Assembly: GCA_963826115.1 (NCBI GenBank)
Contig: CAWGVS010000011.1
Location: 1 to 64,000, forward strand
DNA: 64,000 bases
Source of the DNA: an uncultured Candidatus Rokubacteria bacterium
GTDB lineage: Bacteria; Methylomirabilota; Methylomirabilia; Rokubacteriales; DASRDR01
Direction: 5' to 3'
This document shows positions 1 through 64,000 of the stretch, piece by piece (within the stretch, counting starts at the first letter, position 1; each line of letters opens with the position of its first letter). The notes beneath the pieces are model-generated. The model saw only the letters and a program-made list of their open reading frames with translations. It was not told where the DNA came from and did not search any database. Both the position numbers and the translations under genes were made by a program.

Positions 1-339
1 CGCGTTCCCGGGATCGGCCTCGCGCAAGGCGTCGATCCGTCCCTTGGCCGCCGCCGACAGGGCGGGATTCAGCGGTCCGTAGTTCGATCCGCTGGACGCG
101 CCGGCGTTGTAGGCGAACGGCGCCGTGGCCGACAGGCGCCCCCAGAAGTACTTGGGATCGTCGAACGGCTGGCCGATCAGGCTCGACCCCACCACCTTGC
201 CGTCCCGGAGGATCAGGCTCCCGTTGGCCTGGCTCGGGAAGATGGCCTGGGCGATGCCGGTCACCACGAGTGGGTAGGCCACGCCGGTGACGAGGGTCAG
301 GAGCAGCAGGATCATGACCGCCGGTCTGAGCTGGTCCAT
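1..339 (-). CDS. kdpC: K+-transporting ATPase subunit C (3' end runs off the window)
   Basis: Manual translation [42 protein letters not shown]...[20 protein letters not shown]...SSGSNYGP is typical KdpC; directly downstream of kdpB. Confidence 0.95.
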
Positions 340-358
340 GGTCGTCAATCTCCTCTCG

Positions 359-2431
<2,073 letters not shown>

Positions 2432-2449
2432 GGTAGTCGGCCTCCGTCG

Positions 2450-4258
2450 CTACGGCTTCACGCCAGTGATCACGAGATGCTCGACGATCGGTCCCAGCGC
2501 GAGCGCCGGGATGAACGTGAGCGCCCCCACGAGGACGACCACCCCGATCAGGAATCCGATGAAGAGGGGGGTGTGCGTGGGCAGCGTGCCGAGCCCGGGC
2601 GGCACCGTCTTCTTGCGCGCCAGCGAGCCCGCGATCGCCAGCGTCGGGATCGCCAGCCAGTATCGGCCGAACAACATCGCGAAGCCGAGCGCCGTGTTGT
2701 AGAAGGGCGTATTGGCCCCGAGTCCGGCGAAGGCGCTGCCATTGTTGTTGCCCGCCGACGAGAACGCGTAGAGCACCTCGCTGAAGCCGTGCGCGCCGGG
2801 GTTGAAGATGGTGGCGATGCCCCCCGGGCTCACCACGCCGATCGCGGTACCGATGGTGACGATTGCCGGCGGGATGAGGATCACGAGCGAGGCCATCTTC
2901 ATCTCGTAGGCCTCGATCTTCTTCCCGAGGTACTCGGGGGTCCGCCCGACCATGAGGCCCGCCACAAAGACGGCGATGATGGCGAAGACCACCATGCCGT
3001 AGAGACCGGAGCCCACGCCGCCGTAGATCACCTCGCCGAGCTGGATCAGCCACATCGGCACGAGCCCGCCGATCGGCGTGAAGGAGTCGTGCATCGAGTT
3101 CACGGAACCGTTCGAGGCGGAGGTCGTCGCGGTCGCCCACAGGGCGGAGTTCGCGATTCCGAACCGGACCTCCTTGCCTTCCATGTTCCCACCCGACTGG
3201 AGGTCGCTGGCCTGGTGGTCGACGCCGAGCGACGCCAGCGTCCAGCCGCGCTGCTCGGCCACGACGCAGACCGTCAGCAGGACCACGAAGACCACCGTCA
3301 TCGCGGCCAGGATCGCCCAGCCCTGGCGGGTGTCCCCGACCATGACCCCGAAGGTGTAGCAGAGCGCCGCGGAGATCAGGAGGATGGACAGGAGCTCGAG
3401 GAAATTCGAGAGCGGCGTCGCGTTCTCGAACGGATGGGCGGAGTTCACGTTGAAGAACCCGCCGCCGTTGGTGCCGAGCTGCTTGATCGCGATCTGCGAC
3501 GCGGCGGGGCCCACCGCCAGGACCTGCTCGCTCAGGGTCGCCTTCGCCATCTTGGGCTGGCCCTTGTCGTCGAGGACCGGCTTGCCGTCCTTGTCCGTCT
3601 CCGACGCCTCGTACTGGGTGGGCTGGACGACCGTGACCTTCGCGGACTCGCCGAAGGTCTGGACCACGCCCTGGGAGACCAGGATGAGCGCCAGCACGAA
3701 CGAGAGGGGCAGCAGGATGTAGAGCGTCGTCCGCGTGAGATCGACCCAGAAGTTGCCGATGGTCTCGGCCGAGCGGCGGGAGAAGCCGCGGATGAACGCG
3801 GCCAGCGTGGCCATCCCGGCCGCGGCCGATACGAAGTTCTGGACGGTCAGACCCAGCATCTGGCTGAGGTAGCTCATCGTCGTCTCGCCGCCGTATCCCT
3901 GCCAGTTGGTATTGGTCGCGAAGCTGACGGCGGTGTTGAACGAGGAGTCGGGCGTGACTGCGCCGAGGCCCTGCGGATTCAACGGCAGGACGCCCTGCAG
4001 ACGCTGGAGCAGGTACACGACCAGCAAGCCCGAGAAATTGAAGAGCAGCATCGCGAAGGCGTAGGTCTTCCACCCCATCTCCCGGTCGGGCCGAACGCCC
4101 GCGACCCGGTAGATCAGGCGCTCGAGCCACCCGAGCAGCCGATCCAGGCCGATCGCCCGCCCCTCGTAGACGCGTGCCATGTACCCACCGAGAGGCTTGG
4201 CCAGGCCGATGAGGACGATCAGGTAGAGGCCGAGCTGCACGTACCCGTTGGTGGTCAC
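2450..4258 (-). CDS. kdpA: K+-transporting ATPase subunit A
   Basis: [30 protein letters not shown] and NNGSAFAG selectivity-filter motifs. Confidence 0.98.
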
Positions 4259-4347
4259 GAGAACACCTCCGGCTTCAGAAGCGCGACCACGAGGTACACG
4301 AGGAGCCCGACCGCGACGAGGCCGCCGATCACGTAGAGAATGGGCAT
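4255..4347 (-). CDS. kdpF: K+-transporting ATPase subunit F (30 aa, not in ORF track)
   Basis: [30 protein letters not shown]; YLxxALLxPE KdpF signature; its TGA overlaps the kdpA GTG. Confidence 0.92.
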
Positions 4348-4359
4348 GTCAGCCTCCCG

Positions 4360-4443
4360 TTACAGCCGGTCGCAGAGCTCGACCAGCCCCCAGGACAGGG
4401 CCAGGAACCCGAGGGCGAGCCCGATGTAGAGAACGTCCAGCAT
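4360..4443 (-). CDS. Small kdp-associated membrane peptide (27 aa)
   Basis: MLDVLYIGLALGFLALSWGLVELCDRL; single hydrophobic helix; GAAGGAGG RBS upstream; first ORF of the kdp operon. Confidence 0.75.
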   Translation of the reverse strand: MLDVLYIGLALGFLALSWGLVELCDRL

Positions 4444-4509
4444 GGTCATGCCTCCTTCGGCACGCGTGGCGCGCGTGGCTGACACATGAAGAGACCCGCC
4501 CCGGCAAGC

Positions 4510-4524
4510 GCAAGGCCCGTGCCA
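4510..4524 (-). promoter_or_regulatory. sigma54 (-24/-12) promoter of the kdp operon
   Basis: Minus strand reads TGGCACGGGCCTTGC, matching TGGCAC-N5-TTGC, about 65 nt upstream of the first kdp ORF. Confidence 0.7.
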
Positions 4525-4676
4525 CGCCTCGATCACGTAAAACTGGTAGACAGATCGCGGGCAGGCACCGCCGCGGTCTTGCGCCAGCCGCTTCGGTGTG
4601 GCGCCGACGCCCCAGCTCAGGATGTGCATCGCGACAGTCGTCATGTGAGTACGCCCGATGGCTCTCAGGCCACGGC

Positions 4677-5669
4677 TCAGTACGTGAAGACCAGGCCGAC
4701 GGTGCCGATGAGCTGGACCTGGTCCCCGTCGTTGACGGCCTTGAGGTTGTCGCCCAAGTAGAGCACCTGGACGCCCCCCTTGATCAGCCACTTACCGAAC
4801 GCCGGCGGGATGAAGGCCAGCGGCACGGATGCAGTGACGCCGCCCGAGAAGTAGCCGAAGGTGTCGTCCGAGCCGGTGCCGAACTCGTAGTAGTCGCTCA
4901 AGCTCAGGCCCACCGAGAGGGGAACGGAGACGGACAGCGGGTACGTGGACTCGGCGAAGAAGGTGTAACCGGGGGCGATGCCGATCTGGGCGTAGACGCC
5001 CTTCTGGCTGCCCGCGTCGGCCTGGCCGTCGAGCTCGAAGGCGACGAGGAAGCTCGGATTCAGGGCGAAGGGGCCGAGGAGCTTCGCGTCGTTATACCCG
5101 ACCCCGAAGGCGATCTCCTGGACCGTGCCGAACGCGCCGCTGGGGCTCGTGTACGCCGTGTAGAGCGCATACGTCGTGAGGTCCTCCCAGAGCACGGCGG
5201 AGAGCCGGACGTACCCGTCGAACTCGAACCACGCCTTCGGATCGGAGGCGATCGGGCTCTCGGAGGTGGGCCCCGTGTGGATGCTGTTCCAGACTCCCGG
5301 CGTCAGCGATAGAGAGGTGAGGGCTCCCGCGCTCTCCACGAGCTTGAACGAGACCTCGCCATAGGGCTGGAAGATCAGGTCCTCCGTCTCCTGCTTGATG
5401 CCCCGGAAGAAGTAGGCCGTTGTCCAGTCCACTCCCGCATTGATCGATACCCGCCCCGTATTGGGGCCCTTGGCCTCCTCGGCCGGCTTCGCCTCCGGGG
5501 CCGGGGCCACCGGGGACGTCGGGGCCGGCGTCGTCTGGGCAAAGGCGGGCGCTGCGGCCAACGCAACGCTCAGGGCCAGGGCCGCGGAGGCGGCTAGCCA
5601 GCGTCTCGCCGGCCGGCTGAATCGCGGCCTGCGTGAGGAGGTCCTCTCTTCCGGATCGCGTGTTGCCAT
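4677..5669 (-). CDS. Putative outer-membrane beta-barrel protein (TorF/TIGR02001-like)
   Basis: Signal peptide (..AAAPAFAQ), 'TAYFFRGIKQ' resembling the SxYxFRG motif, amphipathic strands, C-terminal aromatic (VFTY). Confidence 0.65.
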   Translation of the reverse strand: MATRDPEERTSSRRPRFSRPARRWLAASAALALSVALAAAPAFAQTTPAPTSPVAPAPEAKPAEEAKGPNTGRVSINAGVDWTTAYFFRGIKQETEDLIFQPYGEVSFKLVESAGALTSLSLTPGVWNSIHTGPTSESPIASDPKAWFEFDGYVRLSAVLWEDLTTYALYTAYTSPSGAFGTVQEIAFGVGYNDAKLLGPFALNPSFLVAFELDGQADAGSQKGVYAQIGIAPGYTFFAESTYPLSVSVPLSVGLSLSDYYEFGTGSDDTFGYFSGGVTASVPLAFIPPAFGKWLIKGGVQVLYLGDNLKAVNDGDQVQLIGTVGLVFTY

Positions 5670-5713
5670 GGCGTTTCTCTCCTTGCCGTCGTCGACGCGG
5701 TGCGCTGCCTGGA

Positions 5714-6487
5714 TCACAGGACGTGGACCTCGCCGTCGCTGAGCACCCGCACGCGACCGTCGAGTCGGGCGAGCTCGTTCACGGTCTCGTCGTGGAACAT
5801 GGGCTTGATGTGGTAGACCCAGACCGGGCACGGAGGCATCTTGTCGAGCTCCCGGGCCAGGAGCCTCGGGGTCAGGTGGCCCGAGACCTCCGCGAGTGCC
5901 TCGAGGCGATCCGGGAACGACGTCTCCACGACGATCGCCCGGACGTGGCCCATCTCGCGCGCCAGGGCCCACAGCTGCTCCGTCGGCCCCGTGTCCCCCG
6001 AGAAGACGAGGACACCCGCCCCGTCGTGCACGATGAAGCCCGTTGTCGGCACCGTGTGGTGGACCGGGACGGGAATGACGGTGAGGCGGTGGCCGATGGG
6101 CTGCGGCACCCCCGGTTGGAGCGCTCGCAGGCGAACGACCGGATTTCGCGCCGTCGGGATGACCGAGAAGTCCGGCCAGAGCCGGTCATTGAAGAGGTGC
6201 TGGCGCAGGTCGTCCATCACCGGGGGAATCGAGCACACGGTGAGCCCCTGATCGTCGCCGGAGCTCGCCCGCGCGCAGCAGTGGTTGTCCGCGAGGTAGG
6301 CGAGCCCGCCCGTGTGGTCGAGATGAGCATGGGACAGGAGCACGTGTCGGATCTCGAGCTGCTCGCCGAGCTCGAGGGTCGACGTGACCGACCCCGCCTC
6401 GAGGAGAACCGTACCGTCGAGCAGGAGACCGGGAAGATGCCGCTTCGGCGCGGATCCGCCCTGGCAGCCGAGCACCCTGAGTTCCAT
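5714..6487 (-). CDS. MBL-fold 3',5'-cyclic nucleotide phosphodiesterase (class II-like)
   Basis: LRVLGCQGG start, SHAHLDH metal motif, HLFNDRLWPDF, SGDTGPT, SGHLTP, YHIKP. Confidence 0.8.
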   Translation of the reverse strand: MELRVLGCQGGSAPKRHLPGLLLDGTVLLEAGSVTSTLELGEQLEIRHVLLSHAHLDHTGGLAYLADNHCCARASSGDDQGLTVCSIPPVMDDLRQHLFNDRLWPDFSVIPTARNPVVRLRALQPGVPQPIGHRLTVIPVPVHHTVPTTGFIVHDGAGVLVFSGDTGPTEQLWALAREMGHVRAIVVETSFPDRLEALAEVSGHLTPRLLARELDKMPPCPVWVYHIKPMFHDETVNELARLDGRVRVLSDGEVHVL

Positions 6488-6661
6488 GGCAAGAACCATA
6501 GCGAGGGAAGGCGTCAAGGCGCGCTAGAGACTGGGGCCGGAAGGCTTAAGAACCCGTAAAGAATGGGCCGGCGGAAGCCAGGAGGAAGTGGGCCGCCGAG
6601 ACCGGTAGCGGGGGGCCACTGGGGCCCCGGCCGACCCCGATCCCGCGAGGAGGAGCGCGCG

Positions 6662-7423
6662 CTACTTCGGGGAGGGCGGCTCGGCGAGGCCGATCATCAG
6701 CGCGGCCACGGCGAGCGCCCGGCGCTGATCGAGACTGAGTCCCTCGGGATTTCCCTCCCAGAGATCGAGCACCAGCGTCTCGCGTCCCGGCAGCCGGAGC
6801 CGGCCGCCGCGCTCGGGAATCCGGAACCCCGAGCGCCCCAGCCGGTGCACGAGGACCTCCGAGCCGACCAACGTCGCGGAGTCGAGCTCGGTAGACGGAA
6901 CGGGGAGACTGGCCTGGCTCGCCGGCGCCGCGGCGACGAGACGCTCGTCGGCATGCCGGAGCACGAGGCCACCGAGCCCGAAGAAGCGCCGGAGCTCCTC
7001 CAGGATCTGCTCCACCGGCACACGGGCCGAGAGACTGGACGCCGTCCGGGCGAGGAGCTCCAGGTCCCCCCGGGCCTCCTCGACCTGGGCCGCCGTCCGG
7101 ACCCGTCGTTTCCCGAACGCGGATGCGATCAGCCCGCAGGCCATGAGCGCGACGAACGCGGCGATGTCACCAGACTTGTCGATCTCCAGCGACAGGTAGG
7201 GCTCCGTCAGGAAGAAGTTGAGGCTCAAGGCCGAGATCACCGCCGTCCCCACGCCTGGACCCCGGCCGCCCATCTCGGCGACCACGATCGTCAACGCGAT
7301 GAAGATGAACGCGAGGTTGGACGCCGTCACCGTGGTCCGCAGGGGTATGAGGACGATCCCGAGCGCGATGGCTGCCGTCACGCCGATGACAAACCACACG
7401 GATCCCCGGTCATTCCCGCCCAT
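6662..7423 (-). CDS. DUF4118 (KdpD transmembrane sensor-like) protein without a kinase domain
   Basis: Four TM helices with LNFFLTEPYLSLEI (KdpD 'FFxxPxxxxxI' signature) followed by a short cytoplasmic domain; no H-box. Confidence 0.75.
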   Translation of the reverse strand: MGGNDRGSVWFVIGVTAAIALGIVLIPLRTTVTASNLAFIFIALTIVVAEMGGRGPGVGTAVISALSLNFFLTEPYLSLEIDKSGDIAAFVALMACGLIASAFGKRRVRTAAQVEEARGDLELLARTASSLSARVPVEQILEELRRFFGLGGLVLRHADERLVAAAPASQASLPVPSTELDSATLVGSEVLVHRLGRSGFRIPERGGRLRLPGRETLVLDLWEGNPEGLSLDQRRALAVAALMIGLAEPPSPK

Positions 7424-7536
7424 GATCCACCTCGATCCCGGTGAGCATGTTCATCGGCGTTACCTTGTGCGCTTCATCGGCGGGCCTGTCAAGTGAGGGT
7501 CCGGACGGCAGGCAGTTCGGGTCGAGCTCGAGCGCA

Positions 7537-8394
7537 CTACCCCTTGACGCTGCCGGCGGTGAGGCCCTCGACCATGTAGCGCTGGAGATAGACGTAGGCG
7601 GCGATGACGGGCAGGGTCGTCAGCACGGCGCCCGCCATCAGGTACCCCCAGCCGTACACGTCGCCGGTGATGAAGCTCGAGAGCCCGACCGGAAGTGTCC
7701 GGAGCTTGACGTTGGTGATGAACACGAGCGCGTAGAGGAACTCGTTCCAGCACTGGGTGAACGCGTACAGCGCGGCGGCCAGGAGCCCCGGCGCGGCCAG
7801 CGGCAGCACGATCCGACGGAACGCGCCGAACCGCGTGGCGCCGTCGATCATCGCCGCCTCCTCGAGCTCCTCGGGGATCGACTCGAAGTAGCCCATGAGG
7901 AGCCAGGTCACGAAGGGGACGGTGAAGCTCGGGTACGCGACGATGAGCCCGGTCAGGCTGTCGGCCAGCCCGAGATTGCGGATCTGCGCGTACAGCGGGA
8001 TGAAGAGGATCGACGGTGGCACGAGATAGGTGATCAGCACGGCGCTGGCCATGAACGCGCGTCCGAGGAAGCGGAGGCGGGCGAGCGCGTAGGCGCCGAT
8101 CGTCCCGATGGCGGTGGCCAGGAACGTGCTGCTCACCGACACCACGATGCTGTTGCGGTACCAGCTGAGAAACTCCGTCTTCTCGAGGAGGTGTCCGTAA
8201 TTGTCGCGGACGAACGGGCTCGGCCAGAACATCGACGCGAGGCTCCGCATCTGGGTCTCGCCCTTGAACGACGTGATCGTCATCCAGAAGAACGGGAAGA
8301 GGACGATCAGGAGAAGCGTCACCAGGATCGCGTAGGCGACCGCGGACTGCAGGCGCTCGCGGGCGGCCCGGCCCGGGCCGCCGACCGTCGTCAT
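7537..8394 (-). CDS. Carbohydrate ABC transporter permease (MalG-like)
   Basis: EAA motif ELEEAAMIDGAT, WNEFLYAL; start approximate. Confidence 0.9.
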   Translation of the reverse strand: MTTVGGPGRAARERLQSAVAYAILVTLLLIVLFPFFWMTITSFKGETQMRSLASMFWPSPFVRDNYGHLLEKTEFLSWYRNSIVVSVSSTFLATAIGTIGAYALARLRFLGRAFMASAVLITYLVPPSILFIPLYAQIRNLGLADSLTGLIVAYPSFTVPFVTWLLMGYFESIPEELEEAAMIDGATRFGAFRRIVLPLAAPGLLAAALYAFTQCWNEFLYALVFITNVKLRTLPVGLSSFITGDVYGWGYLMAGAVLTTLPVIAAYVYLQRYMVEGLTAGSVKG

Positions 8395-8411
8395 GGCGCC
8401 GCCCCCGGCGC

Positions 8412-9371
8412 TCACCGCGTCCGGCCCCGGCGCATGTAGCGCGCCAGCACGACGATGACGAACGCCAGCGCCGGGAGGGCGTACAGCGCGACCGCGATGG
8501 CCTCACCGAGCCGCTGCGCCCCGAACGCGATCTCGTACGTCAGCACCGGGAGCACCTGGGTGGCGCCGCCCGGCCCGCCCTTGGTCAGGATGTAGATGAT
8601 CGCGAAGTCGTTGAAGGTCCAGATCGTCGACAGGAGCACGACGATGATCACGATGTTCCGGATGCCGGGCAGGGTGACGTGGCGGAACCGCTGCACCGCC
8701 GTGGCCCCGTCGACCGCGGCCGCCTCGTAGAGCTCGGCGGGGACCGCCTTCATGCCGGCGAGGAAGGTGATCCCGAAGAACGGGAAGCCGCGCCATACGT
8801 TGACGCCGATCACCGACGCCATCGCGGTGCCGGGCTCGCTCAGCCAGCCCACGCCCTGGGGCAGGATGCGAAACACGCGCACCAGGAGGTAGTTCAGCAC
8901 GCCGAGGCTGTAGTCGAAGATCCAGAGGAAGTTGAGGGCCGAGACCACCGTGGGCGCGACCCAGGGGATCAGGAGCACCCCGGTCCAGAAGCCGCGCCAG
9001 CGGATGCGCGTCGTCAGCACCAGCGCCATCACCATGCCGAGGACGAGCTTCACGGCCACCGACCCGCCCGTGAACACGATGCTGTTCATCACCGCCCGCC
9101 GGAAGAAGCCGTCGGAGGTGAGCCGGATGTAGTTCTCCAGCCCGACGAAGACCGGCGGCATGCCGACGTACTTCCGGGTGAGGCTCAGGTACACGGCGTA
9201 GCAGAACGGGTAGGCCACCAGCGCCAGGACCAGGACGACGATCGGGAGGACGAACAGGAAGCCGAGGCGGTAGTCGGGCCCGAGCCACGACACGAGCGCG
9301 ACGCGCGGCCGCCGCGCGGATCGACCGAGCGCGGCTTCCTCGGTCGGAAGCCGCGCCGCAGTGGTCGACAC
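8412..9371 (-). CDS. Carbohydrate ABC transporter permease (MalF-like)
   Basis: FVGLENY, ELYEAAAVDGAT, GGPGGATQVL. Confidence 0.9.
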   Translation of the reverse strand: MSTTAARLPTEEAALGRSARRPRVALVSWLGPDYRLGFLFVLPIVVLVLALVAYPFCYAVYLSLTRKYVGMPPVFVGLENYIRLTSDGFFRRAVMNSIVFTGGSVAVKLVLGMVMALVLTTRIRWRGFWTGVLLIPWVAPTVVSALNFLWIFDYSLGVLNYLLVRVFRILPQGVGWLSEPGTAMASVIGVNVWRGFPFFGITFLAGMKAVPAELYEAAAVDGATAVQRFRHVTLPGIRNIVIIVVLLSTIWTFNDFAIIYILTKGGPGGATQVLPVLTYEIAFGAQRLGEAIAVALYALPALAFVIVVLARYMRRGRTR

Positions 9372-9389
9372 GTGAGCCCCGTCGACCTC

Positions 9390-10754
9390 CTAGCCTTTGC
9401 TGCGGATCTTGTAGATCTCTTCCACGCGGCCGTGGGCTTCCTTGAGCGCCGCCTCGGGGGACAGCCCGCCGACCACGACGCGCCCCGCCATGTCGGTCAG
9501 GATCTTCTGCCCCTGGACCTCGGCGGCCGCCGGGGTCATGGGGCCAGGGTGGCCGATGTTGACGCAGCGGAGGATGTTCTGGAGCATCGCGTCGAAGTTC
9601 GGGTCCGACTTCCAGTACGAGCTGTCCGCGCGGCCCTTGTACACGGGGCCGGCTTGGCCGATGGACACGTCGACGTACTCGGCGAAGCGCTTCTCGTCCT
9701 CCACCCAGCGGATCAGGTCCTCGGCCAGGTCCGCGCGCTGGCTCTTCTGGAAGATCGCCCAGTTGTAGCAGGAGGAGCCGACGAAGGAGCCTGCCGGCCC
9801 GCCCGGCGTCAGGATGCACAGGGTCTTGGGCGCGAGCTCGTGCTTCCGGTTCACCATGGCGTAATAGAGGCTGGCGCCGTTGTTCGTCGTGACCAGCTTG
9901 CCCGCCATGTAGGCCTCGTTGTTCGACACGTCCGTCCAGCCCATGACGCCGGGCGGCTGGATCTTGTGCTTCTGGATCGTGTCGACGGCGAACTGGAGCG
10001 CCGCCATGTTCTCCTTCAGATAGGTCGTGCCGAGAGCGGGCTTCCCATCCTTGTCCCACACGGCGCCGCCGTAGTCCCACAGGATGTTCTGCATGAAGCC
10101 GTCGCCGTCGTCCGAGCGGTTCAGGGTCTGCCCGAACCCCCAGAGATCCTTCGACGCATCCTGCGTCTTCTTCGCGAACTCGACGACGTCGGGGTCGTAG
10201 ACCTTCGGCGGCTTCAGCCCCTTGGCCTCCATGATGTCCTTGCGGACGAAGAACACGGTCGTCATCGAGTAGCGCGCCACCGCGAGGGACTTGCCCTCGA
10301 ACTTCATCAGGCGGTCGGCGAACGGCAGGAGCCCGCCGCGCGCCGAGGCGATCTCGCCGGCGACCTTGCTGACGTCGCGGAGAGCGGGCCGGTACCGCAT
10401 CGGCCCGTAGACGTTCATCTCGGCCAGGTCGGGCGGGTTGCCGGCCTCGATCGCCGCGACGAACTTCTGCTCCCGGTCGCCGAACGTTGCCCAGTCGAGC
10501 TCGATCTCGACGTTCCGCTCCTTCGCCCACGCCTCGATGTGCCGGGCGAGGACGTCGTTGGCGCCGGTCACGAAGCTCTTGAAGAGCCAGACGCGGAGCT
10601 TGGGCTTGGCCTGGGCGCTGGCCATCGAGCGGAGCGCGCCGAGGCCGGCGGCGGTGCCGCCCGTGACGACGGCGGCGCGACGGAGGAACTCGCGACGGGC
10701 GATCAGGCCTCCGTCGAGCTTCTCGGCCAGACTGCGCAGACGTGCGTCGGTCAT
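9390..10754 (-). CDS. Tat-exported extracellular solute-binding protein (family 1)
   Basis: ARREFLRR twin-arginine signal, AGNPPD motif; upstream of two permeases. Confidence 0.85.
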   Translation of the reverse strand: MTDARLRSLAEKLDGGLIARREFLRRAAVVTGGTAAGLGALRSMASAQAKPKLRVWLFKSFVTGANDVLARHIEAWAKERNVEIELDWATFGDREQKFVAAIEAGNPPDLAEMNVYGPMRYRPALRDVSKVAGEIASARGGLLPFADRLMKFEGKSLAVARYSMTTVFFVRKDIMEAKGLKPPKVYDPDVVEFAKKTQDASKDLWGFGQTLNRSDDGDGFMQNILWDYGGAVWDKDGKPALGTTYLKENMAALQFAVDTIQKHKIQPPGVMGWTDVSNNEAYMAGKLVTTNNGASLYYAMVNRKHELAPKTLCILTPGGPAGSFVGSSCYNWAIFQKSQRADLAEDLIRWVEDEKRFAEYVDVSIGQAGPVYKGRADSSYWKSDPNFDAMLQNILRCVNIGHPGPMTPAAAEVQGQKILTDMAGRVVVGGLSPEAALKEAHGRVEEIYKIRSKG

Positions 10755-10858
10755 GGTCGCCTCCCAGGTTCGCGGAGTGGTGAGGGTCGGTAAGGCGAGT
10801 CTAGGCGGGGGGCCGGAGGATGGTCAAGCCTTGACCGCCCGGTGGCGCCCGGAGGGCG

Positions 10859-12251
10859 TCAGGCGGGGCGCGTGCGGGTCCGGAGGTGGAAGCTCTTCGG
10901 GCGCGTCAGGTGGCCGAAGCCGAGATGCGAGAGCGAGCAGCCCTTGCCGCTGTCCTTGACCCCGACCCAGGGCAGGAGGGGGTCGAGGTAATCGCAGCGG
11001 TTCGCGTAGACGGTCCCCGCGTCCAGCTCGGACATGACGCGCGCGGCGCGGTCCATGTCCTGCGTCCACACCGACGCGGTGAGGCCGTACGGGCTGTCGT
11101 TCATGAGACGGACCGCCTCCGCGTCGTCCCGCACCGGCATGATCCCGACCGCCGGCCCGAACGTCTCCTCGGACATCACCCGCATCCCGTGGTGGACCTC
11201 GGTCAGGACGGCGGGCTCGCAGAAGAAGCCGCGGCCTCGCCAGGGCGCCCCGCCGGTCAGGACGCGCGCGCCGGCGGCCCGGGCTTCCGCCACGTGCTCC
11301 TCGACCAGGGCCGCGCCCTTCCGGTGCGCCAGCGGGCCCAGCGTGGTCGCGGGATCCTCGGGGTCGCCCATCCGGTACTGGCGGACGAGCGCCACCGCGG
11401 CCTCCACGAAGCGGTCATAGATCGGCCGGGCCACGTAGACGCGCTCGATGCCGCAGCAGCTCTGCCCGGCGTTGTAGAAGGCGCCGTCGACCACGTTCTC
11501 CACCGCGAAGTCGAAGTCGGCGTCCTCGCAGACGTACGCAGGGTCCTTGCCGCCGAGCTCCAGCCCCGCGTCGATGAAGCGGTGGGCGACCTCCCCGTAC
11601 ACCTCGCGACCGCCCGCGACCGAGCCGGTGAACGACACGTAGTCCACCTGGCCCCCGCGGATCAGCGCCGCCGGTCGACGCGTGGTCGAGCGTCACCGCC
11701 GCGACGAGCCCGGCCGGCACCCCGGTGCGGGCGAAGGCGTCCGCGAAGTGCCGACCGCAGAGGGGAGTGAGCCGGGCGTGCTTGACCAGGACCGCGTTTC
11801 CCGCGAGGAGCGCGGGCACGATCACGTTGACGGCGATCAGGAGCGGGTAGTTCCAGGCGGCGATGTCCAGCACCACGCCCAGCGGCTCGTGGCGGATGAA
11901 GCGCGTGAAGCCGTCCTTCGGCGGGAGCGGCTCGTCCGCCAGGGCCTGCTCCGCGATCCGGCACATGGTCTCGGCCCGATCGATCATCCCGTTGATCTCG
12001 TTCCGGGCCTGCTGGAGCGGCTTCCCCATCTGGCGGGTGATGTCGAGCGCGACCTGGTCGGCCATCGCCCGGAAGGCGGGCACCATCTGACCCACCGCGC
12101 GGACGCGCTCGGCCACCGGCACGCGGCGCCAGTCGCGCTGGGCCGCGCGGGCCCGGGCGACGACGGCGGCGAGCTCCGGGGGGGACGTGTAGGCGACCTC
12201 GGCGAGCGGCGCCTCCGTGGCGGGATTGATCAGCGTGTAGTGGGTCGACAC
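10859..12251 (-). CDS. Aldehyde dehydrogenase family protein, with an apparent 1-nt insertion near 11672
   Basis: N-half INPATE, AWNYP, GNAVLVKH in one frame; C-half FTGS, LELGGKDP, GQSCC, EETFGP in another. Removing one G restores LDHASTAALIRGGQVDYVSFTGS. Confidence 0.85.
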
Positions 12252-12482
12252 GGCGGGGAGCTTACCGCCGACGCGCCGGCGGCGGCAAGGCCCGCCGGTC
12301 GCACGGATGGATCCCGCGCCTTGCCGGCCCCGGGCCGCTTCGGTATGCTCTCGCGAGCATAGTTGCGTCGAGCGGACGGAAGGGCCGCGCGCAACGAGAG
12401 CGCGCGGAGCGTCGCGCCGCGCATCTGGTACCATCGTGTCGCGGCGGGCCGCACCGAGGCGGCATGCCCCAGGGGGAGACGC

Positions 12483-13349
12483 GTGCGACGATTCGAGCTC
12501 GAGATGCCCACTAGCCTGGAGGAGTGCCTTCGCACGCTCGCCGCGCGCGGGCCGGACGCGAAGCTCCTCGCGGGAGGGACCGATCTCCTCCCCCAGCTCA
12601 AGAACGGGATGCTCCGGACCGGCTGCGTGGTCGACCTGTCCGGGATCGGTCGGCTCCGGCAGCTCACGAGCGCCAACGGATCCGGACTCCGGATCGGCGC
12701 CGCCGTCACCGCGCGCGCGCTGGAGCGCGACCCGCAGGTCCGGGCGACCTACCCGTCGATCTCCGAGAGTGGCGCGCTGGTCGGATCGGTGCAGGTGCGG
12801 AACCTGGCGACGCTCGGGGGGAACCTCTGCAACGCCGCGCCCTCGGCGGACATGGCGCCGCCCCTCCTCGCGCTGGACGCCGAGGCGGTGATCGCGGGGC
12901 CCCAGGGGACCCGGCGCGTGCCCTTCGCCTCCTTCTTCCTCGGGGTGCGCCGCACGGTGATCGCGCCGGGCGAGCTGCTGGTGGAGATCGTGGTGCCGCA
13001 CCCCGGCCCCCACAGCGGCGGCAACTACCGGCGGCACACGCCCCGCCGGGAGCTCGACATCGCGGTCGTCGGCGTCGCGTCAGAGCTCACGCTCTCGAAG
13101 GGAGTCTGCACGAAGGCGCGAATCGCCCTGGCGGCGGTGGCGCCCGTGCCGCTCCGGGCCACCCAGGCCGAGCACGTCCTCGAGGGCCACGCCGTCACGC
13201 CGGAGCTGATCGAGCGGGCGGCCTCGGTGGCCGTGGAGGCCGCGCGGCCCATCAGCGACCAGCGCGGCTCGGCCGACTTCCGCCGCCACCTCGTGCGGGT
13301 CCTGACCCGTCGCACGCTCACCACGGCGCTCGCCCGCGCGAGCGCCTGA
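12483..13349 (+). CDS. Xanthine dehydrogenase/CoxM-family FAD-binding subunit
   Basis: LAGGTDL, VRNLATLGGN, PISDQRGSADFR. Confidence 0.92.
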   Translation: MRRFELEMPTSLEECLRTLAARGPDAKLLAGGTDLLPQLKNGMLRTGCVVDLSGIGRLRQLTSANGSGLRIGAAVTARALERDPQVRATYPSISESGALVGSVQVRNLATLGGNLCNAAPSADMAPPLLALDAEAVIAGPQGTRRVPFASFFLGVRRTVIAPGELLVEIVVPHPGPHSGGNYRRHTPRRELDIAVVGVASELTLSKGVCTKARIALAAVAPVPLRATQAEHVLEGHAVTPELIERAASVAVEAARPISDQRGSADFRRHLVRVLTRRTLTTALARASA

Positions 13350-13371
13350 CGATCCGAGAAGGAGCCATCAC

Positions 13372-13845
13372 GTGCCGAAGCAGGTGCTGAGCTGCACGGT
13401 GAACGGGGAGTCGGTCGAGGTGCTCGTCCAGCCGTACGAGACCCTGCTGGACGCGCTGCGCGAGCGGATGGAGCTCACGGGCCCGAAGGAGGGATGCGGG
13501 ACCGGCGACTGCGGAGCCTGCACGATTCACCTCGACGGTCAGCCGGTGGCGAGCTGCCTGGTCCTGGCCCTCCAGGCCCGCGACCGCTCGGTCCTGACGA
13601 TCGAGGGACTCGCGAAGAACGGGATCCTCCACCCGCTGCAGGACGCCTTCGTCCGCCACGGGGTGCCCCAGTGCGGCTTCTGCATTCCCGGGGTCCTGAT
13701 GGCCGCCGCCGCGCTCCTCGAGGAGACGCCGCGCCCGACCGAGGACGAGATCCGCTACGGCATTGCCGGCAACCTGTGCCGGTGCACGGGCTACACGAAG
13801 ATGCTGGCCGCCATCGACGAGGCCGCTCACGCCGTCCGCGCCTAA
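13372..13845 (+). CDS. Xanthine dehydrogenase/CoxS-family [2Fe-2S] subunit
   Basis: GCGTGDCGAC, QCGFC, GNLCRCTGY. Confidence 0.95.
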   Translation: MPKQVLSCTVNGESVEVLVQPYETLLDALRERMELTGPKEGCGTGDCGACTIHLDGQPVASCLVLALQARDRSVLTIEGLAKNGILHPLQDAFVRHGVPQCGFCIPGVLMAAAALLEETPRPTEDEIRYGIAGNLCRCTGYTKMLAAIDEAAHAVRA

Positions 13846-13870
13846 CCCGACATCGAGGAGCAGATCCGCC

Positions 13871-16198
13871 ATGGCCATGAAGACCACGCGCGATGTGAAG
13901 GGCGTCGGGCTGTCCATTCCCAGGCCGGACGGACCGGAGAAGGTGACCGGGCAGGTGCCCTACGTGGCGGACCTCAAGCCCAAGGGGATGCTGCACGCGA
14001 AGCTCCTCAGGAGCCCGCACGCTCACGCGCGGATCCTCCGCATCGACACGAGCAAGGCGCGAGCCCTGCCCGGCGTGCGCGCCGTGCTGACCGCCGCCGA
14101 CATCCCGGAGCTGAAGAAGAAGGCGCCGACCCGCGCCCACGCGGTGCTCGCCATCGACCGGGCCGTCTTTTCCGGGCAGCCGGTGGCCGCCGTCGCGGCG
14201 GACGAGCTCGCGATCGCCGAGGAAGCGCTGGACCTGATCGAGGTCGAGTACCAGGTGCTGCCGGTCGCGGTGGACCCGCTCCTGTCCATGAAGCCCGGCG
14301 CTCCGCCGGTGGCGGACGCGGGGACCGAGGCGGACACCAGCGAGGCGCTGGCCCACTCGGGCGTGGCCGCCACGAAGAGCGACGAGGAGCCCGCCAAGGC
14401 CGTCAACGTCGCGCAGCAGGCCCACCTCCACCGGGGCGACGTGGCGAAGGGGTTCGCCCAGTCCGACCTGGTGGTCGAGCACACCTACCGCGTGCCGATG
14501 GTTCACCAGGGTTACCTCGAGCCCCACGCGGTGCTCGCGCAGTGGGACAGCAACGGGCTCCTGACCATCTGGGCCAGCACGCAGGGGTCGTTCAACACGC
14601 GCTCCGAGGTGGCCGACGTCCTCCACATCCCCGAGAACCGGATCAAGGTCATCCCGATGGAGTGCGGCGGCGGCTTCGGCGGCAAGATCCGCGCGCTCTG
14701 CGAGCCGATCACCGCGATCCTGGCGCGCGCCACCGGCCGGCCGGTCCGCTACGTGATGACGCGGCGCGAGGAGCTCGAGGCGGGCATGCCTGCGCCCCAG
14801 GTCGTCATCCGCCTCAAGGCCGGCGTCAAGCGCGACGGCGCCCTGATGGCGCTCGAGGGCGAGACGATCCTGGATTCGGGCTCGATCTCGGGCGCCGTGC
14901 TGACGATGAGCCTGGTGTTCCTCGGCAGCCTCTACAAGTGGCCGAGCTTCGACATCCGCGGCTTCGAGGTCCTGACGCACAAGCCGAGCGTCGCCGCCTA
15001 CCGCGCGCCGACGGCGCCCCAGACCATCTTCGCGATCGACTCCCTCATGGAGGAGATCGCCCGCAAGCTCGGTCTCGACGCGGTGGAGTTTCGCCTCCGG
15101 CACCTCATGCAGGAAGGCGACCCGATGGCCAACGGGCAGCCGTGGCAGAGCAACGGCGCGAAGGAGGTCCTGCGCCGCCTGGCCGAGCACCCGCTCTGGA
15201 CGGCCCGCGACGAGTGGGCGAGGGGCGGGGGCAAGAACGGCCACGGGCTCCGCGGCACCGGGCTGGCGGTGGGCGGCTGGATCCCGGGGCTCCAGCCCAC
15301 GGGCGCCACGGTGCGACTCAACCCGGACGGGTCGTTGCAGGTCCTCACGGGCCAGGTCGACATCGCGGGGACGAACATCGGCCTCGCCCAGATCGCCGCC
15401 TCCGCCTTCGGGGTGGACACCGACCAGATCCGCATCACGACGGGCGACACGGACAGCGCGCCGATGACCGGGCTCAGCGCCGGCAGCAAGACGATCTACA
15501 CGGTGGGCGCCGCGGTGATGCAGGCCGCGGAGGACGCCCGCCGTCAGACGCTCGAGATCGCCGCCTCGGAGATGGAGGCCGCCGTCCAGGACCTCGAGAT
15601 CGAGGACGGCAAGGTGGTCGTGCGCGGCGTGCCGAGCCGCTCGATCACGCTGGCCCAGATCGGGAAGAAGGGCAACCTCTACATGTCGAAGGTGCCGCCG
15701 GTGCTCGGCGTGAGCCACATCGCCTTCGCGGTGCAAGCCCCCGCCTTCGCGGCCCAGCTGGCGCGGGTCGAGGTGGATCCCGACACCGGCGAGCTGACGC
15801 TCCACGAGTTCGTGGTCGTCCAGGACGCCGGCAAGGCGATCAACCCGCTGGGCGTCGAGGGCCAGATGCAGGGGGGCGCGGTCCAGAGCCTCGGGTTCGC
15901 GCTCACCGAGGCGCTCCTCTTCGACGAGAAGGGACGCCTCACCAACCCGAGCCTCCTCGACTACCGGAAGCTCACGGCGGCCGACCTCCCGAACATCGAG
16001 ACGATCATCGTCGAGGTGCCGTCGCCCGCGGGCCCGTTCGGCGCCCGCGGCGTCGGCGAGCCGCCCATCGTGCCGGCGCCGGCGGCCATCGCCAACGCCG
16101 TGTTCGACGCCACCGGCGCGCGCATCACCGAGCTGCCCATCACGCCTGAGCGGATCGCGATGGCGCTGGCCTCGGGCCAGGGGAACGGGCACCGGTAG
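13871..16198 (+). CDS. Xanthine dehydrogenase-family molybdopterin-binding subunit
   Basis: RSPHAHARI, GGGFGGK, AAYRAP, VEGQMQGG, GARGVGEPP; lacks the VAYRCSFR motif of true CO dehydrogenase. Confidence 0.92.
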   Translation: MAMKTTRDVKGVGLSIPRPDGPEKVTGQVPYVADLKPKGMLHAKLLRSPHAHARILRIDTSKARALPGVRAVLTAADIPELKKKAPTRAHAVLAIDRAVFSGQPVAAVAADELAIAEEALDLIEVEYQVLPVAVDPLLSMKPGAPPVADAGTEADTSEALAHSGVAATKSDEEPAKAVNVAQQAHLHRGDVAKGFAQSDLVVEHTYRVPMVHQGYLEPHAVLAQWDSNGLLTIWASTQGSFNTRSEVADVLHIPENRIKVIPMECGGGFGGKIRALCEPITAILARATGRPVRYVMTRREELEAGMPAPQVVIRLKAGVKRDGALMALEGETILDSGSISGAVLTMSLVFLGSLYKWPSFDIRGFEVLTHKPSVAAYRAPTAPQTIFAIDSLMEEIARKLGLDAVEFRLRHLMQEGDPMANGQPWQSNGAKEVLRRLAEHPLWTARDEWARGGGKNGHGLRGTGLAVGGWIPGLQPTGATVRLNPDGSLQVLTGQVDIAGTNIGLAQIAASAFGVDTDQIRITTGDTDSAPMTGLSAGSKTIYTVGAAVMQAAEDARRQTLEIAASEMEAAVQDLEIEDGKVVVRGVPSRSITLAQIGKKGNLYMSKVPPVLGVSHIAFAVQAPAFAAQLARVEVDPDTGELTLHEFVVVQDAGKAINPLGVEGQMQGGAVQSLGFALTEALLFDEKGRLTNPSLLDYRKLTAADLPNIETIIVEVPSPAGPFGARGVGEPPIVPAPAAIANAVFDATGARITELPITPERIAMALASGQGNGHR

Positions 16199-16227
16199 AC
16201 CCGACGCTCGCCCCGTAAGCTCCGCGC

Positions 16228-16269
16228 CGACCCCCGCCGGCCTCAGGGCCTCGGGGGTCGACCTTTTTT
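16228..16269 (+). terminator. Rho-independent terminator after the molybdoenzyme operon
   Basis: Stem CGACCCCCG / CGGGGGTCG with inner GGCC/GGCC, followed by ACCTTTTTT. Confidence 0.7.
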
Positions 16270-16367
16270 CGCCCTGCGTCGCGCCACGCAGAGCGTCGTC
16301 CACTCGCGCTCCTGTCCCCATCCGCCCGTCGCGGGGCCGCGCCCGCGGCGGCCTCCACGGAGTCTGT

Positions 16368-16395
16368 TGCTATATCGCATTATTCGAATACAATC
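16368..16395 (+). promoter_or_regulatory. AT-rich promoter/operator for the ArsR-Ehr operon
   Basis: AT-rich patch with perfect palindrome TATTCGAATA (16381-16390) just upstream of the ArsR gene. Confidence 0.5.
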
Positions 16396-16403
16396 GTCTC
16401 GAC

Positions 16404-16757
16404 ATGGCCACGGCCCACGTCACCGGCGAGCTGCAGGCCTTCAAGGCGCGGTTCTTCAAGGCGCTCGCCCACCCGATCCGCATCCGGCTGGTGGAGCTTC
16501 TCGTGGAGCGCGACCGGGCCGTGCAGGAGCTCCAGGCCGCCCTGACGCTCGACCAGTCGAGCGTCTCCCAGCACCTGGCGGTGCTGCGCGCGAACCACGT
16601 GGTGAGCGCCCGCAAGGAGGGTGTGACGGTCCGGTACGCGCTGCGCGACCCCCTCGTCGGCGACCTCCTCGAGGTCGCACGGCGGATCTTCAACACCCAG
16701 CTGGTCGGCTCCCAGGACATGCTGCGCGCCCTCCAGCGCGAGCACCGCCGGCGCTGA
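16404..16757 (+). CDS. ArsR/SmtB family transcriptional regulator
   Basis: FKALAHPIRIRL, SSVSQHLAVLR. Confidence 0.92.
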   Translation: MATAHVTGELQAFKARFFKALAHPIRIRLVELLVERDRAVQELQAALTLDQSSVSQHLAVLRANHVVSARKEGVTVRYALRDPLVGDLLEVARRIFNTQLVGSQDMLRALQREHRRR

Positions 16758-16758
16758 C

Positions 16759-17286
16759 GTGTCGCTCTTCAGCAAGATCCTGAGGGTCGGTCTGGCCACC
16801 GAGCCGCTCGGCGCGGACGACCTGTCGGCCGTCGAGCTCGTGCGGGAGGTGGAGGGAAAGGTGCGGCGCCTGTTCGGCCGGGCCCTCGCGATCCGGGAGG
16901 TGGACGCCGGCTCGTGCAACGGCTGCGAGCTGGAGATCAGCGGCCTGACCGGCCCCGTCTACGACTCCGAGCGGTTCGGGCTCCACTTCGTCGCCTCCCC
17001 GCGGCACGCCGACCTCCTGCTTGTGACCGGCCCGGTCACGCGCAACATGGCGGTGCCGCTGCGCAAGACGTACGAGGCCACGCCGGACCCCAAGCTCGTC
17101 GTCGCCGTCGGCGACTGCGCCCGGACGTGTGGCGTGTTCCGCGGAAGCTACGCCGTCGCGGGCAGCGTCGACCAGTTCGTCCCCGTCGACGCGTTCGTCG
17201 CCGGGTGCCCGCCCGAGCCGGCGGACATCCTCCGGGGAATCCTGGTGGCGCTCGACCGCCTGCCGACCCGTCCGTCCCGGCGATAG
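16759..17286 (+). CDS. Ehr/hydrogenase-4 small subunit (NuoB/HycG-like)
   Basis: GSCNGCELE, ASPRHAD, GDCA, GCPP. Confidence 0.92.
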   Translation: MSLFSKILRVGLATEPLGADDLSAVELVREVEGKVRRLFGRALAIREVDAGSCNGCELEISGLTGPVYDSERFGLHFVASPRHADLLLVTGPVTRNMAVPLRKTYEATPDPKLVVAVGDCARTCGVFRGSYAVAGSVDQFVPVDAFVAGCPPEPADILRGILVALDRLPTRPSRR

Positions 17287-17288
17287 GG

Positions 17289-19328
17289 ATGACGCTCGCG
17301 CCGTCGCTCTTCCTCGTGATGGCGCTCGGCCACGCCGCCGGGGCCCTGGGGGCCCTGGCCGCGCCGAGCGCGCGCGGCGCCCGGGGGTTGGCGACGGCCG
17401 GCGCGCTCGTGGGCGCCGTCGCCGGGCTCGCGCTGGGCCTGGACGCGCTCATCCGGGGTATGCCCTTCCGGCTCGAGCTGCCCGGACTCCTCGCGATGGC
17501 GGGCGGCGTGAGCTTCCACCTGGACCGCCTGGGCGCGTTCTTCCTGGTCGTCGTCGAGGTGGTGGCGGTTCCCGCCGCGCTGTTCGGGGGGGCGTACTCG
17601 CGCCACTACGACGGCACGCCGGCGGGCCGGCCGCTCGGCGCCATGCTGAACCTGTTCCTGCTCGCCCTCGCCCTCGTGCCGCTCGCCGACAACGTGGTCA
17701 CCTTCCTGCTCGTCTGGGAGCTGATGTCGGTCGCGTCCTACTTCCTGGTGCTGACCGAGTCCGATCGCCGGGAGACCCGCGAGGCCGGGCTGTGGTACCT
17801 CGCGATGTCCCAGGGGGGGCTCGTGCTCCTGATGGCGGCCTTCCTGCTGCTGGCGGCCGGGGCGGCCTCCACCGGGTTCGCCGATCTCCGGGCGGCGGCC
17901 GCGGCGCTGCCGCCGTCGACCCGCGACGCGGCGTTCGTCCTCGCCCTGCTCGGGTTCGGCTCGAAGGCGGGCCTCGTGCCGCTCCACGTGTGGCTCCCGC
18001 TCGCGCACCCGGCTGCCCCGAGCCACGTGTCCGCGCTGATGTCGGGCGCCATGATCAAGGTCGGCGTCTACGGGCTCCTCCGCGTCGCGCTGGATCTCCT
18101 CGGCGGGGGCCCGCCGTGGTGGGGCGGCGTCGTGCTGACGGCGGGGGCGGTGTCCGCGCTCCTGGGCGTTCTCTACGCGCTCATGGAGCAGGACCTGAAG
18201 CGCCTGCTCGCCTACTCGTCCGTCGAGAACGTCGGGATCATCGTCCTGAGCGTCGGGGCCGGGATGCTGTTCCAGAGCTACGGCCTCACCACGCTGGCGG
18301 TGCTGGCGCTCGTCGCGGGTCTCTACCACACGCTCAACCACGCCTGCTTCAAGGGCCTCCTGTTCCTCGGGGCGGGCGCCGTGCAGCACGCCGCGCACAC
18401 GCGCGACATGGAGCAGCTCGGCGGGCTGATCCGGGGCATGCCGCGGACGGCCCTCTGCATGCTGGTCGGCGCCGCCGCCATCGCGGGCCTGCCGCCGCTG
18501 AGCGGCTTCGTCTCGGAGTGGCTCGTGTTCCAGGCCCTGCTGGGCGGTCCCAAGCTGCCCCGGGCCGAGCTCGGGCTGGTGATGGCCTTCGCCGTGGGCA
18601 TGCTGGCCCTCGCGAGCGGGCTCGCCGCCGCCTGCTTCGTGAAGGCCTTCGGGATCAGCTTCCTGGCGCTGCCGCGCTCGTCGCGCGCCGCCGAGGCCCG
18701 GGAGGTGCCGGGCTCGATGCAGGCTCCGATGGCATTCCTCGCCGTGGTCTCGCTGGCGCTCGGCGTCCTGCCGTCGCAGGTCGTGCCGGTGCTCGGGGCC
18801 GCGGTCGCAGGGCTGGGCGGGCTGCCCGGCGGCCTCCTGACCGGGGTGCCGCGGCTGACCCTCGAGATGCCCGGCGCCGTCGGCGTCGTCACGCCGGCCG
18901 CCCTCGCCGCCGGGCTCGTCCTGGTGCCGCTGGCGGTCCTGGTCGCCTTCCGGCTGGGGGTGGCCGACCGGCGCCTGCGCGTGGGCGACACGTGGGGATG
19001 CGGCCGGATCGGACAGACGCCGCGGATGGAGTACACGGCGACCGCGTTCGCCGAGCCGCTCCGGCGGGTCTTCGCCGAGCTGTACCGTCCCACCGAGGAC
19101 CTCTCGATCGACTTCCACCCCGAGTCGCGGTACTTCGTCCAGTCGATCGCGTACCGGAGCCAGGTCCATCCCTGGTTCGAGCGGCGCCTGTACGCGCCGG
19201 TAGTGTCGCTGCTCCGCCGGACGGCCTTCCGCGTGCGGTGGCTCCAGGCCGGGTCGCTTCACCTCTACCTGCTCTACATGATCCTCGCGCTCGTCGCGCT
19301 CCTCCTGGTCTCGCGATGGACGAGCTGA
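17289..19328 (+). CDS. hyfB: Hydrogenase-4 component B-like proton-translocating subunit
   Basis: WELMS, KAGLVPLHVWLPLAHPAAPSHVSALMSG, WGCG. Confidence 0.88.
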   Translation: MTLAPSLFLVMALGHAAGALGALAAPSARGARGLATAGALVGAVAGLALGLDALIRGMPFRLELPGLLAMAGGVSFHLDRLGAFFLVVVEVVAVPAALFGGAYSRHYDGTPAGRPLGAMLNLFLLALALVPLADNVVTFLLVWELMSVASYFLVLTESDRRETREAGLWYLAMSQGGLVLLMAAFLLLAAGAASTGFADLRAAAAALPPSTRDAAFVLALLGFGSKAGLVPLHVWLPLAHPAAPSHVSALMSGAMIKVGVYGLLRVALDLLGGGPPWWGGVVLTAGAVSALLGVLYALMEQDLKRLLAYSSVENVGIIVLSVGAGMLFQSYGLTTLAVLALVAGLYHTLNHACFKGLLFLGAGAVQHAAHTRDMEQLGGLIRGMPRTALCMLVGAAAIAGLPPLSGFVSEWLVFQALLGGPKLPRAELGLVMAFAVGMLALASGLAAACFVKAFGISFLALPRSSRAAEAREVPGSMQAPMAFLAVVSLALGVLPSQVVPVLGAAVAGLGGLPGGLLTGVPRLTLEMPGAVGVVTPAALAAGLVLVPLAVLVAFRLGVADRRLRVGDTWGCGRIGQTPRMEYTATAFAEPLRRVFAELYRPTEDLSIDFHPESRYFVQSIAYRSQVHPWFERRLYAPVVSLLRRTAFRVRWLQAGSLHLYLLYMILALVALLLVSRWTS

Positions 19329-20266
19329 TGCGCGTGCTTGCCGCCGCCGGCCAAACGCTGCTGGCGCTCGTCCTGGCGCCGGGCCTGGTGGGGCTGATCC
19401 GCTGGATGAAGGCGCGGCTCCAGAACCGCCGCGGCGCTCCCGCCTGGCAGCCGTACCTCGAGCTGCGGAAGCTCCTGGGCAAGGAGGTCGTCGTCTCCCG
19501 GAACGCGTCGTGGCTCTTCCGGGCCGCGCCGTTCGTGATCTTCGCCAGCACGCTGGCGGCGGCCGCCCTGGTGCCGGTGCTGGCGGCGCCGCTGGCGTTC
19601 GACCCGGTGGGCGACCTGATCGCGCTCGTCTACCTCCTGATGCTGGGGACGTTCGCCCTGGCTCTCGCGGGGCTCGATCCCGGCTCCGCGTTCGGTGGCA
19701 TGGGGGCGAGCCGCGAGGTGACGGTCGCCGCGCTCGCCGAGCCCACCGTCGGGCTGGCGGTGTTCGCGCTGGCGCTCAGCGCCGGCTCCACGAACCTCGG
19801 CCGCATCGTCGCGGCGACCCTCACGGACCCCGCGAGCGCGCTCAGCCCGGGACACCTCCTCGCGTTCGGCGCGCTCTTCATCGTCACGCTGGCCGAGACC
19901 GGCCGGCTGCCGGTGGACAACCCGGCCACGCACCTCGAGCTCACGATGATCCACGAGGCCATGGTCCTCGAGTACTCGGGGCGGTACCTGGCCCTGATCG
20001 AGTGGGCGTCCGCGCTCAAGCTCCTGGTCCTCTTCGCCCTGCTCGGCAACCTCTTCGTGCCGTGGGGCGTCGCGCGCGAGCTGACTGCGGGGGCCCTCCT
20101 GGTGGCCGCCGGGAGCTTCGTGCTGAAGCTCCTGGCTCTCGCCGTGACCGTGGCCGTCTTCGAGACCCGCGTCGCCAAGCTCCGGCTCTTCCGCGTCCCG
20201 GAGCTCCTCAGCGTCTCCTTCGTCCTGGCACTCCTGGCTGTTTCCTCCTCCTTCCTCCTGCGCTGA
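19328..20266 (+). CDS. hyfC: Hydrogenase-4 component C / HycD (NuoH-like)
   Basis: KARLQNRRG, GMGASRE, ETGRLPVDNPATHLELTMIHEAMVLEYSG. Confidence 0.88.
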   Translation: MRVLAAAGQTLLALVLAPGLVGLIRWMKARLQNRRGAPAWQPYLELRKLLGKEVVVSRNASWLFRAAPFVIFASTLAAAALVPVLAAPLAFDPVGDLIALVYLLMLGTFALALAGLDPGSAFGGMGASREVTVAALAEPTVGLAVFALALSAGSTNLGRIVAATLTDPASALSPGHLLAFGALFIVTLAETGRLPVDNPATHLELTMIHEAMVLEYSGRYLALIEWASALKLLVLFALLGNLFVPWGVARELTAGALLVAAGSFVLKLLALAVTVAVFETRVAKLRLFRVPELLSVSFVLALLAVSSSFLLR

Positions 20267-20269
20267 CCC

Positions 20270-20926
20270 GTGGACGCGACCTTCTCCCAGCTGACCGTCC
20301 TCGGGTCGAGCCTGATCCTGCTGCTCGGCCTCATCCTCCTCTGGCGCCGCGGCGTCCCCGCGTACGTGAGCGCCTTCGCGTGGCAGTCGAGCGTCCTGGC
20401 AGGCGTGACGGCGGTCGTCGCCCACTACGGCGGGCGGCGGGACCTCTACTGGGTGGCCGCGCTGCTGTTCCTCGTGAAGGGCGTCGCGATCCCGTGGCTC
20501 TTCCGACGCATGGAGGAGCGCTTCCGGACCGAGCGCGAGCTCGAGCCGTACGTGAACACGGCGACCTCGCTGGTCGTGGCCGGCCTGCTGGTGCTGGTGG
20601 GCTACGGGATCTCGCGCCCGCTGGTGGCCCTGAGCCGGCTCCCGACCCGCGGCGGGATGCCGCTCGCCATGGGCCTCATCCTGGTCAGCCTGTTCGTCCT
20701 GGTGAGCCGCAAGAAGGCGATCACGCAGGTGATCGGCTTCCTGATGCTGGAGAACGCGCTGGCCCTCCTCGCCGTCCTCGGCACGTACGGCATCCCCCTC
20801 ATCGTCGAGCTCGGCGTGTTCCTCGACGCGCTCCTCGGGTTCCTGGTCATGCAGATCTTCGTGTACCGGATTCACGAGACGTTCGAGAGCATGGACGTCG
20901 AGCGGCTGAGCCGCCTCCGGCACTGA
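20270..20926 (+). CDS. hyfE: Hydrogenase-4 component E-like membrane protein
   Basis: KAITQVIGFLMLEN, PLIVELGVFLD. Confidence 0.85.
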   Translation: MDATFSQLTVLGSSLILLLGLILLWRRGVPAYVSAFAWQSSVLAGVTAVVAHYGGRRDLYWVAALLFLVKGVAIPWLFRRMEERFRTERELEPYVNTATSLVVAGLLVLVGYGISRPLVALSRLPTRGGMPLAMGLILVSLFVLVSRKKAITQVIGFLMLENALALLAVLGTYGIPLIVELGVFLDALLGFLVMQIFVYRIHETFESMDVERLSRLRH

Positions 20927-20934
20927 GGGCGACC

Positions 20935-22386
20935 GTGCGCCTCTTCGGCTTCCTGCTCGGCTCGCCGCTCCTCGCCGCGCTGATCGCCGCCGTCGCCGGG
21001 CGCCACCGCCGGGCCGCGGGCTGGGCCGGCGCGGGCCTCTCCGTCGTGTCGCTCGGGGCGGCCCTCGCGCTCGGACGCCGGGTTCTCGCGGACGGGGAGG
21101 TGGTGGCCGGCTGGCAGGACGTGCTGCGGGCCGACGCCCTCTCGGCGGTGCTCGCCGCGTGCGTGGCGGCGGTCGCCGCCATGGCGGCGTGGTTCGGCCC
21201 CGGACTCGGGAAGGACGACGAGCCTCGGCGGGCGCGGCGCTTCCAGATCTTCGTCAACCTGTTTGCCTTCACCATGCTCTGCGCGGTCACGACCAACAAC
21301 GTCGGCCTCATGTGGGTGGCGATCGAGGCGACCACGATCACCTCGGCGATGCTGATCGCGCTCGACGTGAGCAAGGCGTCGGTCGAAGCCTCCTGGAAGT
21401 ACGTGTTGCTCGGGTCCGTGGGTATCGCGCTCGCGTTCGGCGGCACGGTGCTCGCGTACTTCGACTTCGCGGGCCTGGCCGACCCCCAGGAGGCGGTCCT
21501 CAACTGGACCGTGCTCCGGGCCGCGGCGCCGTCGCTGCACCCCGAGGTCGTCGAGCTGGCGTTCGTGTTCATCCTGGTGGGTTACGGGACGAAGGCCGGC
21601 CTGGCGCCGATGCACACGTGGTTGCCCGACGCCCACGCCGAGGCGCCGGCTCCGCTGTCCGCGATGATGTCGGGCGTGCTGCTCGCGGTGGCTCTCTACG
21701 CGGTGATCCGGTGGCGGGCCGTGGTCAGCGCCGCCGTCGGGCCGGCGTTCCCCAACCGGCTGCTCGTGGGTCTCGGCGTGCTGTCGCTCGTGATCGCGGC
21801 GTTCAGCCTGCTCCTCCAGCGGAACTACAAGCGGATGCTGGCGTACTCGAGCATCGAGCACATGGGCCTCGTGTGCGTGGGACTGACTCTCGGGCCGGCG
21901 GGAGCGGTGGCGGCGACGCTCCATCTCGTGAACCACGCGCTGGCGAAGGGCGCGATGTTCCTCCTCGCCGGGCGGATCCTCCACCGGTACCGGACGACGG
22001 ACATCGCCCGCGTCTCCGGACTCCTCCAGACGATGCCCGGGACCGGCTGGCTGTTCCTGGCCGGAGGCCTGGCGCTGATCGGCCTCCCGCCGTTCGGCCT
22101 GTTCGTCTCGGAGCTCATCCTGCTGCGGGCCGGCTTTGCGGCCGGCCGGACCTGGCTCATGGGGGCCGTGCTCGCGCTCCTCGCGGTTGCCAGCGTCGGG
22201 CTCGTCGCGCACGCGAACCGGATGCTGTACGGCCCGTCGCCGCCCGGCGTCCCGGTGGGCGAGCGCGAGCCCTGGCGGCTCCTGCCGCTCGCCCTGTCCT
22301 TGGGGGCGCTCGTCGTCCTCGGCCTGACCGTGCCCGCGCCGCTGGCGACGCTCCTGACCCGAGTCGCGGACATCGTCGGGCCATGA
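20935..22386 (+). CDS. hyfF: Hydrogenase-4 component F-like proton-translocating subunit
   Basis: WVAIEATT, EASWKY, GYGTKAGLAPMHTWLPDAHAEAP, YSSIEHMG. Confidence 0.88.
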   Translation: MRLFGFLLGSPLLAALIAAVAGRHRRAAGWAGAGLSVVSLGAALALGRRVLADGEVVAGWQDVLRADALSAVLAACVAAVAAMAAWFGPGLGKDDEPRRARRFQIFVNLFAFTMLCAVTTNNVGLMWVAIEATTITSAMLIALDVSKASVEASWKYVLLGSVGIALAFGGTVLAYFDFAGLADPQEAVLNWTVLRAAAPSLHPEVVELAFVFILVGYGTKAGLAPMHTWLPDAHAEAPAPLSAMMSGVLLAVALYAVIRWRAVVSAAVGPAFPNRLLVGLGVLSLVIAAFSLLLQRNYKRMLAYSSIEHMGLVCVGLTLGPAGAVAATLHLVNHALAKGAMFLLAGRILHRYRTTDIARVSGLLQTMPGTGWLFLAGGLALIGLPPFGLFVSELILLRAGFAAGRTWLMGAVLALLAVASVGLVAHANRMLYGPSPPGVPVGEREPWRLLPLALSLGALVVLGLTVPAPLATLLTRVADIVGP

Positions 22387-23960
22387 CGACGATCGAGGGC
22401 CTGGCCGGCTCGCTGGAGCAGCGGTTCCCGGGCAGGGTCGCCGCGGTGCGCCGGCGTGGAGACCGCGAGCTCCACTGCTCGCTGCCGGCGGACGACATGC
22501 CGGCGCTCGCGCGCTGGATGCGCGCGACCTTCGAGGCCGAGGTGATCCTCATGGTCGGGGCCGACCGGCGGCCGAGCGGGGAGGGCTTCGCGGTCCACTA
22601 CCTCTTGGGTCACTCCCGCGAGCGCTGGGTCCTCCACGTCACGGCGGCGGTCGACGCCGAGCGGCCCGAGATCCCGTCCTTGGCCACCTTCCACTATCCG
22701 GCATCGCGCTTCGAGCGCGAGATCTTCGACCAGCTCGGCATCCGGGCGCGCGGGCATCCCGACCCCCGCCCGCTGGTCCGCCACGCATTCTGGCCCGAGG
22801 ACTACTTCCCGCTCCGCAAGGACGCGGCGCCGCGTGACTTCCACGACGACGGCCAGGCCTTTCCCTTCCGCCAGGTTGGCGGGGAGGGAGTCTACGAGAT
22901 CCCGGTCGGGCCGGTCCACGCGGGCATCATCGAGCCCGGTCACTTCCGGTTCAGCGTGGTGGGCGAGACGATCATCGACATGAAGTCGCGTCTCTACTTC
23001 ACCCACAAGGGGACCGAGAAGCTCTTCGAGGGCCGGACGCCCGAGGACGGCGTCGAGCTCGCCGAGCGGGTGTCCGGGGACACGAGCGTCGGGCACGCGC
23101 TGGCGTACTGCCAGGCGGTCGAGGCGCTGGGCGGCGCCGTCGCGCCGGCCCGCGCCCGGTACCTGCGCGTGATCCTGCTCGAGCTCGAGCGCCTGTACAA
23201 CCACGTCGGTGACTTCGGCATGATCGCCAACGACACGGGCTTTGCCGCGGCCCACTCGCACTGCTTCCGGATCCGCGAGCGGCTCTTGCGTCTGAACAAG
23301 CGGCTGACGGGCCACCGGCTCCTGCGCGGCACGCTGGTGCCCGGCGGCGTGCGATCGGACCTGCCGCCCGGGGTGGACGTCGTCTCCGAGCTACGACAGG
23401 CGCTCGCGGACTTCGACGAGATCGTGGAGATCAGCCTCGGCAACACGCTCGTCCTCGACCGCCTCGAGGGCACGGGCCAGCTGACGCCCCAGATCGCCCG
23501 CGACCACGGCGTGCTCGGTTTCGTGGCGCGGGCGTCGGGACTCGACCAGGACGCGCGGCGCGACCAGCCGTTCGCCGCCTACGACGCGCTGTCATTCGAC
23601 GTGCCCGTGCTCGACTCGGGGGACGTGAAGGCGCGCACGCTGGTCCGGGTCCGCGAGGCCCGGGAGTCGGTGAAGCTCATCGCTCAGGCGGTAGAGGGGC
23701 TCCCGGCGGGGCCGCTCAGCTCGGCGCCGGAAGCCCTGCCGCCCCTCGAGCCTGCCTTCGCCATGGTGGAAGCGTGGCGGGGGCGGATCATCCACTGGAT
23801 CATGACGGACCGCCACGGGCGGCTCGAGCGCGTGAAGATCCTCGACCCGTCGTTCCTGAACTGGCGACCGCTCTCCTACGCGCTCCTGAAGAACATCGTC
23901 CCGGACTTCCCGCTCTGCAACAAGTCGTTCAACCAGTCCTACTCGGGGAACGACCTCTAG
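22383..23960 (+). CDS. Ehr large subunit (NuoC+NuoD/HycE-like) lacking NiFe-binding cysteines
   Basis: GPVHAGIIEPGHFRF, HKGTEK; ERVSGDT replaces RxCxxC and DFPLCNKSFN replaces DPCxxC. Confidence 0.88.
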   Translation: MTTIEGLAGSLEQRFPGRVAAVRRRGDRELHCSLPADDMPALARWMRATFEAEVILMVGADRRPSGEGFAVHYLLGHSRERWVLHVTAAVDAERPEIPSLATFHYPASRFEREIFDQLGIRARGHPDPRPLVRHAFWPEDYFPLRKDAAPRDFHDDGQAFPFRQVGGEGVYEIPVGPVHAGIIEPGHFRFSVVGETIIDMKSRLYFTHKGTEKLFEGRTPEDGVELAERVSGDTSVGHALAYCQAVEALGGAVAPARARYLRVILLELERLYNHVGDFGMIANDTGFAAAHSHCFRIRERLLRLNKRLTGHRLLRGTLVPGGVRSDLPPGVDVVSELRQALADFDEIVEISLGNTLVLDRLEGTGQLTPQIARDHGVLGFVARASGLDQDARRDQPFAAYDALSFDVPVLDSGDVKARTLVRVREARESVKLIAQAVEGLPAGPLSSAPEALPPLEPAFAMVEAWRGRIIHWIMTDRHGRLERVKILDPSFLNWRPLSYALLKNIVPDFPLCNKSFNQSYSGNDL

Positions 23961-24022
23961 GCGTCCGAGCGGGTCGGCCCGCGGCCCGGGCCTCGGCCGT
24001 GGTTCCTGGCGAGCGGCGGATC

Positions 24023-26911
24023 CTAGGGAGCGACGGTCAGGTGGCCGAGCACGACTGCCCGGCGGACGATCGGGAGGTCCGTCGCCGTGGCGCGGAGTTG
24101 CTTCCCGGTCCAGGGGAGCCACACGCCCGCCTGGAGCGAGTACTGGCCCGGCGGCGTGCTCACAGGCACGTGGAAGGTGACGCTCTGCCGGACCTCTTCG
24201 CCCGGCGCCCACCGGGACGTGCCGAAGCCGGCGCCGATCTCCTGGTCCTGGCTCCCGGCCTGCCGCATGCCCCGGACGTGGAGGAACGCCCAGTAGTCGT
24301 GGCGGAGGGGCTGGGCGAGCCGCCAGTGATACCGCACGGTCACGGTGTCGCCGGGGCGGACCTCCTTCGGGAAGTCCACGCCGACCAGGTCGAGGGCGTC
24401 GCCGAATCGCGTCTTCACGAGGCGCTCGGGCACCGGTGCGAGTCGCTGCCTGACCTCGGCGGCAACGTCGCGCCGGCCGAGCCGATCGAGGGCGTCGGCC
24501 CACCGCTCGAAGCGCCCGCGGCGCCAGGGGCCCTCGGGGACCGTGTCGGCCGCCTCGGCCCACCGGACGACCTCGTCCCAGGCCTGATCGGCCGCCGCCT
24601 GCTCGACGTCGGCGTCGAAGGCCTCGGTCCAGCCCGAGCGCGCGAGCGCATGGCCGTAGAGCTGGTGCGCGTCGTCCCAGTCGGGCGCGAGGGCGAGGGC
24701 CCGGTCCGCCTCCCGGAACACCGAGCCCCAGGCGACCTGCGCTCGGCGATGCTCGTAGGTGACCGGGGCCCGGCTGGGGTTGGGCCCGAAGGGATCGTCC
24801 ATCCAGCGCTCCAGGTAGCGGTCGGCGCTCGCCACGGCCGCGGCGGCCGCGGCGGGCGGCGTCCAGGGCGCCTCGGCGGGCTCGTAGACGAACAGCTCCG
24901 CGATCCCCCAGAGGGCGCCAGGATCCGCGGCCCCGATCTGGACGAAGCGCAGGTAGCGGACGGGCCGCGGTTCCATCCGGACGACGACGCGTCCGCCGTC
25001 GTCCACGCGGGGATGGCCCTTCCACCAGTGGATGCCGGCCACCACGTCCGGCACCGAGGCCACCTTCCGCCAGGTGGTCCCGTCCAAAGAGGTCTCCACG
25101 CGGAGCCCCTCGGGAGCGTCCGTGGGCCAGGGCCCGGCGATCAGCGTGACCTGTGCGACGGGATGGGCGCGGCCGAGATCCACCTGGAACCACTCGCCGC
25201 GCTTGTGCGGGACCGCCCAGCGAGTCCACACGCGCCGGTCGAAGGCCTGGGCCGCGGCACCGGCGTCGCCGGAGGCCCGCGTGACCCACCCGGACGAGGC
25301 GATCGGCTTCACGGGGCCCGGCGGCACGAAGTCGTGAAAGATCGCGTAGTCGCCGACGTTGTCACGCGTGTATCGGACGCCCGCGAGGGTCAGGCTCTGG
25401 GCCATCTCGTCGGGGTGAGGTCGACGGAGGCCCCGATGGGCGACGATCGCCACCTTCGTCGGATCCTCCACCCGGTCGACGGCGCGCAGGAAGTCGAAGT
25501 TGCGAAATCCCACGAAGTCCGCGCAGAGCACGCGCTCCGCCGACTCGAAGGTGACGACCTGCCCGACCCGGCTGTCCGCGTAGCAGGAGTGGATGCCGAG
25601 GGCCTCGAGTCTCGCGATGACGGCGTCGACCGGACGCCACGGGATCGCCGCGCCGTCCCGGACGAACGCGACGTGGGTCACCAGGTTGAAGCCGAGGAGC
25701 GCGGCCGCGAGCGCCCCGGCGAGGGGCGTCCATCCGGCGGCACCGACCCGGGCCAGCGCCACCGCACAGAGCACCGGCAGCGTCGCCTGGAAGGTGATCT
25801 CGTAGCGGATCACCGTCGACGTGCCGAACCAGGTGAAGAGGTGCCCGGCGACCGTGACCCAGAACGCGACGACCACGAAGTCCAGCGCGTCCTGCCACGG
25901 GCGTTCCCGCCGCCGGAGCCGCTGCCCCCACGAGACCACCCGTGCCACCGCCACGAGCATCCCGGGCACGTACACGCCCCAGATCGTGATCCAGCTGAGG
26001 ATGCGGGCCCACGACGGGAGGCGCACCGCCCGCCCGTCCCAGAAGTACTCCCGGAGGCTCACGTGGAGCGTCGAGGCGACGATCTGGAGCCGGACGCCCC
26101 ACGGCGGCAGCGGGCCCCCCCAGGTCGTGAGATGCCGGATCGTGGCCCAGTCGTGGGTCGCGTTCCACACCCAGAAGGGCAGGCTCGAGAGCATGAAGAG
26201 CCCGAACGCCGCGTAGGGACCGGGGCCGCGCAGGACCGAGGGCCGTGCGACGAGCAGGACGGCCGCAGCGGCGACGAGCAGCATCGCGGCGATCTGGCTC
26301 GACCACCAGCTCAGACCGGCGGCGACGCCAAGGACCGCCCAGGCCACGGTGCGCGCACGAGTCGAGCGCGGCTCGACGAGGAAGACGGCGCTCGCGAGCG
26401 CGACGGTGCCGAAGGCCAGCGCCGAGCTCTCCCCGTGCGTCGACAGCTGAGCGTGGCTCAGGAACACCGGCGGGACGGCGACCAGGAGGCCGGCGAGGAA
26501 AGCGAAGGGACCCGCGCCGGCGCGCCGCGCCACGAACCAGAGGGACCAGGCCCACAGGAGGGCGATGACCGCCGACGTCATGCGGAGGACAAGCGTGGAA
26601 GGCCCGAACAGCCAGAACCCGAGCGCGGCGGGATAGGCGTCGCCGATCGCCCCACCGTACGGCTCGCCCCAGTAGAAGACCTGGGGGACGCCGTGGAGGA
26701 TCGAGAGGGCCATCAGGCCCGTCAGGGCCTCGTCGTAGTAGGTCTCGGCGAGGGTGGGCGTCAGCGCCAGCCGGTAGCGGAGCGCCAGGAACACGACGCC
26801 GAGGAGTGCTCCCGCCGCCCCCACCCAGAGGCCGCGATGGGCCACCTTCGCTTCGGGGCGCGCCGTCGCGAGGGCGTCCGGCGCAGAGTGATTGCTCACG
26901 GTCGCGCGCAT
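24023..26911 (-). CDS. Multi-domain membrane glycosyltransferase (ArnT/PMT GT-C-like) with F5/8 type C domain
   Basis: YYDEALTGLMA (GT-C DE motif), many TM helices, AFDRRVWTRW / WFQVDLG / SLDGTTW discoidin motifs; start uncertain. Confidence 0.75.
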   Translation of the reverse strand: MRATVSNHSAPDALATARPEAKVAHRGLWVGAAGALLGVVFLALRYRLALTPTLAETYYDEALTGLMALSILHGVPQVFYWGEPYGGAIGDAYPAALGFWLFGPSTLVLRMTSAVIALLWAWSLWFVARRAGAGPFAFLAGLLVAVPPVFLSHAQLSTHGESSALAFGTVALASAVFLVEPRSTRARTVAWAVLGVAAGLSWWSSQIAAMLLVAAAAVLLVARPSVLRGPGPYAAFGLFMLSSLPFWVWNATHDWATIRHLTTWGGPLPPWGVRLQIVASTLHVSLREYFWDGRAVRLPSWARILSWITIWGVYVPGMLVAVARVVSWGQRLRRRERPWQDALDFVVVAFWVTVAGHLFTWFGTSTVIRYEITFQATLPVLCAVALARVGAAGWTPLAGALAAALLGFNLVTHVAFVRDGAAIPWRPVDAVIARLEALGIHSCYADSRVGQVVTFESAERVLCADFVGFRNFDFLRAVDRVEDPTKVAIVAHRGLRRPHPDEMAQSLTLAGVRYTRDNVGDYAIFHDFVPPGPVKPIASSGWVTRASGDAGAAAQAFDRRVWTRWAVPHKRGEWFQVDLGRAHPVAQVTLIAGPWPTDAPEGLRVETSLDGTTWRKVASVPDVVAGIHWWKGHPRVDDGGRVVVRMEPRPVRYLRFVQIGAADPGALWGIAELFVYEPAEAPWTPPAAAAAAVASADRYLERWMDDPFGPNPSRAPVTYEHRRAQVAWGSVFREADRALALAPDWDDAHQLYGHALARSGWTEAFDADVEQAAADQAWDEVVRWAEAADTVPEGPWRRGRFERWADALDRLGRRDVAAEVRQRLAPVPERLVKTRFGDALDLVGVDFPKEVRPGDTVTVRYHWRLAQPLRHDYWAFLHVRGMRQAGSQDQEIGAGFGTSRWAPGEEVRQSVTFHVPVSTPPGQYSLQAGVWLPWTGKQLRATATDLPIVRRAVVLGHLTVAP

Positions 26912-27273
26912 TCTGGCGTCAGGTTAGCGTTCGAGGCCTGCCCGACCTAGCGGTGAAAGCCCCCGGGTGTCAGGCAAACCACGGACACCGCGGCTCGCGA
27001 GACCGCCGTCCGGCCCGTCGAGCCAGTCCCGGGGCGAGGTCCACGGGGTGGGGAGTGGAAGCGGGTCGCGCCCGGTCGCGGCCGCCGGGACGCACCGCAA
27101 CCTCGCCGTCACCGGCGCGTCACCGGAACGCGAGGATCTCGGGCGCGCGCCGCTGCTACCGTACGTTGGGTCGACCTTTCGCGATGACGACGACGATCCT
27201 CAGGCCGCGGCGCGCTGGTGGGGGTGTCGACGCTGCGCTAGAATCCCCGGCGAGGACGCCGTCCCGCAAGCCG

Positions 27274-28233
27274 ATGAGCGCCGGAGAAGCGGTCACCGTC
27301 GAGCAGATCGTCGGCCGGGTCGACGCCTGGCGGGGCCGGCCGATGGCGGTCCGCCCGCTCACGAACGGGATCACGAACTCGAACTTTAGAATCGATGTCG
27401 ACGGGGGGTCGTTCGTCGTGCGCATCCCCGGCGCGTCCACCGACCTCCTCGCGATCGACCGGGCGAACGAGCTTCACAGCGCGCGCATCGCGGCCGCTCT
27501 GGGGATCGGTCCTGCCGTTCTCCACCACTTTCCGGACTGCGGCGCCACGGTGATGGAGTTCCTGCACGGCCGGCCCATGACCAACGACACCCTGAGCGAG
27601 CCGGGCATGCCCGGCCGGATCGCGGCCACGCTGCGCGCGCTCCACGACGGACCCCGGTTCCTCCAGGACTTCGACATGCTGGCCCTCGCCGAGCGCTACC
27701 GGACCGTGATCGAGGGCCGCGGCTTCTCGCTGCCGGCCGGCTACCGGGCGCGACGGCCCGCGGTCGAGGCGATCGCGATGGTGCTGGCGGCGCACCCGCT
27801 GCCCAGCGTCCCCTGCCACAACGACCTCCTGGCGGACAACTACATCGAGCAGGGGGAGCGCCTCCGGCTGATCGACTGGGAGTACAGCGGCAATGGCGAT
27901 CCCGCTTTCGAGCTCGGAAACACGTGCCGGGAGCTCGACTACGACGAGGCCCGGATCGGCGAGCTCTGCCGGGCGTACTTCGGAGCGGCGCCGGCGTCGC
28001 TCGTGTCCCGCGTGCGGCTCCACACGATCGTGTCCGACGTGGGCTGGGCGCTCTGGGCCGCCATCCAGACGGCCATCTCCCGGATCGCGTTCGACTTCGC
28101 CGACTACGGCGCTGCGCGGTGGGCGCGCGCGGAGGCGGCGATGGACGCGCCCGAGTTCCCCAGCTGGCTCGACGCCGTGGGCGGCGCCGCGCGGGGAGAG
28201 GCGGGTGTGGCCCCCGGACGGTGCCGCCCTTGA
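27274..28233 (+). CDS. Choline/ethanolamine kinase-like phosphotransferase
   Basis: GITNSNFRI, IDRANE, PCHNDLLADN, LIDWEYSG. Confidence 0.88.
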   Translation: MSAGEAVTVEQIVGRVDAWRGRPMAVRPLTNGITNSNFRIDVDGGSFVVRIPGASTDLLAIDRANELHSARIAAALGIGPAVLHHFPDCGATVMEFLHGRPMTNDTLSEPGMPGRIAATLRALHDGPRFLQDFDMLALAERYRTVIEGRGFSLPAGYRARRPAVEAIAMVLAAHPLPSVPCHNDLLADNYIEQGERLRLIDWEYSGNGDPAFELGNTCRELDYDEARIGELCRAYFGAAPASLVSRVRLHTIVSDVGWALWAAIQTAISRIAFDFADYGAARWARAEAAMDAPEFPSWLDAVGGAARGEAGVAPGRCRP

Positions 28234-28303
28234 CAACCTCACCGCCGCTGACGGAAGGTAAGCCGTCGCCACCAGGCCAGGCCCCGAACCCGAGGAGGAA
28301 CCC

Positions 28304-29410
28304 ATGAAGCACCGATTCCTGCGCACCTTCATGCTCGTCACCGTGGCCGTCCTGTCGACCCTCGGGGTCGCGGTCGGCCAGATGGGCATGGACCAGCTGA
28401 TCACCGCCGCGAAGCAGGAGGGCAATCTCACCACGATCGCTCTCCCGCACGACTGGTGCGGGTACGGTGAGCTCATCGCGAGCTACAAGCAGAAGTACGG
28501 CATCAAGGTAAACGAGCTCAATCCGGACGCCGGCTCCGGTGACGAGATCGAGGCCATCAAGGCGAACAAGGGGAACAAGGGCCCGCAGGCGCCGGACGTG
28601 ATCGACGTCGGCCTCTCGTTCGGCCCGTCCGCCAAGAAGGACGGCCTCCTGATGCCCCACAAGGTCGCCACGTGGGGCTCCATCCCGAACGACCAGAAGG
28701 ACTCCGAGGGCTACTGGTACGGCGACTACTACGGCGTGCTGGCCTTCGAGATCAACTCCGACATCGTGAAGAACCCGCCCCGCGACTGGGCGGATCTCCT
28801 GAAGCCGGAGTACAAGAACTCGGTCGCGCTGGCCGGCGATCCGCGCACGTCCAACCAGGCGATCCAGGGCGTGCTGGCGGCCGGCCTCGCGATGACGAAC
28901 GGCAACATCGACCAGGCCGCGGAGGCGGGGCTGAAGTTCTTCGCCGACCTGAACAAGGCCGGGAACTTCGTGCCGGTCATCGGCAAGGTGGCGTCCCTCG
29001 CGCAGGGCGCGACGCCCATCATCATCCGCTGGGACTACAACGCGCTCGCTGACCGCGACACGCTGAAGGGGAACCCGAAGCTCGACGTCGTGGTCCCGAA
29101 GAACGGCGTCGTCGCCGGCGTCTACGTGCAGGCGATCAGCGCCTTCGCGCCGCACCCGAACGCCGCGAAGCTCTGGATGGAGCACCTCTACTCCGACGAG
29201 GGGCAGGTCGCGTGGCTCAAGGGGTACTGCCACCCGATCCGCTTCAACGACCTCGTGAAGAGCAAGAAGGTCCCGGCCGATCTCTTGGCCAAGCTGCCCC
29301 CGGCCGAGTCCTACGAGAAGGCGGTGTTCCCGACGCTGGAGCAGCAGGCGAAGGCGAAGGAGATCATCACCAAGCAGTGGGACACCGTCGTCGGCGCGAA
29401 CGTCAAGTAG
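28304..29410 (+). CDS. ABC transporter substrate-binding protein (PotD/FbpA-like)
   Basis: Signal peptide, AAKQEG, APHPNAAKLW. Confidence 0.88.
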   Translation: MKHRFLRTFMLVTVAVLSTLGVAVGQMGMDQLITAAKQEGNLTTIALPHDWCGYGELIASYKQKYGIKVNELNPDAGSGDEIEAIKANKGNKGPQAPDVIDVGLSFGPSAKKDGLLMPHKVATWGSIPNDQKDSEGYWYGDYYGVLAFEINSDIVKNPPRDWADLLKPEYKNSVALAGDPRTSNQAIQGVLAAGLAMTNGNIDQAAEAGLKFFADLNKAGNFVPVIGKVASLAQGATPIIIRWDYNALADRDTLKGNPKLDVVVPKNGVVAGVYVQAISAFAPHPNAAKLWMEHLYSDEGQVAWLKGYCHPIRFNDLVKSKKVPADLLAKLPPAESYEKAVFPTLEQQAKAKEIITKQWDTVVGANVK

Positions 29411-29485
29411 CGCGCGCCGAGTGAACGTGGACCACACCGAGCGCGAGTGGCGGAGCCGCCCGGGCCCGGTGTGAGTCTTGTCGCG

Positions 29486-29593
29486 GCCCCCTTCCCCTCG
29501 TCCGCCCGCGGCGGCGAGGGGAGGGGGCGCCGTCGTCTTCCGATGAGCCGCTTCCCCCGCGCCCCGTTTCGAGAGGGCGATCGGGGCGAAGCG
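29486..29593 (+). other. Two GC-rich intergenic hairpins (REP-like / mRNA-stabilising)
   Basis: GCCCCCTTCCCCTCG...CGAGGGGAGGGGGC (29486-29528) and CGCTTC...GAAGCG between SBP and permease genes. Confidence 0.5.
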
Positions 29594-29613
29594 CCGCGCC
29601 TCCGGTCCGACGG

Positions 29614-30513
29614 ATGAACCGGGCCGCGTCCCCGGAGGCCGCGCCGCCGGGCGCGGTCCTGCGCCCGCGCGCCTTCTCCTGGGCGTTCCTCGGCGTCCTT
29701 CCGTTCTTCCTGTTCGCGTTCTTCTTCCTGATCTTGCCGACCAGCTTCCTGATGGTGGGCGCCTTCCAGGACGCCGACGGGCACCCGACGCTCGCCAACA
29801 TCCGCGACCTGTTCCATCCGACCATCCTCAAGGCGTACTGGATCAGCATCCAGGTCAGCGCGGCGTCGGCGATCGGGGGCGCCATTCTCGGCTTCTTCGT
29901 CGCATACGCGGCGATCTCCGGCGGGCTGCCCCGCTGGGTGCGCCCGACCCTCCTGACGTTCTCGGGCGTAGCGTCGAACTTCGCGGGCGTGCCGCTCGCC
30001 TTCGCGTTCCTGGCCACGCTCGGCCGTTTGGGCCTGGTGACCGTGCTCCTGGTCAACCTGTTCGACTTCAACATCTACCGGACGGGATTCAACCTCCTCA
30101 GCTTCTGGGGCCTGGCGCTGACCTACATGTACTTCCAGATCCCGCTGATGATCCTGATCATGGCGCCGGCCATCGACGGGCTGCGGCGGGAGTGGCGCGA
30201 GGCGGCGTCGAATCTCGGCGGCAGCGCCGTCGACTACTGGCGATACGTCGCGCTGCCCGTGCTGTGGCCGACGCTCCTCGGGACCACGCTCCTCCTGTTC
30301 GCCAACGCGTTCGGCGCGGTCGCGACGGCCTACGCGCTGACGGGGAGCTCGCTCAACATCGTCACGATCCTCCTCTTCGCGCAGATCCGGGGCGACGTGC
30401 TGCACAACCAGAACCTGGGATACGCGCTCGCGCTCGGGATGATCCTGATCACGGGACTCTCGAACACCGCCTACATCTGGCTGCGCGCCCGCAGCGACCG
30501 GTGGCTGAAGTGA
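29614..30513 (+). CDS. ABC transporter permease (PotB-like)
   Basis: EWREAASNLGG EAA motif; multiple TM helices. Confidence 0.88.
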   Translation: MNRAASPEAAPPGAVLRPRAFSWAFLGVLPFFLFAFFFLILPTSFLMVGAFQDADGHPTLANIRDLFHPTILKAYWISIQVSAASAIGGAILGFFVAYAAISGGLPRWVRPTLLTFSGVASNFAGVPLAFAFLATLGRLGLVTVLLVNLFDFNIYRTGFNLLSFWGLALTYMYFQIPLMILIMAPAIDGLRREWREAASNLGGSAVDYWRYVALPVLWPTLLGTTLLLFANAFGAVATAYALTGSSLNIVTILLFAQIRGDVLHNQNLGYALALGMILITGLSNTAYIWLRARSDRWLK

Positions 30514-31301
30514 CGCGACGGACGATCTGGTCATGGGCAGTGATGCTGCTGGGGGCCCTCTACTTCTTCGTGCCGCTGCTCGCCACCTTCGAGTTCTCGT
30601 TGCGCTACCGACGCGGCGTCTACAGCTTCGAGGCCTACCGGATCGTGCTCGGCGACCCGCGGTTCCACGCGACGTTCCTGTACTCGACGGGCCTGGCGCT
30701 CGCCACGATCGTCGTGGGCATCCTGCTGATCGTGCCGACCGCCTACTGGATCCAGCTCCGGCTACCGAAGCTCCGGCCGGTCGTGGAGTTCATCACGCTG
30801 CTCCCGCTGGTCATCCCGGCGATCGTGCTGGTCTTCGGCTACCTGCGCATCTACAACAGCTCGTCGTTCCTGCCCATGACCGGCAACGAGCGGGCGACCG
30901 ATGTCCTGCTGATGTTCAGCTACGTGACGCTCGCCATGCCCTACATGTATCGCGCGGTCGACGCCGGACTGCGCGCCATCGACGTCCGGACCCTCACCGA
31001 GGCGGCCCAGAGCCTCGGCGCGAACTGGGGGACCATCCTGCTGAGGGTGATCCTGCCCAACGTGCAGGTGGCGGTGCTGAGCGGGGCGTTCCTCACGTTC
31101 GCCATCGTGATCGGCGAGTTCACGATGGCGAGCCTGCTGGACCGCCCGGCGTTCGGCCCCTACCTCCAGCTGATCGGAGCCAACCGCGCGTACGAGCCGG
31201 CGGCGCTCGCGATCATCACCTTCGCGATCACGTGGGCGTGCATGGCGCTGATACAGGTTCTGGGACGTCGCGCTCCCGGCAAGACGGCGGGAGCCCACTA
31301 G
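30510..31301 (+). CDS. ABC transporter permease (PotC-like)
   Basis: LTEAAQSLGA EAA motif; GTG overlaps the previous TGA. Confidence 0.88.
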   Translation: MTRRTIWSWAVMLLGALYFFVPLLATFEFSLRYRRGVYSFEAYRIVLGDPRFHATFLYSTGLALATIVVGILLIVPTAYWIQLRLPKLRPVVEFITLLPLVIPAIVLVFGYLRIYNSSSFLPMTGNERATDVLLMFSYVTLAMPYMYRAVDAGLRAIDVRTLTEAAQSLGANWGTILLRVILPNVQVAVLSGAFLTFAIVIGEFTMASLLDRPAFGPYLQLIGANRAYEPAALAIITFAITWACMALIQVLGRRAPGKTAGAH

Positions 31302-31310
31302 GGGACACGC

Positions 31311-32384
31311 ATGGGCTTGCTGGAGATCAGTGGCCTGCAGAAGAAGTTCGCGCTCTCGACCGCGGTCGAGCACTTCGAGCTCGACGTCCAGCGGGGCGAG
31401 TTCGTGTCGTTCCTCGGGCCCAGCGGCTGCGGGAAGACGACGACGCTCCGGATGATCGCCGGATTCGAGACCCCGACCGCCGGCGCGATCCGGATCGACG
31501 GCGTCGACATCACACGCCGTCCACCAAACCGGCGCAACGTCGGCATGGTCTTCCAGTCCTACGCGCTCTTCCCGAACATGACGGTCACGGACAACGTGGG
31601 CTTCGGGCTGAAGGTGGCCCGGAAGCCGACCGCGGAGATCGCGCCCCGGGTGCAGGAGATGCTGGAGCTGATCAAGCTGCCCGCGCACGGGGGCCGCTAC
31701 CCCTACCAGCTGTCGGGGGGCCAGCAGCAGCGCGTGGCGCTCGCACGGGCGCTCGCGATCCAGCCCAAGGTGCTCCTGCTCGACGAGCCGCTCTCGGCGC
31801 TGGACGCGAAGATCCGCGTGTCGCTCCGGAACGAGATCCGCGCCATCCAGCGGAAGCTCGGCATCACGACGATCTACGTCACCCACGACCAGGAGGAGGC
31901 GCTCTCGCTGTCCGACCGGATCGTCGTGATGCGGGACGGGAAGGTCGAGCAGATCGGCACCCCGTTCGAGATCTACAACTTCCCGCGGACCACCTTCGTG
32001 GCGGCGTTCGTCGGCACGCTCAGCATCCTCCGGGGACAGGTGGTGGACCCGGCGCGCGGTGCGATCTCGATCGACGGGCAGGAGGTCCAGGCGGCGCGGG
32101 GGCTCGAGGACGCGAAGGCCGGCGAGGCGCGCGCGGTCGCCCTGCGCCCGGAGATCGTGTCCCTCCACGACGCGCCCGGCGACGGCAACCGGATGCGCGG
32201 CACCGTGGAGGACGTCAACTTCCTCGGGTCGATCGTGCGGGTCCGGGTGCGGTTCGGCGAGAACGCGGTGTCGCTGGACACGTTCAACAATCCCACGACA
32301 CCCCCGCCCGAGCCGGGGCAGCCGGTGACGGTGACCTTCCCCCGGGAATCGGTGCTGGTGCTCGAAGGCACCGGAGCCCACTGA
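31311..32384 (+). CDS. ABC transporter ATP-binding protein (PotA-like)
   Basis: GPSGCGKT, LSGGQQQR, LLLDEP, C-terminal TOBE domain. Confidence 0.95.
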   Translation: MGLLEISGLQKKFALSTAVEHFELDVQRGEFVSFLGPSGCGKTTTLRMIAGFETPTAGAIRIDGVDITRRPPNRRNVGMVFQSYALFPNMTVTDNVGFGLKVARKPTAEIAPRVQEMLELIKLPAHGGRYPYQLSGGQQQRVALARALAIQPKVLLLDEPLSALDAKIRVSLRNEIRAIQRKLGITTIYVTHDQEEALSLSDRIVVMRDGKVEQIGTPFEIYNFPRTTFVAAFVGTLSILRGQVVDPARGAISIDGQEVQAARGLEDAKAGEARAVALRPEIVSLHDAPGDGNRMRGTVEDVNFLGSIVRVRVRFGENAVSLDTFNNPTTPPPEPGQPVTVTFPRESVLVLEGTGAH

Positions 32385-32465
32385 CCGGCGTTCGCCCTCC
32401 TGTCGGGATGGGGCTGGCCGCGCACTCCTACGAACGGCCGCCTCGGTGAATCCGAAGAGTAGCGG

Positions 32466-33254
32466 CTAGGGCCCCTCCAGCACCATGCGCCGGTAGGACT
32501 CGGCCGCCTCCAGTCCCGCGCGGAGCCCCTGCTCCCGCGCCCACTCCACCAGGAAGTCCTTGGGGTCCCACTCGCCCATCTGGCTCCGGTGCTCGCGGAG
32601 GGCGGCGAGCTTCTGGTCCATCGTGCCGGCGATGTCCACGTACGTGTCGGACCGGTCGGCGCCGTGGATGTAGACCTGGCGCACCTCGTGAGGCTCGAGC
32701 CCCTCGGCGAGGAGCTCCGGGAAGATGAGACGGGTGCCCGCGGACGGGAAGACGGCGTCGAGGGCGGCGTCGGCGGCCGCCCGGTGGTCGGGATGGTTCA
32801 GGTACGTCGAGCCGTAGTACCGCACGGTCGGATCGCCGCAGACGACGGCGTCGGGCCGGAAGCGCCGGATCAGCCGGGTCAGGTCCCGGCGGAGGGCGAT
32901 GGTGGCCTCGAGCATGCCGTCCTCGTAGTCGAGGAACCACGCGTCGGAGATCCCGAGTACCCGGCAGGCGCTTCGCTGCTCCGCCTCGCGGATCGGGCCC
33001 AGGGCGGCGCGGGTCATGTCGGGCGGCGTGAACTTGTTCGACCCACCGGTGCCGCGCGTGATGCAGACGGTCACCACGGTCGAGCCCACCCGCGCCCACT
33101 TGGCGAGCGTGCCGCCCACGGTGAACTCCTGGTCGTCGGGGTGGGCGTGGATGCTCATCACCCGGGCCGGCGGCTCGGGCTCCACGACGGCCCGCTTCTG
33201 CTTGCCGTGCTCGGGAACGCCGGGGGCGTCGGGGTCGGTCGCTCCGTCGGTCAT
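32466..33254 (-). CDS. PIG-L family deacetylase
   Basis: AHPDD, R..EQ..AC..LG, NHPDH, HRSQ. Confidence 0.92.
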   Translation of the reverse strand: MTDGATDPDAPGVPEHGKQKRAVVEPEPPARVMSIHAHPDDQEFTVGGTLAKWARVGSTVVTVCITRGTGGSNKFTPPDMTRAALGPIREAEQRSACRVLGISDAWFLDYEDGMLEATIALRRDLTRLIRRFRPDAVVCGDPTVRYYGSTYLNHPDHRAAADAALDAVFPSAGTRLIFPELLAEGLEPHEVRQVYIHGADRSDTYVDIAGTMDQKLAALREHRSQMGEWDPKDFLVEWAREQGLRAGLEAAESYRRMVLEGP

Positions 33255-33715
33255 GTGCGGTCGGCAGTCCTTTCACTCTCGCGGATGGGGAAGTGTCGCG
33301 TGCCGAGGACCAGGGTGGGCCGGCCGCCCTCGTCCCGGAGGTGCGGGCCGAGCTGCTGGAGCGCCAGCCGGCCGAACCGCGCCGGGAAGGCGCCGCGGCG
33401 GACGCGACAGTAGAGCAGGCCGCGCTCGCTCCCGAGCGTGTCGGGGTCGAGCGGCTCCCGGTGGTCGCCGGCCAGCACGAGCTCCAGGCCGTCGAGCGCC
33501 CCCTCGCGGAGCACGGGGCGCACGCGCTGGATCACGAAGGGCGTCTCCTCGGGCTCGAACCAGTTCTGCTCGCCCTGGCACACCGCGAGCCAGCGCCCCT
33601 CCGGCGTGCGGGTCATGGCCAGGAGGAAGAAGCGGAGGGTCAGGGGATCGACGACCTCGCTGCCGTCGTGGAAGACCCGGCCCTCGGCGTCGACCCGGTA
33701 GCGATACTCGCGCAT
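33251..33715 (-). CDS. DUF1285-like conserved protein
   Basis: YRVDAEGRVFHDG, EETPFV, EPLDPDTL, LYCRVR..PARF pattern. Confidence 0.6.
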   Translation of the reverse strand: MREYRYRVDAEGRVFHDGSEVVDPLTLRFFLLAMTRTPEGRWLAVCQGEQNWFEPEETPFVIQRVRPVLREGALDGLELVLAGDHREPLDPDTLGSERGLLYCRVRRGAFPARFGRLALQQLGPHLRDEGGRPTLVLGTRHFPIRESERTADRT

Positions 33716-33749
33716 GTCGTCCTCATTCTACCCGTCCTCCGGGAGCCGC

Positions 33750-34292
33750 TCAGAGCCACCGTCGGACGGCGGCCCGGTACCCGCCGTACCGGTCGCCGAA
33801 CTTCTCCGCGAGGTAGTGCTCCTCCGGCGCGATCACGCCGATCCTCAGCACGCCGACGTAGACCACCAGCAGGGCGCCGAGCCAGCCGCTGTTCGCGAGG
33901 ACGGCGATGCCCGCGAAAAGCAGCGCGAGGGCGACGTACATCGGGTTCCGGGACCAGGCGTAGATCCCGTCGGTGACGAGAGCCGTTGCCGGCTTCGGCG
34001 TCTCGACGTTCGTTCCCGACCGCCGGAAGGCCCGGAGCGCCAGCGTCATGATGATGAGGCCGAGACCCACGAGCCCCCCGCCCATCCCGTAGCGAACCGC
34101 GCCGGGCCAGCCGGCCGGGAGCAGAGGAAACGGCCAGAGCCATCCGAGGGCCGCTCCAATTGCCAGCAAGAGGTACGCGATCCGCGGAGGCCGCGCGATG
34201 ACGCCGGGCCGATCCGCGCCCGCGGCGGCCGCCCGGTCGAGGCAGCGGTGTCGCGCGTTGAAGCCGCCGTGACGGGCCGTGTGCACGATCAT
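33750..34292 (-). CDS. Isoprenylcysteine carboxylmethyltransferase (ICMT/PEMT) family membrane protein
   Basis: LVTDGIYAWSRNPMY, EEHYLAEKFGDRY..Y...VRRWL; start uncertain. Confidence 0.85.
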   Translation of the reverse strand: MIVHTARHGGFNARHRCLDRAAAAGADRPGVIARPPRIAYLLLAIGAALGWLWPFPLLPAGWPGAVRYGMGGGLVGLGLIIMTLALRAFRRSGTNVETPKPATALVTDGIYAWSRNPMYVALALLFAGIAVLANSGWLGALLVVYVGVLRIGVIAPEEHYLAEKFGDRYGGYRAAVRRWL

Positions 34293-34293
34293 G

Positions 34294-34494
34294 TCAGGCT
34301 CCTTCCTGGAGACGCTCGATGCGGTGACGGAACGGGAGTCCGAGGAGCCAGCCGAGGGACGAGGCCCGACGATCCTGGCATTCCTCGCGCCGGGGGGCGA
34401 GGGTCTCGATCGCCCCGAGGCCGGCCAGGAGGCCGAAGTAGACCACGTATTGCAGCGTCTCCCCATGCTCCGCCAGGATGCCTTCGGGCGACAT
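34294..34494 (-). pseudogene. Probable internally deleted sterol desaturase/fatty-acid hydroxylase-family remnant (66 aa)
   Basis: N-terminal YFGLLAGLGAIETLAPRR joined directly to C-terminal-like SLGWLLGLPFR; no His boxes; good RBS. Confidence 0.4.
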
Positions 34495-34585
34495 GCGCCT
34501 GTCCTCCATCGGACGCCCCGGCCGGCCCCACGTCCGGGCGGCCGGCGCGCCCTCTCGTCCGGTTGATCGATCCTTCGAGGAGTCA

Positions 34586-34611
34586 TACGGCCGACGGGGG
34601 GCGGCGGTTAC
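34586..34611 (-). promoter_or_regulatory. ECF sigma promoter (leftward) GTAAC-N17-CGTA
   Basis: Minus strand GTAAC cgccgccccccgtcggc CGTA; same elements and spacing as the rightward copy. Confidence 0.7.
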
Positions 34612-34658
34612 ACCGGGCCCGGACCCGGCGGGGGAGTCGGCAGTGTGGGCCGGCTAGC

Positions 34659-34684
34659 GTAACTTCGAGACGGGCTCGTCCGTA
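34659..34684 (+). promoter_or_regulatory. ECF sigma promoter (rightward, probably autoregulatory) GTAAC-N17-CGTA
   Basis: GTAAC ttcgagacgggctcgtc CGTA ending 17 nt before the ECF start; fits the AAC/CGT ECF consensus. Confidence 0.75.
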
Positions 34685-34701
34685 GAACCGTTTGGAGGGG
34701 C

Positions 34702-35274
34702 ATGAACACGATGGCGGTGGCCGAGGCGGTGGCGCGGGCTCGCCAGGGAGACCGGGAAGGCCTTGCCGACCTCTACGAGGCGTTCGGCCGGCGTGTCCTC
34801 GGTCTCTGCCGTCACCTCCTCGGGTCCCCGGAAGCGGCGGAGGATGCCCGGAGCGACGTCTTCCTCCGCCTGCCTCGAGCGATCGAGCTTTACGATCCCG
34901 CGCTGCCGTTCGACCGCTGGCTCCTGAGCGTCACCGGTCACCACTGCCTCGACGTCCTGCGACGCCGCCGGCTCGAGTCGCGCCTGTTCGCGACCGAGCT
35001 GCTCGAGGAGGACGGTGCGTCCGTGGCAGACCAGCCGGGGTCTTCCCCGCTCGCGGTCGTGATGACCGACCAGGGTCGGGTGCGGGTGCGGGACGCGCTC
35101 CTCCGCCTGCCCGAGCGCTACCGGGTGGCGCTCGCGCTCCGCTACTACGGCGAGCTGGGCTACGAGGAGATCGCGGCCCAGCTCGGGGTGACGCGCAACC
35201 ACGTGGCGATCCTGATCTTCCGCGGCAAGCAGGCGCTTCGCCGACTGCTGGCGGATCTCGACGAGAGGGCGTGA
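34702..35274 (+). CDS. ECF RNA polymerase sigma factor
   Basis: AEDARSDVFLRL...YDP..PFDRWL (region 2); LPERYR..L.LRYY..LGYEEIA..LG (region 4). Confidence 0.92.
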   Translation: MNTMAVAEAVARARQGDREGLADLYEAFGRRVLGLCRHLLGSPEAAEDARSDVFLRLPRAIELYDPALPFDRWLLSVTGHHCLDVLRRRRLESRLFATELLEEDGASVADQPGSSPLAVVMTDQGRVRVRDALLRLPERYRVALALRYYGELGYEEIAAQLGVTRNHVAILIFRGKQALRRLLADLDERA

Positions 35275-35276
35275 CG

Positions 35277-36893
35277 ATGACCTGCCTGAGCGAGCTCACG
35301 TGTTCGGTGTACGTCGACGGGGAGCTCTCCCCGGAGGAGACCCCGGCCGCCGAGGCGCATCTTGCGACCTGCGAGCGCTGCCGGTCGCTGGTCGCGGCGC
35401 TCCGGGATGAGATCCGAGTGGTCAGCGCGGCGCTCGCCGAGACGGCAGAGCCGGCGCCGTCGCCCGCTCCCGTCAGGGGGGCTGTCCTGGCCCCCGCTGC
35501 GGGGCGCGTCGCGACGAACGGCCGACGGACGTGGGGTCTGGCGGCGATCGTGGCGGCCCTGGCGGGGGCGGGGATCCTGGCCGTCCTCGCAGGGATCGCG
35601 ACGGTCGGCGACTGGACCGGCGCGGCCGTGGGCGCGGCGGTCTTCGTCGTGCTGAACGCCGAGACGCTGTGGGGCGCCCTCGCGACGCTGGCGCTCGCCA
35701 CGATGGCGGCGCTGACGCTGGCCGGCGCGGTCTATCTCGGGCGCCCCGCCTCGCGTGCGCTCGCGGGGCTCGCGCTGACGCTCGGGGTCGCGGCGGCGAT
35801 CGCCCCGTCGTCGGCCGAGGCGCTCGAGGCGCGGAGAGGCGTGGAAGTGTCGGTGGACGCCGGCGAGACCGTGGACGGGACCCTGACGGCCGCCGCCGAG
35901 CACGTCCGCGTGGACGGCAACGTCCGCGGGGACCTGATCGTCGCGGCGGCGCGCGTGGAGGTCCGGGGGACCGTGGGCGGCGATCTCGTGGTCGCGGGCC
36001 GCACCGTGGAGGTGACCGGCACGGTGGAGGGCAGCGTCTACGTCGCCGCCAGATCGTTCACGCTGCGCGGACGCGTGGGCCGGGGGCTCTATGCGGCGGA
36101 TCGCGAGACGCGCATCGAGCCGGGCGCGCAGATCGGGGGGGACCTCGCGATGGCGGGGCGGAGCCTGTTCCTCGGCGGCGAGGTGGCGCGGGGGGCGAGC
36201 ATGTTCGTGCGGGACGCGGAGGTGACCGGCCGCGTCCGGCGGGACCTCCGGTTCCGGGGTCACCGCCTCGTGGTGCGGGCGCCGGCGCGGCTCGAGGGCA
36301 TCGTGCGGGCCGACGTCGCGCGGGCCTCGGACGTCTCGGTCGACGCCGGCGCCGCCGTGACGGGGCCTGTGCTGACGCGCGTCGGGTCCCGGGTCGCCCA
36401 CTGGTTTGGCGAGCCCCGCGTCTGGTTCTGGGTGGCGACGAGCTTCTTCGGCGCGGCGCTCCTCGGCTGGGTGGCCCTGCTGGTCGTCCCGGGTCTAGTG
36501 GCGGGCAGCGCCGAGGACGTGGGGCGCTGGGGGCGATCCCTGGGATGGGGCGTTGCGTTTCTCGTCGGAGGCCCGGTCGCGATCGTGCTCCTCGCCGTGA
36601 CCCTGGTCGGCCTGCCGCTCGCCCTCGTCCTGCTGGGCCTCTACCTGCTCAGTCTCTACGCGGCGAAGATCGTCGTGGGCCTGGCGATCGGGCGCGCGCT
36701 CCTGAAGCCGCGGGGTCACCCCCGACGCGACGCGCTACGGGCGCTGGTGGTCGGGCTGGTGCTCGTCACCGTGGCCACGGCGCTGCCCTTCGTCGGCGGG
36801 GCGATCTGGGCGGCGATCGCGTGCCTCGGCGCCGGCGCGCTTGCGGCGCGGATCGCCCGCACGGCCCTCGGCGTGCGAAGCTCGGAGGCGTGA
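35277..36893 (+). CDS. Zinc-finger anti-sigma factor with bactofilin-like beta-helix repeats and C-terminal membrane domain
   Basis: YVDGEL...HLATCERC (zf-HC2), TM helices, repeated V.G.V.GDL motifs, several C-terminal TM helices. Confidence 0.8.
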   Translation: MTCLSELTCSVYVDGELSPEETPAAEAHLATCERCRSLVAALRDEIRVVSAALAETAEPAPSPAPVRGAVLAPAAGRVATNGRRTWGLAAIVAALAGAGILAVLAGIATVGDWTGAAVGAAVFVVLNAETLWGALATLALATMAALTLAGAVYLGRPASRALAGLALTLGVAAAIAPSSAEALEARRGVEVSVDAGETVDGTLTAAAEHVRVDGNVRGDLIVAAARVEVRGTVGGDLVVAGRTVEVTGTVEGSVYVAARSFTLRGRVGRGLYAADRETRIEPGAQIGGDLAMAGRSLFLGGEVARGASMFVRDAEVTGRVRRDLRFRGHRLVVRAPARLEGIVRADVARASDVSVDAGAAVTGPVLTRVGSRVAHWFGEPRVWFWVATSFFGAALLGWVALLVVPGLVAGSAEDVGRWGRSLGWGVAFLVGGPVAIVLLAVTLVGLPLALVLLGLYLLSLYAAKIVVGLAIGRALLKPRGHPRRDALRALVVGLVLVTVATALPFVGGAIWAAIACLGAGALAARIARTALGVRSSEA

Positions 36894-37564
36894 GCGTCGA
36901 GATCCGGACCGCCGCCGAGATCCTCACCCCCGAGCGAGCCGGGGCGTGGGAGGCCCGGCGGGCGCAGCGGGACGATCCGGTGCTCCGCGCCATCTGGCGC
37001 GCGTTCGTCGACACCGGCGGGCCGGTGACGCTCGACGGGGTGTCGCGGGCTCTCCGCGAGCTCACCGTCGACACGCTCCGCGAGCGGGCGTCCGCGCTGG
37101 ACGGCGCGGACCTGATCGGGTTCGAGGGAGAGCGGGTCGTTCTCGCGTACCCGTTCACGGCGGAGCCGAACGACTTCGAGGTGGTCCTGCCGGGCCGGCG
37201 GCACCGCTACGCGTGCTGCGCGATCGACGCGCTCGGCGTGGCGCCGATGCTGGGCGTGGGGGTGACGGTCCGCTCGCGCTGTCACCGGAGCGGCGACGCG
37301 CTGGTTCTCGACGTGGACCCGGAGGCCGGGCCTCTCGGGGCGCCGGCCGGCGTCGTCGCGTGGGTCGAGCGAGGCCGCTGGGGCGGCGACCGCCTCTCCG
37401 GCTTTCTCTGAACGCGCCTCAACTTCTTCCGGTCGGAGGAAGCGCTCGAGGCATGGCGCCGTGACACACCCGACGGGGACGGCGCTGCCCTCGTGCTCGC
37501 CGAGGCGTTCACGCTCGCGCGCCGGCTGTTCGGAGGGCTGCTCCTCCCGGCGGCCGCGCACTGA
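36890..37564 (+). CDS. MerB-like organometal lyase, predicted selenoprotein (Sec at TGA 37409-37411), 224 aa
   Basis: AYPFT, YACCAIDALG (cf. MerB YAWCALD, Cys96/Asp99), RSRCH; reading through TGA gives FL-U-TRLNFFRSEEALEAW (cf. MerB FCCHVHFFAS..AEDW); SECIS-like hairpin. Confidence 0.85.
37423..37442 (+). promoter_or_regulatory. Bacterial SECIS-like hairpin
   Basis: 11 nt after TGA: CTTCTTCC-GGTC-GGAGGAAG (8-bp stem with one G-U pair, GGUC loop). Confidence 0.75.
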
Positions 37565-37644
37565 CGGTCGGCGCCCGCGAGCGGGCCGGCGCGAGCCCGG
37601 CGTGTCATAATCGACGCGAGCGGTTCTCTCGGAAGGAGCGACTC

Positions 37645-38493
37645 GTGACGGACGGAACCTTCGGCTCGGTCGTCAGCACGGCGTGGCTCGGCGATCGACT
37701 GGGCGACCCCGCGCTGCGGATCCTCGACGCGACGTGGTACCTGCCGCACCTCCAGCGCGACGCGCGCGCGGAGTACCGCCAGGCGCACATCCCCGGCGCC
37801 CAGTACTTCGACATCGACGCGATCGCCGACCGCCGCCAGGGGCTGCCGCACATGCTGCCCGACGCGGCCACCTTCGCCGAGGCGGTCGGCGCCCTCGGGA
37901 TCGGCGCCGGCGACCACGTCGTGGCGTACGGGGGCAAGAACCTCGTGGCCTCCGCGCGCGTCTGGTGGACCTTCCGCGCGTTCGGGCACGACCGGGTGGT
38001 CGTGCTGGACGGGGGATTCCCGAAGTGGCGGGACGAGGGACGGCCGATCGAGGCCGGCGAGCCGACGACGACGGCGCGCCGGTTCACCGCCCGCTTCCAT
38101 CCGGAGTTGGTGACCGATCTCGCGGCCGTGCGGCGGAACGTCGAGACGCGGGTGACCCAGGTCGTCGACGCGCGCTCGGCGGGACGGTTCGCCGGCACGG
38201 AGCCCGAGCCCCGCGCCGGCCTCCGGGGCGGCCACATTCCGGGGAGCCTCAGCCTGCCGTACGACCGGCTCTTCGGGCCCGACGGCATGCTGCGCTCGCC
38301 GGACGACCTCCGCCGCGTCTTCGAGGGTGCCGGCGTCGCGCTCGACCGGCGGATCGCGACGACGTGCGGGTCGGGGGTGACGGCGTGCGTCCTCGCCCTG
38401 GGCCTCGATCGGGTCGGCCGTCCGGACGTCGCGGTCTACGACGGATCCTGGACCGAGTGGGGCGGCCGGGACGACGTGCCCGTGGAGCGGTAG
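37645..38493 (+). CDS. sseA: 3-mercaptopyruvate sulfurtransferase (tandem rhodanese)
   Basis: HIPGA, PHMLP, DARSAGRF.G..PEPR, GHIPGS, CGSGVTA active site, YDGSWTEWG. Confidence 0.95.
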   Translation: MTDGTFGSVVSTAWLGDRLGDPALRILDATWYLPHLQRDARAEYRQAHIPGAQYFDIDAIADRRQGLPHMLPDAATFAEAVGALGIGAGDHVVAYGGKNLVASARVWWTFRAFGHDRVVVLDGGFPKWRDEGRPIEAGEPTTTARRFTARFHPELVTDLAAVRRNVETRVTQVVDARSAGRFAGTEPEPRAGLRGGHIPGSLSLPYDRLFGPDGMLRSPDDLRRVFEGAGVALDRRIATTCGSGVTACVLALGLDRVGRPDVAVYDGSWTEWGGRDDVPVER

Positions 38494-38496
38494 CGC

Positions 38497-39582
38497 GTGC
38501 CGCGGCAGCGGATCGACCTCGAGCCGATCGACGCCCTCTCGATCCTCGACGAGGACGGGCGCCTCGACCAGGCCCTCGAGCCGGCGATCCCGGCGGACGA
38601 TCTCCGGCGCCTCTACCGAACGTTCCTCCTGGCGCGCCGGTTCGACGAGCGCATGCTGTTCCTCCAGCGCCAGGGCCGCATCGGCACCTACCTGCCGGCG
38701 CGCGGCCACGAGGCGGCGGTCCTCGGCAGCGTCTACCCGCTGCGCCCGACCGACTGGATGGTCCCCGTGTGGCGCGAGTGGGCGGCGTACGTCTGGCGCG
38801 GCTGGCCCCTCGACAACCTCATCCTGCTCTACGCGGGCCTGTCCGAAGGGACGTCGCCTCCCGCCGAGATCCGGGACCTGCCGGTGTGCGTCCCGATGGG
38901 GACCCACGTCCCTCACGCGGTCGGTGTGGCCTGCGCGGCCCGGGCTCGCCGCGAGGACAGCGTCGTGCTCTGCTACTTCGGCGACGGGGCGAGCTCCGAG
39001 GGGATCTGCCAGGAGGCGATGAACTTCGCGGGCGTCTACCAGGCGCCGATCGTCTTCGTGTGCGTCAACAACCAGTGGGCGATCTCGATCCCGCGCCTCC
39101 GGCAGACTCGGGCGAAGACCCTCGCCCACCGCGCCCTGGCCTACGGGTTCCCGGGCATCCAGGTGGACGGCAACGACCTCCTGGCCATGGTGGTCGCCAC
39201 CCGCGAGGCGGTGGCGCGGGCGCGCGAGGGCCGCGGCCCCACGCTCATCGAGGCCGTGACCTACCGGCTCCTGCCCCACTCGACGGCCGACGACCCGAAG
39301 AAGTACCGCGACGAGGCCGAGGTCCGGGCGTGGGAGGCGCGGGAGCCGCTGCCGCGCTTCCGTCGCTATCTCGAGGTGAAGGGGCTGGTTGACGACGCGC
39401 TCCGCTCCCGGTTCGAGGAGGAGGTGGACGCCGAGGTCCGCGCGGCCATCGAGCGGGCCGAGGTGCGCATGCAGGCGGCCCGGCCTCTCGCGATGTTCGA
39501 CCACGTCTACGGCGACGTCCCGGCCGAGATCCTCGCGCAGCGGGCCGAGTTCGAGCAGGAGCTCGAGGGGGACCGCCGCTGA
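38497..39582 (+). CDS. pdhA: 2-oxoacid (pyruvate) dehydrogenase E1 alpha subunit
   Basis: LQRQGRIGTY, GDGASSEG...NNQWAIS TPP motif, VDGND, HSTADDPKKYR. Confidence 0.88.
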   Translation: MPRQRIDLEPIDALSILDEDGRLDQALEPAIPADDLRRLYRTFLLARRFDERMLFLQRQGRIGTYLPARGHEAAVLGSVYPLRPTDWMVPVWREWAAYVWRGWPLDNLILLYAGLSEGTSPPAEIRDLPVCVPMGTHVPHAVGVACAARARREDSVVLCYFGDGASSEGICQEAMNFAGVYQAPIVFVCVNNQWAISIPRLRQTRAKTLAHRALAYGFPGIQVDGNDLLAMVVATREAVARAREGRGPTLIEAVTYRLLPHSTADDPKKYRDEAEVRAWEAREPLPRFRRYLEVKGLVDDALRSRFEEEVDAEVRAAIERAEVRMQAARPLAMFDHVYGDVPAEILAQRAEFEQELEGDRR

Positions 39583-39595
39583 CCCCGCAGGCGAG

Positions 39596-39664
39596 CTACT
39601 CGATGACTCGGTCGGCCCGTGCCAGCAGGGACGGGGCGAGGGCCAGACCGAGAGCCTCGAGCGC
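39596..39664 (-). pseudogene. C-terminal remnant of an ABC substrate-binding protein (PF04392-like)
   Basis: Minus strand reads ALEALGLALAPSLLARADRVIE*, matching the family terminus KALGLTIPPSLLARADxVIE*. Confidence 0.65.
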
Positions 39665-39678
39665 CTCCTCCCCGTGAA

Positions 39679-41232
39679 TCACGCGTCGCGGTCGATGGTG
39701 GCGCGCGGGCGGCTGTCGCGGTCCAGGAAGTAGTTGATCCAGGAGCTCGTGCCCCGGAGGGCGCGGTCCGGCGGGGGCACGAGGGTCAACAGCTCTCGCT
39801 CCCGTCCGGCCGCGCGGGCGCGCGCGTGCATGCCGACCCACACGCAGGGCTGGTCGGCGACCTCGCAGCGCCCGAGGTGGGTGCCGCCGCACGGCCCGTT
39901 CCGGAGCCGCTTCGGGCAGGTCTCCGGGCAGACGTACTCGAGGTGGCCGAGCACGCAGTTGCCGCACGCCTGGCACCCGAACAGCGGCCGCTTGACCGCC
40001 AGCTCGAGCCGCTCGACCGCCTGGGCCACGGCGGGCCGCCGGTCCGCCCAGGCGGCGACTCGGGCGAGCGCGCGCCGGAGAGCCGTGTCCCGCGTCACCG
40101 GGAGGAGCCGGCCGAGCCCGTCGAGGAAGCGGGCGATCCCGCGGCGCCACGACCCTTCCTCGTCCGTCGCCACCGCGAGGCGGTGGGTGCCCGGGACGGG
40201 CTGCGGCCCGGCCGCTCCCGCTTCTGGAGCCGCCACGCGGCTGGCGGGCCGGTCGTAGAGGTAAAAGCCACCCGCAAGCCCGTAGCGGAGCTCCTGCGCC
40301 AGCTCCTCCCAGCGCGGGGCCAGGTCGCGCGCGCGCCGGATGATCCACGCGACGTGGTCGGCGTCGTGCGTGCCGCCCAGGTACGCCCCCGCGTAGCCGA
40401 GCCCCCGGAGTACGGCGACCGTGCGCGCCGCCCGCTCGAGGCGGGCCCGGAGCCCGCCGTCCTTCGCGCGCGCCTCCTGGCGCACTGTTTCGAGGAGCTC
40501 CGGCGACACCCAGCATCCCGGCGGCTCGCCGCGGGCCATCCGCTCGGCGGCGCGAGGGCCGAGGACGTACACGTTGCCGAGGAGAGGGATCCGGAGGCTC
40601 TTCTCGTCGACGTACCGGCGGAGCTCGCGGAACTTCTCGGCGTCCCACCCCACCTGCGTGATCGCGCAGTCGGCTCCCGCCGCCACCTTCTTCTCGAGCT
40701 TCAGGTACTGCCAGACGCAGTCCCCCTCGACGTACTTGAAGGGCGAGACCGCGACGGCGACGTGGAGCCGCCGACCGGCGCGGCGCCGCTCATGGATCAT
40801 CCGCACGAGGTGGACGGAGTCGACGTCGAAGACCGGCGACTCCGGCGGGGGACCGCCGGGACGCGGACGGGGCCAGTCCCCGGTCAGCGCGAAGACGTTC
40901 TCGATGCCGAGCGCCTGCAGGTCCTCGATCGTCTTCCGGAGGCCCGCGCGGTCCTGGCCGACGCATGTGACGTGGATGTTGGGCGTGAGCCCCCGGGCCC
41001 GCGCGGCGGTGCCCACCCGCATCGGGTCGTGCCCCATCGCGCCGCCCGCGTAGCTCGTGATGCTGCCCGCCACGACGTCGGGCACCCGCGCGAGCCGGGA
41101 CGCCACCTCGAGGAGCTTCGCCTCGCGCTGGAGGCCGGACGCGACCAGCTCGACGACGTAGCAGAAGCGGCCCGCGCCGAGGGCGTCGGCCAGCGGGTTC
41201 GCGGCGAGCGGTTGTTCGGGCTCCGGAGTCAC
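39679..41232 (-). CDS. metF: Methylenetetrahydrofolate reductase with fused Cys-rich C-terminal (MetV-like) domain
   Basis: HVTC..DR, NVFALTGD, KKVAAGAD..ITQ; C-terminal CQACGNC...CPETCPKRLRNGPCGG...CEV...CVW. Confidence 0.85.
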   Translation of the reverse strand: MTPEPEQPLAANPLADALGAGRFCYVVELVASGLQREAKLLEVASRLARVPDVVAGSITSYAGGAMGHDPMRVGTAARARGLTPNIHVTCVGQDRAGLRKTIEDLQALGIENVFALTGDWPRPRPGGPPPESPVFDVDSVHLVRMIHERRRAGRRLHVAVAVSPFKYVEGDCVWQYLKLEKKVAAGADCAITQVGWDAEKFRELRRYVDEKSLRIPLLGNVYVLGPRAAERMARGEPPGCWVSPELLETVRQEARAKDGGLRARLERAARTVAVLRGLGYAGAYLGGTHDADHVAWIIRRARDLAPRWEELAQELRYGLAGGFYLYDRPASRVAAPEAGAAGPQPVPGTHRLAVATDEEGSWRRGIARFLDGLGRLLPVTRDTALRRALARVAAWADRRPAVAQAVERLELAVKRPLFGCQACGNCVLGHLEYVCPETCPKRLRNGPCGGTHLGRCEVADQPCVWVGMHARARAAGRERELLTLVPPPDRALRGTSSWINYFLDRDSRPRATIDRDA

Positions 41233-41278
41233 GGGATCACCCGATCCGGCGGGCTCGACGGGAGGGGCCCGCCCGGGA

Positions 41279-42286
41279 TCAGGCGCCCAGCTCGGCCCGC
41301 ACGAGCCGCGCGCCCTCGACCATCGCGACGAGCTTCGCGAAGGCGACGTCGCGCGGGAGGTGCATGAGGCCGCAGTCCGGGTTGACGGCCAGGCTCTTGG
41401 CGGGCACCAGGTCGAGGGCGGCCCGGATCCGCTCGGCCACGACGGCGGCCGTCTCGATGTCGTGGCTCTTGACGTCCACGACGCCGAGCCCGAGCGTGAA
41501 CTGGGGATCGAAATCCTTGAAGAGGCGGACGTCGTCCTCGCCCCGGCGCGCGAACTCGAGCGTCAGCTGGTTGATGCGCGCGTCGAGGATCGCCGGGAAC
41601 AGGTACCGGTAGCTGCCCTCCCAGGACGGCTTGCCGTAGCGGTTGCCGTAGCACACGTGGAGCGACAGGCGCGCGTCCACGCCCTCGACGAGGGCGTTGA
41701 GGGCCCGCACCGCCCAGGGGATGTCCTCGGGAAACCCCGAGTAGTACGGCTCGTCGATCTGGATGTCCGTGGCCCCCGCCCGGGCGAGCTCGCGGAGCTC
41801 GATGTTCATGACGCGGGCGATGTCGAGGGCGAGGGCTTCCTCGCTCGGGTAGTACTCGTTCCGGATGCGCTTGACGAGCGAGAGCGGGCCGGTGACCGAC
41901 ACCTTGGTGCGGCGCTCGGTGTAGCGTCGGAGGAAGCGGAACTCCTCGACCAGGCCCAGCGAGCCGGTCGGCAGGCGTCCCCGGACGGCGGCGTCGTAGA
42001 AGTCGTAGTAGAACTTCTTCGAGGTGTGGTCGATCTGCACGCCGGGGAGCCGGGTCGTGAAGTGGTCGATCATGTTGTCCCGGCGCAGCTCTCCATCGGA
42101 CACGATGTCGACGCCCGCCGTCTCCTGGTCCTTGATCGCCGCTTTGACCGCCGCGTCGTGAATCTCCTCGAGGTCGTGCCGGGAGAGACGACGGTGGAGG
42201 TAGTCGTTCTTGGCCCGCTCGAGCCAGCCGGGCATCGAGTAGCTCCCGATGACGGCGGTGAGCAGGACGGGGTCAGGGCGTGACAT
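41279..42286 (-). CDS. Cobalamin-independent methionine synthase catalytic-domain-only (core MetE-like) protein
   Basis: IGSY, DQETAGVDIVSDGELRR, IQIDEP, Zn ligands HVC, LEF, PDCG; no N-terminal folate-binding half. Confidence 0.88.
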   Translation of the reverse strand: MSRPDPVLLTAVIGSYSMPGWLERAKNDYLHRRLSRHDLEEIHDAAVKAAIKDQETAGVDIVSDGELRRDNMIDHFTTRLPGVQIDHTSKKFYYDFYDAAVRGRLPTGSLGLVEEFRFLRRYTERRTKVSVTGPLSLVKRIRNEYYPSEEALALDIARVMNIELRELARAGATDIQIDEPYYSGFPEDIPWAVRALNALVEGVDARLSLHVCYGNRYGKPSWEGSYRYLFPAILDARINQLTLEFARRGEDDVRLFKDFDPQFTLGLGVVDVKSHDIETAAVVAERIRAALDLVPAKSLAVNPDCGLMHLPRDVAFAKLVAMVEGARLVRAELGA

Positions 42287-42344
42287 GGGCATGTCTCCAC
42301 TCCACATCGGGCTGCTGCGATGGCCGCGAGGTCAAGGGCCCGCC

Positions 42345-43813
42345 CTATTCCCGCGGGGTCGTGTAGAGGATCGACGTGCGCGATCCCGGACGGTACCGGA
42401 ACGGCGCGAAGTGCACGTCGAACCCGGTCCGCGCGCCGATGGCTCGCAGGAGCGCGCCGTTGACCCAGTTCACGACCGAGCCGTCGAGCTTGCCGGGCCC
42501 CCGGAATCCCTGGCGGTACTCGTGCATGTCCGCGACGAAGATGTCCTGCACCTGGAGGTAGCCGCGCGGGTGGAGGAGGGGCACGGTGTGAACGAAGCTC
42601 TCCGCCGCGCCGCGCGAGAGATGGAAGCGCACGTCGTCGGGCGCCTCGGCCAGAAGGTCCTCGAGGTGGCTCTGGTCGAGGCCGGGCGGCAACGGCACCT
42701 GGGAGACGTCCTCCAGCCCGACGAGCCGCTCCTCCAGGCGCAGCGCGTCCCACGCCGCCCGCCAGAACTCGACGCCGCGCGCGCGGTCGCCGAGCGCTTC
42801 CGGCCCCACGAGGATCAGCTGGTCGAGGAGCCGAGGAAGGTCGCCGGCGGCGCACCCCGCGATCCCCGCGACGCGCGCGGCCGCCTCGCGCGGCAGGTAC
42901 GCGCGCGTCTCGACCAGGTAGAGCCGCCCGTCCCGCCGGACCACCTCGTCGTGAGGCAGGTTGTCGTAGACGTTGGTGAGGTGGATGTAGAGGATCTTGT
43001 ACCGGAGGAAGGAGAGGGTCTTGAGGGGATTCAACGCGTCCATCGGGATGACGCTCACGAGGTCCCGGTGCGTGGAGACGGCGTCCATCGCCCGATCGAG
43101 CGTGGGCAGCGAGTAGTCGCCCAGGAGGAACCGGAGGCGCGGGTAGTAGCTGGTCCCGCGCTCCTCGTCGAGTGCCCGGAACCGGTCGAGCCAGAGCGCG
43201 GCGCGCTGGCCCGAGCCCACGCCGATCTCGAGGGCGAAGACCTCGGGGGGAGCTGGCCCCGCTTCTCGAGGTCCCGCAGGAGCGTCCAGAAATCGGCGAC
43301 CGAGTCCGCCACCGCATCGGGGCGCCTGGCGTCCGATTGCCCGCTGGGAAGCGCCTCCTCGAACCGGCGGCCGGAGGCGGCCTCCCAGTCCCCCACGCGC
43401 TGCCAGAAGAGCCGGTTGAAGCGCCAGATCACGCTGTCGCGTACGGGAGTCCACGTCTCGAGGGCGACTCCGCCCGCCGGGCCTTCCTCGAGCGGGTCCG
43501 CGGCTCCGCGGAGCGCCCGGGCGAGCGTCTCGCCGAGCGTGGCGGGGTCCACGCGGCGAAGGTCCACGGCGAGCTCCGCGAGAGCGAGGGCCCCGCCGGA
43601 CCGGTCGGCGGCGCGGCGGACGAGAACGGGCTCGCGGAAGTTCGCCTTGTACTGGATCCAGTCCAGATGGACCCGCAGGCTCGGCACCAGGCGTGGCTCG
43701 ATGACCCCGTTGGCGACCAGGCCGAGGAGGGTCCGGACGATGTCCGCGCTCCGCTCGGCGAGGATGCCTTGCTCTGGGCCGCCCGGCGGGATGTGATTGA
43801 CGTGGAGGATCAT
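42345..43813 (-). CDS. Class I SAM-dependent methyltransferase-like protein (MidA/NDUFAF7-like), with an apparent 1-nt deletion in a G6 run near 43245-43250
   Basis: MILHVNHI...LEKRGQLPP continues in another frame as EVFALEIGVGSG (motif I), LLGDYS, TNVYDNLP. Confidence 0.7.
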
Positions 43814-44023
43814 CGCGCCTCCAGTGTGGAGAACCCGGGGCGGAGGGTCAAGATTGGTTCCGAGGACGGACTGATTTCGACATGGCGCGCCCTGGCGCTC
43901 GTCCGCGGATGTGTCGGGGCGCGCCGGAGCGTCCACGGAATGGTGCAGGATGGAGCCGAGCGAAGCGGAGGCCATGGACGAAGTCCGTCGCCGAAACCCG
44001 GAGGAACGCTGGGGAGGCCAGGG

Positions 44024-44518
44024 ATGCGAGGGAATCTCGTGGTGGGCGGTCGCTTTCCCGATCTCGAGCTGCCCGATCACCGGCGGCAACCCGCGACGCT
44101 GAGCGGGCTGGCCGACGGGTTTCCGCTGATCGTGTCCTTCTACCGGGGCTACTGGTGACCCAAATGCCAGTGCCAGTTGAGGCACTTGGTCGAGTTCCAG
44201 AACGAGCTCGAAATCAACTACTGCCACCTCGCGGTGATCAGTACCGACCCGCCGGAGATCTCGGCCGCGTTCCGCGCCGGATTGGGCGCCACGTTCACGT
44301 TCCTGAGCGACCATGACCGCCGGGCCGTTCGGGAGCTCGACATCGTGGACGAGACGGACCGGAATCACCCTCGGATCGCGTACCCGTGGAGCTTCTCGAT
44401 TGGGCCGGATCTCGTGATCCACAAGATCTACGACGGCGGCTGGTTCGTGGGTCGCCCGACGCTCGAGGAGCTGCGACAGGACCTGCGCGCGATGATGCTC
44501 GCCTACCACCCGGACTGA
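44024..44518 (+). CDS. Peroxiredoxin-like (AhpC/TSA) redoxin, predicted selenoprotein with UxxC (Sec at TGA 44156-44158), 164 aa
   Basis: G.RFPDLELPD, SFYRGYW-U-PKC, AVISTD, FTFLSD; the two ORF-track halves are in the same frame; SECIS-like hairpin. Confidence 0.88.
44167..44189 (+). promoter_or_regulatory. Bacterial SECIS-like hairpin
   Basis: CCA-GTGCC-AGTTGA-GGCAC-(T)-TGG; the upper stem starts 11 nt after the TGA and the loop contains GU. Confidence 0.7.
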
Positions 44519-44623
44519 CGCGGCGCCCGATGACGCGGCCGCCCGCATCGGCGAGGTGCTCCGTCGATGCCCTCAGGGTGGCCCGCGCCTCGGGAAGGCG
44601 GCGTGGGTGACGCGGCCGACGGT

Positions 44624-45724
44624 CTAGCGCCAGACCTCGCGCGCGACCTTCGCCACGAGCCCGAGCTTGGCCCACTGGTCGGCCTCGGTGAGGAGGTTGC
44701 CCTCCATGGTCGAGGCGAAGCCGCACTGGGGCGAGAGCGCGAGGTCGTCCAGCGGGACGTAGCGGGCCGCTTCCTGGACGCGCCGCTGGAGGTCGGCGGG
44801 CGACTCGAGGGCGGGCAGCTTGCTCGACACGAGGCCCAGCACGACCGCCTTCCCGCGCGGCACGAATCGGAGCGGCTCGAACGTCCCGGAGCGCACGTCG
44901 TCGTACTCGAGGAGGAAGCGGTCCACCCGGAGCTCGGCGAAGAGCTTCTCGGCGATGGAATCGTACCCGCCCTCGGCATACCAGTGGCTCCGGTTGTTGC
45001 CGCGGCAGAGGTGGATGGCGAGGGTGACGCCCGGGCGGCGCGCTCCCTCGAGGCAGGCGTTGTCCGCGCGCACCGCTTCGTCCAGCGCGGTCTCCGGGTC
45101 CTGCCCCATCTCGGTGCGGATCCACTCGCGCCACTTGGGGTCCATGTAGTAGCTGTAGCGCGGCGCGTCGATCTGGACGTACGCCACGCCGTCGTCGACC
45201 AGGGCCTGCACCTCGGCCTTCAGGACCTTCACGACGTCCCACAGGAAGTCGGACGCTGTCGGGTAGACGCGGTCGGACACGCCCCGCTTGTATGCGATCG
45301 CGGGGAACTGGGTCGCGCTCGGGAGCGTGATCTTGATCGCGCCGGGGCTGTGCTGCTTCATGAACGGGAGCTCGTGTCCGGTGAGCCGTCGGAGCTGCCT
45401 GAGCTTCTGCGTCACGATGCCGGTGACGGCACTCACGTGAGGGGAACCCGTCTTTCCGACCTGCCACATGCGGGCCACCTGGTCGCCGTGGTCGAGACCG
45501 GCCACCGCGTCCCAGAAGTCGCTCATGAAGTTCGAGCGGCGGAGCTCGCCATCGGTGAAGATCTCGAACCCGAGCTCGCGCTGTCGCTGGAGGCTCTCGA
45601 GGATCGCTCGGTCTTCCAGCTCCCGCAGGCGCTCGGGCCGCGTCGTGGGGTCCTTGCGCGCCTCGAGGAGCGCACCCGGGCGCAGGAAGCTTCCGACTTG
45701 GTCGGCACGGTACGGCGCGGTCAT
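44624..45724 (-). CDS. Second core MetE-like enzyme (YxjG/YxjH-type methionine synthase II family)
   Basis: RADQVGSFLRP, TDGELRR, VQIDAP, HLCRGN, LEYD, SPQCGFAS. Confidence 0.88.
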   Translation of the reverse strand: MTAPYRADQVGSFLRPGALLEARKDPTTRPERLRELEDRAILESLQRQRELGFEIFTDGELRRSNFMSDFWDAVAGLDHGDQVARMWQVGKTGSPHVSAVTGIVTQKLRQLRRLTGHELPFMKQHSPGAIKITLPSATQFPAIAYKRGVSDRVYPTASDFLWDVVKVLKAEVQALVDDGVAYVQIDAPRYSYYMDPKWREWIRTEMGQDPETALDEAVRADNACLEGARRPGVTLAIHLCRGNNRSHWYAEGGYDSIAEKLFAELRVDRFLLEYDDVRSGTFEPLRFVPRGKAVVLGLVSSKLPALESPADLQRRVQEAARYVPLDDLALSPQCGFASTMEGNLLTEADQWAKLGLVAKVAREVWR

Positions 45725-45778
45725 GGCGAGACCTCCTGGGGCCGCGCCCCCGCGGGGCGCCCCGGCGCGTGCGAGTCG

Positions 45779-46213
45779 TCAGGCCTTGGGGGCGGCGCCG
45801 CCCTCGTCCGCCGCGATCTTCTGGATGATCTCCGCCCCGAGGTTCGCGGCCGGCAGGCCCCGGAAGAGGAACGCGAGGCTCACCACGGCCGACAGCTCCT
45901 CCCACGAGGCGCCGGCCCGCCGTGCGGCGATCGCGTGGAGGCGCGCGGCGTCGCCCATCAAGGCGAGCAGGATACCAAACAGCATGAGCTGCGACGTCTT
46001 CACGTCGAAGCAGCTCGGGTACATGGCGCGGAGGCGGGCCGCCTCCTCGAGGCGCAGGAGCTCGGGGTCGAGGCGGGCGAGGAGGTCCGTGCGTGCCGCG
46101 ATCCGAGGGGGGACGAAGCCGATCAGGGTCTCGTACGGGGCACGGATCGCGGCCAGCTCCGCCTCCGACATCGCGTGCGGCGGAAGTGGTCCCGTGTGGT
46201 CCGGCTTCGCCAT
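45779..46213 (-). CDS. Carboxymuconolactone decarboxylase (CMD/AhpD-like) family protein
   Basis: FDVKTSQLM..., HAIAARRAGASWEEL..V pattern; no CxxC. Confidence 0.75.
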   Translation of the reverse strand: MAKPDHTGPLPPHAMSEAELAAIRAPYETLIGFVPPRIAARTDLLARLDPELLRLEEAARLRAMYPSCFDVKTSQLMLFGILLALMGDAARLHAIAARRAGASWEELSAVVSLAFLFRGLPAANLGAEIIQKIAADEGGAAPKA

Positions 46214-46294
46214 GGTCTCCATCCTCCCGGGGTCTCGCGCCGGCCTCGGCCGACTCTGGTCCCCGCCCTCCGGAGCGGCCTGGTCGGGGACGTG

Positions 46295-46351
46295 TTGACA
46301 GCAGCAAGCTTGGTTCGCTAGTGTCAAACACCATTCGATCGGATCTGTCAA
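46295..46351. promoter_or_regulatory. Divergent promoter/operator region with three TTGACA boxes
   Basis: TTGACA (46295-46300), TGTCAA (46322-46327) and TGTCAA (46346-46351) between the CMD and XRE genes. Confidence 0.5.
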
Positions 46352-46398
46352 GCGGGCGGGCTTCCGCGTGGTGGGTGAGAGGAGTGCGAGGACCAGCG

Positions 46399-47064
46399 GT
46401 GGACGTGGGACGCAGGGTCAGGGAGCTCCGGATTCGGCGCGGCCTGGTCATCGAGGACCTGGCGCGCAAGAGCGGCCTCTCCAAGCCCTACATCAGCCAG
46501 GTCGAGACCGGGAAGGCGTCGCCGTCGCTCCAGACCGTCCAGAAGCTGGCCCAGGCGCTGAGCGTCCCCCTGACGTACCTGTTTCTCGAGGAGGCGTTCG
46601 GATGCCACGTGACCCGTCGCGCGGAGCGTCGGGCCGTGTCGTTCGGAGACCCGGACAAGCTGGTGTCGTTCCTTTCCGCGCCGAACCGCAGCCTCGAGAT
46701 GCTGCTGCTCGAGATCCCGTCGGGATACACGGCGGGCGGACGCACGCACTCTCACGAGGGCGAGGAGTGCCACTGGGTGCTCGACGGCACGATCACGGCC
46801 GTCCAGGGGGACCAGCGGTTCGTGGTCGCGCGGGGGGACAGCTTCCACTGGGACGGCAGCCTGCCCCACCGGATCGAGAACCACGGTCCCGAGGTTGCGC
46901 GGCTGCTGGTCGCCCGGACGCCTCCGGGCTTTCTGAACGTCACCTTTTACGAAGCACGTCCCGACCAGCCGGGAGCGAGCGCCGGCGCCGAGCGCCCGCG
47001 AGGCGGACGCTCGGCGCCGCGGCGGCTGGCGAGGGCTCACCATCAAAAGGGAGGGGCTCAATGA
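46399..47064 (+). CDS. XRE-family HTH + cupin transcriptional regulator
   Basis: RVRELR..RGL..EDLA..SGLSKPYISQVETGKASPSL; HSHEGEE, GDSFHWD..LPHRIEN. Confidence 0.9.
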   Translation: MDVGRRVRELRIRRGLVIEDLARKSGLSKPYISQVETGKASPSLQTVQKLAQALSVPLTYLFLEEAFGCHVTRRAERRAVSFGDPDKLVSFLSAPNRSLEMLLLEIPSGYTAGGRTHSHEGEECHWVLDGTITAVQGDQRFVVARGDSFHWDGSLPHRIENHGPEVARLLVARTPPGFLNVTFYEARPDQPGASAGAERPRGGRSAPRRLARAHHQKGGAQ

Positions 47065-48263
47065 CGAGACGAGGATGGGTCCTGAGCGGACTTGCGGCGA
47101 TCGCGGTGGCCGGCTGGCTGGCGTGGCCCGCGGCGGTGGCGGCCCAGACGATCAAGGTCGGGGCGGTTGTGCCCCTGACCGGGCGGTACGCGGCCCCGGG
47201 CGCCCAGGTGCGAACCGGCTACGAGATCGCGATCGAGGACGTGAACCGCGGCGGAGGCGTGACCGTAGGCGGCAAGAAGATGCCGCTCGAACTGGTCCTC
47301 CTGGACGACGAGTCCGACGCGACGAAGACCGTCGCTCGGTACGAGACCCTCGCCGCCGAGGGCGTCACGGTCTACCTGGGGACGTTCGGCTCCGATCTCC
47401 ACGCCGCGGCGGCCTCGGTGGCCGAGAAGAACAAGGTCCCGTACATTGGCGTCGCCTTCGCCCTCCACAAGATCCACGAGCAGGGGTTCCGCTATCTCTT
47501 CTCGCCGTTCTGGAAGTCGCCCGACATCGGTCAGCAGCTGGTCCCGATGCTGAACTCGATCCCGGCCGCCGACCGGCCCAAGAAGGTCGCGCTTTTTCTG
47601 GAGAAGACCGACTGGGGCCGCGAGATGGCCGCGGCGTGGGTGGAGGCGGGCAAGGGTGCGGGGTATGAGGTCGTCGTCCAGGGCGAGTACGCGGTGGGCT
47701 CGAAGGACTACTCCGACCTGATCCTCAAGGCGAAGGCCGCGAATGCCGACGCGATGTTCTCGCTGCCGACCCCTCCGGACGGGATGGCGATGGTCAAGCA
47801 GATGCACGAGCTGGACTTCAACCCGAAGCTCGTGTTCGTCATCCGCGCGCCCGACGCGCCGGTCTGGTCGAAGAACCTGGGGAAGGATGGTGACTACACC
47901 GTCTTCGCTCCGGGCTGGCACAACGCGTTCAAGTATCCCGGGGTGGCCGAGCTGAACGCGGCGCACGTGAAGAAGATCGGGCGCCCCGCCGATCCGATCA
48001 CGGGCCCGGCGTACGCGTGCGTGCAGATCCTCGCCGCGGCGCTGACCAAGGCCGGCGCGGCCGACCGGGAGAAGGTGCGCGACGCGATCGCGGCGACGGA
48101 CATGACGACCGTCATCGGGCCGGTCAAGTTCCGCGCCGACGGTACCGGGATCGTCCAGGGGGCCTTCCTCCAGTGGCAGAACGGCAAGCAGGAGCTCGTC
48201 TGGCCGAAGGAGTTCGCCACGCAGCCGCTGGGCTATCCGGCGCCGCCGTTCTCCAAGCGGTGA
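47061..48263 (+). CDS. Branched-chain amino acid-type ABC substrate-binding protein
   Basis: Signal peptide, IKVGAVVPLTGRYA, DDESD, QWQNGKQELVWP. Confidence 0.9.
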   Translation: MTRRGWVLSGLAAIAVAGWLAWPAAVAAQTIKVGAVVPLTGRYAAPGAQVRTGYEIAIEDVNRGGGVTVGGKKMPLELVLLDDESDATKTVARYETLAAEGVTVYLGTFGSDLHAAAASVAEKNKVPYIGVAFALHKIHEQGFRYLFSPFWKSPDIGQQLVPMLNSIPAADRPKKVALFLEKTDWGREMAAAWVEAGKGAGYEVVVQGEYAVGSKDYSDLILKAKAANADAMFSLPTPPDGMAMVKQMHELDFNPKLVFVIRAPDAPVWSKNLGKDGDYTVFAPGWHNAFKYPGVAELNAAHVKKIGRPADPITGPAYACVQILAAALTKAGAADREKVRDAIAATDMTTVIGPVKFRADGTGIVQGAFLQWQNGKQELVWPKEFATQPLGYPAPPFSKR

Positions 48264-48303
48264 GGGCGGAGCGAGCCGTCCGGACCTCGTCGTCGCTCCC
48301 CTG

Positions 48304-49071
48304 GTGACATCGACCGCGCCCCTGCTCGCCCTCGAAGGTGTCTCGAAGGCCTTCGCGGGCGTGCAGGCGGTTCGGAGCGTGAGCCTCGAGGTCCCGGCGG
48401 GAGCGGTCGTCGGGATCATGGGGCCGAACGGCTCCGGCAAGACCACGCTGTTCAACCTGATCGCGGGGGCGCTGCGCCCCGACCAGGGGCGCATCCGCCT
48501 CCGTGGTCAGGACGTCACCCGGCTTCCCTCGCACCGCCGGTGCGCGCACGGCGTGGCGCGCACCTTCCAGCACGTGCGGCCGTTTCCGGGTCTCACGGCA
48601 ATCGACAACGTCCTGGTGGGGCTCCTCCACGGGCGCCGGCGGACTCACGGGCGCGACGCCGAGCGCGCCGCGACGCGCTTCCTGGCCCTGGCGGGCCTCG
48701 AGGACAAGGCGCACGTGCCCGGGGCGCGCCTGAGCCTGCTCGAGCGCCGGCGCCTCGAGCTCGCGCGCGCGCTCGCCACCGGCCCGGAGCTCCTCCTGCT
48801 CGACGAGTTCATGGCCGGCCTGACCCCGGCCGAGACCGGGGACGCGATGGCGGTCATCCGCCGGATCCGGGACGAGGGCGTGACCCTCATGCTCGTGGAG
48901 CACATCGTGTGGGCGCTCCTGGACCTCTCGAACCGGATCGTCGTCCTCAGCGCGGGGGAGAAGATCGCCGAGGGCGCCCCGGGCGCGGTGGCGGTGGACC
49001 CGGCCGTCGTCGAGGCATACCTGGGGCGGGAGGGAAGCGGAGGGAGCGCGGGGAGCCGGTCGCGTGCTTGA
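48304..49071 (+). CDS. livG: Liv-type ABC ATP-binding protein
   Basis: GPNGSGKTTLFNLI, ARTFQ, LELARALA, LLLDE, VVEAYLG. Confidence 0.88.
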   Translation: MTSTAPLLALEGVSKAFAGVQAVRSVSLEVPAGAVVGIMGPNGSGKTTLFNLIAGALRPDQGRIRLRGQDVTRLPSHRRCAHGVARTFQHVRPFPGLTAIDNVLVGLLHGRRRTHGRDAERAATRFLALAGLEDKAHVPGARLSLLERRRLELARALATGPELLLLDEFMAGLTPAETGDAMAVIRRIRDEGVTLMLVEHIVWALLDLSNRIVVLSAGEKIAEGAPGAVAVDPAVVEAYLGREGSGGSAGSRSRA

Positions 49072-49783
49072 GGTCCGAGACCTCGACGCGACGTACGGAG
49101 AGCTCCGGGCGCTGGTCGGGGTCGGCCTGCAGGTCGGCGCCGACGAGATCGTGGCGCTCGTCGGCTCCAACGGCGCCGGCAAGACGACGCTGCTCCGGTG
49201 CATCACCGGTCTCACGCGCCCGCGCGCCGGCCGGATCCTGTGGCAGGGCCAGGACCTCGTCGGGCTTGCGCCGCACCGCGTGGTCGAGCGCGGCGTCGCG
49301 ATGGTACCCGAGGGCCGCCGGCTCTTCGGGCACATGACGGTCGAGGAGAACCTCTCGCTCGGTGGGTTCAGCGCCCGGGCGCGCCCCGAGCGCCAGGCGA
49401 CCCTCGACCGCATCTACGGGATCTTCCCCCGGCTGGCCGAGCGCCGACGGCAGCGGGCCGGCGCCCTGTCGGGCGGCGAGCAGCAGATGGTGGCGATCGG
49501 ACGGGCGCTCATGACGCGCCCGAGCCTCCTGATCCTGGACGAGCCTTCGCTCGGCCTCGCGCCGCGCGTGGTCGAGCTCGTGCTCGGGGTGCTCGGCGAG
49601 ATCAACCGCGCGGGGGTCGGGGTCTTCCTCGTGGAGCAGAACGTCCGGGCCGCACTCGGCCTGGCCCACCGCGCCTACGTGCTGGAGCAGGGCCGGGTGG
49701 TGGGGCAGGGCCCCAGCGCCGAGATCCTCGCGGATCCCGGCGTGCGCCGCGCGTATCTCGGGCCGCTCGCGGTCGAGCCGTGA
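49064..49783 (+). CDS. livF: Liv-type ABC ATP-binding protein
   Basis: GSNGAGKTT, VPEGRRLF, LSGGEQQM, LDEPSLGLAP, VEQN. Confidence 0.9.
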   Translation: MLEVRDLDATYGELRALVGVGLQVGADEIVALVGSNGAGKTTLLRCITGLTRPRAGRILWQGQDLVGLAPHRVVERGVAMVPEGRRLFGHMTVEENLSLGGFSARARPERQATLDRIYGIFPRLAERRRQRAGALSGGEQQMVAIGRALMTRPSLLILDEPSLGLAPRVVELVLGVLGEINRAGVGVFLVEQNVRAALGLAHRAYVLEQGRVVGQGPSAEILADPGVRRAYLGPLAVEP

Positions 49784-49796
49784 CGGTGGGACGGGC

Positions 49797-50669
49797 GTGA
49801 CCGGACTCCTCCAGCAGCTGGTCCTCGGCGTCCTGCTGGGGAGCCTCTACGGGCTGGCGGCCGCCGGCCTGTCCCTCGTGTTCGGCGTCCTGCGGGTGCT
49901 CAACGTGGCGCACGGCGAGCTGATCATGCTGGGCGGATACGCCGCCTTCGCCCTGGTGGCGATCCTGGGGCTCGATCCGTTCCTGGCGCTGCTCCTGATC
50001 ATCCCGCTGGGAGGTCTGCTGGGCGCCCTCCTCTACGCCGGGCTGTTCCGCTTCATCGTGCGTCACGGCGAGGAGACGCGGATCAAGAACTCGCTCCTCG
50101 TCGGATTCGGTCTCGCCCTCACCCTCCACGCGCTGGCCGTGCGGCTCTTCACGGCGGACGAGCGGTCGATCACCACCGCCTACCGCGGACGCTCCCTCGT
50201 GCTGGGGGGTGTGGTGTTCCCCCTCGGGCGCGTCCTGAACTTCGTCGTCGCGCTCGCCCTGATCGCCGTGCTGCATCAGTTCCTCCAGCGGGCCCGCTGG
50301 GGCCAGGCGATCCGCGCGACCGCCGAGGACTGGGAGGCCGCGAGCCTGCTCGGGATCGACGTCCGGCGCGCCTACACGCTGGCCTTCGCCATTGGCACCG
50401 CGCTGGCGGGAACCGCCGGTACGCTCATCAGCCTGGGCTACTCGATCAGCCCCTCCATCGGGCTCGAGTGGACGCTGAAGGCGCTGATCGTGATCGTGCT
50501 GGCCGGGCTCGGGTCCGCGTTCGGCACGCTTGCGGGCGGCATCCTGCTCGGGTGCGCCGAGGCGCTGAGCGCCGTGGCGTTCGGGGGCGCCTACCGCGAG
50601 GTGGTCGGGCTGCTCCTCTTCTTCTGCGTCCTGGTGGCCCGTCCCCAGGGCCTGTTCGGGCGAGCGTGA
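49797..50669 (+). CDS. livH: Liv-type ABC permease
   Basis: GLSLVFGVLRVLNVAHGE, GQAIRA, RPQGLFG. Confidence 0.88.
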   Translation: MTGLLQQLVLGVLLGSLYGLAAAGLSLVFGVLRVLNVAHGELIMLGGYAAFALVAILGLDPFLALLLIIPLGGLLGALLYAGLFRFIVRHGEETRIKNSLLVGFGLALTLHALAVRLFTADERSITTAYRGRSLVLGGVVFPLGRVLNFVVALALIAVLHQFLQRARWGQAIRATAEDWEAASLLGIDVRRAYTLAFAIGTALAGTAGTLISLGYSISPSIGLEWTLKALIVIVLAGLGSAFGTLAGGILLGCAEALSAVAFGGAYREVVGLLLFFCVLVARPQGLFGRA

Positions 50670-51646
50670 CCGGCGGGGTGCGCCGCGTGAAGCTCGGGCG
50701 CGCGGCCGGATCGGCGGCCGTCCTCGCGTTGATCGGGCTCGCGCCCCTCGTGATCGCCCGGGAAGACTGGCTCAACCTGGGAGTCGTGTTCTTCCTCGTG
50801 GTGGCTCTCGCGCAGAGCTGGAACATCATGGGCGGCCTCGCGGGGCAGGTGAACCTCGGCCACGCGGCCTTCTTCGGGCTCGGCGCCCTGGTGACGCGCC
50901 ATCTCTGGACCGCCGGCACGCCGGTGGTCGTCGCGATGGGAGCGGGCACGGCGGTCGCCACGGTCGCCGGCCTCGCCGTCGGACTGGTCGCGTTCCGGCT
51001 GCGCGGCGCGTACTTCGCCATCGGGACCCTGGCCCTGGCCGAGGTGCTCCGCATCGCCGTCGGCAACCTGTTGCCCGAGATCTCCACGCTTCCGGCGGCC
51101 GCCATCGCCGCCTACCGGCTCCCCGACCGCTACTACGCCGCGGCGCTTCTGGCCGTGGGTAGCACGCTCGTGGTGGCATGGGTCGCGAGCTCGCGTCTCG
51201 GGCTCGCGATGGAGGCCATCCGGGAAGACGAGGGCGCCGCCGAGGCCTCGGGGGTGGGGGCGTTCCGCGTGAAGCTCGCGGCCGTGGCCGTGTCGACCAG
51301 CCTCGCGGGGCTGGCGGGCGGGCTGTTCGCCTTCTACCACATCAGCTATTACCCGCAGCACGCGTTCGGCCCGACCTGGACCTTCGACGCCGTGCTCGTG
51401 ACCTTCATCGGGGGCGTGGGCACGGTGCACGGGCCCGTTCTCGGCGCGGCCCTGTTCGTGTTCCTGCGGGAGTACCTGGCGCTGCACTGGGTGGACCTCC
51501 ACCTCCTGATCTTCGGGGTCCTGTTCATCGCCATCGTGCTGCTCCTGCCGGGAGGGCTCGTCGAGGCGACCGCGCGGCTGCGGGGGCTCGCCGGCCGGCG
51601 TCGCCCGCGTGGCGCCGACGGGGCGGGGGCGGCCCGCTCCGTCTGA
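50666..51646 (+). CDS. livM: Liv-type ABC permease
   Basis: SWNIMGGLAGQVNLGHAAFFG, RLRGAYFAIGTLA, AIREDE, GGVGTVHGPVLGA. Confidence 0.88.
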   Translation: MTGGVRRVKLGRAAGSAAVLALIGLAPLVIAREDWLNLGVVFFLVVALAQSWNIMGGLAGQVNLGHAAFFGLGALVTRHLWTAGTPVVVAMGAGTAVATVAGLAVGLVAFRLRGAYFAIGTLALAEVLRIAVGNLLPEISTLPAAAIAAYRLPDRYYAAALLAVGSTLVVAWVASSRLGLAMEAIREDEGAAEASGVGAFRVKLAAVAVSTSLAGLAGGLFAFYHISYYPQHAFGPTWTFDAVLVTFIGGVGTVHGPVLGAALFVFLREYLALHWVDLHLLIFGVLFIAIVLLLPGGLVEATARLRGLAGRRRPRGADGAGAARSV

Positions 51647-51787
51647 GCGCCGCGGCCGCTCGCCCCGGGGCGCCGGGCAGGGGGAAGCCTTGCCATGTCG
51701 GGAGTGATCGGGCATAGTGTCCCGGGCTTCGCGCCTCAACGCGGCCGCCCTCACCCGAACCCGTGGCCCCGGCCGCGAGGAGCGCAC

Positions 51788-53161
51788 ATGGCGACGTCCG
51801 AGAGCTTCCCCGCGCTCGGAGCGATTCCCGTCGGCTACGGACCCGAGGGTATCGCCGTCGACGGCGAGGGCCGCCGGGGCTACGTCGCGTGCGCGCGGGC
51901 CAACACGGTCGCCGTCTTCGACCTCGATTCCCGCGAGGTGATCGCCCAGGTGCCGGTCGGCCAGGAGCCGATCGGGCTCGTGCACGACCGGGACGGCGGC
52001 CGCGTCTTCTCGACGGACGCCCGCTCCGACGTCGTGTCGGTCATCGACACCGCGAGCCTCAAGATCGTCAAGCAGATCCCCGTGCAGCACTACCCGGCCG
52101 GCGCGGGGTTCTACGCCGAGCGCCGCAAGATGTACGTCGGGAACACTGCCGACGGGACGGTGAGCGTCATCGACGCCGACCGGCTCGAGGTCATCGCGAC
52201 CGTCCCGACCAAGCTCGCGGCGGGGAGCCTCGGGGCCGATCCGATCCGCGACCGCGTCTACTGCGTCAACTTCGGGGACGCGTCGATGACGCTGATCGAC
52301 GGCGAGAAGAACGAGGCGATCGGCGAGATCAAGCTCGACTACGCGCCCTGCAAGATCGCGGTCGACGCGCGGCGGGGGCGCGCCTACGTGGCGAACTCCC
52401 TCGTCAGCACCGTCTCGGTCGTCGATCTCGACCGGCAGGAAGTCGTGGACACGCTGACCGTGGAGCGCGCGCCCGTCGGCATGGGCCTGGGACGCCAGGG
52501 CGACCGCATCTACGCGGCCAACCGGGGGACCGGGCACGTCAGCGTGATCGACCGGGAGAGCGGCCGCGAGTGGGCGCGGGTGCCGGTCGGCAAGGCCCCC
52601 GGGGACCTGGCGGTCGACCAGCAGTCGGGGACGGTGTACGTGTCCGACGCCGGGACCAGCACCGTCAGCGTGTTCCAGGACCGGCTGGACGGCGCGCCGG
52701 CCGAGCTGCCCAAAGACTGGCGTCACCCGCTCGTCGGCAAGCCGCTCCCTTCGTTCAGCCTGCCCGACATGGTGGACGGGCGGCCGCGCACCTCGGAGGA
52801 GTTCAGAGGGAAGAAGTACATCCTGAACTTCTTCGCCAGCTGGTGAGGGCCCTGCAACGCGGAGGCTCCGCTACTCGAGGAAGTGCGTCGCCGGGCCAAG
52901 AAGTTCGGGCTCGAAATCGTCATGGTCAACGTGTGGGAGCACGTGGATCCACGGCGTGAGGCCCAGCATTTCTGCAAGATCCACAACATCGAGGGCACGG
53001 TGCTGATCGACGCCACCGGGGAGTACATCACGCGGCTCGGTCTCCGCGGAGTGCCCCACAACGTGGTCGTCGACAAGAAGGGCATCGTCCAGGCGGTCGG
53101 GGTCACGACCCCCGACGAGGTCCGCGCCACCCTGACCAAGCTGCTCCTGCCCTTCGGCTAG
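51788..53161 (+). CDS. YncE/YVTN beta-propeller fused to a TlpA-like thioredoxin domain, predicted selenoprotein (UGPC; Sec at TGA 52844-52846), 457 aa
   Basis: About seven IPVG..P.G / YVAN / TVSVID repeats, then GKPLPSFSLPD..G....SEEFRGKKYILNFFASW-U-GPCNAEAP...RGVPHNVVVDKKG; both ORF-track halves are in frame. Confidence 0.88.
52859..52871 (+). promoter_or_regulatory. Bacterial SECIS-like hairpin
   Basis: 12 nt after TGA: GCGG-AGGCT-CCGC with G-containing loop; short stem. Confidence 0.6.
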
Positions 53162-53199
53162 GAGCTCTCGCGTGCGCCGGGCCAGCCGGCGCGCGCCCG

Positions 53200-53955
53200 C
53201 TAGTAGCCGGGGCCGCCCCGGAGCCGCCAGACGAGGCGGCGCGCCGTCAGCCGGAGCTTCCACCCCTTGCGGCGACCCCGCTCGCCGCGCCACTTCTGAT
53301 CGAAGTAGTGCTTGTTGATGTGCTCGAACCCGGGCGCGCGCGCCCGCTCCTCGCGCACCGACCGGCTCCCGTGGTGGTGCACGACCACGTCGAGCGTCAC
53401 CGCCGCGCGGAGCCCCGCCCGTCGGAGTCGCCAAAACATGTCCTCGTCTTCGTACTTCGCGCGCGCGAAGGCCTCGTCGAAGCCGCCCAGGCGATCGTAG
53501 AGGTCGCGTCGCGAGAGGAGAACCATGCCGCGGAACTCGTCGGCGAAGTAGCGCCCCGCGAAGCGGGCCCGCACCTCCCGGTTCAGCTCCTCGAGGTCGT
53601 AGTCGAGCGGCCCCTCCCGGATCGCGGGCGACACCCAGGCGAACGTGTTCGCCCGGTGGAACCGGACGAGCCCCTCGAGCCACCCGGATGGGACCTCCAC
53701 GTCACTGTTGACGAGACAGACGAGCTCGCCGCCCGCGGCCGCGATGCCCTGGTTCCAGGCCGCGGCACAGCCGAGGTTCTCCTCGTTCCGGAGCACGCGC
53801 GCTGCCGTCTCCCGGAGGTAGGCGCCCGTCTCGGGCCCGGAGCCGTTGTCGACCACGATTAGCTCGAACGGGCCCGGAGTGTGCCGCGCGATCGAGTCGA
53901 CGGCTCGCCGCGTCCAGGGCAGCGCGTCGCGCACGGCCATCACGAGCGAGATCAT
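53200..53955 (-). CDS. Glycosyltransferase family 2
   Basis: ELIVVDNGS, ENLGCAAAWNQG, LVNSD, GGFDE, YEDED. Confidence 0.9.
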   Translation of the reverse strand: MISLVMAVRDALPWTRRAVDSIARHTPGPFELIVVDNGSGPETGAYLRETAARVLRNEENLGCAAAWNQGIAAAGGELVCLVNSDVEVPSGWLEGLVRFHRANTFAWVSPAIREGPLDYDLEELNREVRARFAGRYFADEFRGMVLLSRRDLYDRLGGFDEAFARAKYEDEDMFWRLRRAGLRAAVTLDVVVHHHGSRSVREERARAPGFEHINKHYFDQKWRGERGRRKGWKLRLTARRLVWRLRGGPGY

Positions 53956-55391
53956 CGGGCCTCCGCTCGGGCCGGCGCCGCCTCGCCGGGGAGGGCGTCC
54001 GGGCGCGGGCCGTGCCACCAGCCCCGGACCGCGCGCTTGATCCGCTTGCGGAGGGGCAGGGGTCGGAGGAACTTCCGGTGCATGGAGCCGTGAGCCTCCA
54101 CGGGGTCACGGGCGCGCCCGAGCGCGGCGAGGCGGCGGCGGAGCCAGCCGTCGAACTCCGCGCGGATGGCGTGCCGCACGTCGGGAAGGGACTCGGCGAG
54201 GTTGACGGTCTCCCCCGGATCCGCGGCCAGGTCGTAGAGCTCGACGGGCGGCCCGCCGTAGAGGTCGGGCTCGCGCGAGACGATCAGCTTGTGCCGGTCG
54301 GTCCGGTACGCCCACTTGCACATCCAGGTGGACTCGGAGGCGACGACGACGCGGCGGGGCTCGCCGGAGGGCTGGCCGGCCAGGAGACCCGCGACGGAGC
54401 GCCCTTCCATGCCGGCCGGGATCGGCAGGCCCAGAAGCTCGAGGATCGTCGGCGCAAGGTCCGGCGTCATCACGATGGACTCGAGCCGCTGCCCCGCGGC
54501 GATGCGGCCCGGCGCGGCCACGAGGAGGGGCGGCCGGATCGTGACGTCGTAGAGGCCGTGGTGCTCGAAGAAGATCCCGTGCTCGCCCAGCGACTCGCCG
54601 TGATCGCCGAGGACGAGCACCAGGGTGTCGCCGAGCGTGCCGAGACCGTCCAGGTGGTCGAGCAGCTCGCCCACGGCGTCGTCGAGGGCCCGCACCTCCG
54701 AGTCGTACTGGGCGCGACACCACTCGACGTCCTCGATGCGGGGACCGGCCGCGTCCGGCCATGCGCGCGCGGCCGGGCGGAGCCACCGGTCGACCAGGTA
54801 GGACTTGAGCGGCCGCGCGTGGAAGGCGTCCAGGCTTCCCTGGTTGGCGGTAGTCGGGTCGCCGTCGTAGAAGAGCGCTCGGTACCGCGCCGGTGGCCAG
54901 TACGGCGTGTGCGTGTCCCCGTAGCGCAGGTAGAGGAAGAAGGGGCGGCCGCGCTGCGCGGTGAGCCATGGGCGGGCCATCGCGTTCATCGCGAAGCCGT
55001 CGAGGTATTCGTGGTCGCTCGTCCGGCGGTAGAGCCGCGTGCCGAACCCCCGGCCCCAGTACTGCTTCCACGCGAGATCGTCCAGGATGGCCGTGGCGTA
55101 GCCGTGCGCCGCGAGGATTGCCGGGAGCCAGGGAGCGCGCCGCGACAGGCGGCATCGCCGGCTCGGCGCCACGATACCGTGCGCGAGGGGGAACTGGCCC
55201 GTCAGGAGGCTCGTGCACGCGGGTTCGGTCGGGGTGGCGGGGGTGAAGAACCGGAGCGCGCGGGCGCCGCTGGCGGCGAGCGCGTCGAGGCGGGGGCTCG
55301 TCGGCCGGGGGCACCCGTAGCACGAGAGGCGGTCCGCGCGCAGGCTGTCCGCGACGAGGATGACGACGTTGGGGCCGGCCCGGCGGCTCAC
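53952..55391 (-). CDS. Sulfatase-like (alkaline phosphatase superfamily) protein
   Basis: PNVVILVADSLRADRL, TEPACTSLLTG, DTHTPY, GDHGE, EHHGLYD, ELYDLAADPGE. Confidence 0.88.
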   Translation of the reverse strand: MSRRAGPNVVILVADSLRADRLSCYGCPRPTSPRLDALAASGARALRFFTPATPTEPACTSLLTGQFPLAHGIVAPSRRCRLSRRAPWLPAILAAHGYATAILDDLAWKQYWGRGFGTRLYRRTSDHEYLDGFAMNAMARPWLTAQRGRPFFLYLRYGDTHTPYWPPARYRALFYDGDPTTANQGSLDAFHARPLKSYLVDRWLRPAARAWPDAAGPRIEDVEWCRAQYDSEVRALDDAVGELLDHLDGLGTLGDTLVLVLGDHGESLGEHGIFFEHHGLYDVTIRPPLLVAAPGRIAAGQRLESIVMTPDLAPTILELLGLPIPAGMEGRSVAGLLAGQPSGEPRRVVVASESTWMCKWAYRTDRHKLIVSREPDLYGGPPVELYDLAADPGETVNLAESLPDVRHAIRAEFDGWLRRRLAALGRARDPVEAHGSMHRKFLRPLPLRKRIKRAVRGWWHGPRPDALPGEAAPARAEAR

Positions 55392-56173
55392 GCGACGACG
55401 CGGGCTCCGCCGAGGAGCGACTGGGGGGCGATGCGCGCGCCGGAGAGAAGCTGCGTCACGACCCAGAGCGCCAGCGCCCCGGCCACGGCGAGCGTGAGAC
55501 CGACGGCCCACGAGAGCCGCCGGGTCGGCCTCTCCAGCCAGGCCGGGCCACCACCGCCCAGCGCCACCCACGCGACGGCGGCGCCCACCACGGTCGGCCA
55601 GAGCCACTTGGCGTTGCGCGGGAGGACTCCGTCCAGGTGGACGATCGAGACGACCGTGAGCACGTAGTAGTAGGAAGCGAGGACGTAACGCACGTGGCGT
55701 CGGAAGAGCCGGGTCCGCGGCTGGAACCCGGCCCGCAGGTCGCGGACGTCGAGGGCGCACAGGATCAGGCCGACGAGGGCGAAGACGCGCATCGGAGTGT
55801 CCTTGAACACCGCGACGGCGAGAACGCCCAGGACGGTCGCGAGCTGGAGCGCCGAGAGCCCCCAGTCGAGCCGCGTCGGCGCCGGCGGGGCCGCCTGCCG
55901 GAAGAGCCGGATCGCGCGGTAGGCGTACAGGAGCATCGAGAAGCCGAGGAAGTTGAAGGTCACGTTGCGCGCGAACGCCCAGGTCGGCCAGTCGTGGCGC
56001 GTCAGGGTCATGACCGCGCCGGAGAGATAGAGCGCCGTCATCCCGTACAGGTAGGCTTGACCCCAGCGCCGATGGAGCCGAGGCGTGGCGAAGGCGCGGA
56101 GCGTGGCGGGCGCGACGACGAAGGCGATGGGATAGCCGAGCGTGCGGTGAGCCAGCTCGACCCAGTCCGTCAC
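55388..56173 (-). CDS. Hypothetical multi-pass membrane protein (DUF2306-like)
   Basis: H..LG, LHRRWGQAYLYGM, RRHV, WLWPTVVG; multiple TM helices. Confidence 0.6.
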   Translation of the reverse strand: MTDWVELAHRTLGYPIAFVVAPATLRAFATPRLHRRWGQAYLYGMTALYLSGAVMTLTRHDWPTWAFARNVTFNFLGFSMLLYAYRAIRLFRQAAPPAPTRLDWGLSALQLATVLGVLAVAVFKDTPMRVFALVGLILCALDVRDLRAGFQPRTRLFRRHVRYVLASYYYVLTVVSIVHLDGVLPRNAKWLWPTVVGAAVAWVALGGGGPAWLERPTRRLSWAVGLTLAVAGALALWVVTQLLSGARIAPQSLLGGARVVA

Positions 56174-56466
56174 GCGCGTCCTTTCCCGGTCCGGCGTGCA
56201 GTGAGTTCGTCGGTCGGCGCCAGGAGGCCGCCCGGCGGGGCTGGCCCGTGCTGACCACCCGTCCGGCCGGCCACGCACCGGCGGGAGGCCCCGTTCGACC
56301 GCGCCCGCCCGCCGGTTGGCCGCCTTGACACTAGGGAACCGGCGGCCCGAGACTCAATGAGCCATTTGACCTAACGGCGTCCCGGAGGGACGGCTTGGCG
56401 CACCGGACCGTGATCGGATGGCGTTCGCGACGAGCCGAGCTCCGCCCACCGGGGTTTCCCTGAGCG

Positions 56467-57537
56467 ATGGATCGCCTCCGCCCCCGCGACCTGCGCCGGC
56501 TGCTCGCCTTCATCGATGGCGTCTACGGGGAGCACGATCTCGACGGCCTCGTCCAGTACCTCCTGCGGGAGCTGCCCGCGCTCATCCCGTGCGACAACGC
56601 GGTCTACAACGAGGCCAACGTGCGGCGTGGTCGGGTCATCTGGCGCGAGGACCCGGCCATCTCCCCGGGACTGCCGGGCGCCCGCCACATCTTCGAGCGC
56701 CACATGGCCGAGCACCCGCTGATCGCCCACACCGAGTGGGACGGCAGCGCCATCCGGATGTCGGACTTTCTCACGCGGCCACAGTTTCACGACCTGGGGC
56801 TCTACCAGGAGTTCTTTCGACGCCTCCGTCTCGAGCACCAGCTGTCCATCCGGCTTCCGACCGCCCAGCGCCTGATGGTGGTGATCAACGTGAACCGCGC
56901 GCGGCAGGACTTCTCCCGGCGCGACCGACTCCTGATGGAGCTGATCCGGCCCCACCTGGCTCGGGCCTACCGGACCGCAGAGGCGATGTCGGACTTGCGC
57001 CGGGGTCTCGGGCTCCTCCAGCACGGCGAGGATGGGCTCCGCCGGGCGCTCGTGGTCCTTGCCGCGGACGGGCGCATCCGCTTCGCCACCGATCGCGCGG
57101 ATGAGTGGCTGCGTCGCTACTTCCCCGGCCGCCGCTCGGCTCCCGATCAGCTCCCCTCGGCTGTTCGTCGGTGGATGCGGGCCCAGGAGGCGGGGCTCCG
57201 GCCGGCGGACGATGCGCCGCGCTCCCGCCCCCCGCTGATCGTGCAGGGCCGCGCGGGGCGGCTCGTGGTGCGACTGAGCTCCGAGCCCGGGAGGAGCCTG
57301 CTCCTCCTCGAAGAGCACTCCCGCGAGGGCTCGCGGCGAGCCCTCCAGGCGCACGGGCTCTCGGAGCGGGAGGCGGAGGTGCTGGCCTGGGTGGCCGAGG
57401 GGAAGACGAACCCGGAGATCGCGGCCATCCTGGGGCTGAGCCCCCGGACGGTGGGGAACCATCTGGCCCGGATCTATGCCCGCCTGGGGGTGGAGACCCG
57501 GACCGCGGCGGCCCGCATCGCCCTGACCGCGCCCTGA
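56467..57537 (+). CDS. LuxR-type HTH regulator with N-terminal GAF-like sensor
   Basis: LSEREAEVLAWVAEGKTNPEIAAILGLSPRTVGNHLARIYARLGVETR. Confidence 0.9.
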   Translation: MDRLRPRDLRRLLAFIDGVYGEHDLDGLVQYLLRELPALIPCDNAVYNEANVRRGRVIWREDPAISPGLPGARHIFERHMAEHPLIAHTEWDGSAIRMSDFLTRPQFHDLGLYQEFFRRLRLEHQLSIRLPTAQRLMVVINVNRARQDFSRRDRLLMELIRPHLARAYRTAEAMSDLRRGLGLLQHGEDGLRRALVVLAADGRIRFATDRADEWLRRYFPGRRSAPDQLPSAVRRWMRAQEAGLRPADDAPRSRPPLIVQGRAGRLVVRLSSEPGRSLLLLEEHSREGSRRALQAHGLSEREAEVLAWVAEGKTNPEIAAILGLSPRTVGNHLARIYARLGVETRTAAARIALTAP

Positions 57538-57689
57538 TCGGGGGACGGGCCGACGGGTGGATCCCGGTGGGGTGCCGGGGAAACCGGGGGTCCGGGGGGC
57601 TCGACACGACGGTCCCGGGGGCCACGCCCGGCGCCGGTGGGGGCCCCGGCTCGGTCCCGGAAGCGGTCCCGCCCGTGGGCACGCGACCG

Positions 57690-57698
57690 TGCTATGCT
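57690..57698 (+). promoter_or_regulatory. Extended -10 promoter element of the RRM gene
   Basis: TGcTATGCT about 45 nt upstream of the start; AAAGGAGG RBS. Confidence 0.5.
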
Positions 57699-57741
57699 GC
57701 GGGGCTAAGTAACGCAGCGAACCGTCACCAAAGGAGGTCCC

Positions 57742-58074
57742 ATGGCGGTCAAGCTGTATGTGGGCGGTCTCTCGTACTCGACCACCTCCGAGGCCCTGCG
57801 CGAGCACTTCGCCCAGTGCGGGACGGTGGAATCGGCCACGGTCATCACCGACCGGTACTCGGGGCAGTCGCGCGGCTTCGGCTTCGTCGAGATGGCGACC
57901 AACGAGGAAGCCCAGAAGGCCGTCAGCATGCACAACGGCCAGCGCCTTGACGGCCGCACGATCAAGGTGGAGGTCGCCAACCCTCAGGGGGCCGGTGGTG
58001 GCGGTGGCGGCGGCCGCGGCGGGCCGGGCATGGGCGGTGGACGCGGAGGATCGGGCCGGCCCCCTCGCTGGTAG
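57742..58074 (+). CDS. RRM RNA-binding protein with Gly-rich tail
   Basis: KLYVGGL (RNP2), RGFGFVEM (RNP1). Confidence 0.95.
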   Translation: MAVKLYVGGLSYSTTSEALREHFAQCGTVESATVITDRYSGQSRGFGFVEMATNEEAQKAVSMHNGQRLDGRTIKVEVANPQGAGGGGGGGRGGPGMGGGRGGSGRPPRW

Positions 58075-58216
58075 CGTCGGCCGTCTCGCCGTCATCCATC
58101 CTGGCGGGATCCGAGCGGATCCTGCCCTCTTGTTGCGCACGCACGCATGCGCGCCAGTCTGTCTGCGCGTGGCCGATGCGACGCGCCCGGCTGCGCGCTG
58201 AGCGGCCCCTCCGGTC

Positions 58217-60643
58217 GTGAGCCTCCCGCGGTTCGTCGCGATCCACGGTCACTTCTACCAGCCTCCCCGCGAGAGCCCCTGGCTCGAGCGCATCGAGATC
58301 CAGGACTCCGCGGCGCCGTATCACGACTGGAACGCGCGTGTCACTGCGGAGTCCTATGCCCCGAACATTGCCGCGCGCCGGGTCGACGCGCGGAACCGCA
58401 TCGTGGACGTCGTCGACAACTTCGCCTCGCTCGCCTTCGACGTCGGCCCGACGCTCATGTCCTGGCTCGAGCACGAGCGCGTCGATGTCTACCGCGCGAT
58501 CCTGGATGCCGATACGGCGAGCCGCCGGGCTCTCGGCCACGGCAACGCGATCGCCCAGGCGTACGGGCACGCGATCCTGCCTCTCTGCAGCCGGCGCGAC
58601 AAGGTCACACAGGTCCGATGGGGGCTCGCGGACTTCCGGCACCGATTCGGTCGCGAGCCGGAGGGGATGTGGCTTCCCGAGACGGCGGTGGACCAGGAGA
58701 CGCTGGAGGTCTTGGCCGAGGAGGGCGTGCGCTTCACGCTCCTGGCGCCGGGCCAGGCCGCCGCCGTGCGAGAGCCCGCGGGCGAGTGGCAGCCCGGGTC
58801 CGTGGCCCTGGACCCGCGCCGAGCGTACCGCTGCGTGCTCGGATCGGGTCGAGAAGTCGCGCTCTTCTTCTACGACGGAGGGGTGTCACACGCGATCGCG
58901 TTCGAAGGCGTCCTGCGCTCGGGCGATGCGCTGGCGACGCGGCTCCTGGGCGCGTTCGACGAGGGCCCGCACGCGCAGCTGGTTCACGTGGCGACCGACG
59001 GCGAGACCTACGGGCACCACCACCGGTTCGGCGAGATGGCGCTGGCGGCCGCATGCGCCCGGATCCGCGAGAGCGGCGGCGCCGTCCTGACCAATCACGC
59101 GGCCTTCCTGGCCGCCCACCCGCCGACGATGGAGGTGCGGGTGGTCGAGGGGTCGTCCTGGAGCTGCGCACACGGGGTGGAGCGGTGGCGCGCGGACTGC
59201 GGCTGCCGGGCCGGGCGTCACGCGGGATGGACCCAGGGATGGCGTGGGCCCCTCCGGGAGACGCTCGACTGGCTGGCGGACGCCGTCGACTCGCTCTACG
59301 AGGCGCGCGCGGCCGCCGTCCTCAAGGACCCATGGGCCGCGCGGGACGCCTACGTGACCGTCATCCTCGACCGCGGCCCCGCCTCGGTGGACGCCTACCT
59401 CGAGCGCCATGCGCTCCGCCCGCTGGACGCGGCCGGGCGTGTCCTGGCGCTTCGATGCCTCGAGCTCCAGCGTCACCGCCTTCTCATGTACACCTCCTGC
59501 GGCTGGTTCTTCGACGAGATCTCGGGCATCGAGACCGTCCAGGTGCTTCGCTATGCCGCGCGCGTGCTGCAGCTGGCGCGCGCCCTCGGAGGTGACCAGG
59601 GCCTCGAGACGGAGATGATCCGACGTCTCGCGGCCGCGCCGTCGAATGTCGCGGAGCTCCGGGACGGTGCGGGTGTGTGGCGGCGCCACGTCGCGCCCGC
59701 GGCGACCGATCTCGCGCGGGTGGCGGCGCACTACGCGATGGCCGGATCCTCGGAGGGCTACGGCGATGTGGCCGAGGTCCACGCGTTCCGGGCCGAGCGG
59801 CGCGGGTGGGTCCGGGTGAGCGTGAGCGAGGGGTCGCTGGCGATGGGCCGCGTGCGGGTGACGTCCCGCCTGACGACCGAGCAGGAGGAGATGGACGTCG
59901 CGGTGCTGCACGCCGCCGACGGCCGGCCTCTGTGCCGCGTCCGGACGGACGGCGACGGCGCGGCCGTCCCGGGCGCTCGGGCCGCGCTCCTTCGGGCGTT
60001 CCCCGGGCGCGATGCGGCCGGGTGGACCGGCGCGCTCGACCGGCACTTCGGCGGTCGGGCCTACGGGATCGAGGACGTCTTCCCCGACGAGCGCCGCCGG
60101 CTCCTGGCCCGTCTCACCGAGGGTGCTCTCGCGGCGCCGGAGGGGACGCGCGAGCGGGCGGACGGCGAGCGCCTGCTCCTCGAGGATCTGCGCCTCGGCG
60201 GCGGCCCACTTCCGCCGGCCGTTGTCGGCGCCGTCAGCCGCCTGGCCGCGCGCGTGCTCCGCCAGGAGCTCGCCGCCCTGGCCGCCGGCGATCCGGCCGC
60301 CGAGGGGGTGCGGCGCGTCCGCGAGCTGGTCGTGGCGCTCCGGTCGCGTGGCATCGGGCCGGCGCTGAGCCCCGAGGAAGTCGTGCCCCCCGTCGAGGCC
60401 GCTCTCGCGCGCGCGTTCGGCGCGCTCGCGACGGGCGTGACGCCCGTGCGTGTGGCCGACGGGCTCGCGCTGATGGGGCTCGGCACCCTGCTGGACTCGA
60501 CTCCCGATCTCTGGGGGGTTCAGAACATCGCCGCGACGCTCTGGCGGGAGAGTCCCGCCAGCACGCGGGACCTCCTGGCGCCCCTCATGGCGACGCTCGG
60601 GTTCGCGCCGGGCGCGCCTGAGACGCCGGCGGAGCGCGCGTAA
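58217..60643 (+). CDS. Glycoside hydrolase family 57 / DUF3536 protein
   Basis: IHGHFYQPPRE, HAILPL, GMWLPETAV, ATDGETYGHH, SWSCAHGVERW, MYTSCGWFFDE. Confidence 0.92.
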   Translation: MSLPRFVAIHGHFYQPPRESPWLERIEIQDSAAPYHDWNARVTAESYAPNIAARRVDARNRIVDVVDNFASLAFDVGPTLMSWLEHERVDVYRAILDADTASRRALGHGNAIAQAYGHAILPLCSRRDKVTQVRWGLADFRHRFGREPEGMWLPETAVDQETLEVLAEEGVRFTLLAPGQAAAVREPAGEWQPGSVALDPRRAYRCVLGSGREVALFFYDGGVSHAIAFEGVLRSGDALATRLLGAFDEGPHAQLVHVATDGETYGHHHRFGEMALAAACARIRESGGAVLTNHAAFLAAHPPTMEVRVVEGSSWSCAHGVERWRADCGCRAGRHAGWTQGWRGPLRETLDWLADAVDSLYEARAAAVLKDPWAARDAYVTVILDRGPASVDAYLERHALRPLDAAGRVLALRCLELQRHRLLMYTSCGWFFDEISGIETVQVLRYAARVLQLARALGGDQGLETEMIRRLAAAPSNVAELRDGAGVWRRHVAPAATDLARVAAHYAMAGSSEGYGDVAEVHAFRAERRGWVRVSVSEGSLAMGRVRVTSRLTTEQEEMDVAVLHAADGRPLCRVRTDGDGAAVPGARAALLRAFPGRDAAGWTGALDRHFGGRAYGIEDVFPDERRRLLARLTEGALAAPEGTRERADGERLLLEDLRLGGGPLPPAVVGAVSRLAARVLRQELAALAAGDPAAEGVRRVRELVVALRSRGIGPALSPEEVVPPVEAALARAFGALATGVTPVRVADGLALMGLGTLLDSTPDLWGVQNIAATLWRESPASTRDLLAPLMATLGFAPGAPETPAERA

Positions 60644-60644
60644 C

Positions 60645-61436
60645 GTGGGCGGCCCGGGACCCAGCCGGCCGGCAGATCTCCGGGGCCAGGTGGCCTGGTC
60701 ACCGGGGGCGCGCGCGGGATCGGTCGCGCGTCCGCGGCCACCCTCGCCCGGGCGGGCGCCGACGTCGCCGTGGCGGACCTCCTCGCCACGGGGGAGGCCG
60801 AGGCCGCGATCGCGTCCACCGGACGGCGGGTCCTCGGCGTCTCCCTGGACGTGACCGACGCCGAGGCGGTGGCGGCGACGGTCGATCGCGTCGTGAAGAC
60901 GCTGGGGCGCCTCGACATTCTCGTGACCGCGGCGGGGATCATCCACCGGGACCCGCTCGAGGAGACCACGGCCGCCGTCTGGCGGCGGGTCGTCGAGGTC
61001 GTGCTGACGGGCACCTTCCACGCGATCCAGGCCGCGGTGCCCGTGATGCGCGCCCAGGGCTACGGAAAGATCGTGACGATCTCGTCCATCTCCGGGATCG
61101 TGGGGGGCGCGGTCTCGCGCGTGGCCGAGAGCGCCGACGCCCGCGCGCGGTCGCTCGGGCCCGGCCTACGCCGCCGCCAAGGGCGGCGTGATCGCGCTGA
61201 CGCGCTGGGTCGCGAAGGACGTGGGACAGAGCGGCATCTACGTCAACAGCGTCGCCCCCGGCGGTGTGGACACCGACATGACGCGCGGGTATGCCTATCC
61301 CGTGGACGCCCTGCCGCTCGCCCGGATGGGCACGCCGGAGGACGTCGCGGAAGCCGTTCTCTTCCTCGCGTCGCCCGCGTCGAACTACGTGACCGGGCAG
61401 GTCCTGCGCGTCGACGGTGGCTGGACGATCGGGTAG
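60645..61436 (+). CDS. SDR family oxidoreductase (FabG-like) with two apparent compensating frameshifts (near 60695 and 61148)
   Basis: Reconstructed GQVA[L]VTGGARGIG...LDILVTAAG...ISS...YAAAKGG...NSVAPG...FLAS..YVTGQVLRVDGG spread over three frame segments. Confidence 0.8.
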
Positions 61437-61457
61437 GGGTAGGGGAGGGGACGGCCG

Positions 61458-61655
61458 ATGCTGATCATCATTGCGCACCGGATCCTGATCGGAACCGCGA
61501 TCTGTTTCGGGATCTTCTATACGATCTGGGAGGCGCTCGCCTATCGCGGGAGCGGCGAGACGCTCCACCTCGTGATCGCCGCCCTCAGCGCCGTCATCAC
61601 GCTCGCCCTGGGGTACTACCTGAAGAACCTGCGCCGGTTCGTCAGCCACCCGTAG
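61458..61655 (+). CDS. Small hypothetical membrane protein (65 aa)
   Basis: Two hydrophobic helices; GGAGG RBS. Confidence 0.6.
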   Translation: MLIIIAHRILIGTAICFGIFYTIWEALAYRGSGETLHLVIAALSAVITLALGYYLKNLRRFVSHP

Positions 61656-61933
61656 CGTCCGGCTCCGCGTCCCGCGCCCGTCCCGCTCCCTGCGCCGTGA
61701 TGCCCGCACCCTCCGGCGGCGACGCTGGACGGACCCACTAACCAGCCAGCCAAGGGGGAGGGCCACCCCGCCGCCCCGAGCCAGCCGCGACGCCACCCGG
61801 CATTGCGCGTCCCGGATCCCGTTGCCCACCAGCGCCCCGAGGGGCCTGCGGCGCTCGCGGCGCCCGGCAGGAGCTGGGTCGCCGGGAGCGTGGGGTGGCG
61901 ATCGAGGAGCCGCCGCGTTCGCGGGGGCGCGGG

Positions 61934-62758
61934 CTAGTTCAGCGAGGCGAGCGCCTGGCGAAGGGCGCGGAGCCGGCCCTTCACCTCTTCTGCGTCGGGA
62001 GCTCCGGGCGCCCGCTGGAGGTACGCTTCCCAGTCCCGCACGGCGGCCGCGCCCTGGCCGAGCCGGGCGTGGAGCGTGCCGCGGTCCCGGAGCTCCTCGA
62101 TCGCGTCGGGCGCGAGCAGGACGATCCGCTCCACCGCGGCCATGGCGCGCGGCCAGTCGCCCAGCGCGGTGTAGATCGCCTTCAGGTTGCTCAGCATCCG
62201 GACGAAGACCTGCCGCGTGGTGACGGGCGCCAGCCACCGCGGGTCGAGCGGCCCGCCGCCGGGCCGGACCCGGGAGACCAGTTCCTCGCACGCCGCGCGG
62301 TCGAGTAGCTGCCCACCGTGGAACGGATCGAGGAGGCGATGGCGCCCGGCGCGCTCGGCCCGCACGACGAAGTGCCCGGGCAGGCCGACGCCCGCGGCCT
62401 CGAGCCCGGCTCGCGCGGCGACGACGACGTACACGACGGACAGGGTGATCGGGATGCCGAGCCGGCGCTCGAGCACGTCGTCGAGGAAGCTGTTGCGGGG
62501 GTCGTAGTAGTCCTCGGCGTTGCCGCGGAAGCCTTCCTCCTCGAAGAGGAGCCGGGCGACGGCCGCAGCGGCGCGGTCGACGTTCATCTCCGGCGTCACG
62601 CGCTCGGCGGCGCGCCGGCCGAGGGCGTCGAGCTGCCCGAGCGCGCGCGGGACGTCGAGGTCGGGGTGCGTCTCGGCGGCGATCCAGAGCGCCCCCTCGG
62701 CGAGCGAGCGGGCGTCCTTGGTTCCGGCCAGCGCCACGAGGCGGCCGCGCGGATCCAC
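61934..62758 (-). CDS. SirB1/YchA-like protein (transglutaminase-like core + TPR)
   Basis: GFRGNAEDYYDPRNSFL..VLERRLGIPITLS, GVGLPGHF, DPF, RMLSNLK, ELRDRG. Confidence 0.9.
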   Translation of the reverse strand: MDPRGRLVALAGTKDARSLAEGALWIAAETHPDLDVPRALGQLDALGRRAAERVTPEMNVDRAAAAVARLLFEEEGFRGNAEDYYDPRNSFLDDVLERRLGIPITLSVVYVVVAARAGLEAAGVGLPGHFVVRAERAGRHRLLDPFHGGQLLDRAACEELVSRVRPGGGPLDPRWLAPVTTRQVFVRMLSNLKAIYTALGDWPRAMAAVERIVLLAPDAIEELRDRGTLHARLGQGAAAVRDWEAYLQRAPGAPDAEEVKGRLRALRQALASLN

Positions 62759-62771
62759 GACGGGCCGAAGC

Positions 62772-64000
62772 TTAGCGGATCTCTGACGCCCGCACCAGGC
62801 GGGCGCGGGGTCGGGGCAGGAGCCCCGCGAGGAAGCGGGGCTCGAGGAGCGCCCGCGGCGGCACGATGTCCCCGAGGACGCCCATGAGGCGTCCGAGGTG
62901 GGCGGGGCGGGCGGCCAGGATCCGGGCGACGGCGATCGACAGCGCCCGGCTGGCGATGACGCGCTGGAGGATCAGCGTGACGCGGGTTTTTGGCGCGAGC
63001 TCCCGCGCGTGGCGGATGTGGGCCGGCGCCAGCGCGCTCGCCGAGACGTCTCCGGCCCGCACCGCCCGCGCCCCGACCTCGGCGGCGTGCTCCGCCGAGC
63101 GGAGGGCCGCGTAGATGCCCTCGCCCGTGAAGGGATCCAGGAAGCCCGCGGCGTCGCCGACCAGGAGCACCCCGCCCGTCGAGGGAGGTGCGACCCGGTA
63201 GGCGAGCGGCCCAAGGGCGCGCACCGGCCCCATTCGCCGGGCGCCGCGGAGGCGGTCCCGGAATCCGGGCAGGGCGCGCGTCGCGGTGTCGAAGTAGCCG
63301 GCGAGATCGGCCTTGTGCCGGCGAGCGTCTTCCATCGGGATCACGAGGCTCAAGTTCGCGACGCTGTCGGCGACCGGATTCAGGATCGAGTAGGCGGGCG
63401 GGGCGAGCACGATGTCGCCCCGCTCGGGGTCGACGACGGCGCCCTCGACGTCGGCCACCAGCGCGAGACGGTGCAGCCACGGGTGCGGGCGTCTCAGGCC
63501 CAGGCGCTGGACGACCACCGAGGCCCGGCCGTCGGCCGCGACGACCAGCCGGGCCGGGAGGGTCTCGCTCCGCGCCGCGCGTGCCGCCGAGCGGACGGGT
63601 TCGGCCACCACGCCGGTCACGTGTCCGCCGTCCTGGAGGACGTCGACGACCCGGATGCTTTCCCGCACCGTCACGCCGGCGGCGCGCGCGCGCTCGACGA
63701 GGAGATGGTCGAGCGTCCGGCGCCGCGCCGCCAGGGCGTGCGGGGGCTGGCCGCGCCAGGGGCCGGCGGCGGCGTAGTCGCCGAAGAGGAGGGTGCCGTC
63801 GGGCGCGAGGACGCGCATGCCCCGGAGCGGCCGGGCGCCCTGCGCCTTCAGGGTCGAGAGGACGCCGAGGCGGTCCAGGATCCGGCTGCTCTCCGGCGAC
63901 AGGTACTCCCCGCACACCTTGTCGCGGGGGAAGCGCGCCCGATCGAGGAGGACGACCGAGAGACCCTGCTCGGCCAGAAGGATCGCGGTCGCGGCCCCCG
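62772..64000 (-). CDS. NAD(P)/FAD-dependent oxidoreductase (geranylgeranyl reductase-like), 5' end outside the window
   Basis: FPRDKVCGEYLSP, VAADG, LVGDAAGFLDPFTGEGIY.AL. Confidence 0.9.
   Translation of the reverse strand, partial: GAATAILLAEQGLSVVLLDRARFPRDKVCGEYLSPESSRILDRLGVLSTLKAQGARPLRGMRVLAPDGTLLFGDYAAAGPWRGQPPHALAARRRTLDHLLVERARAAGVTVRESIRVVDVLQDGGHVTGVVAEPVRSAARAARSETLPARLVVAADGRASVVVQRLGLRRPHPWLHRLALVADVEGAVVDPERGDIVLAPPAYSILNPVADSVANLSLVIPMEDARRHKADLAGYFDTATRALPGFRDRLRGARRMGPVRALGPLAYRVAPPSTGGVLLVGDAAGFLDPFTGEGIYAALRSAEHAAEVGARAVRAGDVSASALAPAHIRHARELAPKTRVTLILQRVIASRALSIAVARILAARPAHLGRLMGVLGDIVPPRALLEPRFLAGLLPRPRARLVRASEIR

Follow-up and report, generated by a model that had tools for sequence, protein, structure and literature searches.

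Three in-frame TGAs that almost certainly encode selenocysteine, one of them in a MerB-like gene, in a Candidatus Rokubacteria genome bin

MerB is the organomercurial lyase (EC 4.99.1.2; PDB 1S6L, 3F0P and 3F2F; MerB2, 5C17). SaoL, a MerB-like "selenocysteine-assisted organometallic lyase" (NCBIfam NF040728), is characterised, in the available part of its description, by a C-U dipeptide, an origin in anaerobes and a nine-gene locus (Haft & Gwadz, bioRxiv 10.1101/2022.07.06.499078). Operons with several selenoprotein genes, namely SAO, Tso, grdAB and prdBC, are treated in section 9 of a 2026 review (PMC13188914), and catalogues of prokaryotic selenoproteins, in their available parts, include UxxC selenoproteins of the Prx-like/redoxin family (PMC9312934, PMC13188914).

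The window considered here (the whole 64,000-nucleotide stretch analysed) contains three in-frame TGAs, exactly where a previous sequence-only reading had located them (Table 1), and conservation and family membership indicate that they are almost certainly selenocysteine (Sec) codons in three unrelated enzymes. The third-position GC signal (0.84-1.0) persists in the same frame past each TGA, and a single Pfam domain bridges the codon in each gene, beyond which family-typical sequence had previously been noticed. MerB PF03243 covers residues 89-215 of the MerB-like protein, with U174 inside, AhpC-TSA PF00578 covers residues 7-133 of the Prx-like protein, across U45, and Redoxin PF08534 covers residues 347-474 of the propeller-thioredoxin (propeller-Trx) protein, with U384 inside (numbering from 51695; the protein has 457 residues from the ATG at 51788).

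Table 1. Features of the window discussed in the text.
Feature	Position	Strand	Basis
ECF-type sigma factor, first gene of MerB-like block (stop-to-stop open frame; true start not fixed)	34663..35274	+	Pfam Sigma70_r2 6.4e-14, Sigma70_r4_2 2.7e-14
Anti-sigma factor, zf-HC2 zinc finger and bactofilin domain (start approximate; coding frame shifts at ~35250)	35250..36893	+	Pfam zf-HC2 5.9e-8, Bactofilin 2.2e-9, matched on ORF 34692-36893
MerB-like lyase selenoprotein gene, 224 aa (gene 1)	36890..37564	+	Pfam MerB 1.2e-23
UGA as probable selenocysteine (U174), motif FLUTRLNFF	37409..37411	+	TGA/TGC counts, Cys relatives
SECIS-like hairpin, gene 1: 8-bp stem, GGUC loop	37423..37442	+	Fold, positional rule
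3-mercaptopyruvate sulfurtransferase, two rhodanese domains	37645..38493	+	NCBIfam NF008557 275.9 bits, cut-off 250
MTHFR (with DUF5981) and core MetE-like methionine synthase	39679..42307	-	Pfam MTHFR 4.6e-22, DUF5981 1.1e-22, Meth_synt_2 1.8e-42
SAM-methyltransferase-like gene, two frames in window	42345..43810	-	1-base difference near 43246
Prx-like selenoprotein gene, 164 aa, motif YWUPKC (gene 2)	44024..44518	+	Pfam AhpC-TSA 5e-18, Redoxin 1.5e-10
UGA as probable selenocysteine (U45)	44156..44158	+	Cys homologues; public-run contig
SECIS-like hairpin, gene 2: 6-bp stem, AGUUGA loop	44169..44186	+	Fold vs shuffles, conservation
LivK/G/F/H/M-type ABC importer, upstream of propeller-Trx	47080..51646	+	Pfam
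YVTN/YncE-type beta-propeller and TlpA/ResA-like thioredoxin-fold domain, motif SWUGPC (gene 3)	51788..53161	+	Pfam Redoxin 4.6e-20, YNCE 6.7e-14; NCBIfam beta_rpt_yvtn 1.7e-44
UGA as probable selenocysteine, first position of UxxC redox motif	52844..52846	+	Paralogues, orthologues
SECIS-like hairpin, gene 3: 5 bp, GGC loop	52859..52871	+	Conservation, positional rule

In each gene, orthologues keep the TGA and more distant relatives carry Cys, the pairing by which the sequence-only reading had proposed to judge the three codons. At U174, 75 distinct full-length sequence windows contain TGA in 73 cases and TGC in two, aligned homologues contain TGA in 32/33 and TGC in one, and a search of the phylum found one TGA in 107/129, among the matches listed. 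Cys occupies this column in seven of eight full-length database relatives and in loci L040 and L134. For the Prx-like gene, 17/17 full-length rows with an identity of 67% or more have one TGA, and its full-length Cys homologues set FFCPRD against YWUPKC (6/6). For the propeller-Trx gene, one TGA is present in 14/14 full-length rows with 76% identity or more and is retained in all 12 orthologous loci read, while two paralogues of its Trx domain in the same genome have Cys at the U column (WCVPC and WCYPAC). The view of all three as bona fide UGA-recoded genes is, therefore, upheld by TGA conservation together with Cys in relatives.

A rival explanation takes the TGAs for genuine stops, for errors of sequencing or for lesions in pseudogenes, with untranslated frames beyond them. 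In its favour, database gene calls end or begin at these codons, and one probable 1-base error, if not more, is present in another part of the window. This explanation is already contradicted by the conservation data and retains almost no probability, since over 100 genomes, drawn from many assemblies, share the TGA, relatives have Cys at its column, the coding-frame signal continues beyond it and strong protein conservation runs on (NFFRSEEHLRAW and onward). Moreover, independent short-read contigs, one run of which may be the source sample, show no difference across two of the sites; one such contig from a public run spans 44005-44200, including the Prx-like TGA, with zero differences. The truncation by gene callers that had been predicted for such Sec codons is evident in databases, where nearly all homologues of the MerB-like protein are 172-173 aa long, covering 77% of it, and those closely related to the Prx-like protein are fragments of 101-113 aa beginning past the TGA.

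The bin, assigned to Candidatus Rokubacteria/Methylomirabilota from the titles of the closest loci, contains all the Sec machinery whose presence had been proposed as a check: tRNA-Sec on contig C8, adjoined by selA (576.5 bits, cut-off 267.9) and selB (347.8 bits, cut-off 242.25), and selD (393.2 bits), which has its own in-frame TGA, the Sec genes being located on contigs C8 and C5. Profile scoring of 41 related genomes placed selB above cut-off in 35 and did not find it in G025, the bearer of the Cys form of the MerB-like gene. A Pfam domain lies across the TGA in 19 of 20 further candidates in the bin, which totals at least 25 selenoprotein genes (about 25-30), and the host is a selenoprotein-rich bacterium. 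The contig of the window (C11) is collinear with 216 kb of C5 at ~78-88% identity and may, thus, belong to a second congeneric organism inside the bin.

Each TGA is followed by a hairpin with a G-containing loop, as previously described, starting 11 nt (MerB-like), 10 nt (Prx-like) and 12 nt (propeller-Trx) downstream, against the 11-12 nt given before. In gene 1, where the loop falls at nt 23-26 counting from the U of UGA, hairpin codons +5 to +9 are almost without synonymous change (CGG 72/72, TCG 73/73, TTC 74/74, GAA 64/70), whereas further Arg and Ser positions in the vicinity use 3-6 codons, and the hairpin is degraded in L040, a Cys form of the gene. In gene 2, a 62-nt fold reaches z = -3.6 against shuffles, TGCCAGTGCCAGTT..GGCACTT is unchanged in 12/12 orthologues, including a rare Leu codon (TTG/TTA), and two more of the bin's selenoprotein genes have the AGUUG loop as well. 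The propeller-Trx hairpin is the weakest of the three: its single-sequence fold does not reach significance, but it satisfies the positional rule and GCGGAGGCTCCGC is identical in 12/12 orthologues, including a rare GCT codon. By folding energy, 22%, 76% and 63% of 1500 random coding windows of this 72% GC genome fold at least as well as the respective hairpins, and 24 Sec sites are no better than chance against random windows (Mann-Whitney p = 0.12). A positional rule, devised post hoc after the sites had been seen, is satisfied by 18/22 Sec sites in the bin and by 10.5% of 20,000 control coding windows. Each hairpin starts 10-12 nt past UGA and sets a G-rich loop ~20-26 nt from it, where SelB carrying Sec-tRNA(Sec) could bind, so that Sec would be inserted instead of termination.

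The MerB-like protein is the most interesting part of the locus, being a relative of a mercury-detoxifying enzyme that is cut short in databases. Alignment with PDB MerB makes C110, D113 and U174 the equivalents of Cys96, Asp99 and Cys159; these columns (C or U at 174) are invariant across 14 sequences, and C131, the counterpart of the structural Cys117, is conserved. HMMER sets U174 against Cys160, next to a gap, and the ungapped reading of the same alignment and the SaoL precedent point to Cys159. The AlphaFold model (pLDDT 85.7) finds its best PDB fold matches in MerB2 5c17 and MerB 3f2f (Foldseek E 2e-11, TM 0.67-0.75). The three residues would be close in space, a view drawn from the alignment because pLDDT is below 50 precisely at residues 163-175, U174 included. 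Such a MerB-fold enzyme, with Cys110, Asp113 and Sec174, would most likely cleave a carbon-metal(loid) bond or otherwise handle a soft electrophile. The anti-sigma factor gene ends in a TGA stop that shares bases with the GTG at which the MerB-like gene starts (GTGA), and translational coupling of the latter to the ECF sigma/zinc-finger anti-sigma pair would suggest induction by stress. Of the 11 same-genus-level loci (L074-L083, L096), eight keep the sigma factor upstream of the MerB-like gene, and L098 and L100 have it there at 29-30% identity.

The product of gene 2 is proposed to be a one-Sec peroxiredoxin-like thiol peroxidase or oxidoreductase. Its nearest full-length relatives are single-Cys proteins (FFCPRD) with a fused cold-shock domain, from records whose titles name Actinomycetota or Rubrobacteraceae. 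The claim that each TGA falls on the catalytic Cys holds insofar as relatives have Cys at the same column; however, for this protein the top two PDB alignments conflict, placing U either at the peroxidatic Cys or three residues before it. Gene 3, with a promoter-like site at 51690-51718 upstream of its ATG, is proposed to encode a TlpA-like thiol:disulfide oxidoreductase that has a UxxC centre and carries a fused beta-propeller; inspection by eye saw no signal peptide or membrane anchor in the protein.

Minus-strand genes lie on either side of the Prx-like gene and between each pair of the three genes, which are, thus, unable to share a transcript. The MerB-like and propeller-Trx genes are on one contig, 8-19 kb apart, in 9/14 other genomes of the genus, and on separate contigs in the two other genera having both (G015, G017). 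Only in G008 does the Prx-like gene lie between them; in G011 it is close to propeller-Trx, in the remaining genomes it is distant or on another contig, and the collinear C5 segment lacks it. Directly upstream of propeller-Trx, the 11 orthologous loci outside the window have LivM (3), MetE2 (3), CMD/HTH-cupin (3) or nothing detected (2). The Prx-like gene and the Liv transporter are variable insertions. In a set of 55 MerB-like loci that are more distant, the window neighbours do not recur, except for a MetE-like gene plus a Liv transporter in three loci; in two of these three, the stretch around the TGA is identical. The genus linkage, and the MetE-like and Liv genes that flank distant MerB-like genes in L106/L107 and L111, could still reflect a functional link.

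The neighbours named by the sequence-only reading are right, although the ECF sigma/anti-sigma pair, an E1 dehydrogenase alpha subunit and an HTH-cupin regulator were omitted. The neighbouring genes have the appearance of normal methionine and sulfur metabolism. The sulfurtransferase follows the MerB-like gene in 9/11 same-genus-level loci and 0/54 others and is a neighbour within the genus, context only. MTHFR and the MetE-like gene (297.7 bits, under the cut-off of 406 for the NCBIfam methionine synthase) appear to serve ordinary methionine synthesis, outside any selenoprotein system. The "SAM methyltransferase" has no Pfam match and is frameshifted in the window, whereas contigs of two public runs have an extra C at 43246/43247 and L078 has one open frame (451+ aa); in ESM Atlas it matches, at 0.98, clusters named "putative SAM-dependent methyltransferase", with Methyltransf_28 in 15-18% of members.

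The three genes are probably independent, and their proximity would derive from local gene order in one genus and a high density of selenoprotein genes, not from joint function. The sequence-only reading had instead united them with the sulfurtransferase, MTHFR, MetE-like, methyltransferase, CMD and Liv neighbours in a single possible selenium-dependent module, which would serve thiol/selenol alkyl transfer or organometal(loid) turnover. The MerB fold does imply carbon-metal chemistry, MerB-like and propeller-Trx genes are linked within the genus, and three genes within 15.4 kb are somewhat unlikely by chance (4-7% of simulations, 0.036-0.066, for 25-30 genes in the bin); also, the MetE-like gene and LivKHMGF directly adjoin the distant MerB-like genes (38-43% identity) mentioned above, and operons such as SAO and Tso are on record in the available part of PMC13188914. 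Such a module is, nevertheless, improbable, given the three strand blocks separated by opposite-strand genes, the gain and loss of the Prx-like gene and Liv operon among close relatives, and the plain methionine synthesis suggested by MTHFR plus MetE. The proposed comparison of gene order in related genomes found no MerB-like/propeller-Trx linkage outside one genus. Liv-type transporters occur in many loci, so that their adjacency may be chance, and no Sao family matched in the window except SaoL, below its cut-off; NCBIfam profiles gave no SaoB/SaoX match for the Liv substrate-binding protein.

Compared with the multi-selenoprotein operons in the part of the review available, the window shares the closeness of several selenoprotein genes, but its three genes do not stand side by side in one orientation, and linkage among them is limited to one genus. 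A true three-selenoprotein-gene operon around the MerB-like gene, mer-like and with two further selenoproteins, occurs instead in two sister genera (L098, L088). The Prx-like protein shares the AhpC/TSA fold and Sec in a UxxC active-site turn with the UxxC proteins in the available catalogue parts and with the SelL-related redox family NF040769, against which it scores 30.8 bits (cut-off 120). Propeller-Trx shares with TlpA/ResA-type selenoproteins ("thiol-disulfide isomerase-like protein", the "WAxxUGC" family NF041054) a Redoxin/thioredoxin fold and Sec first in a CxxC-type motif, but has SWUGPC, scores 47.2 bits (cut-off 300) and is fused to a ~300-residue YVTN beta-propeller.

With MerB, the MerB-like protein shares the fold, a Cys/Asp/Cys-type triad and C131, and differs in its ~20-24% identity and in Sec replacing the second Cys. 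It falls below the NCBIfam cut-offs for both MerB (61.1 and 51.5 bits; cut-off 193 for the former) and SaoL. In the bin, no MerA exceeds its cut-off (best 388.6 bits vs 454.45) and two queries found no MerT-like gene. That the protein is a SaoL orthologue, and the locus a reduced SAO system, is very unlikely: NF040728 does match (E 8e-11), but with 42.1 bits (cut-off 140) over residues 33-143 only, and the MerB models outscore it; the protein has L-U-T where SaoL is marked by a C-U dipeptide, and nothing like the nine-gene locus of anaerobes was found in the window, where the gene follows an ECF sigma/anti-sigma pair. As far as the available description of SaoL goes, both proteins combine a MerB fold, Sec aligned with MerB Cys159 and equivalents of Cys96 and Asp99, both lose ~50 residues at the true end in database versions, and both are located outside a classical mer operon, in a soil-type Rokubacteria lineage in the case of the MerB-like gene and in anaerobes in that of SaoL.

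Each of the three genes proposed as UGA-recoded selenoproteins in the sequence-only reading, a MerB-like, a peroxiredoxin-like (Prx-like) and a beta-propeller-thioredoxin (propeller-Trx) gene, contains one in-frame TGA (37409, 44156 and 52844, respectively) and is spanned by a single coding frame in the third-position GC plot. The window makes up the first 64 kb of contig C11 in a bin of 6.24 Mb and 72% GC, and the named genomes with the closest loci carry the titles Candidatus Rokubacteria, Rokuibacteriota or Methylomirabilota. The machinery for selenocysteine (Sec, U) is present in this bin with all four components, including a single tRNA-Sec detected by ARAGORN on contig C8, selA (576.5 bits, cut-off 267.9) and selB (347.8 bits, cut-off 242.25), both adjoining the tRNA gene, and selD on contig C5 (393.2 bits). 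Selenophosphate synthetase is itself a selenoprotein here, since its gene has one in-frame TGA. Moreover, selB scores above the cut-off in 35 of the 41 genomes of the order, the bin counted.

Features of the window, of other contigs of its bin (G000) and of related loci (L-numbers); hairpin positions count from the U of UGA
Feature	Location	Strand	Description
MerB-family protein (gene 1)	36890-37564	+	224 aa with TGA read as U; Pfam MerB 1.2e-23, residues 89-215; U174
Peroxiredoxin-like protein (gene 2)	44024-44518	+	164 aa; AhpC-TSA 5e-18, residues 7-133; U45 in YWUPKC
YVTN/YncE-type beta-propeller fused to TlpA/ResA-like domain (gene 3)	51788-53161	+	457 aa; Redoxin 4.6e-20; SWUGPC
Gene 1 hairpin	stem 15-22/27-34		8 bp; loop GGUC at 23-26
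Gene 2 hairpin	stem 14-19/26-31		6 bp; loop AGUUGA
Gene 3 hairpin	stem 16-20/24-28		5 bp; loop GGC
First block		+	ECF sigma, anti-sigma (zf-HC2 + bactofilin), MerB-like, 3-mercaptopyruvate sulfurtransferase, E1 dehydrogenase alpha
Second block		-	MTHFR, core MetE-like, methyltransferase-like
Third block		+	Prx-like
Fourth block		-	second MetE-like, CMD
Fifth block		+	HTH-cupin, LivKGFHM, propeller-Trx
Sixth block		-	glycosyltransferase, sulfatase
Methyltransferase-like gene of second block	42345-43810	-	EIGVGSG motif; no Pfam match; split in two frames
Hydrogenase-4/formate-hydrogenlyase-type membrane subunits and [NiFe] large subunit	16914-23960		assigned by eye from translations
selD	G000:C5:561687-562604		one in-frame TGA
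GrdB-like protein (L146)	G000:C5:1416836-1417612	-	VPTUPVCHQ
Class-I glutamine amidotransferase (L158)	G000:C10:35818-36600	-	TGA at nucleophile position (G-T-U-G-G-F-Q); Pfam GATase 4.2e-7 across site
Adjacent Prx and TlpA-like genes (L154/L155)	G000:C6:536300-537573	-	FNGPUIKE and WATWUPDC; TGAs 563 bp apart
Four further motif-bearing Sec candidates	C11:74618, C11:106720, C12:750167, C10:441009		two CMD-like with CxxU, one MoeB/ThiF-like (PSUNEAGVLG), one without assigned family
L098 (genome G015)	3778-8604		ECF sigma, zf-HC2 anti-sigma, MerT-HMA, MerB-like, flavoprotein, in this order
L088 (genome G017)	1165-4344		MerT-HMA, MerB-like, flavoprotein, in L098 order
L106/L107	4813-11200		MerB-like directly between MetE-like gene and LivKHMGF
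L111	123-5900		MerB-like directly between MetE-like gene and LivKHMGF

The MerB-like gene has a match in 32 of the 41 related genomes. In an alignment of 33 copies, among them that of the window, another from C5 and one contributed by the unpublished genome G038, the codon at the column of U174 is TGA in 32 copies and TGC in one. The exception, L040 from genome G025, is a close homologue with Cys (SICLT) in place of Sec that has lost the 3' arm of its hairpin, and no selB was found in this genome (98% complete) at E <= 1e-60; the Cys form, the lack of a detected selB and the decayed hairpin fit a loss of the Sec trait. In a search of the phylum, 112 of 251 genomes gave a MerB-like match and, among the 129 matches listed, 107 contain one TGA and 22 none, counts that include the unpublished genomes G113, G074 and G244. 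Three of the TGA-less matches are partial and stop before the site, while two families of the same class account for most of the others. Cys occupies the U174 column in L040, in a second locus (L134) and in seven of eight full-length database relatives at 27-39% identity, the eighth lacking this Cys as well as the equivalent of Cys110. Around U, the residues across homologues follow the order L/F/T/I-U-T/H/P/S/R (F-L-U-T in the window), and a profile search for the clade retrieved 1164 cluster representatives at E <= 1e-10.

The Prx-like protein exceeds the gathering score of Pfam AhpC-TSA (PF00578; 65.7 bits against 26), and all 17 full-length rows at 67% identity or more contain one TGA; in two more genomes the gene is broken into two pieces, the first of which holds the TGA. 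Full-length relatives at 54-59% identity, from records with Actinomycetota or Rubrobacteraceae titles where named, align FFCPRD with YWUPKC in 6/6 cases, and in the nearest Cys relatives the sole Cys stands at the U column; five of these six carry a cold-shock domain beyond the Prx domain (Pfam PF00313, precomputed). The canonical peroxidatic motif of peroxiredoxins is PxxxT/SxxC, and for the window sequence FYRGYWUPKC one PDB alignment sets U on this Cys and another on the Ser three residues earlier. In the propeller-Trx gene, one TGA is found in 14/14 full-length rows at 76% identity or more (13 genomes), and two paralogous Trx domains of the bin read WCVPC and WCYPAC at the Sec motif. Contigs from public runs that span this TGA belong to relatives only, with 41-72 differences.

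The pairing of Cys with TGA expected for Sec is thus seen in all three families. The retention of TGA in orthologues, the conservation of protein sequence on both sides of it, the Cys homologues and the presence of the machinery bear out the view of three individual selenoproteins, with a predicted selenium content; the observation of three in-frame Sec TGAs is confirmed. The expectation that gene callers would break these genes also holds, as all three proteins are wrongly annotated in public data. Public MerB-like homologues are nearly all 172-173 aa long and cover 77% of the query, and close Prx-like homologues are called as pieces of 101-113 aa that start after the TGA. Consequently, in public data the MerB-like protein lacks its catalytic Sec and last 50 residues and the Prx-like protein its active site, so that surveys of redox and metal genes in Rokubacteria, whose members recur in soil metagenome runs, miss or misread them.

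In the bSECIS model, a hairpin located just 3' of the UGA exposes a G in its apical loop at about 16-37 nt, and in the SECIS of E. coli fdhF the key loop G is at position 23. As had been noticed from the sequence, each of the three UGA codons is followed by a hairpin with a G-containing loop, for which a role in SelB binding is predicted. Thermodynamic stability does not distinguish these hairpins: z-scores against dinucleotide shuffles were -0.72, -3.60 and -0.81 for genes 1, 2 and 3, and of 1500 in-frame coding windows drawn at random from the bin, 22%, 76% and 63%, respectively, folded at least as well. Since 24 Sec sites as a group showed no extra stability over these windows (Mann-Whitney p = 0.12), fold energy was dropped as evidence. 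No SECIS family of Rfam was matched at a permissive threshold between 36500 and 53500, where the only matches were five microRNA/sRNA hits at chance level. RNAalifold, applied to 12 propeller-Trx orthologues, favoured another hairpin immediately after the UGA with an AAC loop, which was set aside because the loop is too near the UGA and contains no G.

Constraint at the RNA level, and not single folds, which prove little, constitutes real evidence for the hairpins. Of 77 distinct sequence windows around the Sec codon of gene 1, 75 are full-length, the other two being cut by contig ends, and one row comes from the unpublished genome G038. In the 75, synonymous variation is nearly absent from codons +5 to +9 (F F R S E), with CGG for Arg in 72/72, TCG for Ser in 73/73 and the disfavoured GAA for Glu in 64/70; Arg at other positions of these windows uses three to six codons, the commonest at 24-65%. 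The 20-mer spanning this hairpin is identical in 53 of the 75 windows. Each of genes 2 and 3 has an unchanged hairpin sequence in 12/12 orthologues, rare codons included (TTG/TTA, GCT), which is weaker evidence because the orthologues are close relatives. Moreover, a positional rule was applied, which asks for a stem of 5 bp or more, three or more of them G-C, and for a 3-7 nt loop that begins at nt 18-27 and has GU or GG early on. Of 22 non-redundant Sec sites in the bin (two C5 copies omitted), 18 conform to it, all three window sites among them, against 10.5% of 20,000 control windows; as the rule was written after the sites were seen, its p-value is optimistic. GGUC(U) and AGUUG loops recur in unrelated selenoprotein genes of the bin, such as those for FDH and TlpA-like proteins. 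Taken together, the case for a predicted SECIS-type hairpin is strong in gene 1, with its frozen synonymous sites, good in gene 2 and weak in gene 3, where the stem has only 5 bp.

The bin contains many more genes of this kind. A codon-usage scan of the whole bin returned 163 in-frame TGA candidates, and in 19 of 20 picked by eye for active-site-like motifs a Pfam domain extends across the TGA. These 19 comprise four TlpA/Redoxin-type, three AhpC-type, four rhodanese and three CMD proteins, together with one each of OsmC, DsrE, Rdx, Thioredoxin_3, class-I glutamine amidotransferase and the molybdopterin domain of formate dehydrogenase. With selD, the three selenoprotein genes of the window and the two C5 copies also counted, the bin as a whole contains at least 25 such genes; one Methylomirabilota genome cited in a 2026 review (PMC13188914) is predicted to have 63. 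The glutamine amidotransferase was not seen as a selenoprotein in the parts of the selenoprotein catalogues that were available. In the GrdB-like candidate, the Pfam GRDB match stops three residues short of the putative U. Four further motif-bearing candidates stand outside the count; two of them are on the contig of the window (239 kb) and would raise its number to five. As a possible functional pair of selenoproteins, the adjacent Prx and TlpA-like genes on contig C6 are more promising than the three genes of the window. A TGA at 20264 in the window proved to be a false positive as a Sec codon, formed by two adjacent membrane-subunit genes in the same frame, the second with a GTG start 3 nt past the stop; the [NiFe] large subunit encoded in this region ends with Cys, not Sec.

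The composition of the bin bears on how these genes are counted. From 16 to 238 kb, C11 is collinear, in reverse, with C5 from 2,124,945 down to 1,908,940, mostly at 78-88% nucleotide identity, and the matching stretch contains second copies of the MerB-like and propeller-Trx genes. The Prx-like gene (43852-44592) is without a C5 counterpart, and the stretch from the E1 dehydrogenase gene to the MTHFR gene is 12.5 kb longer in C5. With a CheckM-type contamination of 5.34%, C11 may derive from a second organism of the genus that was binned together with the first; the alternative is a very large duplication. A second organism would not weaken the Sec reading, since selB is detected in 13 of the 14 other genomes of the genus.

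The further proposal that the three genes and their neighbours constitute one selenium-dependent module for alkyl transfer or organometal(loid) turnover is not supported. The strand order of the gene blocks places the three selenoprotein genes in at least three transcription units, and their linkage is bound to the genus: MerB-like and propeller-Trx genes are found on one contig, 8-19 kb apart, in 9 of its 14 other genomes, and on different contigs in G015 and G017, which belong to other genera. The Prx-like gene lies inside the cluster only in G008 and G011 and is 0.37 Mb away in G014 and 1.8 Mb away in G003. Across 11 orthologous loci beyond the window, the gene upstream of propeller-Trx also varies: it is LivM, MetE2 or CMD/HTH-cupin in three loci each, and in the other two no gene was detected there. 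In a survey of 66 loci fetched from named genomes, 65 of which gave a MerB-like match, the neighbours of the window recur only in the 11 loci at 64-76% identity. When selenoprotein genes are placed at random, a stretch of 15.4 kb takes in three of them in 3.6% of trials with 25 genes, in 6.6% with 30 and in 46% with 63, and MTHFR beside core MetE is ordinary methionine synthesis.

Among the other 54 loci, three place the MerB-like gene between a MetE-like gene and a Liv cluster, in two different orientations (L106/L107 and L111), and L106 and L107 share an identical stretch around the TGA. This context echoes the gene content of the window and is a weak lead; Liv-type transporters appear in many MerB-like loci. 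The methyltransferase-like gene of the window, split in two frames, is one open frame of at least 451 aa in the relative L078, and contigs of two public runs contain an extra C at 43246/43247, so that the split is probably an assembly error or a recent frameshift.

A different context for the MerB-like gene is found in two sister genera. In L098, the HMA domain joined to the MerT-like membrane protein has GMTUGSC in place of the GMTCxxC motif, the MerB-like protein has Sec at the Cys159 site, and the pyridine-nucleotide disulfide oxidoreductase carries the redox motif GTCLGRGU (C-x4-U). The best NCBIfam match of this flavoprotein is MerA, at 352.8 bits (cut-off 454.45), nearly tied with lipoamide dehydrogenase. 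A MerT-like neighbour occurs in 6 of 55 loci examined (L084-L138), which ties the MerB-like family to heavy-metal handling in some lineages. The genus of the window has kept only the sigma/anti-sigma pair and the lyase; there, the GTG start of the MerB-like gene overlaps the anti-sigma stop, suggesting coupled translation. RsrA-type zinc-finger anti-sigma factors act as sensors of thiol-reactive stress. It is conceivable, if rather unlikely, that the MerB-like clade is a large uncatalogued, Rokubacteria-centred family distinct from SaoL (the MerB-like selenoprotein of the SAO system) and supplies the lyase of a selenium-dependent pathway for detoxification of organometal(loid)s or soft electrophiles, induced through an ECF sigma factor under a zinc-thiolate anti-sigma sensor and complete in two sister genera as a three-selenoprotein mer-like operon. 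Such a pathway would represent a widespread selenium-based counterpart of mercury resistance in soils, hidden from gene surveys by gene calls that break each key gene at the UGA.

Compared with known systems, the propeller-Trx protein resembles the TlpA/ResA/DsbE oxidoreductases in its thioredoxin-fold domain (Redoxin, 72.3 bits) and in a WCxxC-type motif that reads SWUGPC, but the NCBIfam models for ResA, DsbE and TlpA all score below their cut-offs, and no export signal or membrane anchor is apparent by eye at its N-terminus. Prx-like and Trx-like UxxC selenoproteins are standard catalogue entries in the available text of two sources (PMC9312934, PMC13188914). Beside such entries and the genome with 63 predicted genes, a three-selenoprotein functional island would be much less remarkable than the MerB-like clade.

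The MerB-like protein passes the threshold of the broad Pfam MerB family (83.9 bits against 27) but stays under the curated MerB cut-offs (61.1 bits against 193 for NF009710 and 51.5 against 200 for NF033555). Searched against PDB sequences, it aligns with MerB (residues 60-213, E 1.9e-8), and its AlphaFold model (pLDDT 85.7, pTM 0.86) best matches MerB2 and MerB (E 2e-11, TM 0.67-0.75), with low confidence in the loop 163-175 that bears U174. As YACCAIDAL aligns with YAWCALDTL of MerB, C110 corresponds to Cys96 and D113 to Asp99; HMMER places U174 across from Cys160, beside a one-residue gap, and without this gap it meets Cys159. The alignment thus puts U174 at the Cys159/160 position, where Sec is predicted to replace the second Cys, so that equivalents of catalytic Cys96, Asp99 and Cys159 are kept, and C110, D113, C131 and U174 are invariant in 14 sequences at 38-77% identity. 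Haft & Gwadz, in the text available, describe the roles of these three MerB residues and align the Sec of SaoL with Cys159. The window locus differs from MerB in having no mer operon context (MerA, MerR, MerT/P), its neighbours being unrelated. No MerA scored above the cut-off in the bin, where the best match (C11:200198-201562), rejected as MerA, has an ordinary CxxxxC site, and tblastn with two queries found no MerT-like gene.

SaoL is the only MerB-like selenoprotein found described in the literature examined, and supplementary lists (Deng et al., Haft & Gwadz, deep-Sep, BSepDB) could already contain the family of the window. Against the SaoL model (NF040728), the MerB-like protein reaches 42.1 bits, with a cut-off of 140 and a match limited to residues 33-143. 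The CU dipeptide at the metal site, a SaoL feature in the accessible part of Haft & Gwadz, is replaced by F-L-U-T, and the nine-gene SAO neighbourhood (SaoB, P, T, C, X, E, D and others) was not found when 14 window and locus proteins were scanned against NCBIfam and four Liv ATPase/permease genes against Pfam only. In score, motif, host and neighbourhood, the MerB-like clade departs from SaoL. It would be a further type of MerB relative with Sec, would carry selenium-assisted carbon-metal chemistry beyond anaerobic fermenters into soil bacteria, and would be relevant to estimates of methylmercury breakdown based on merB gene counts.
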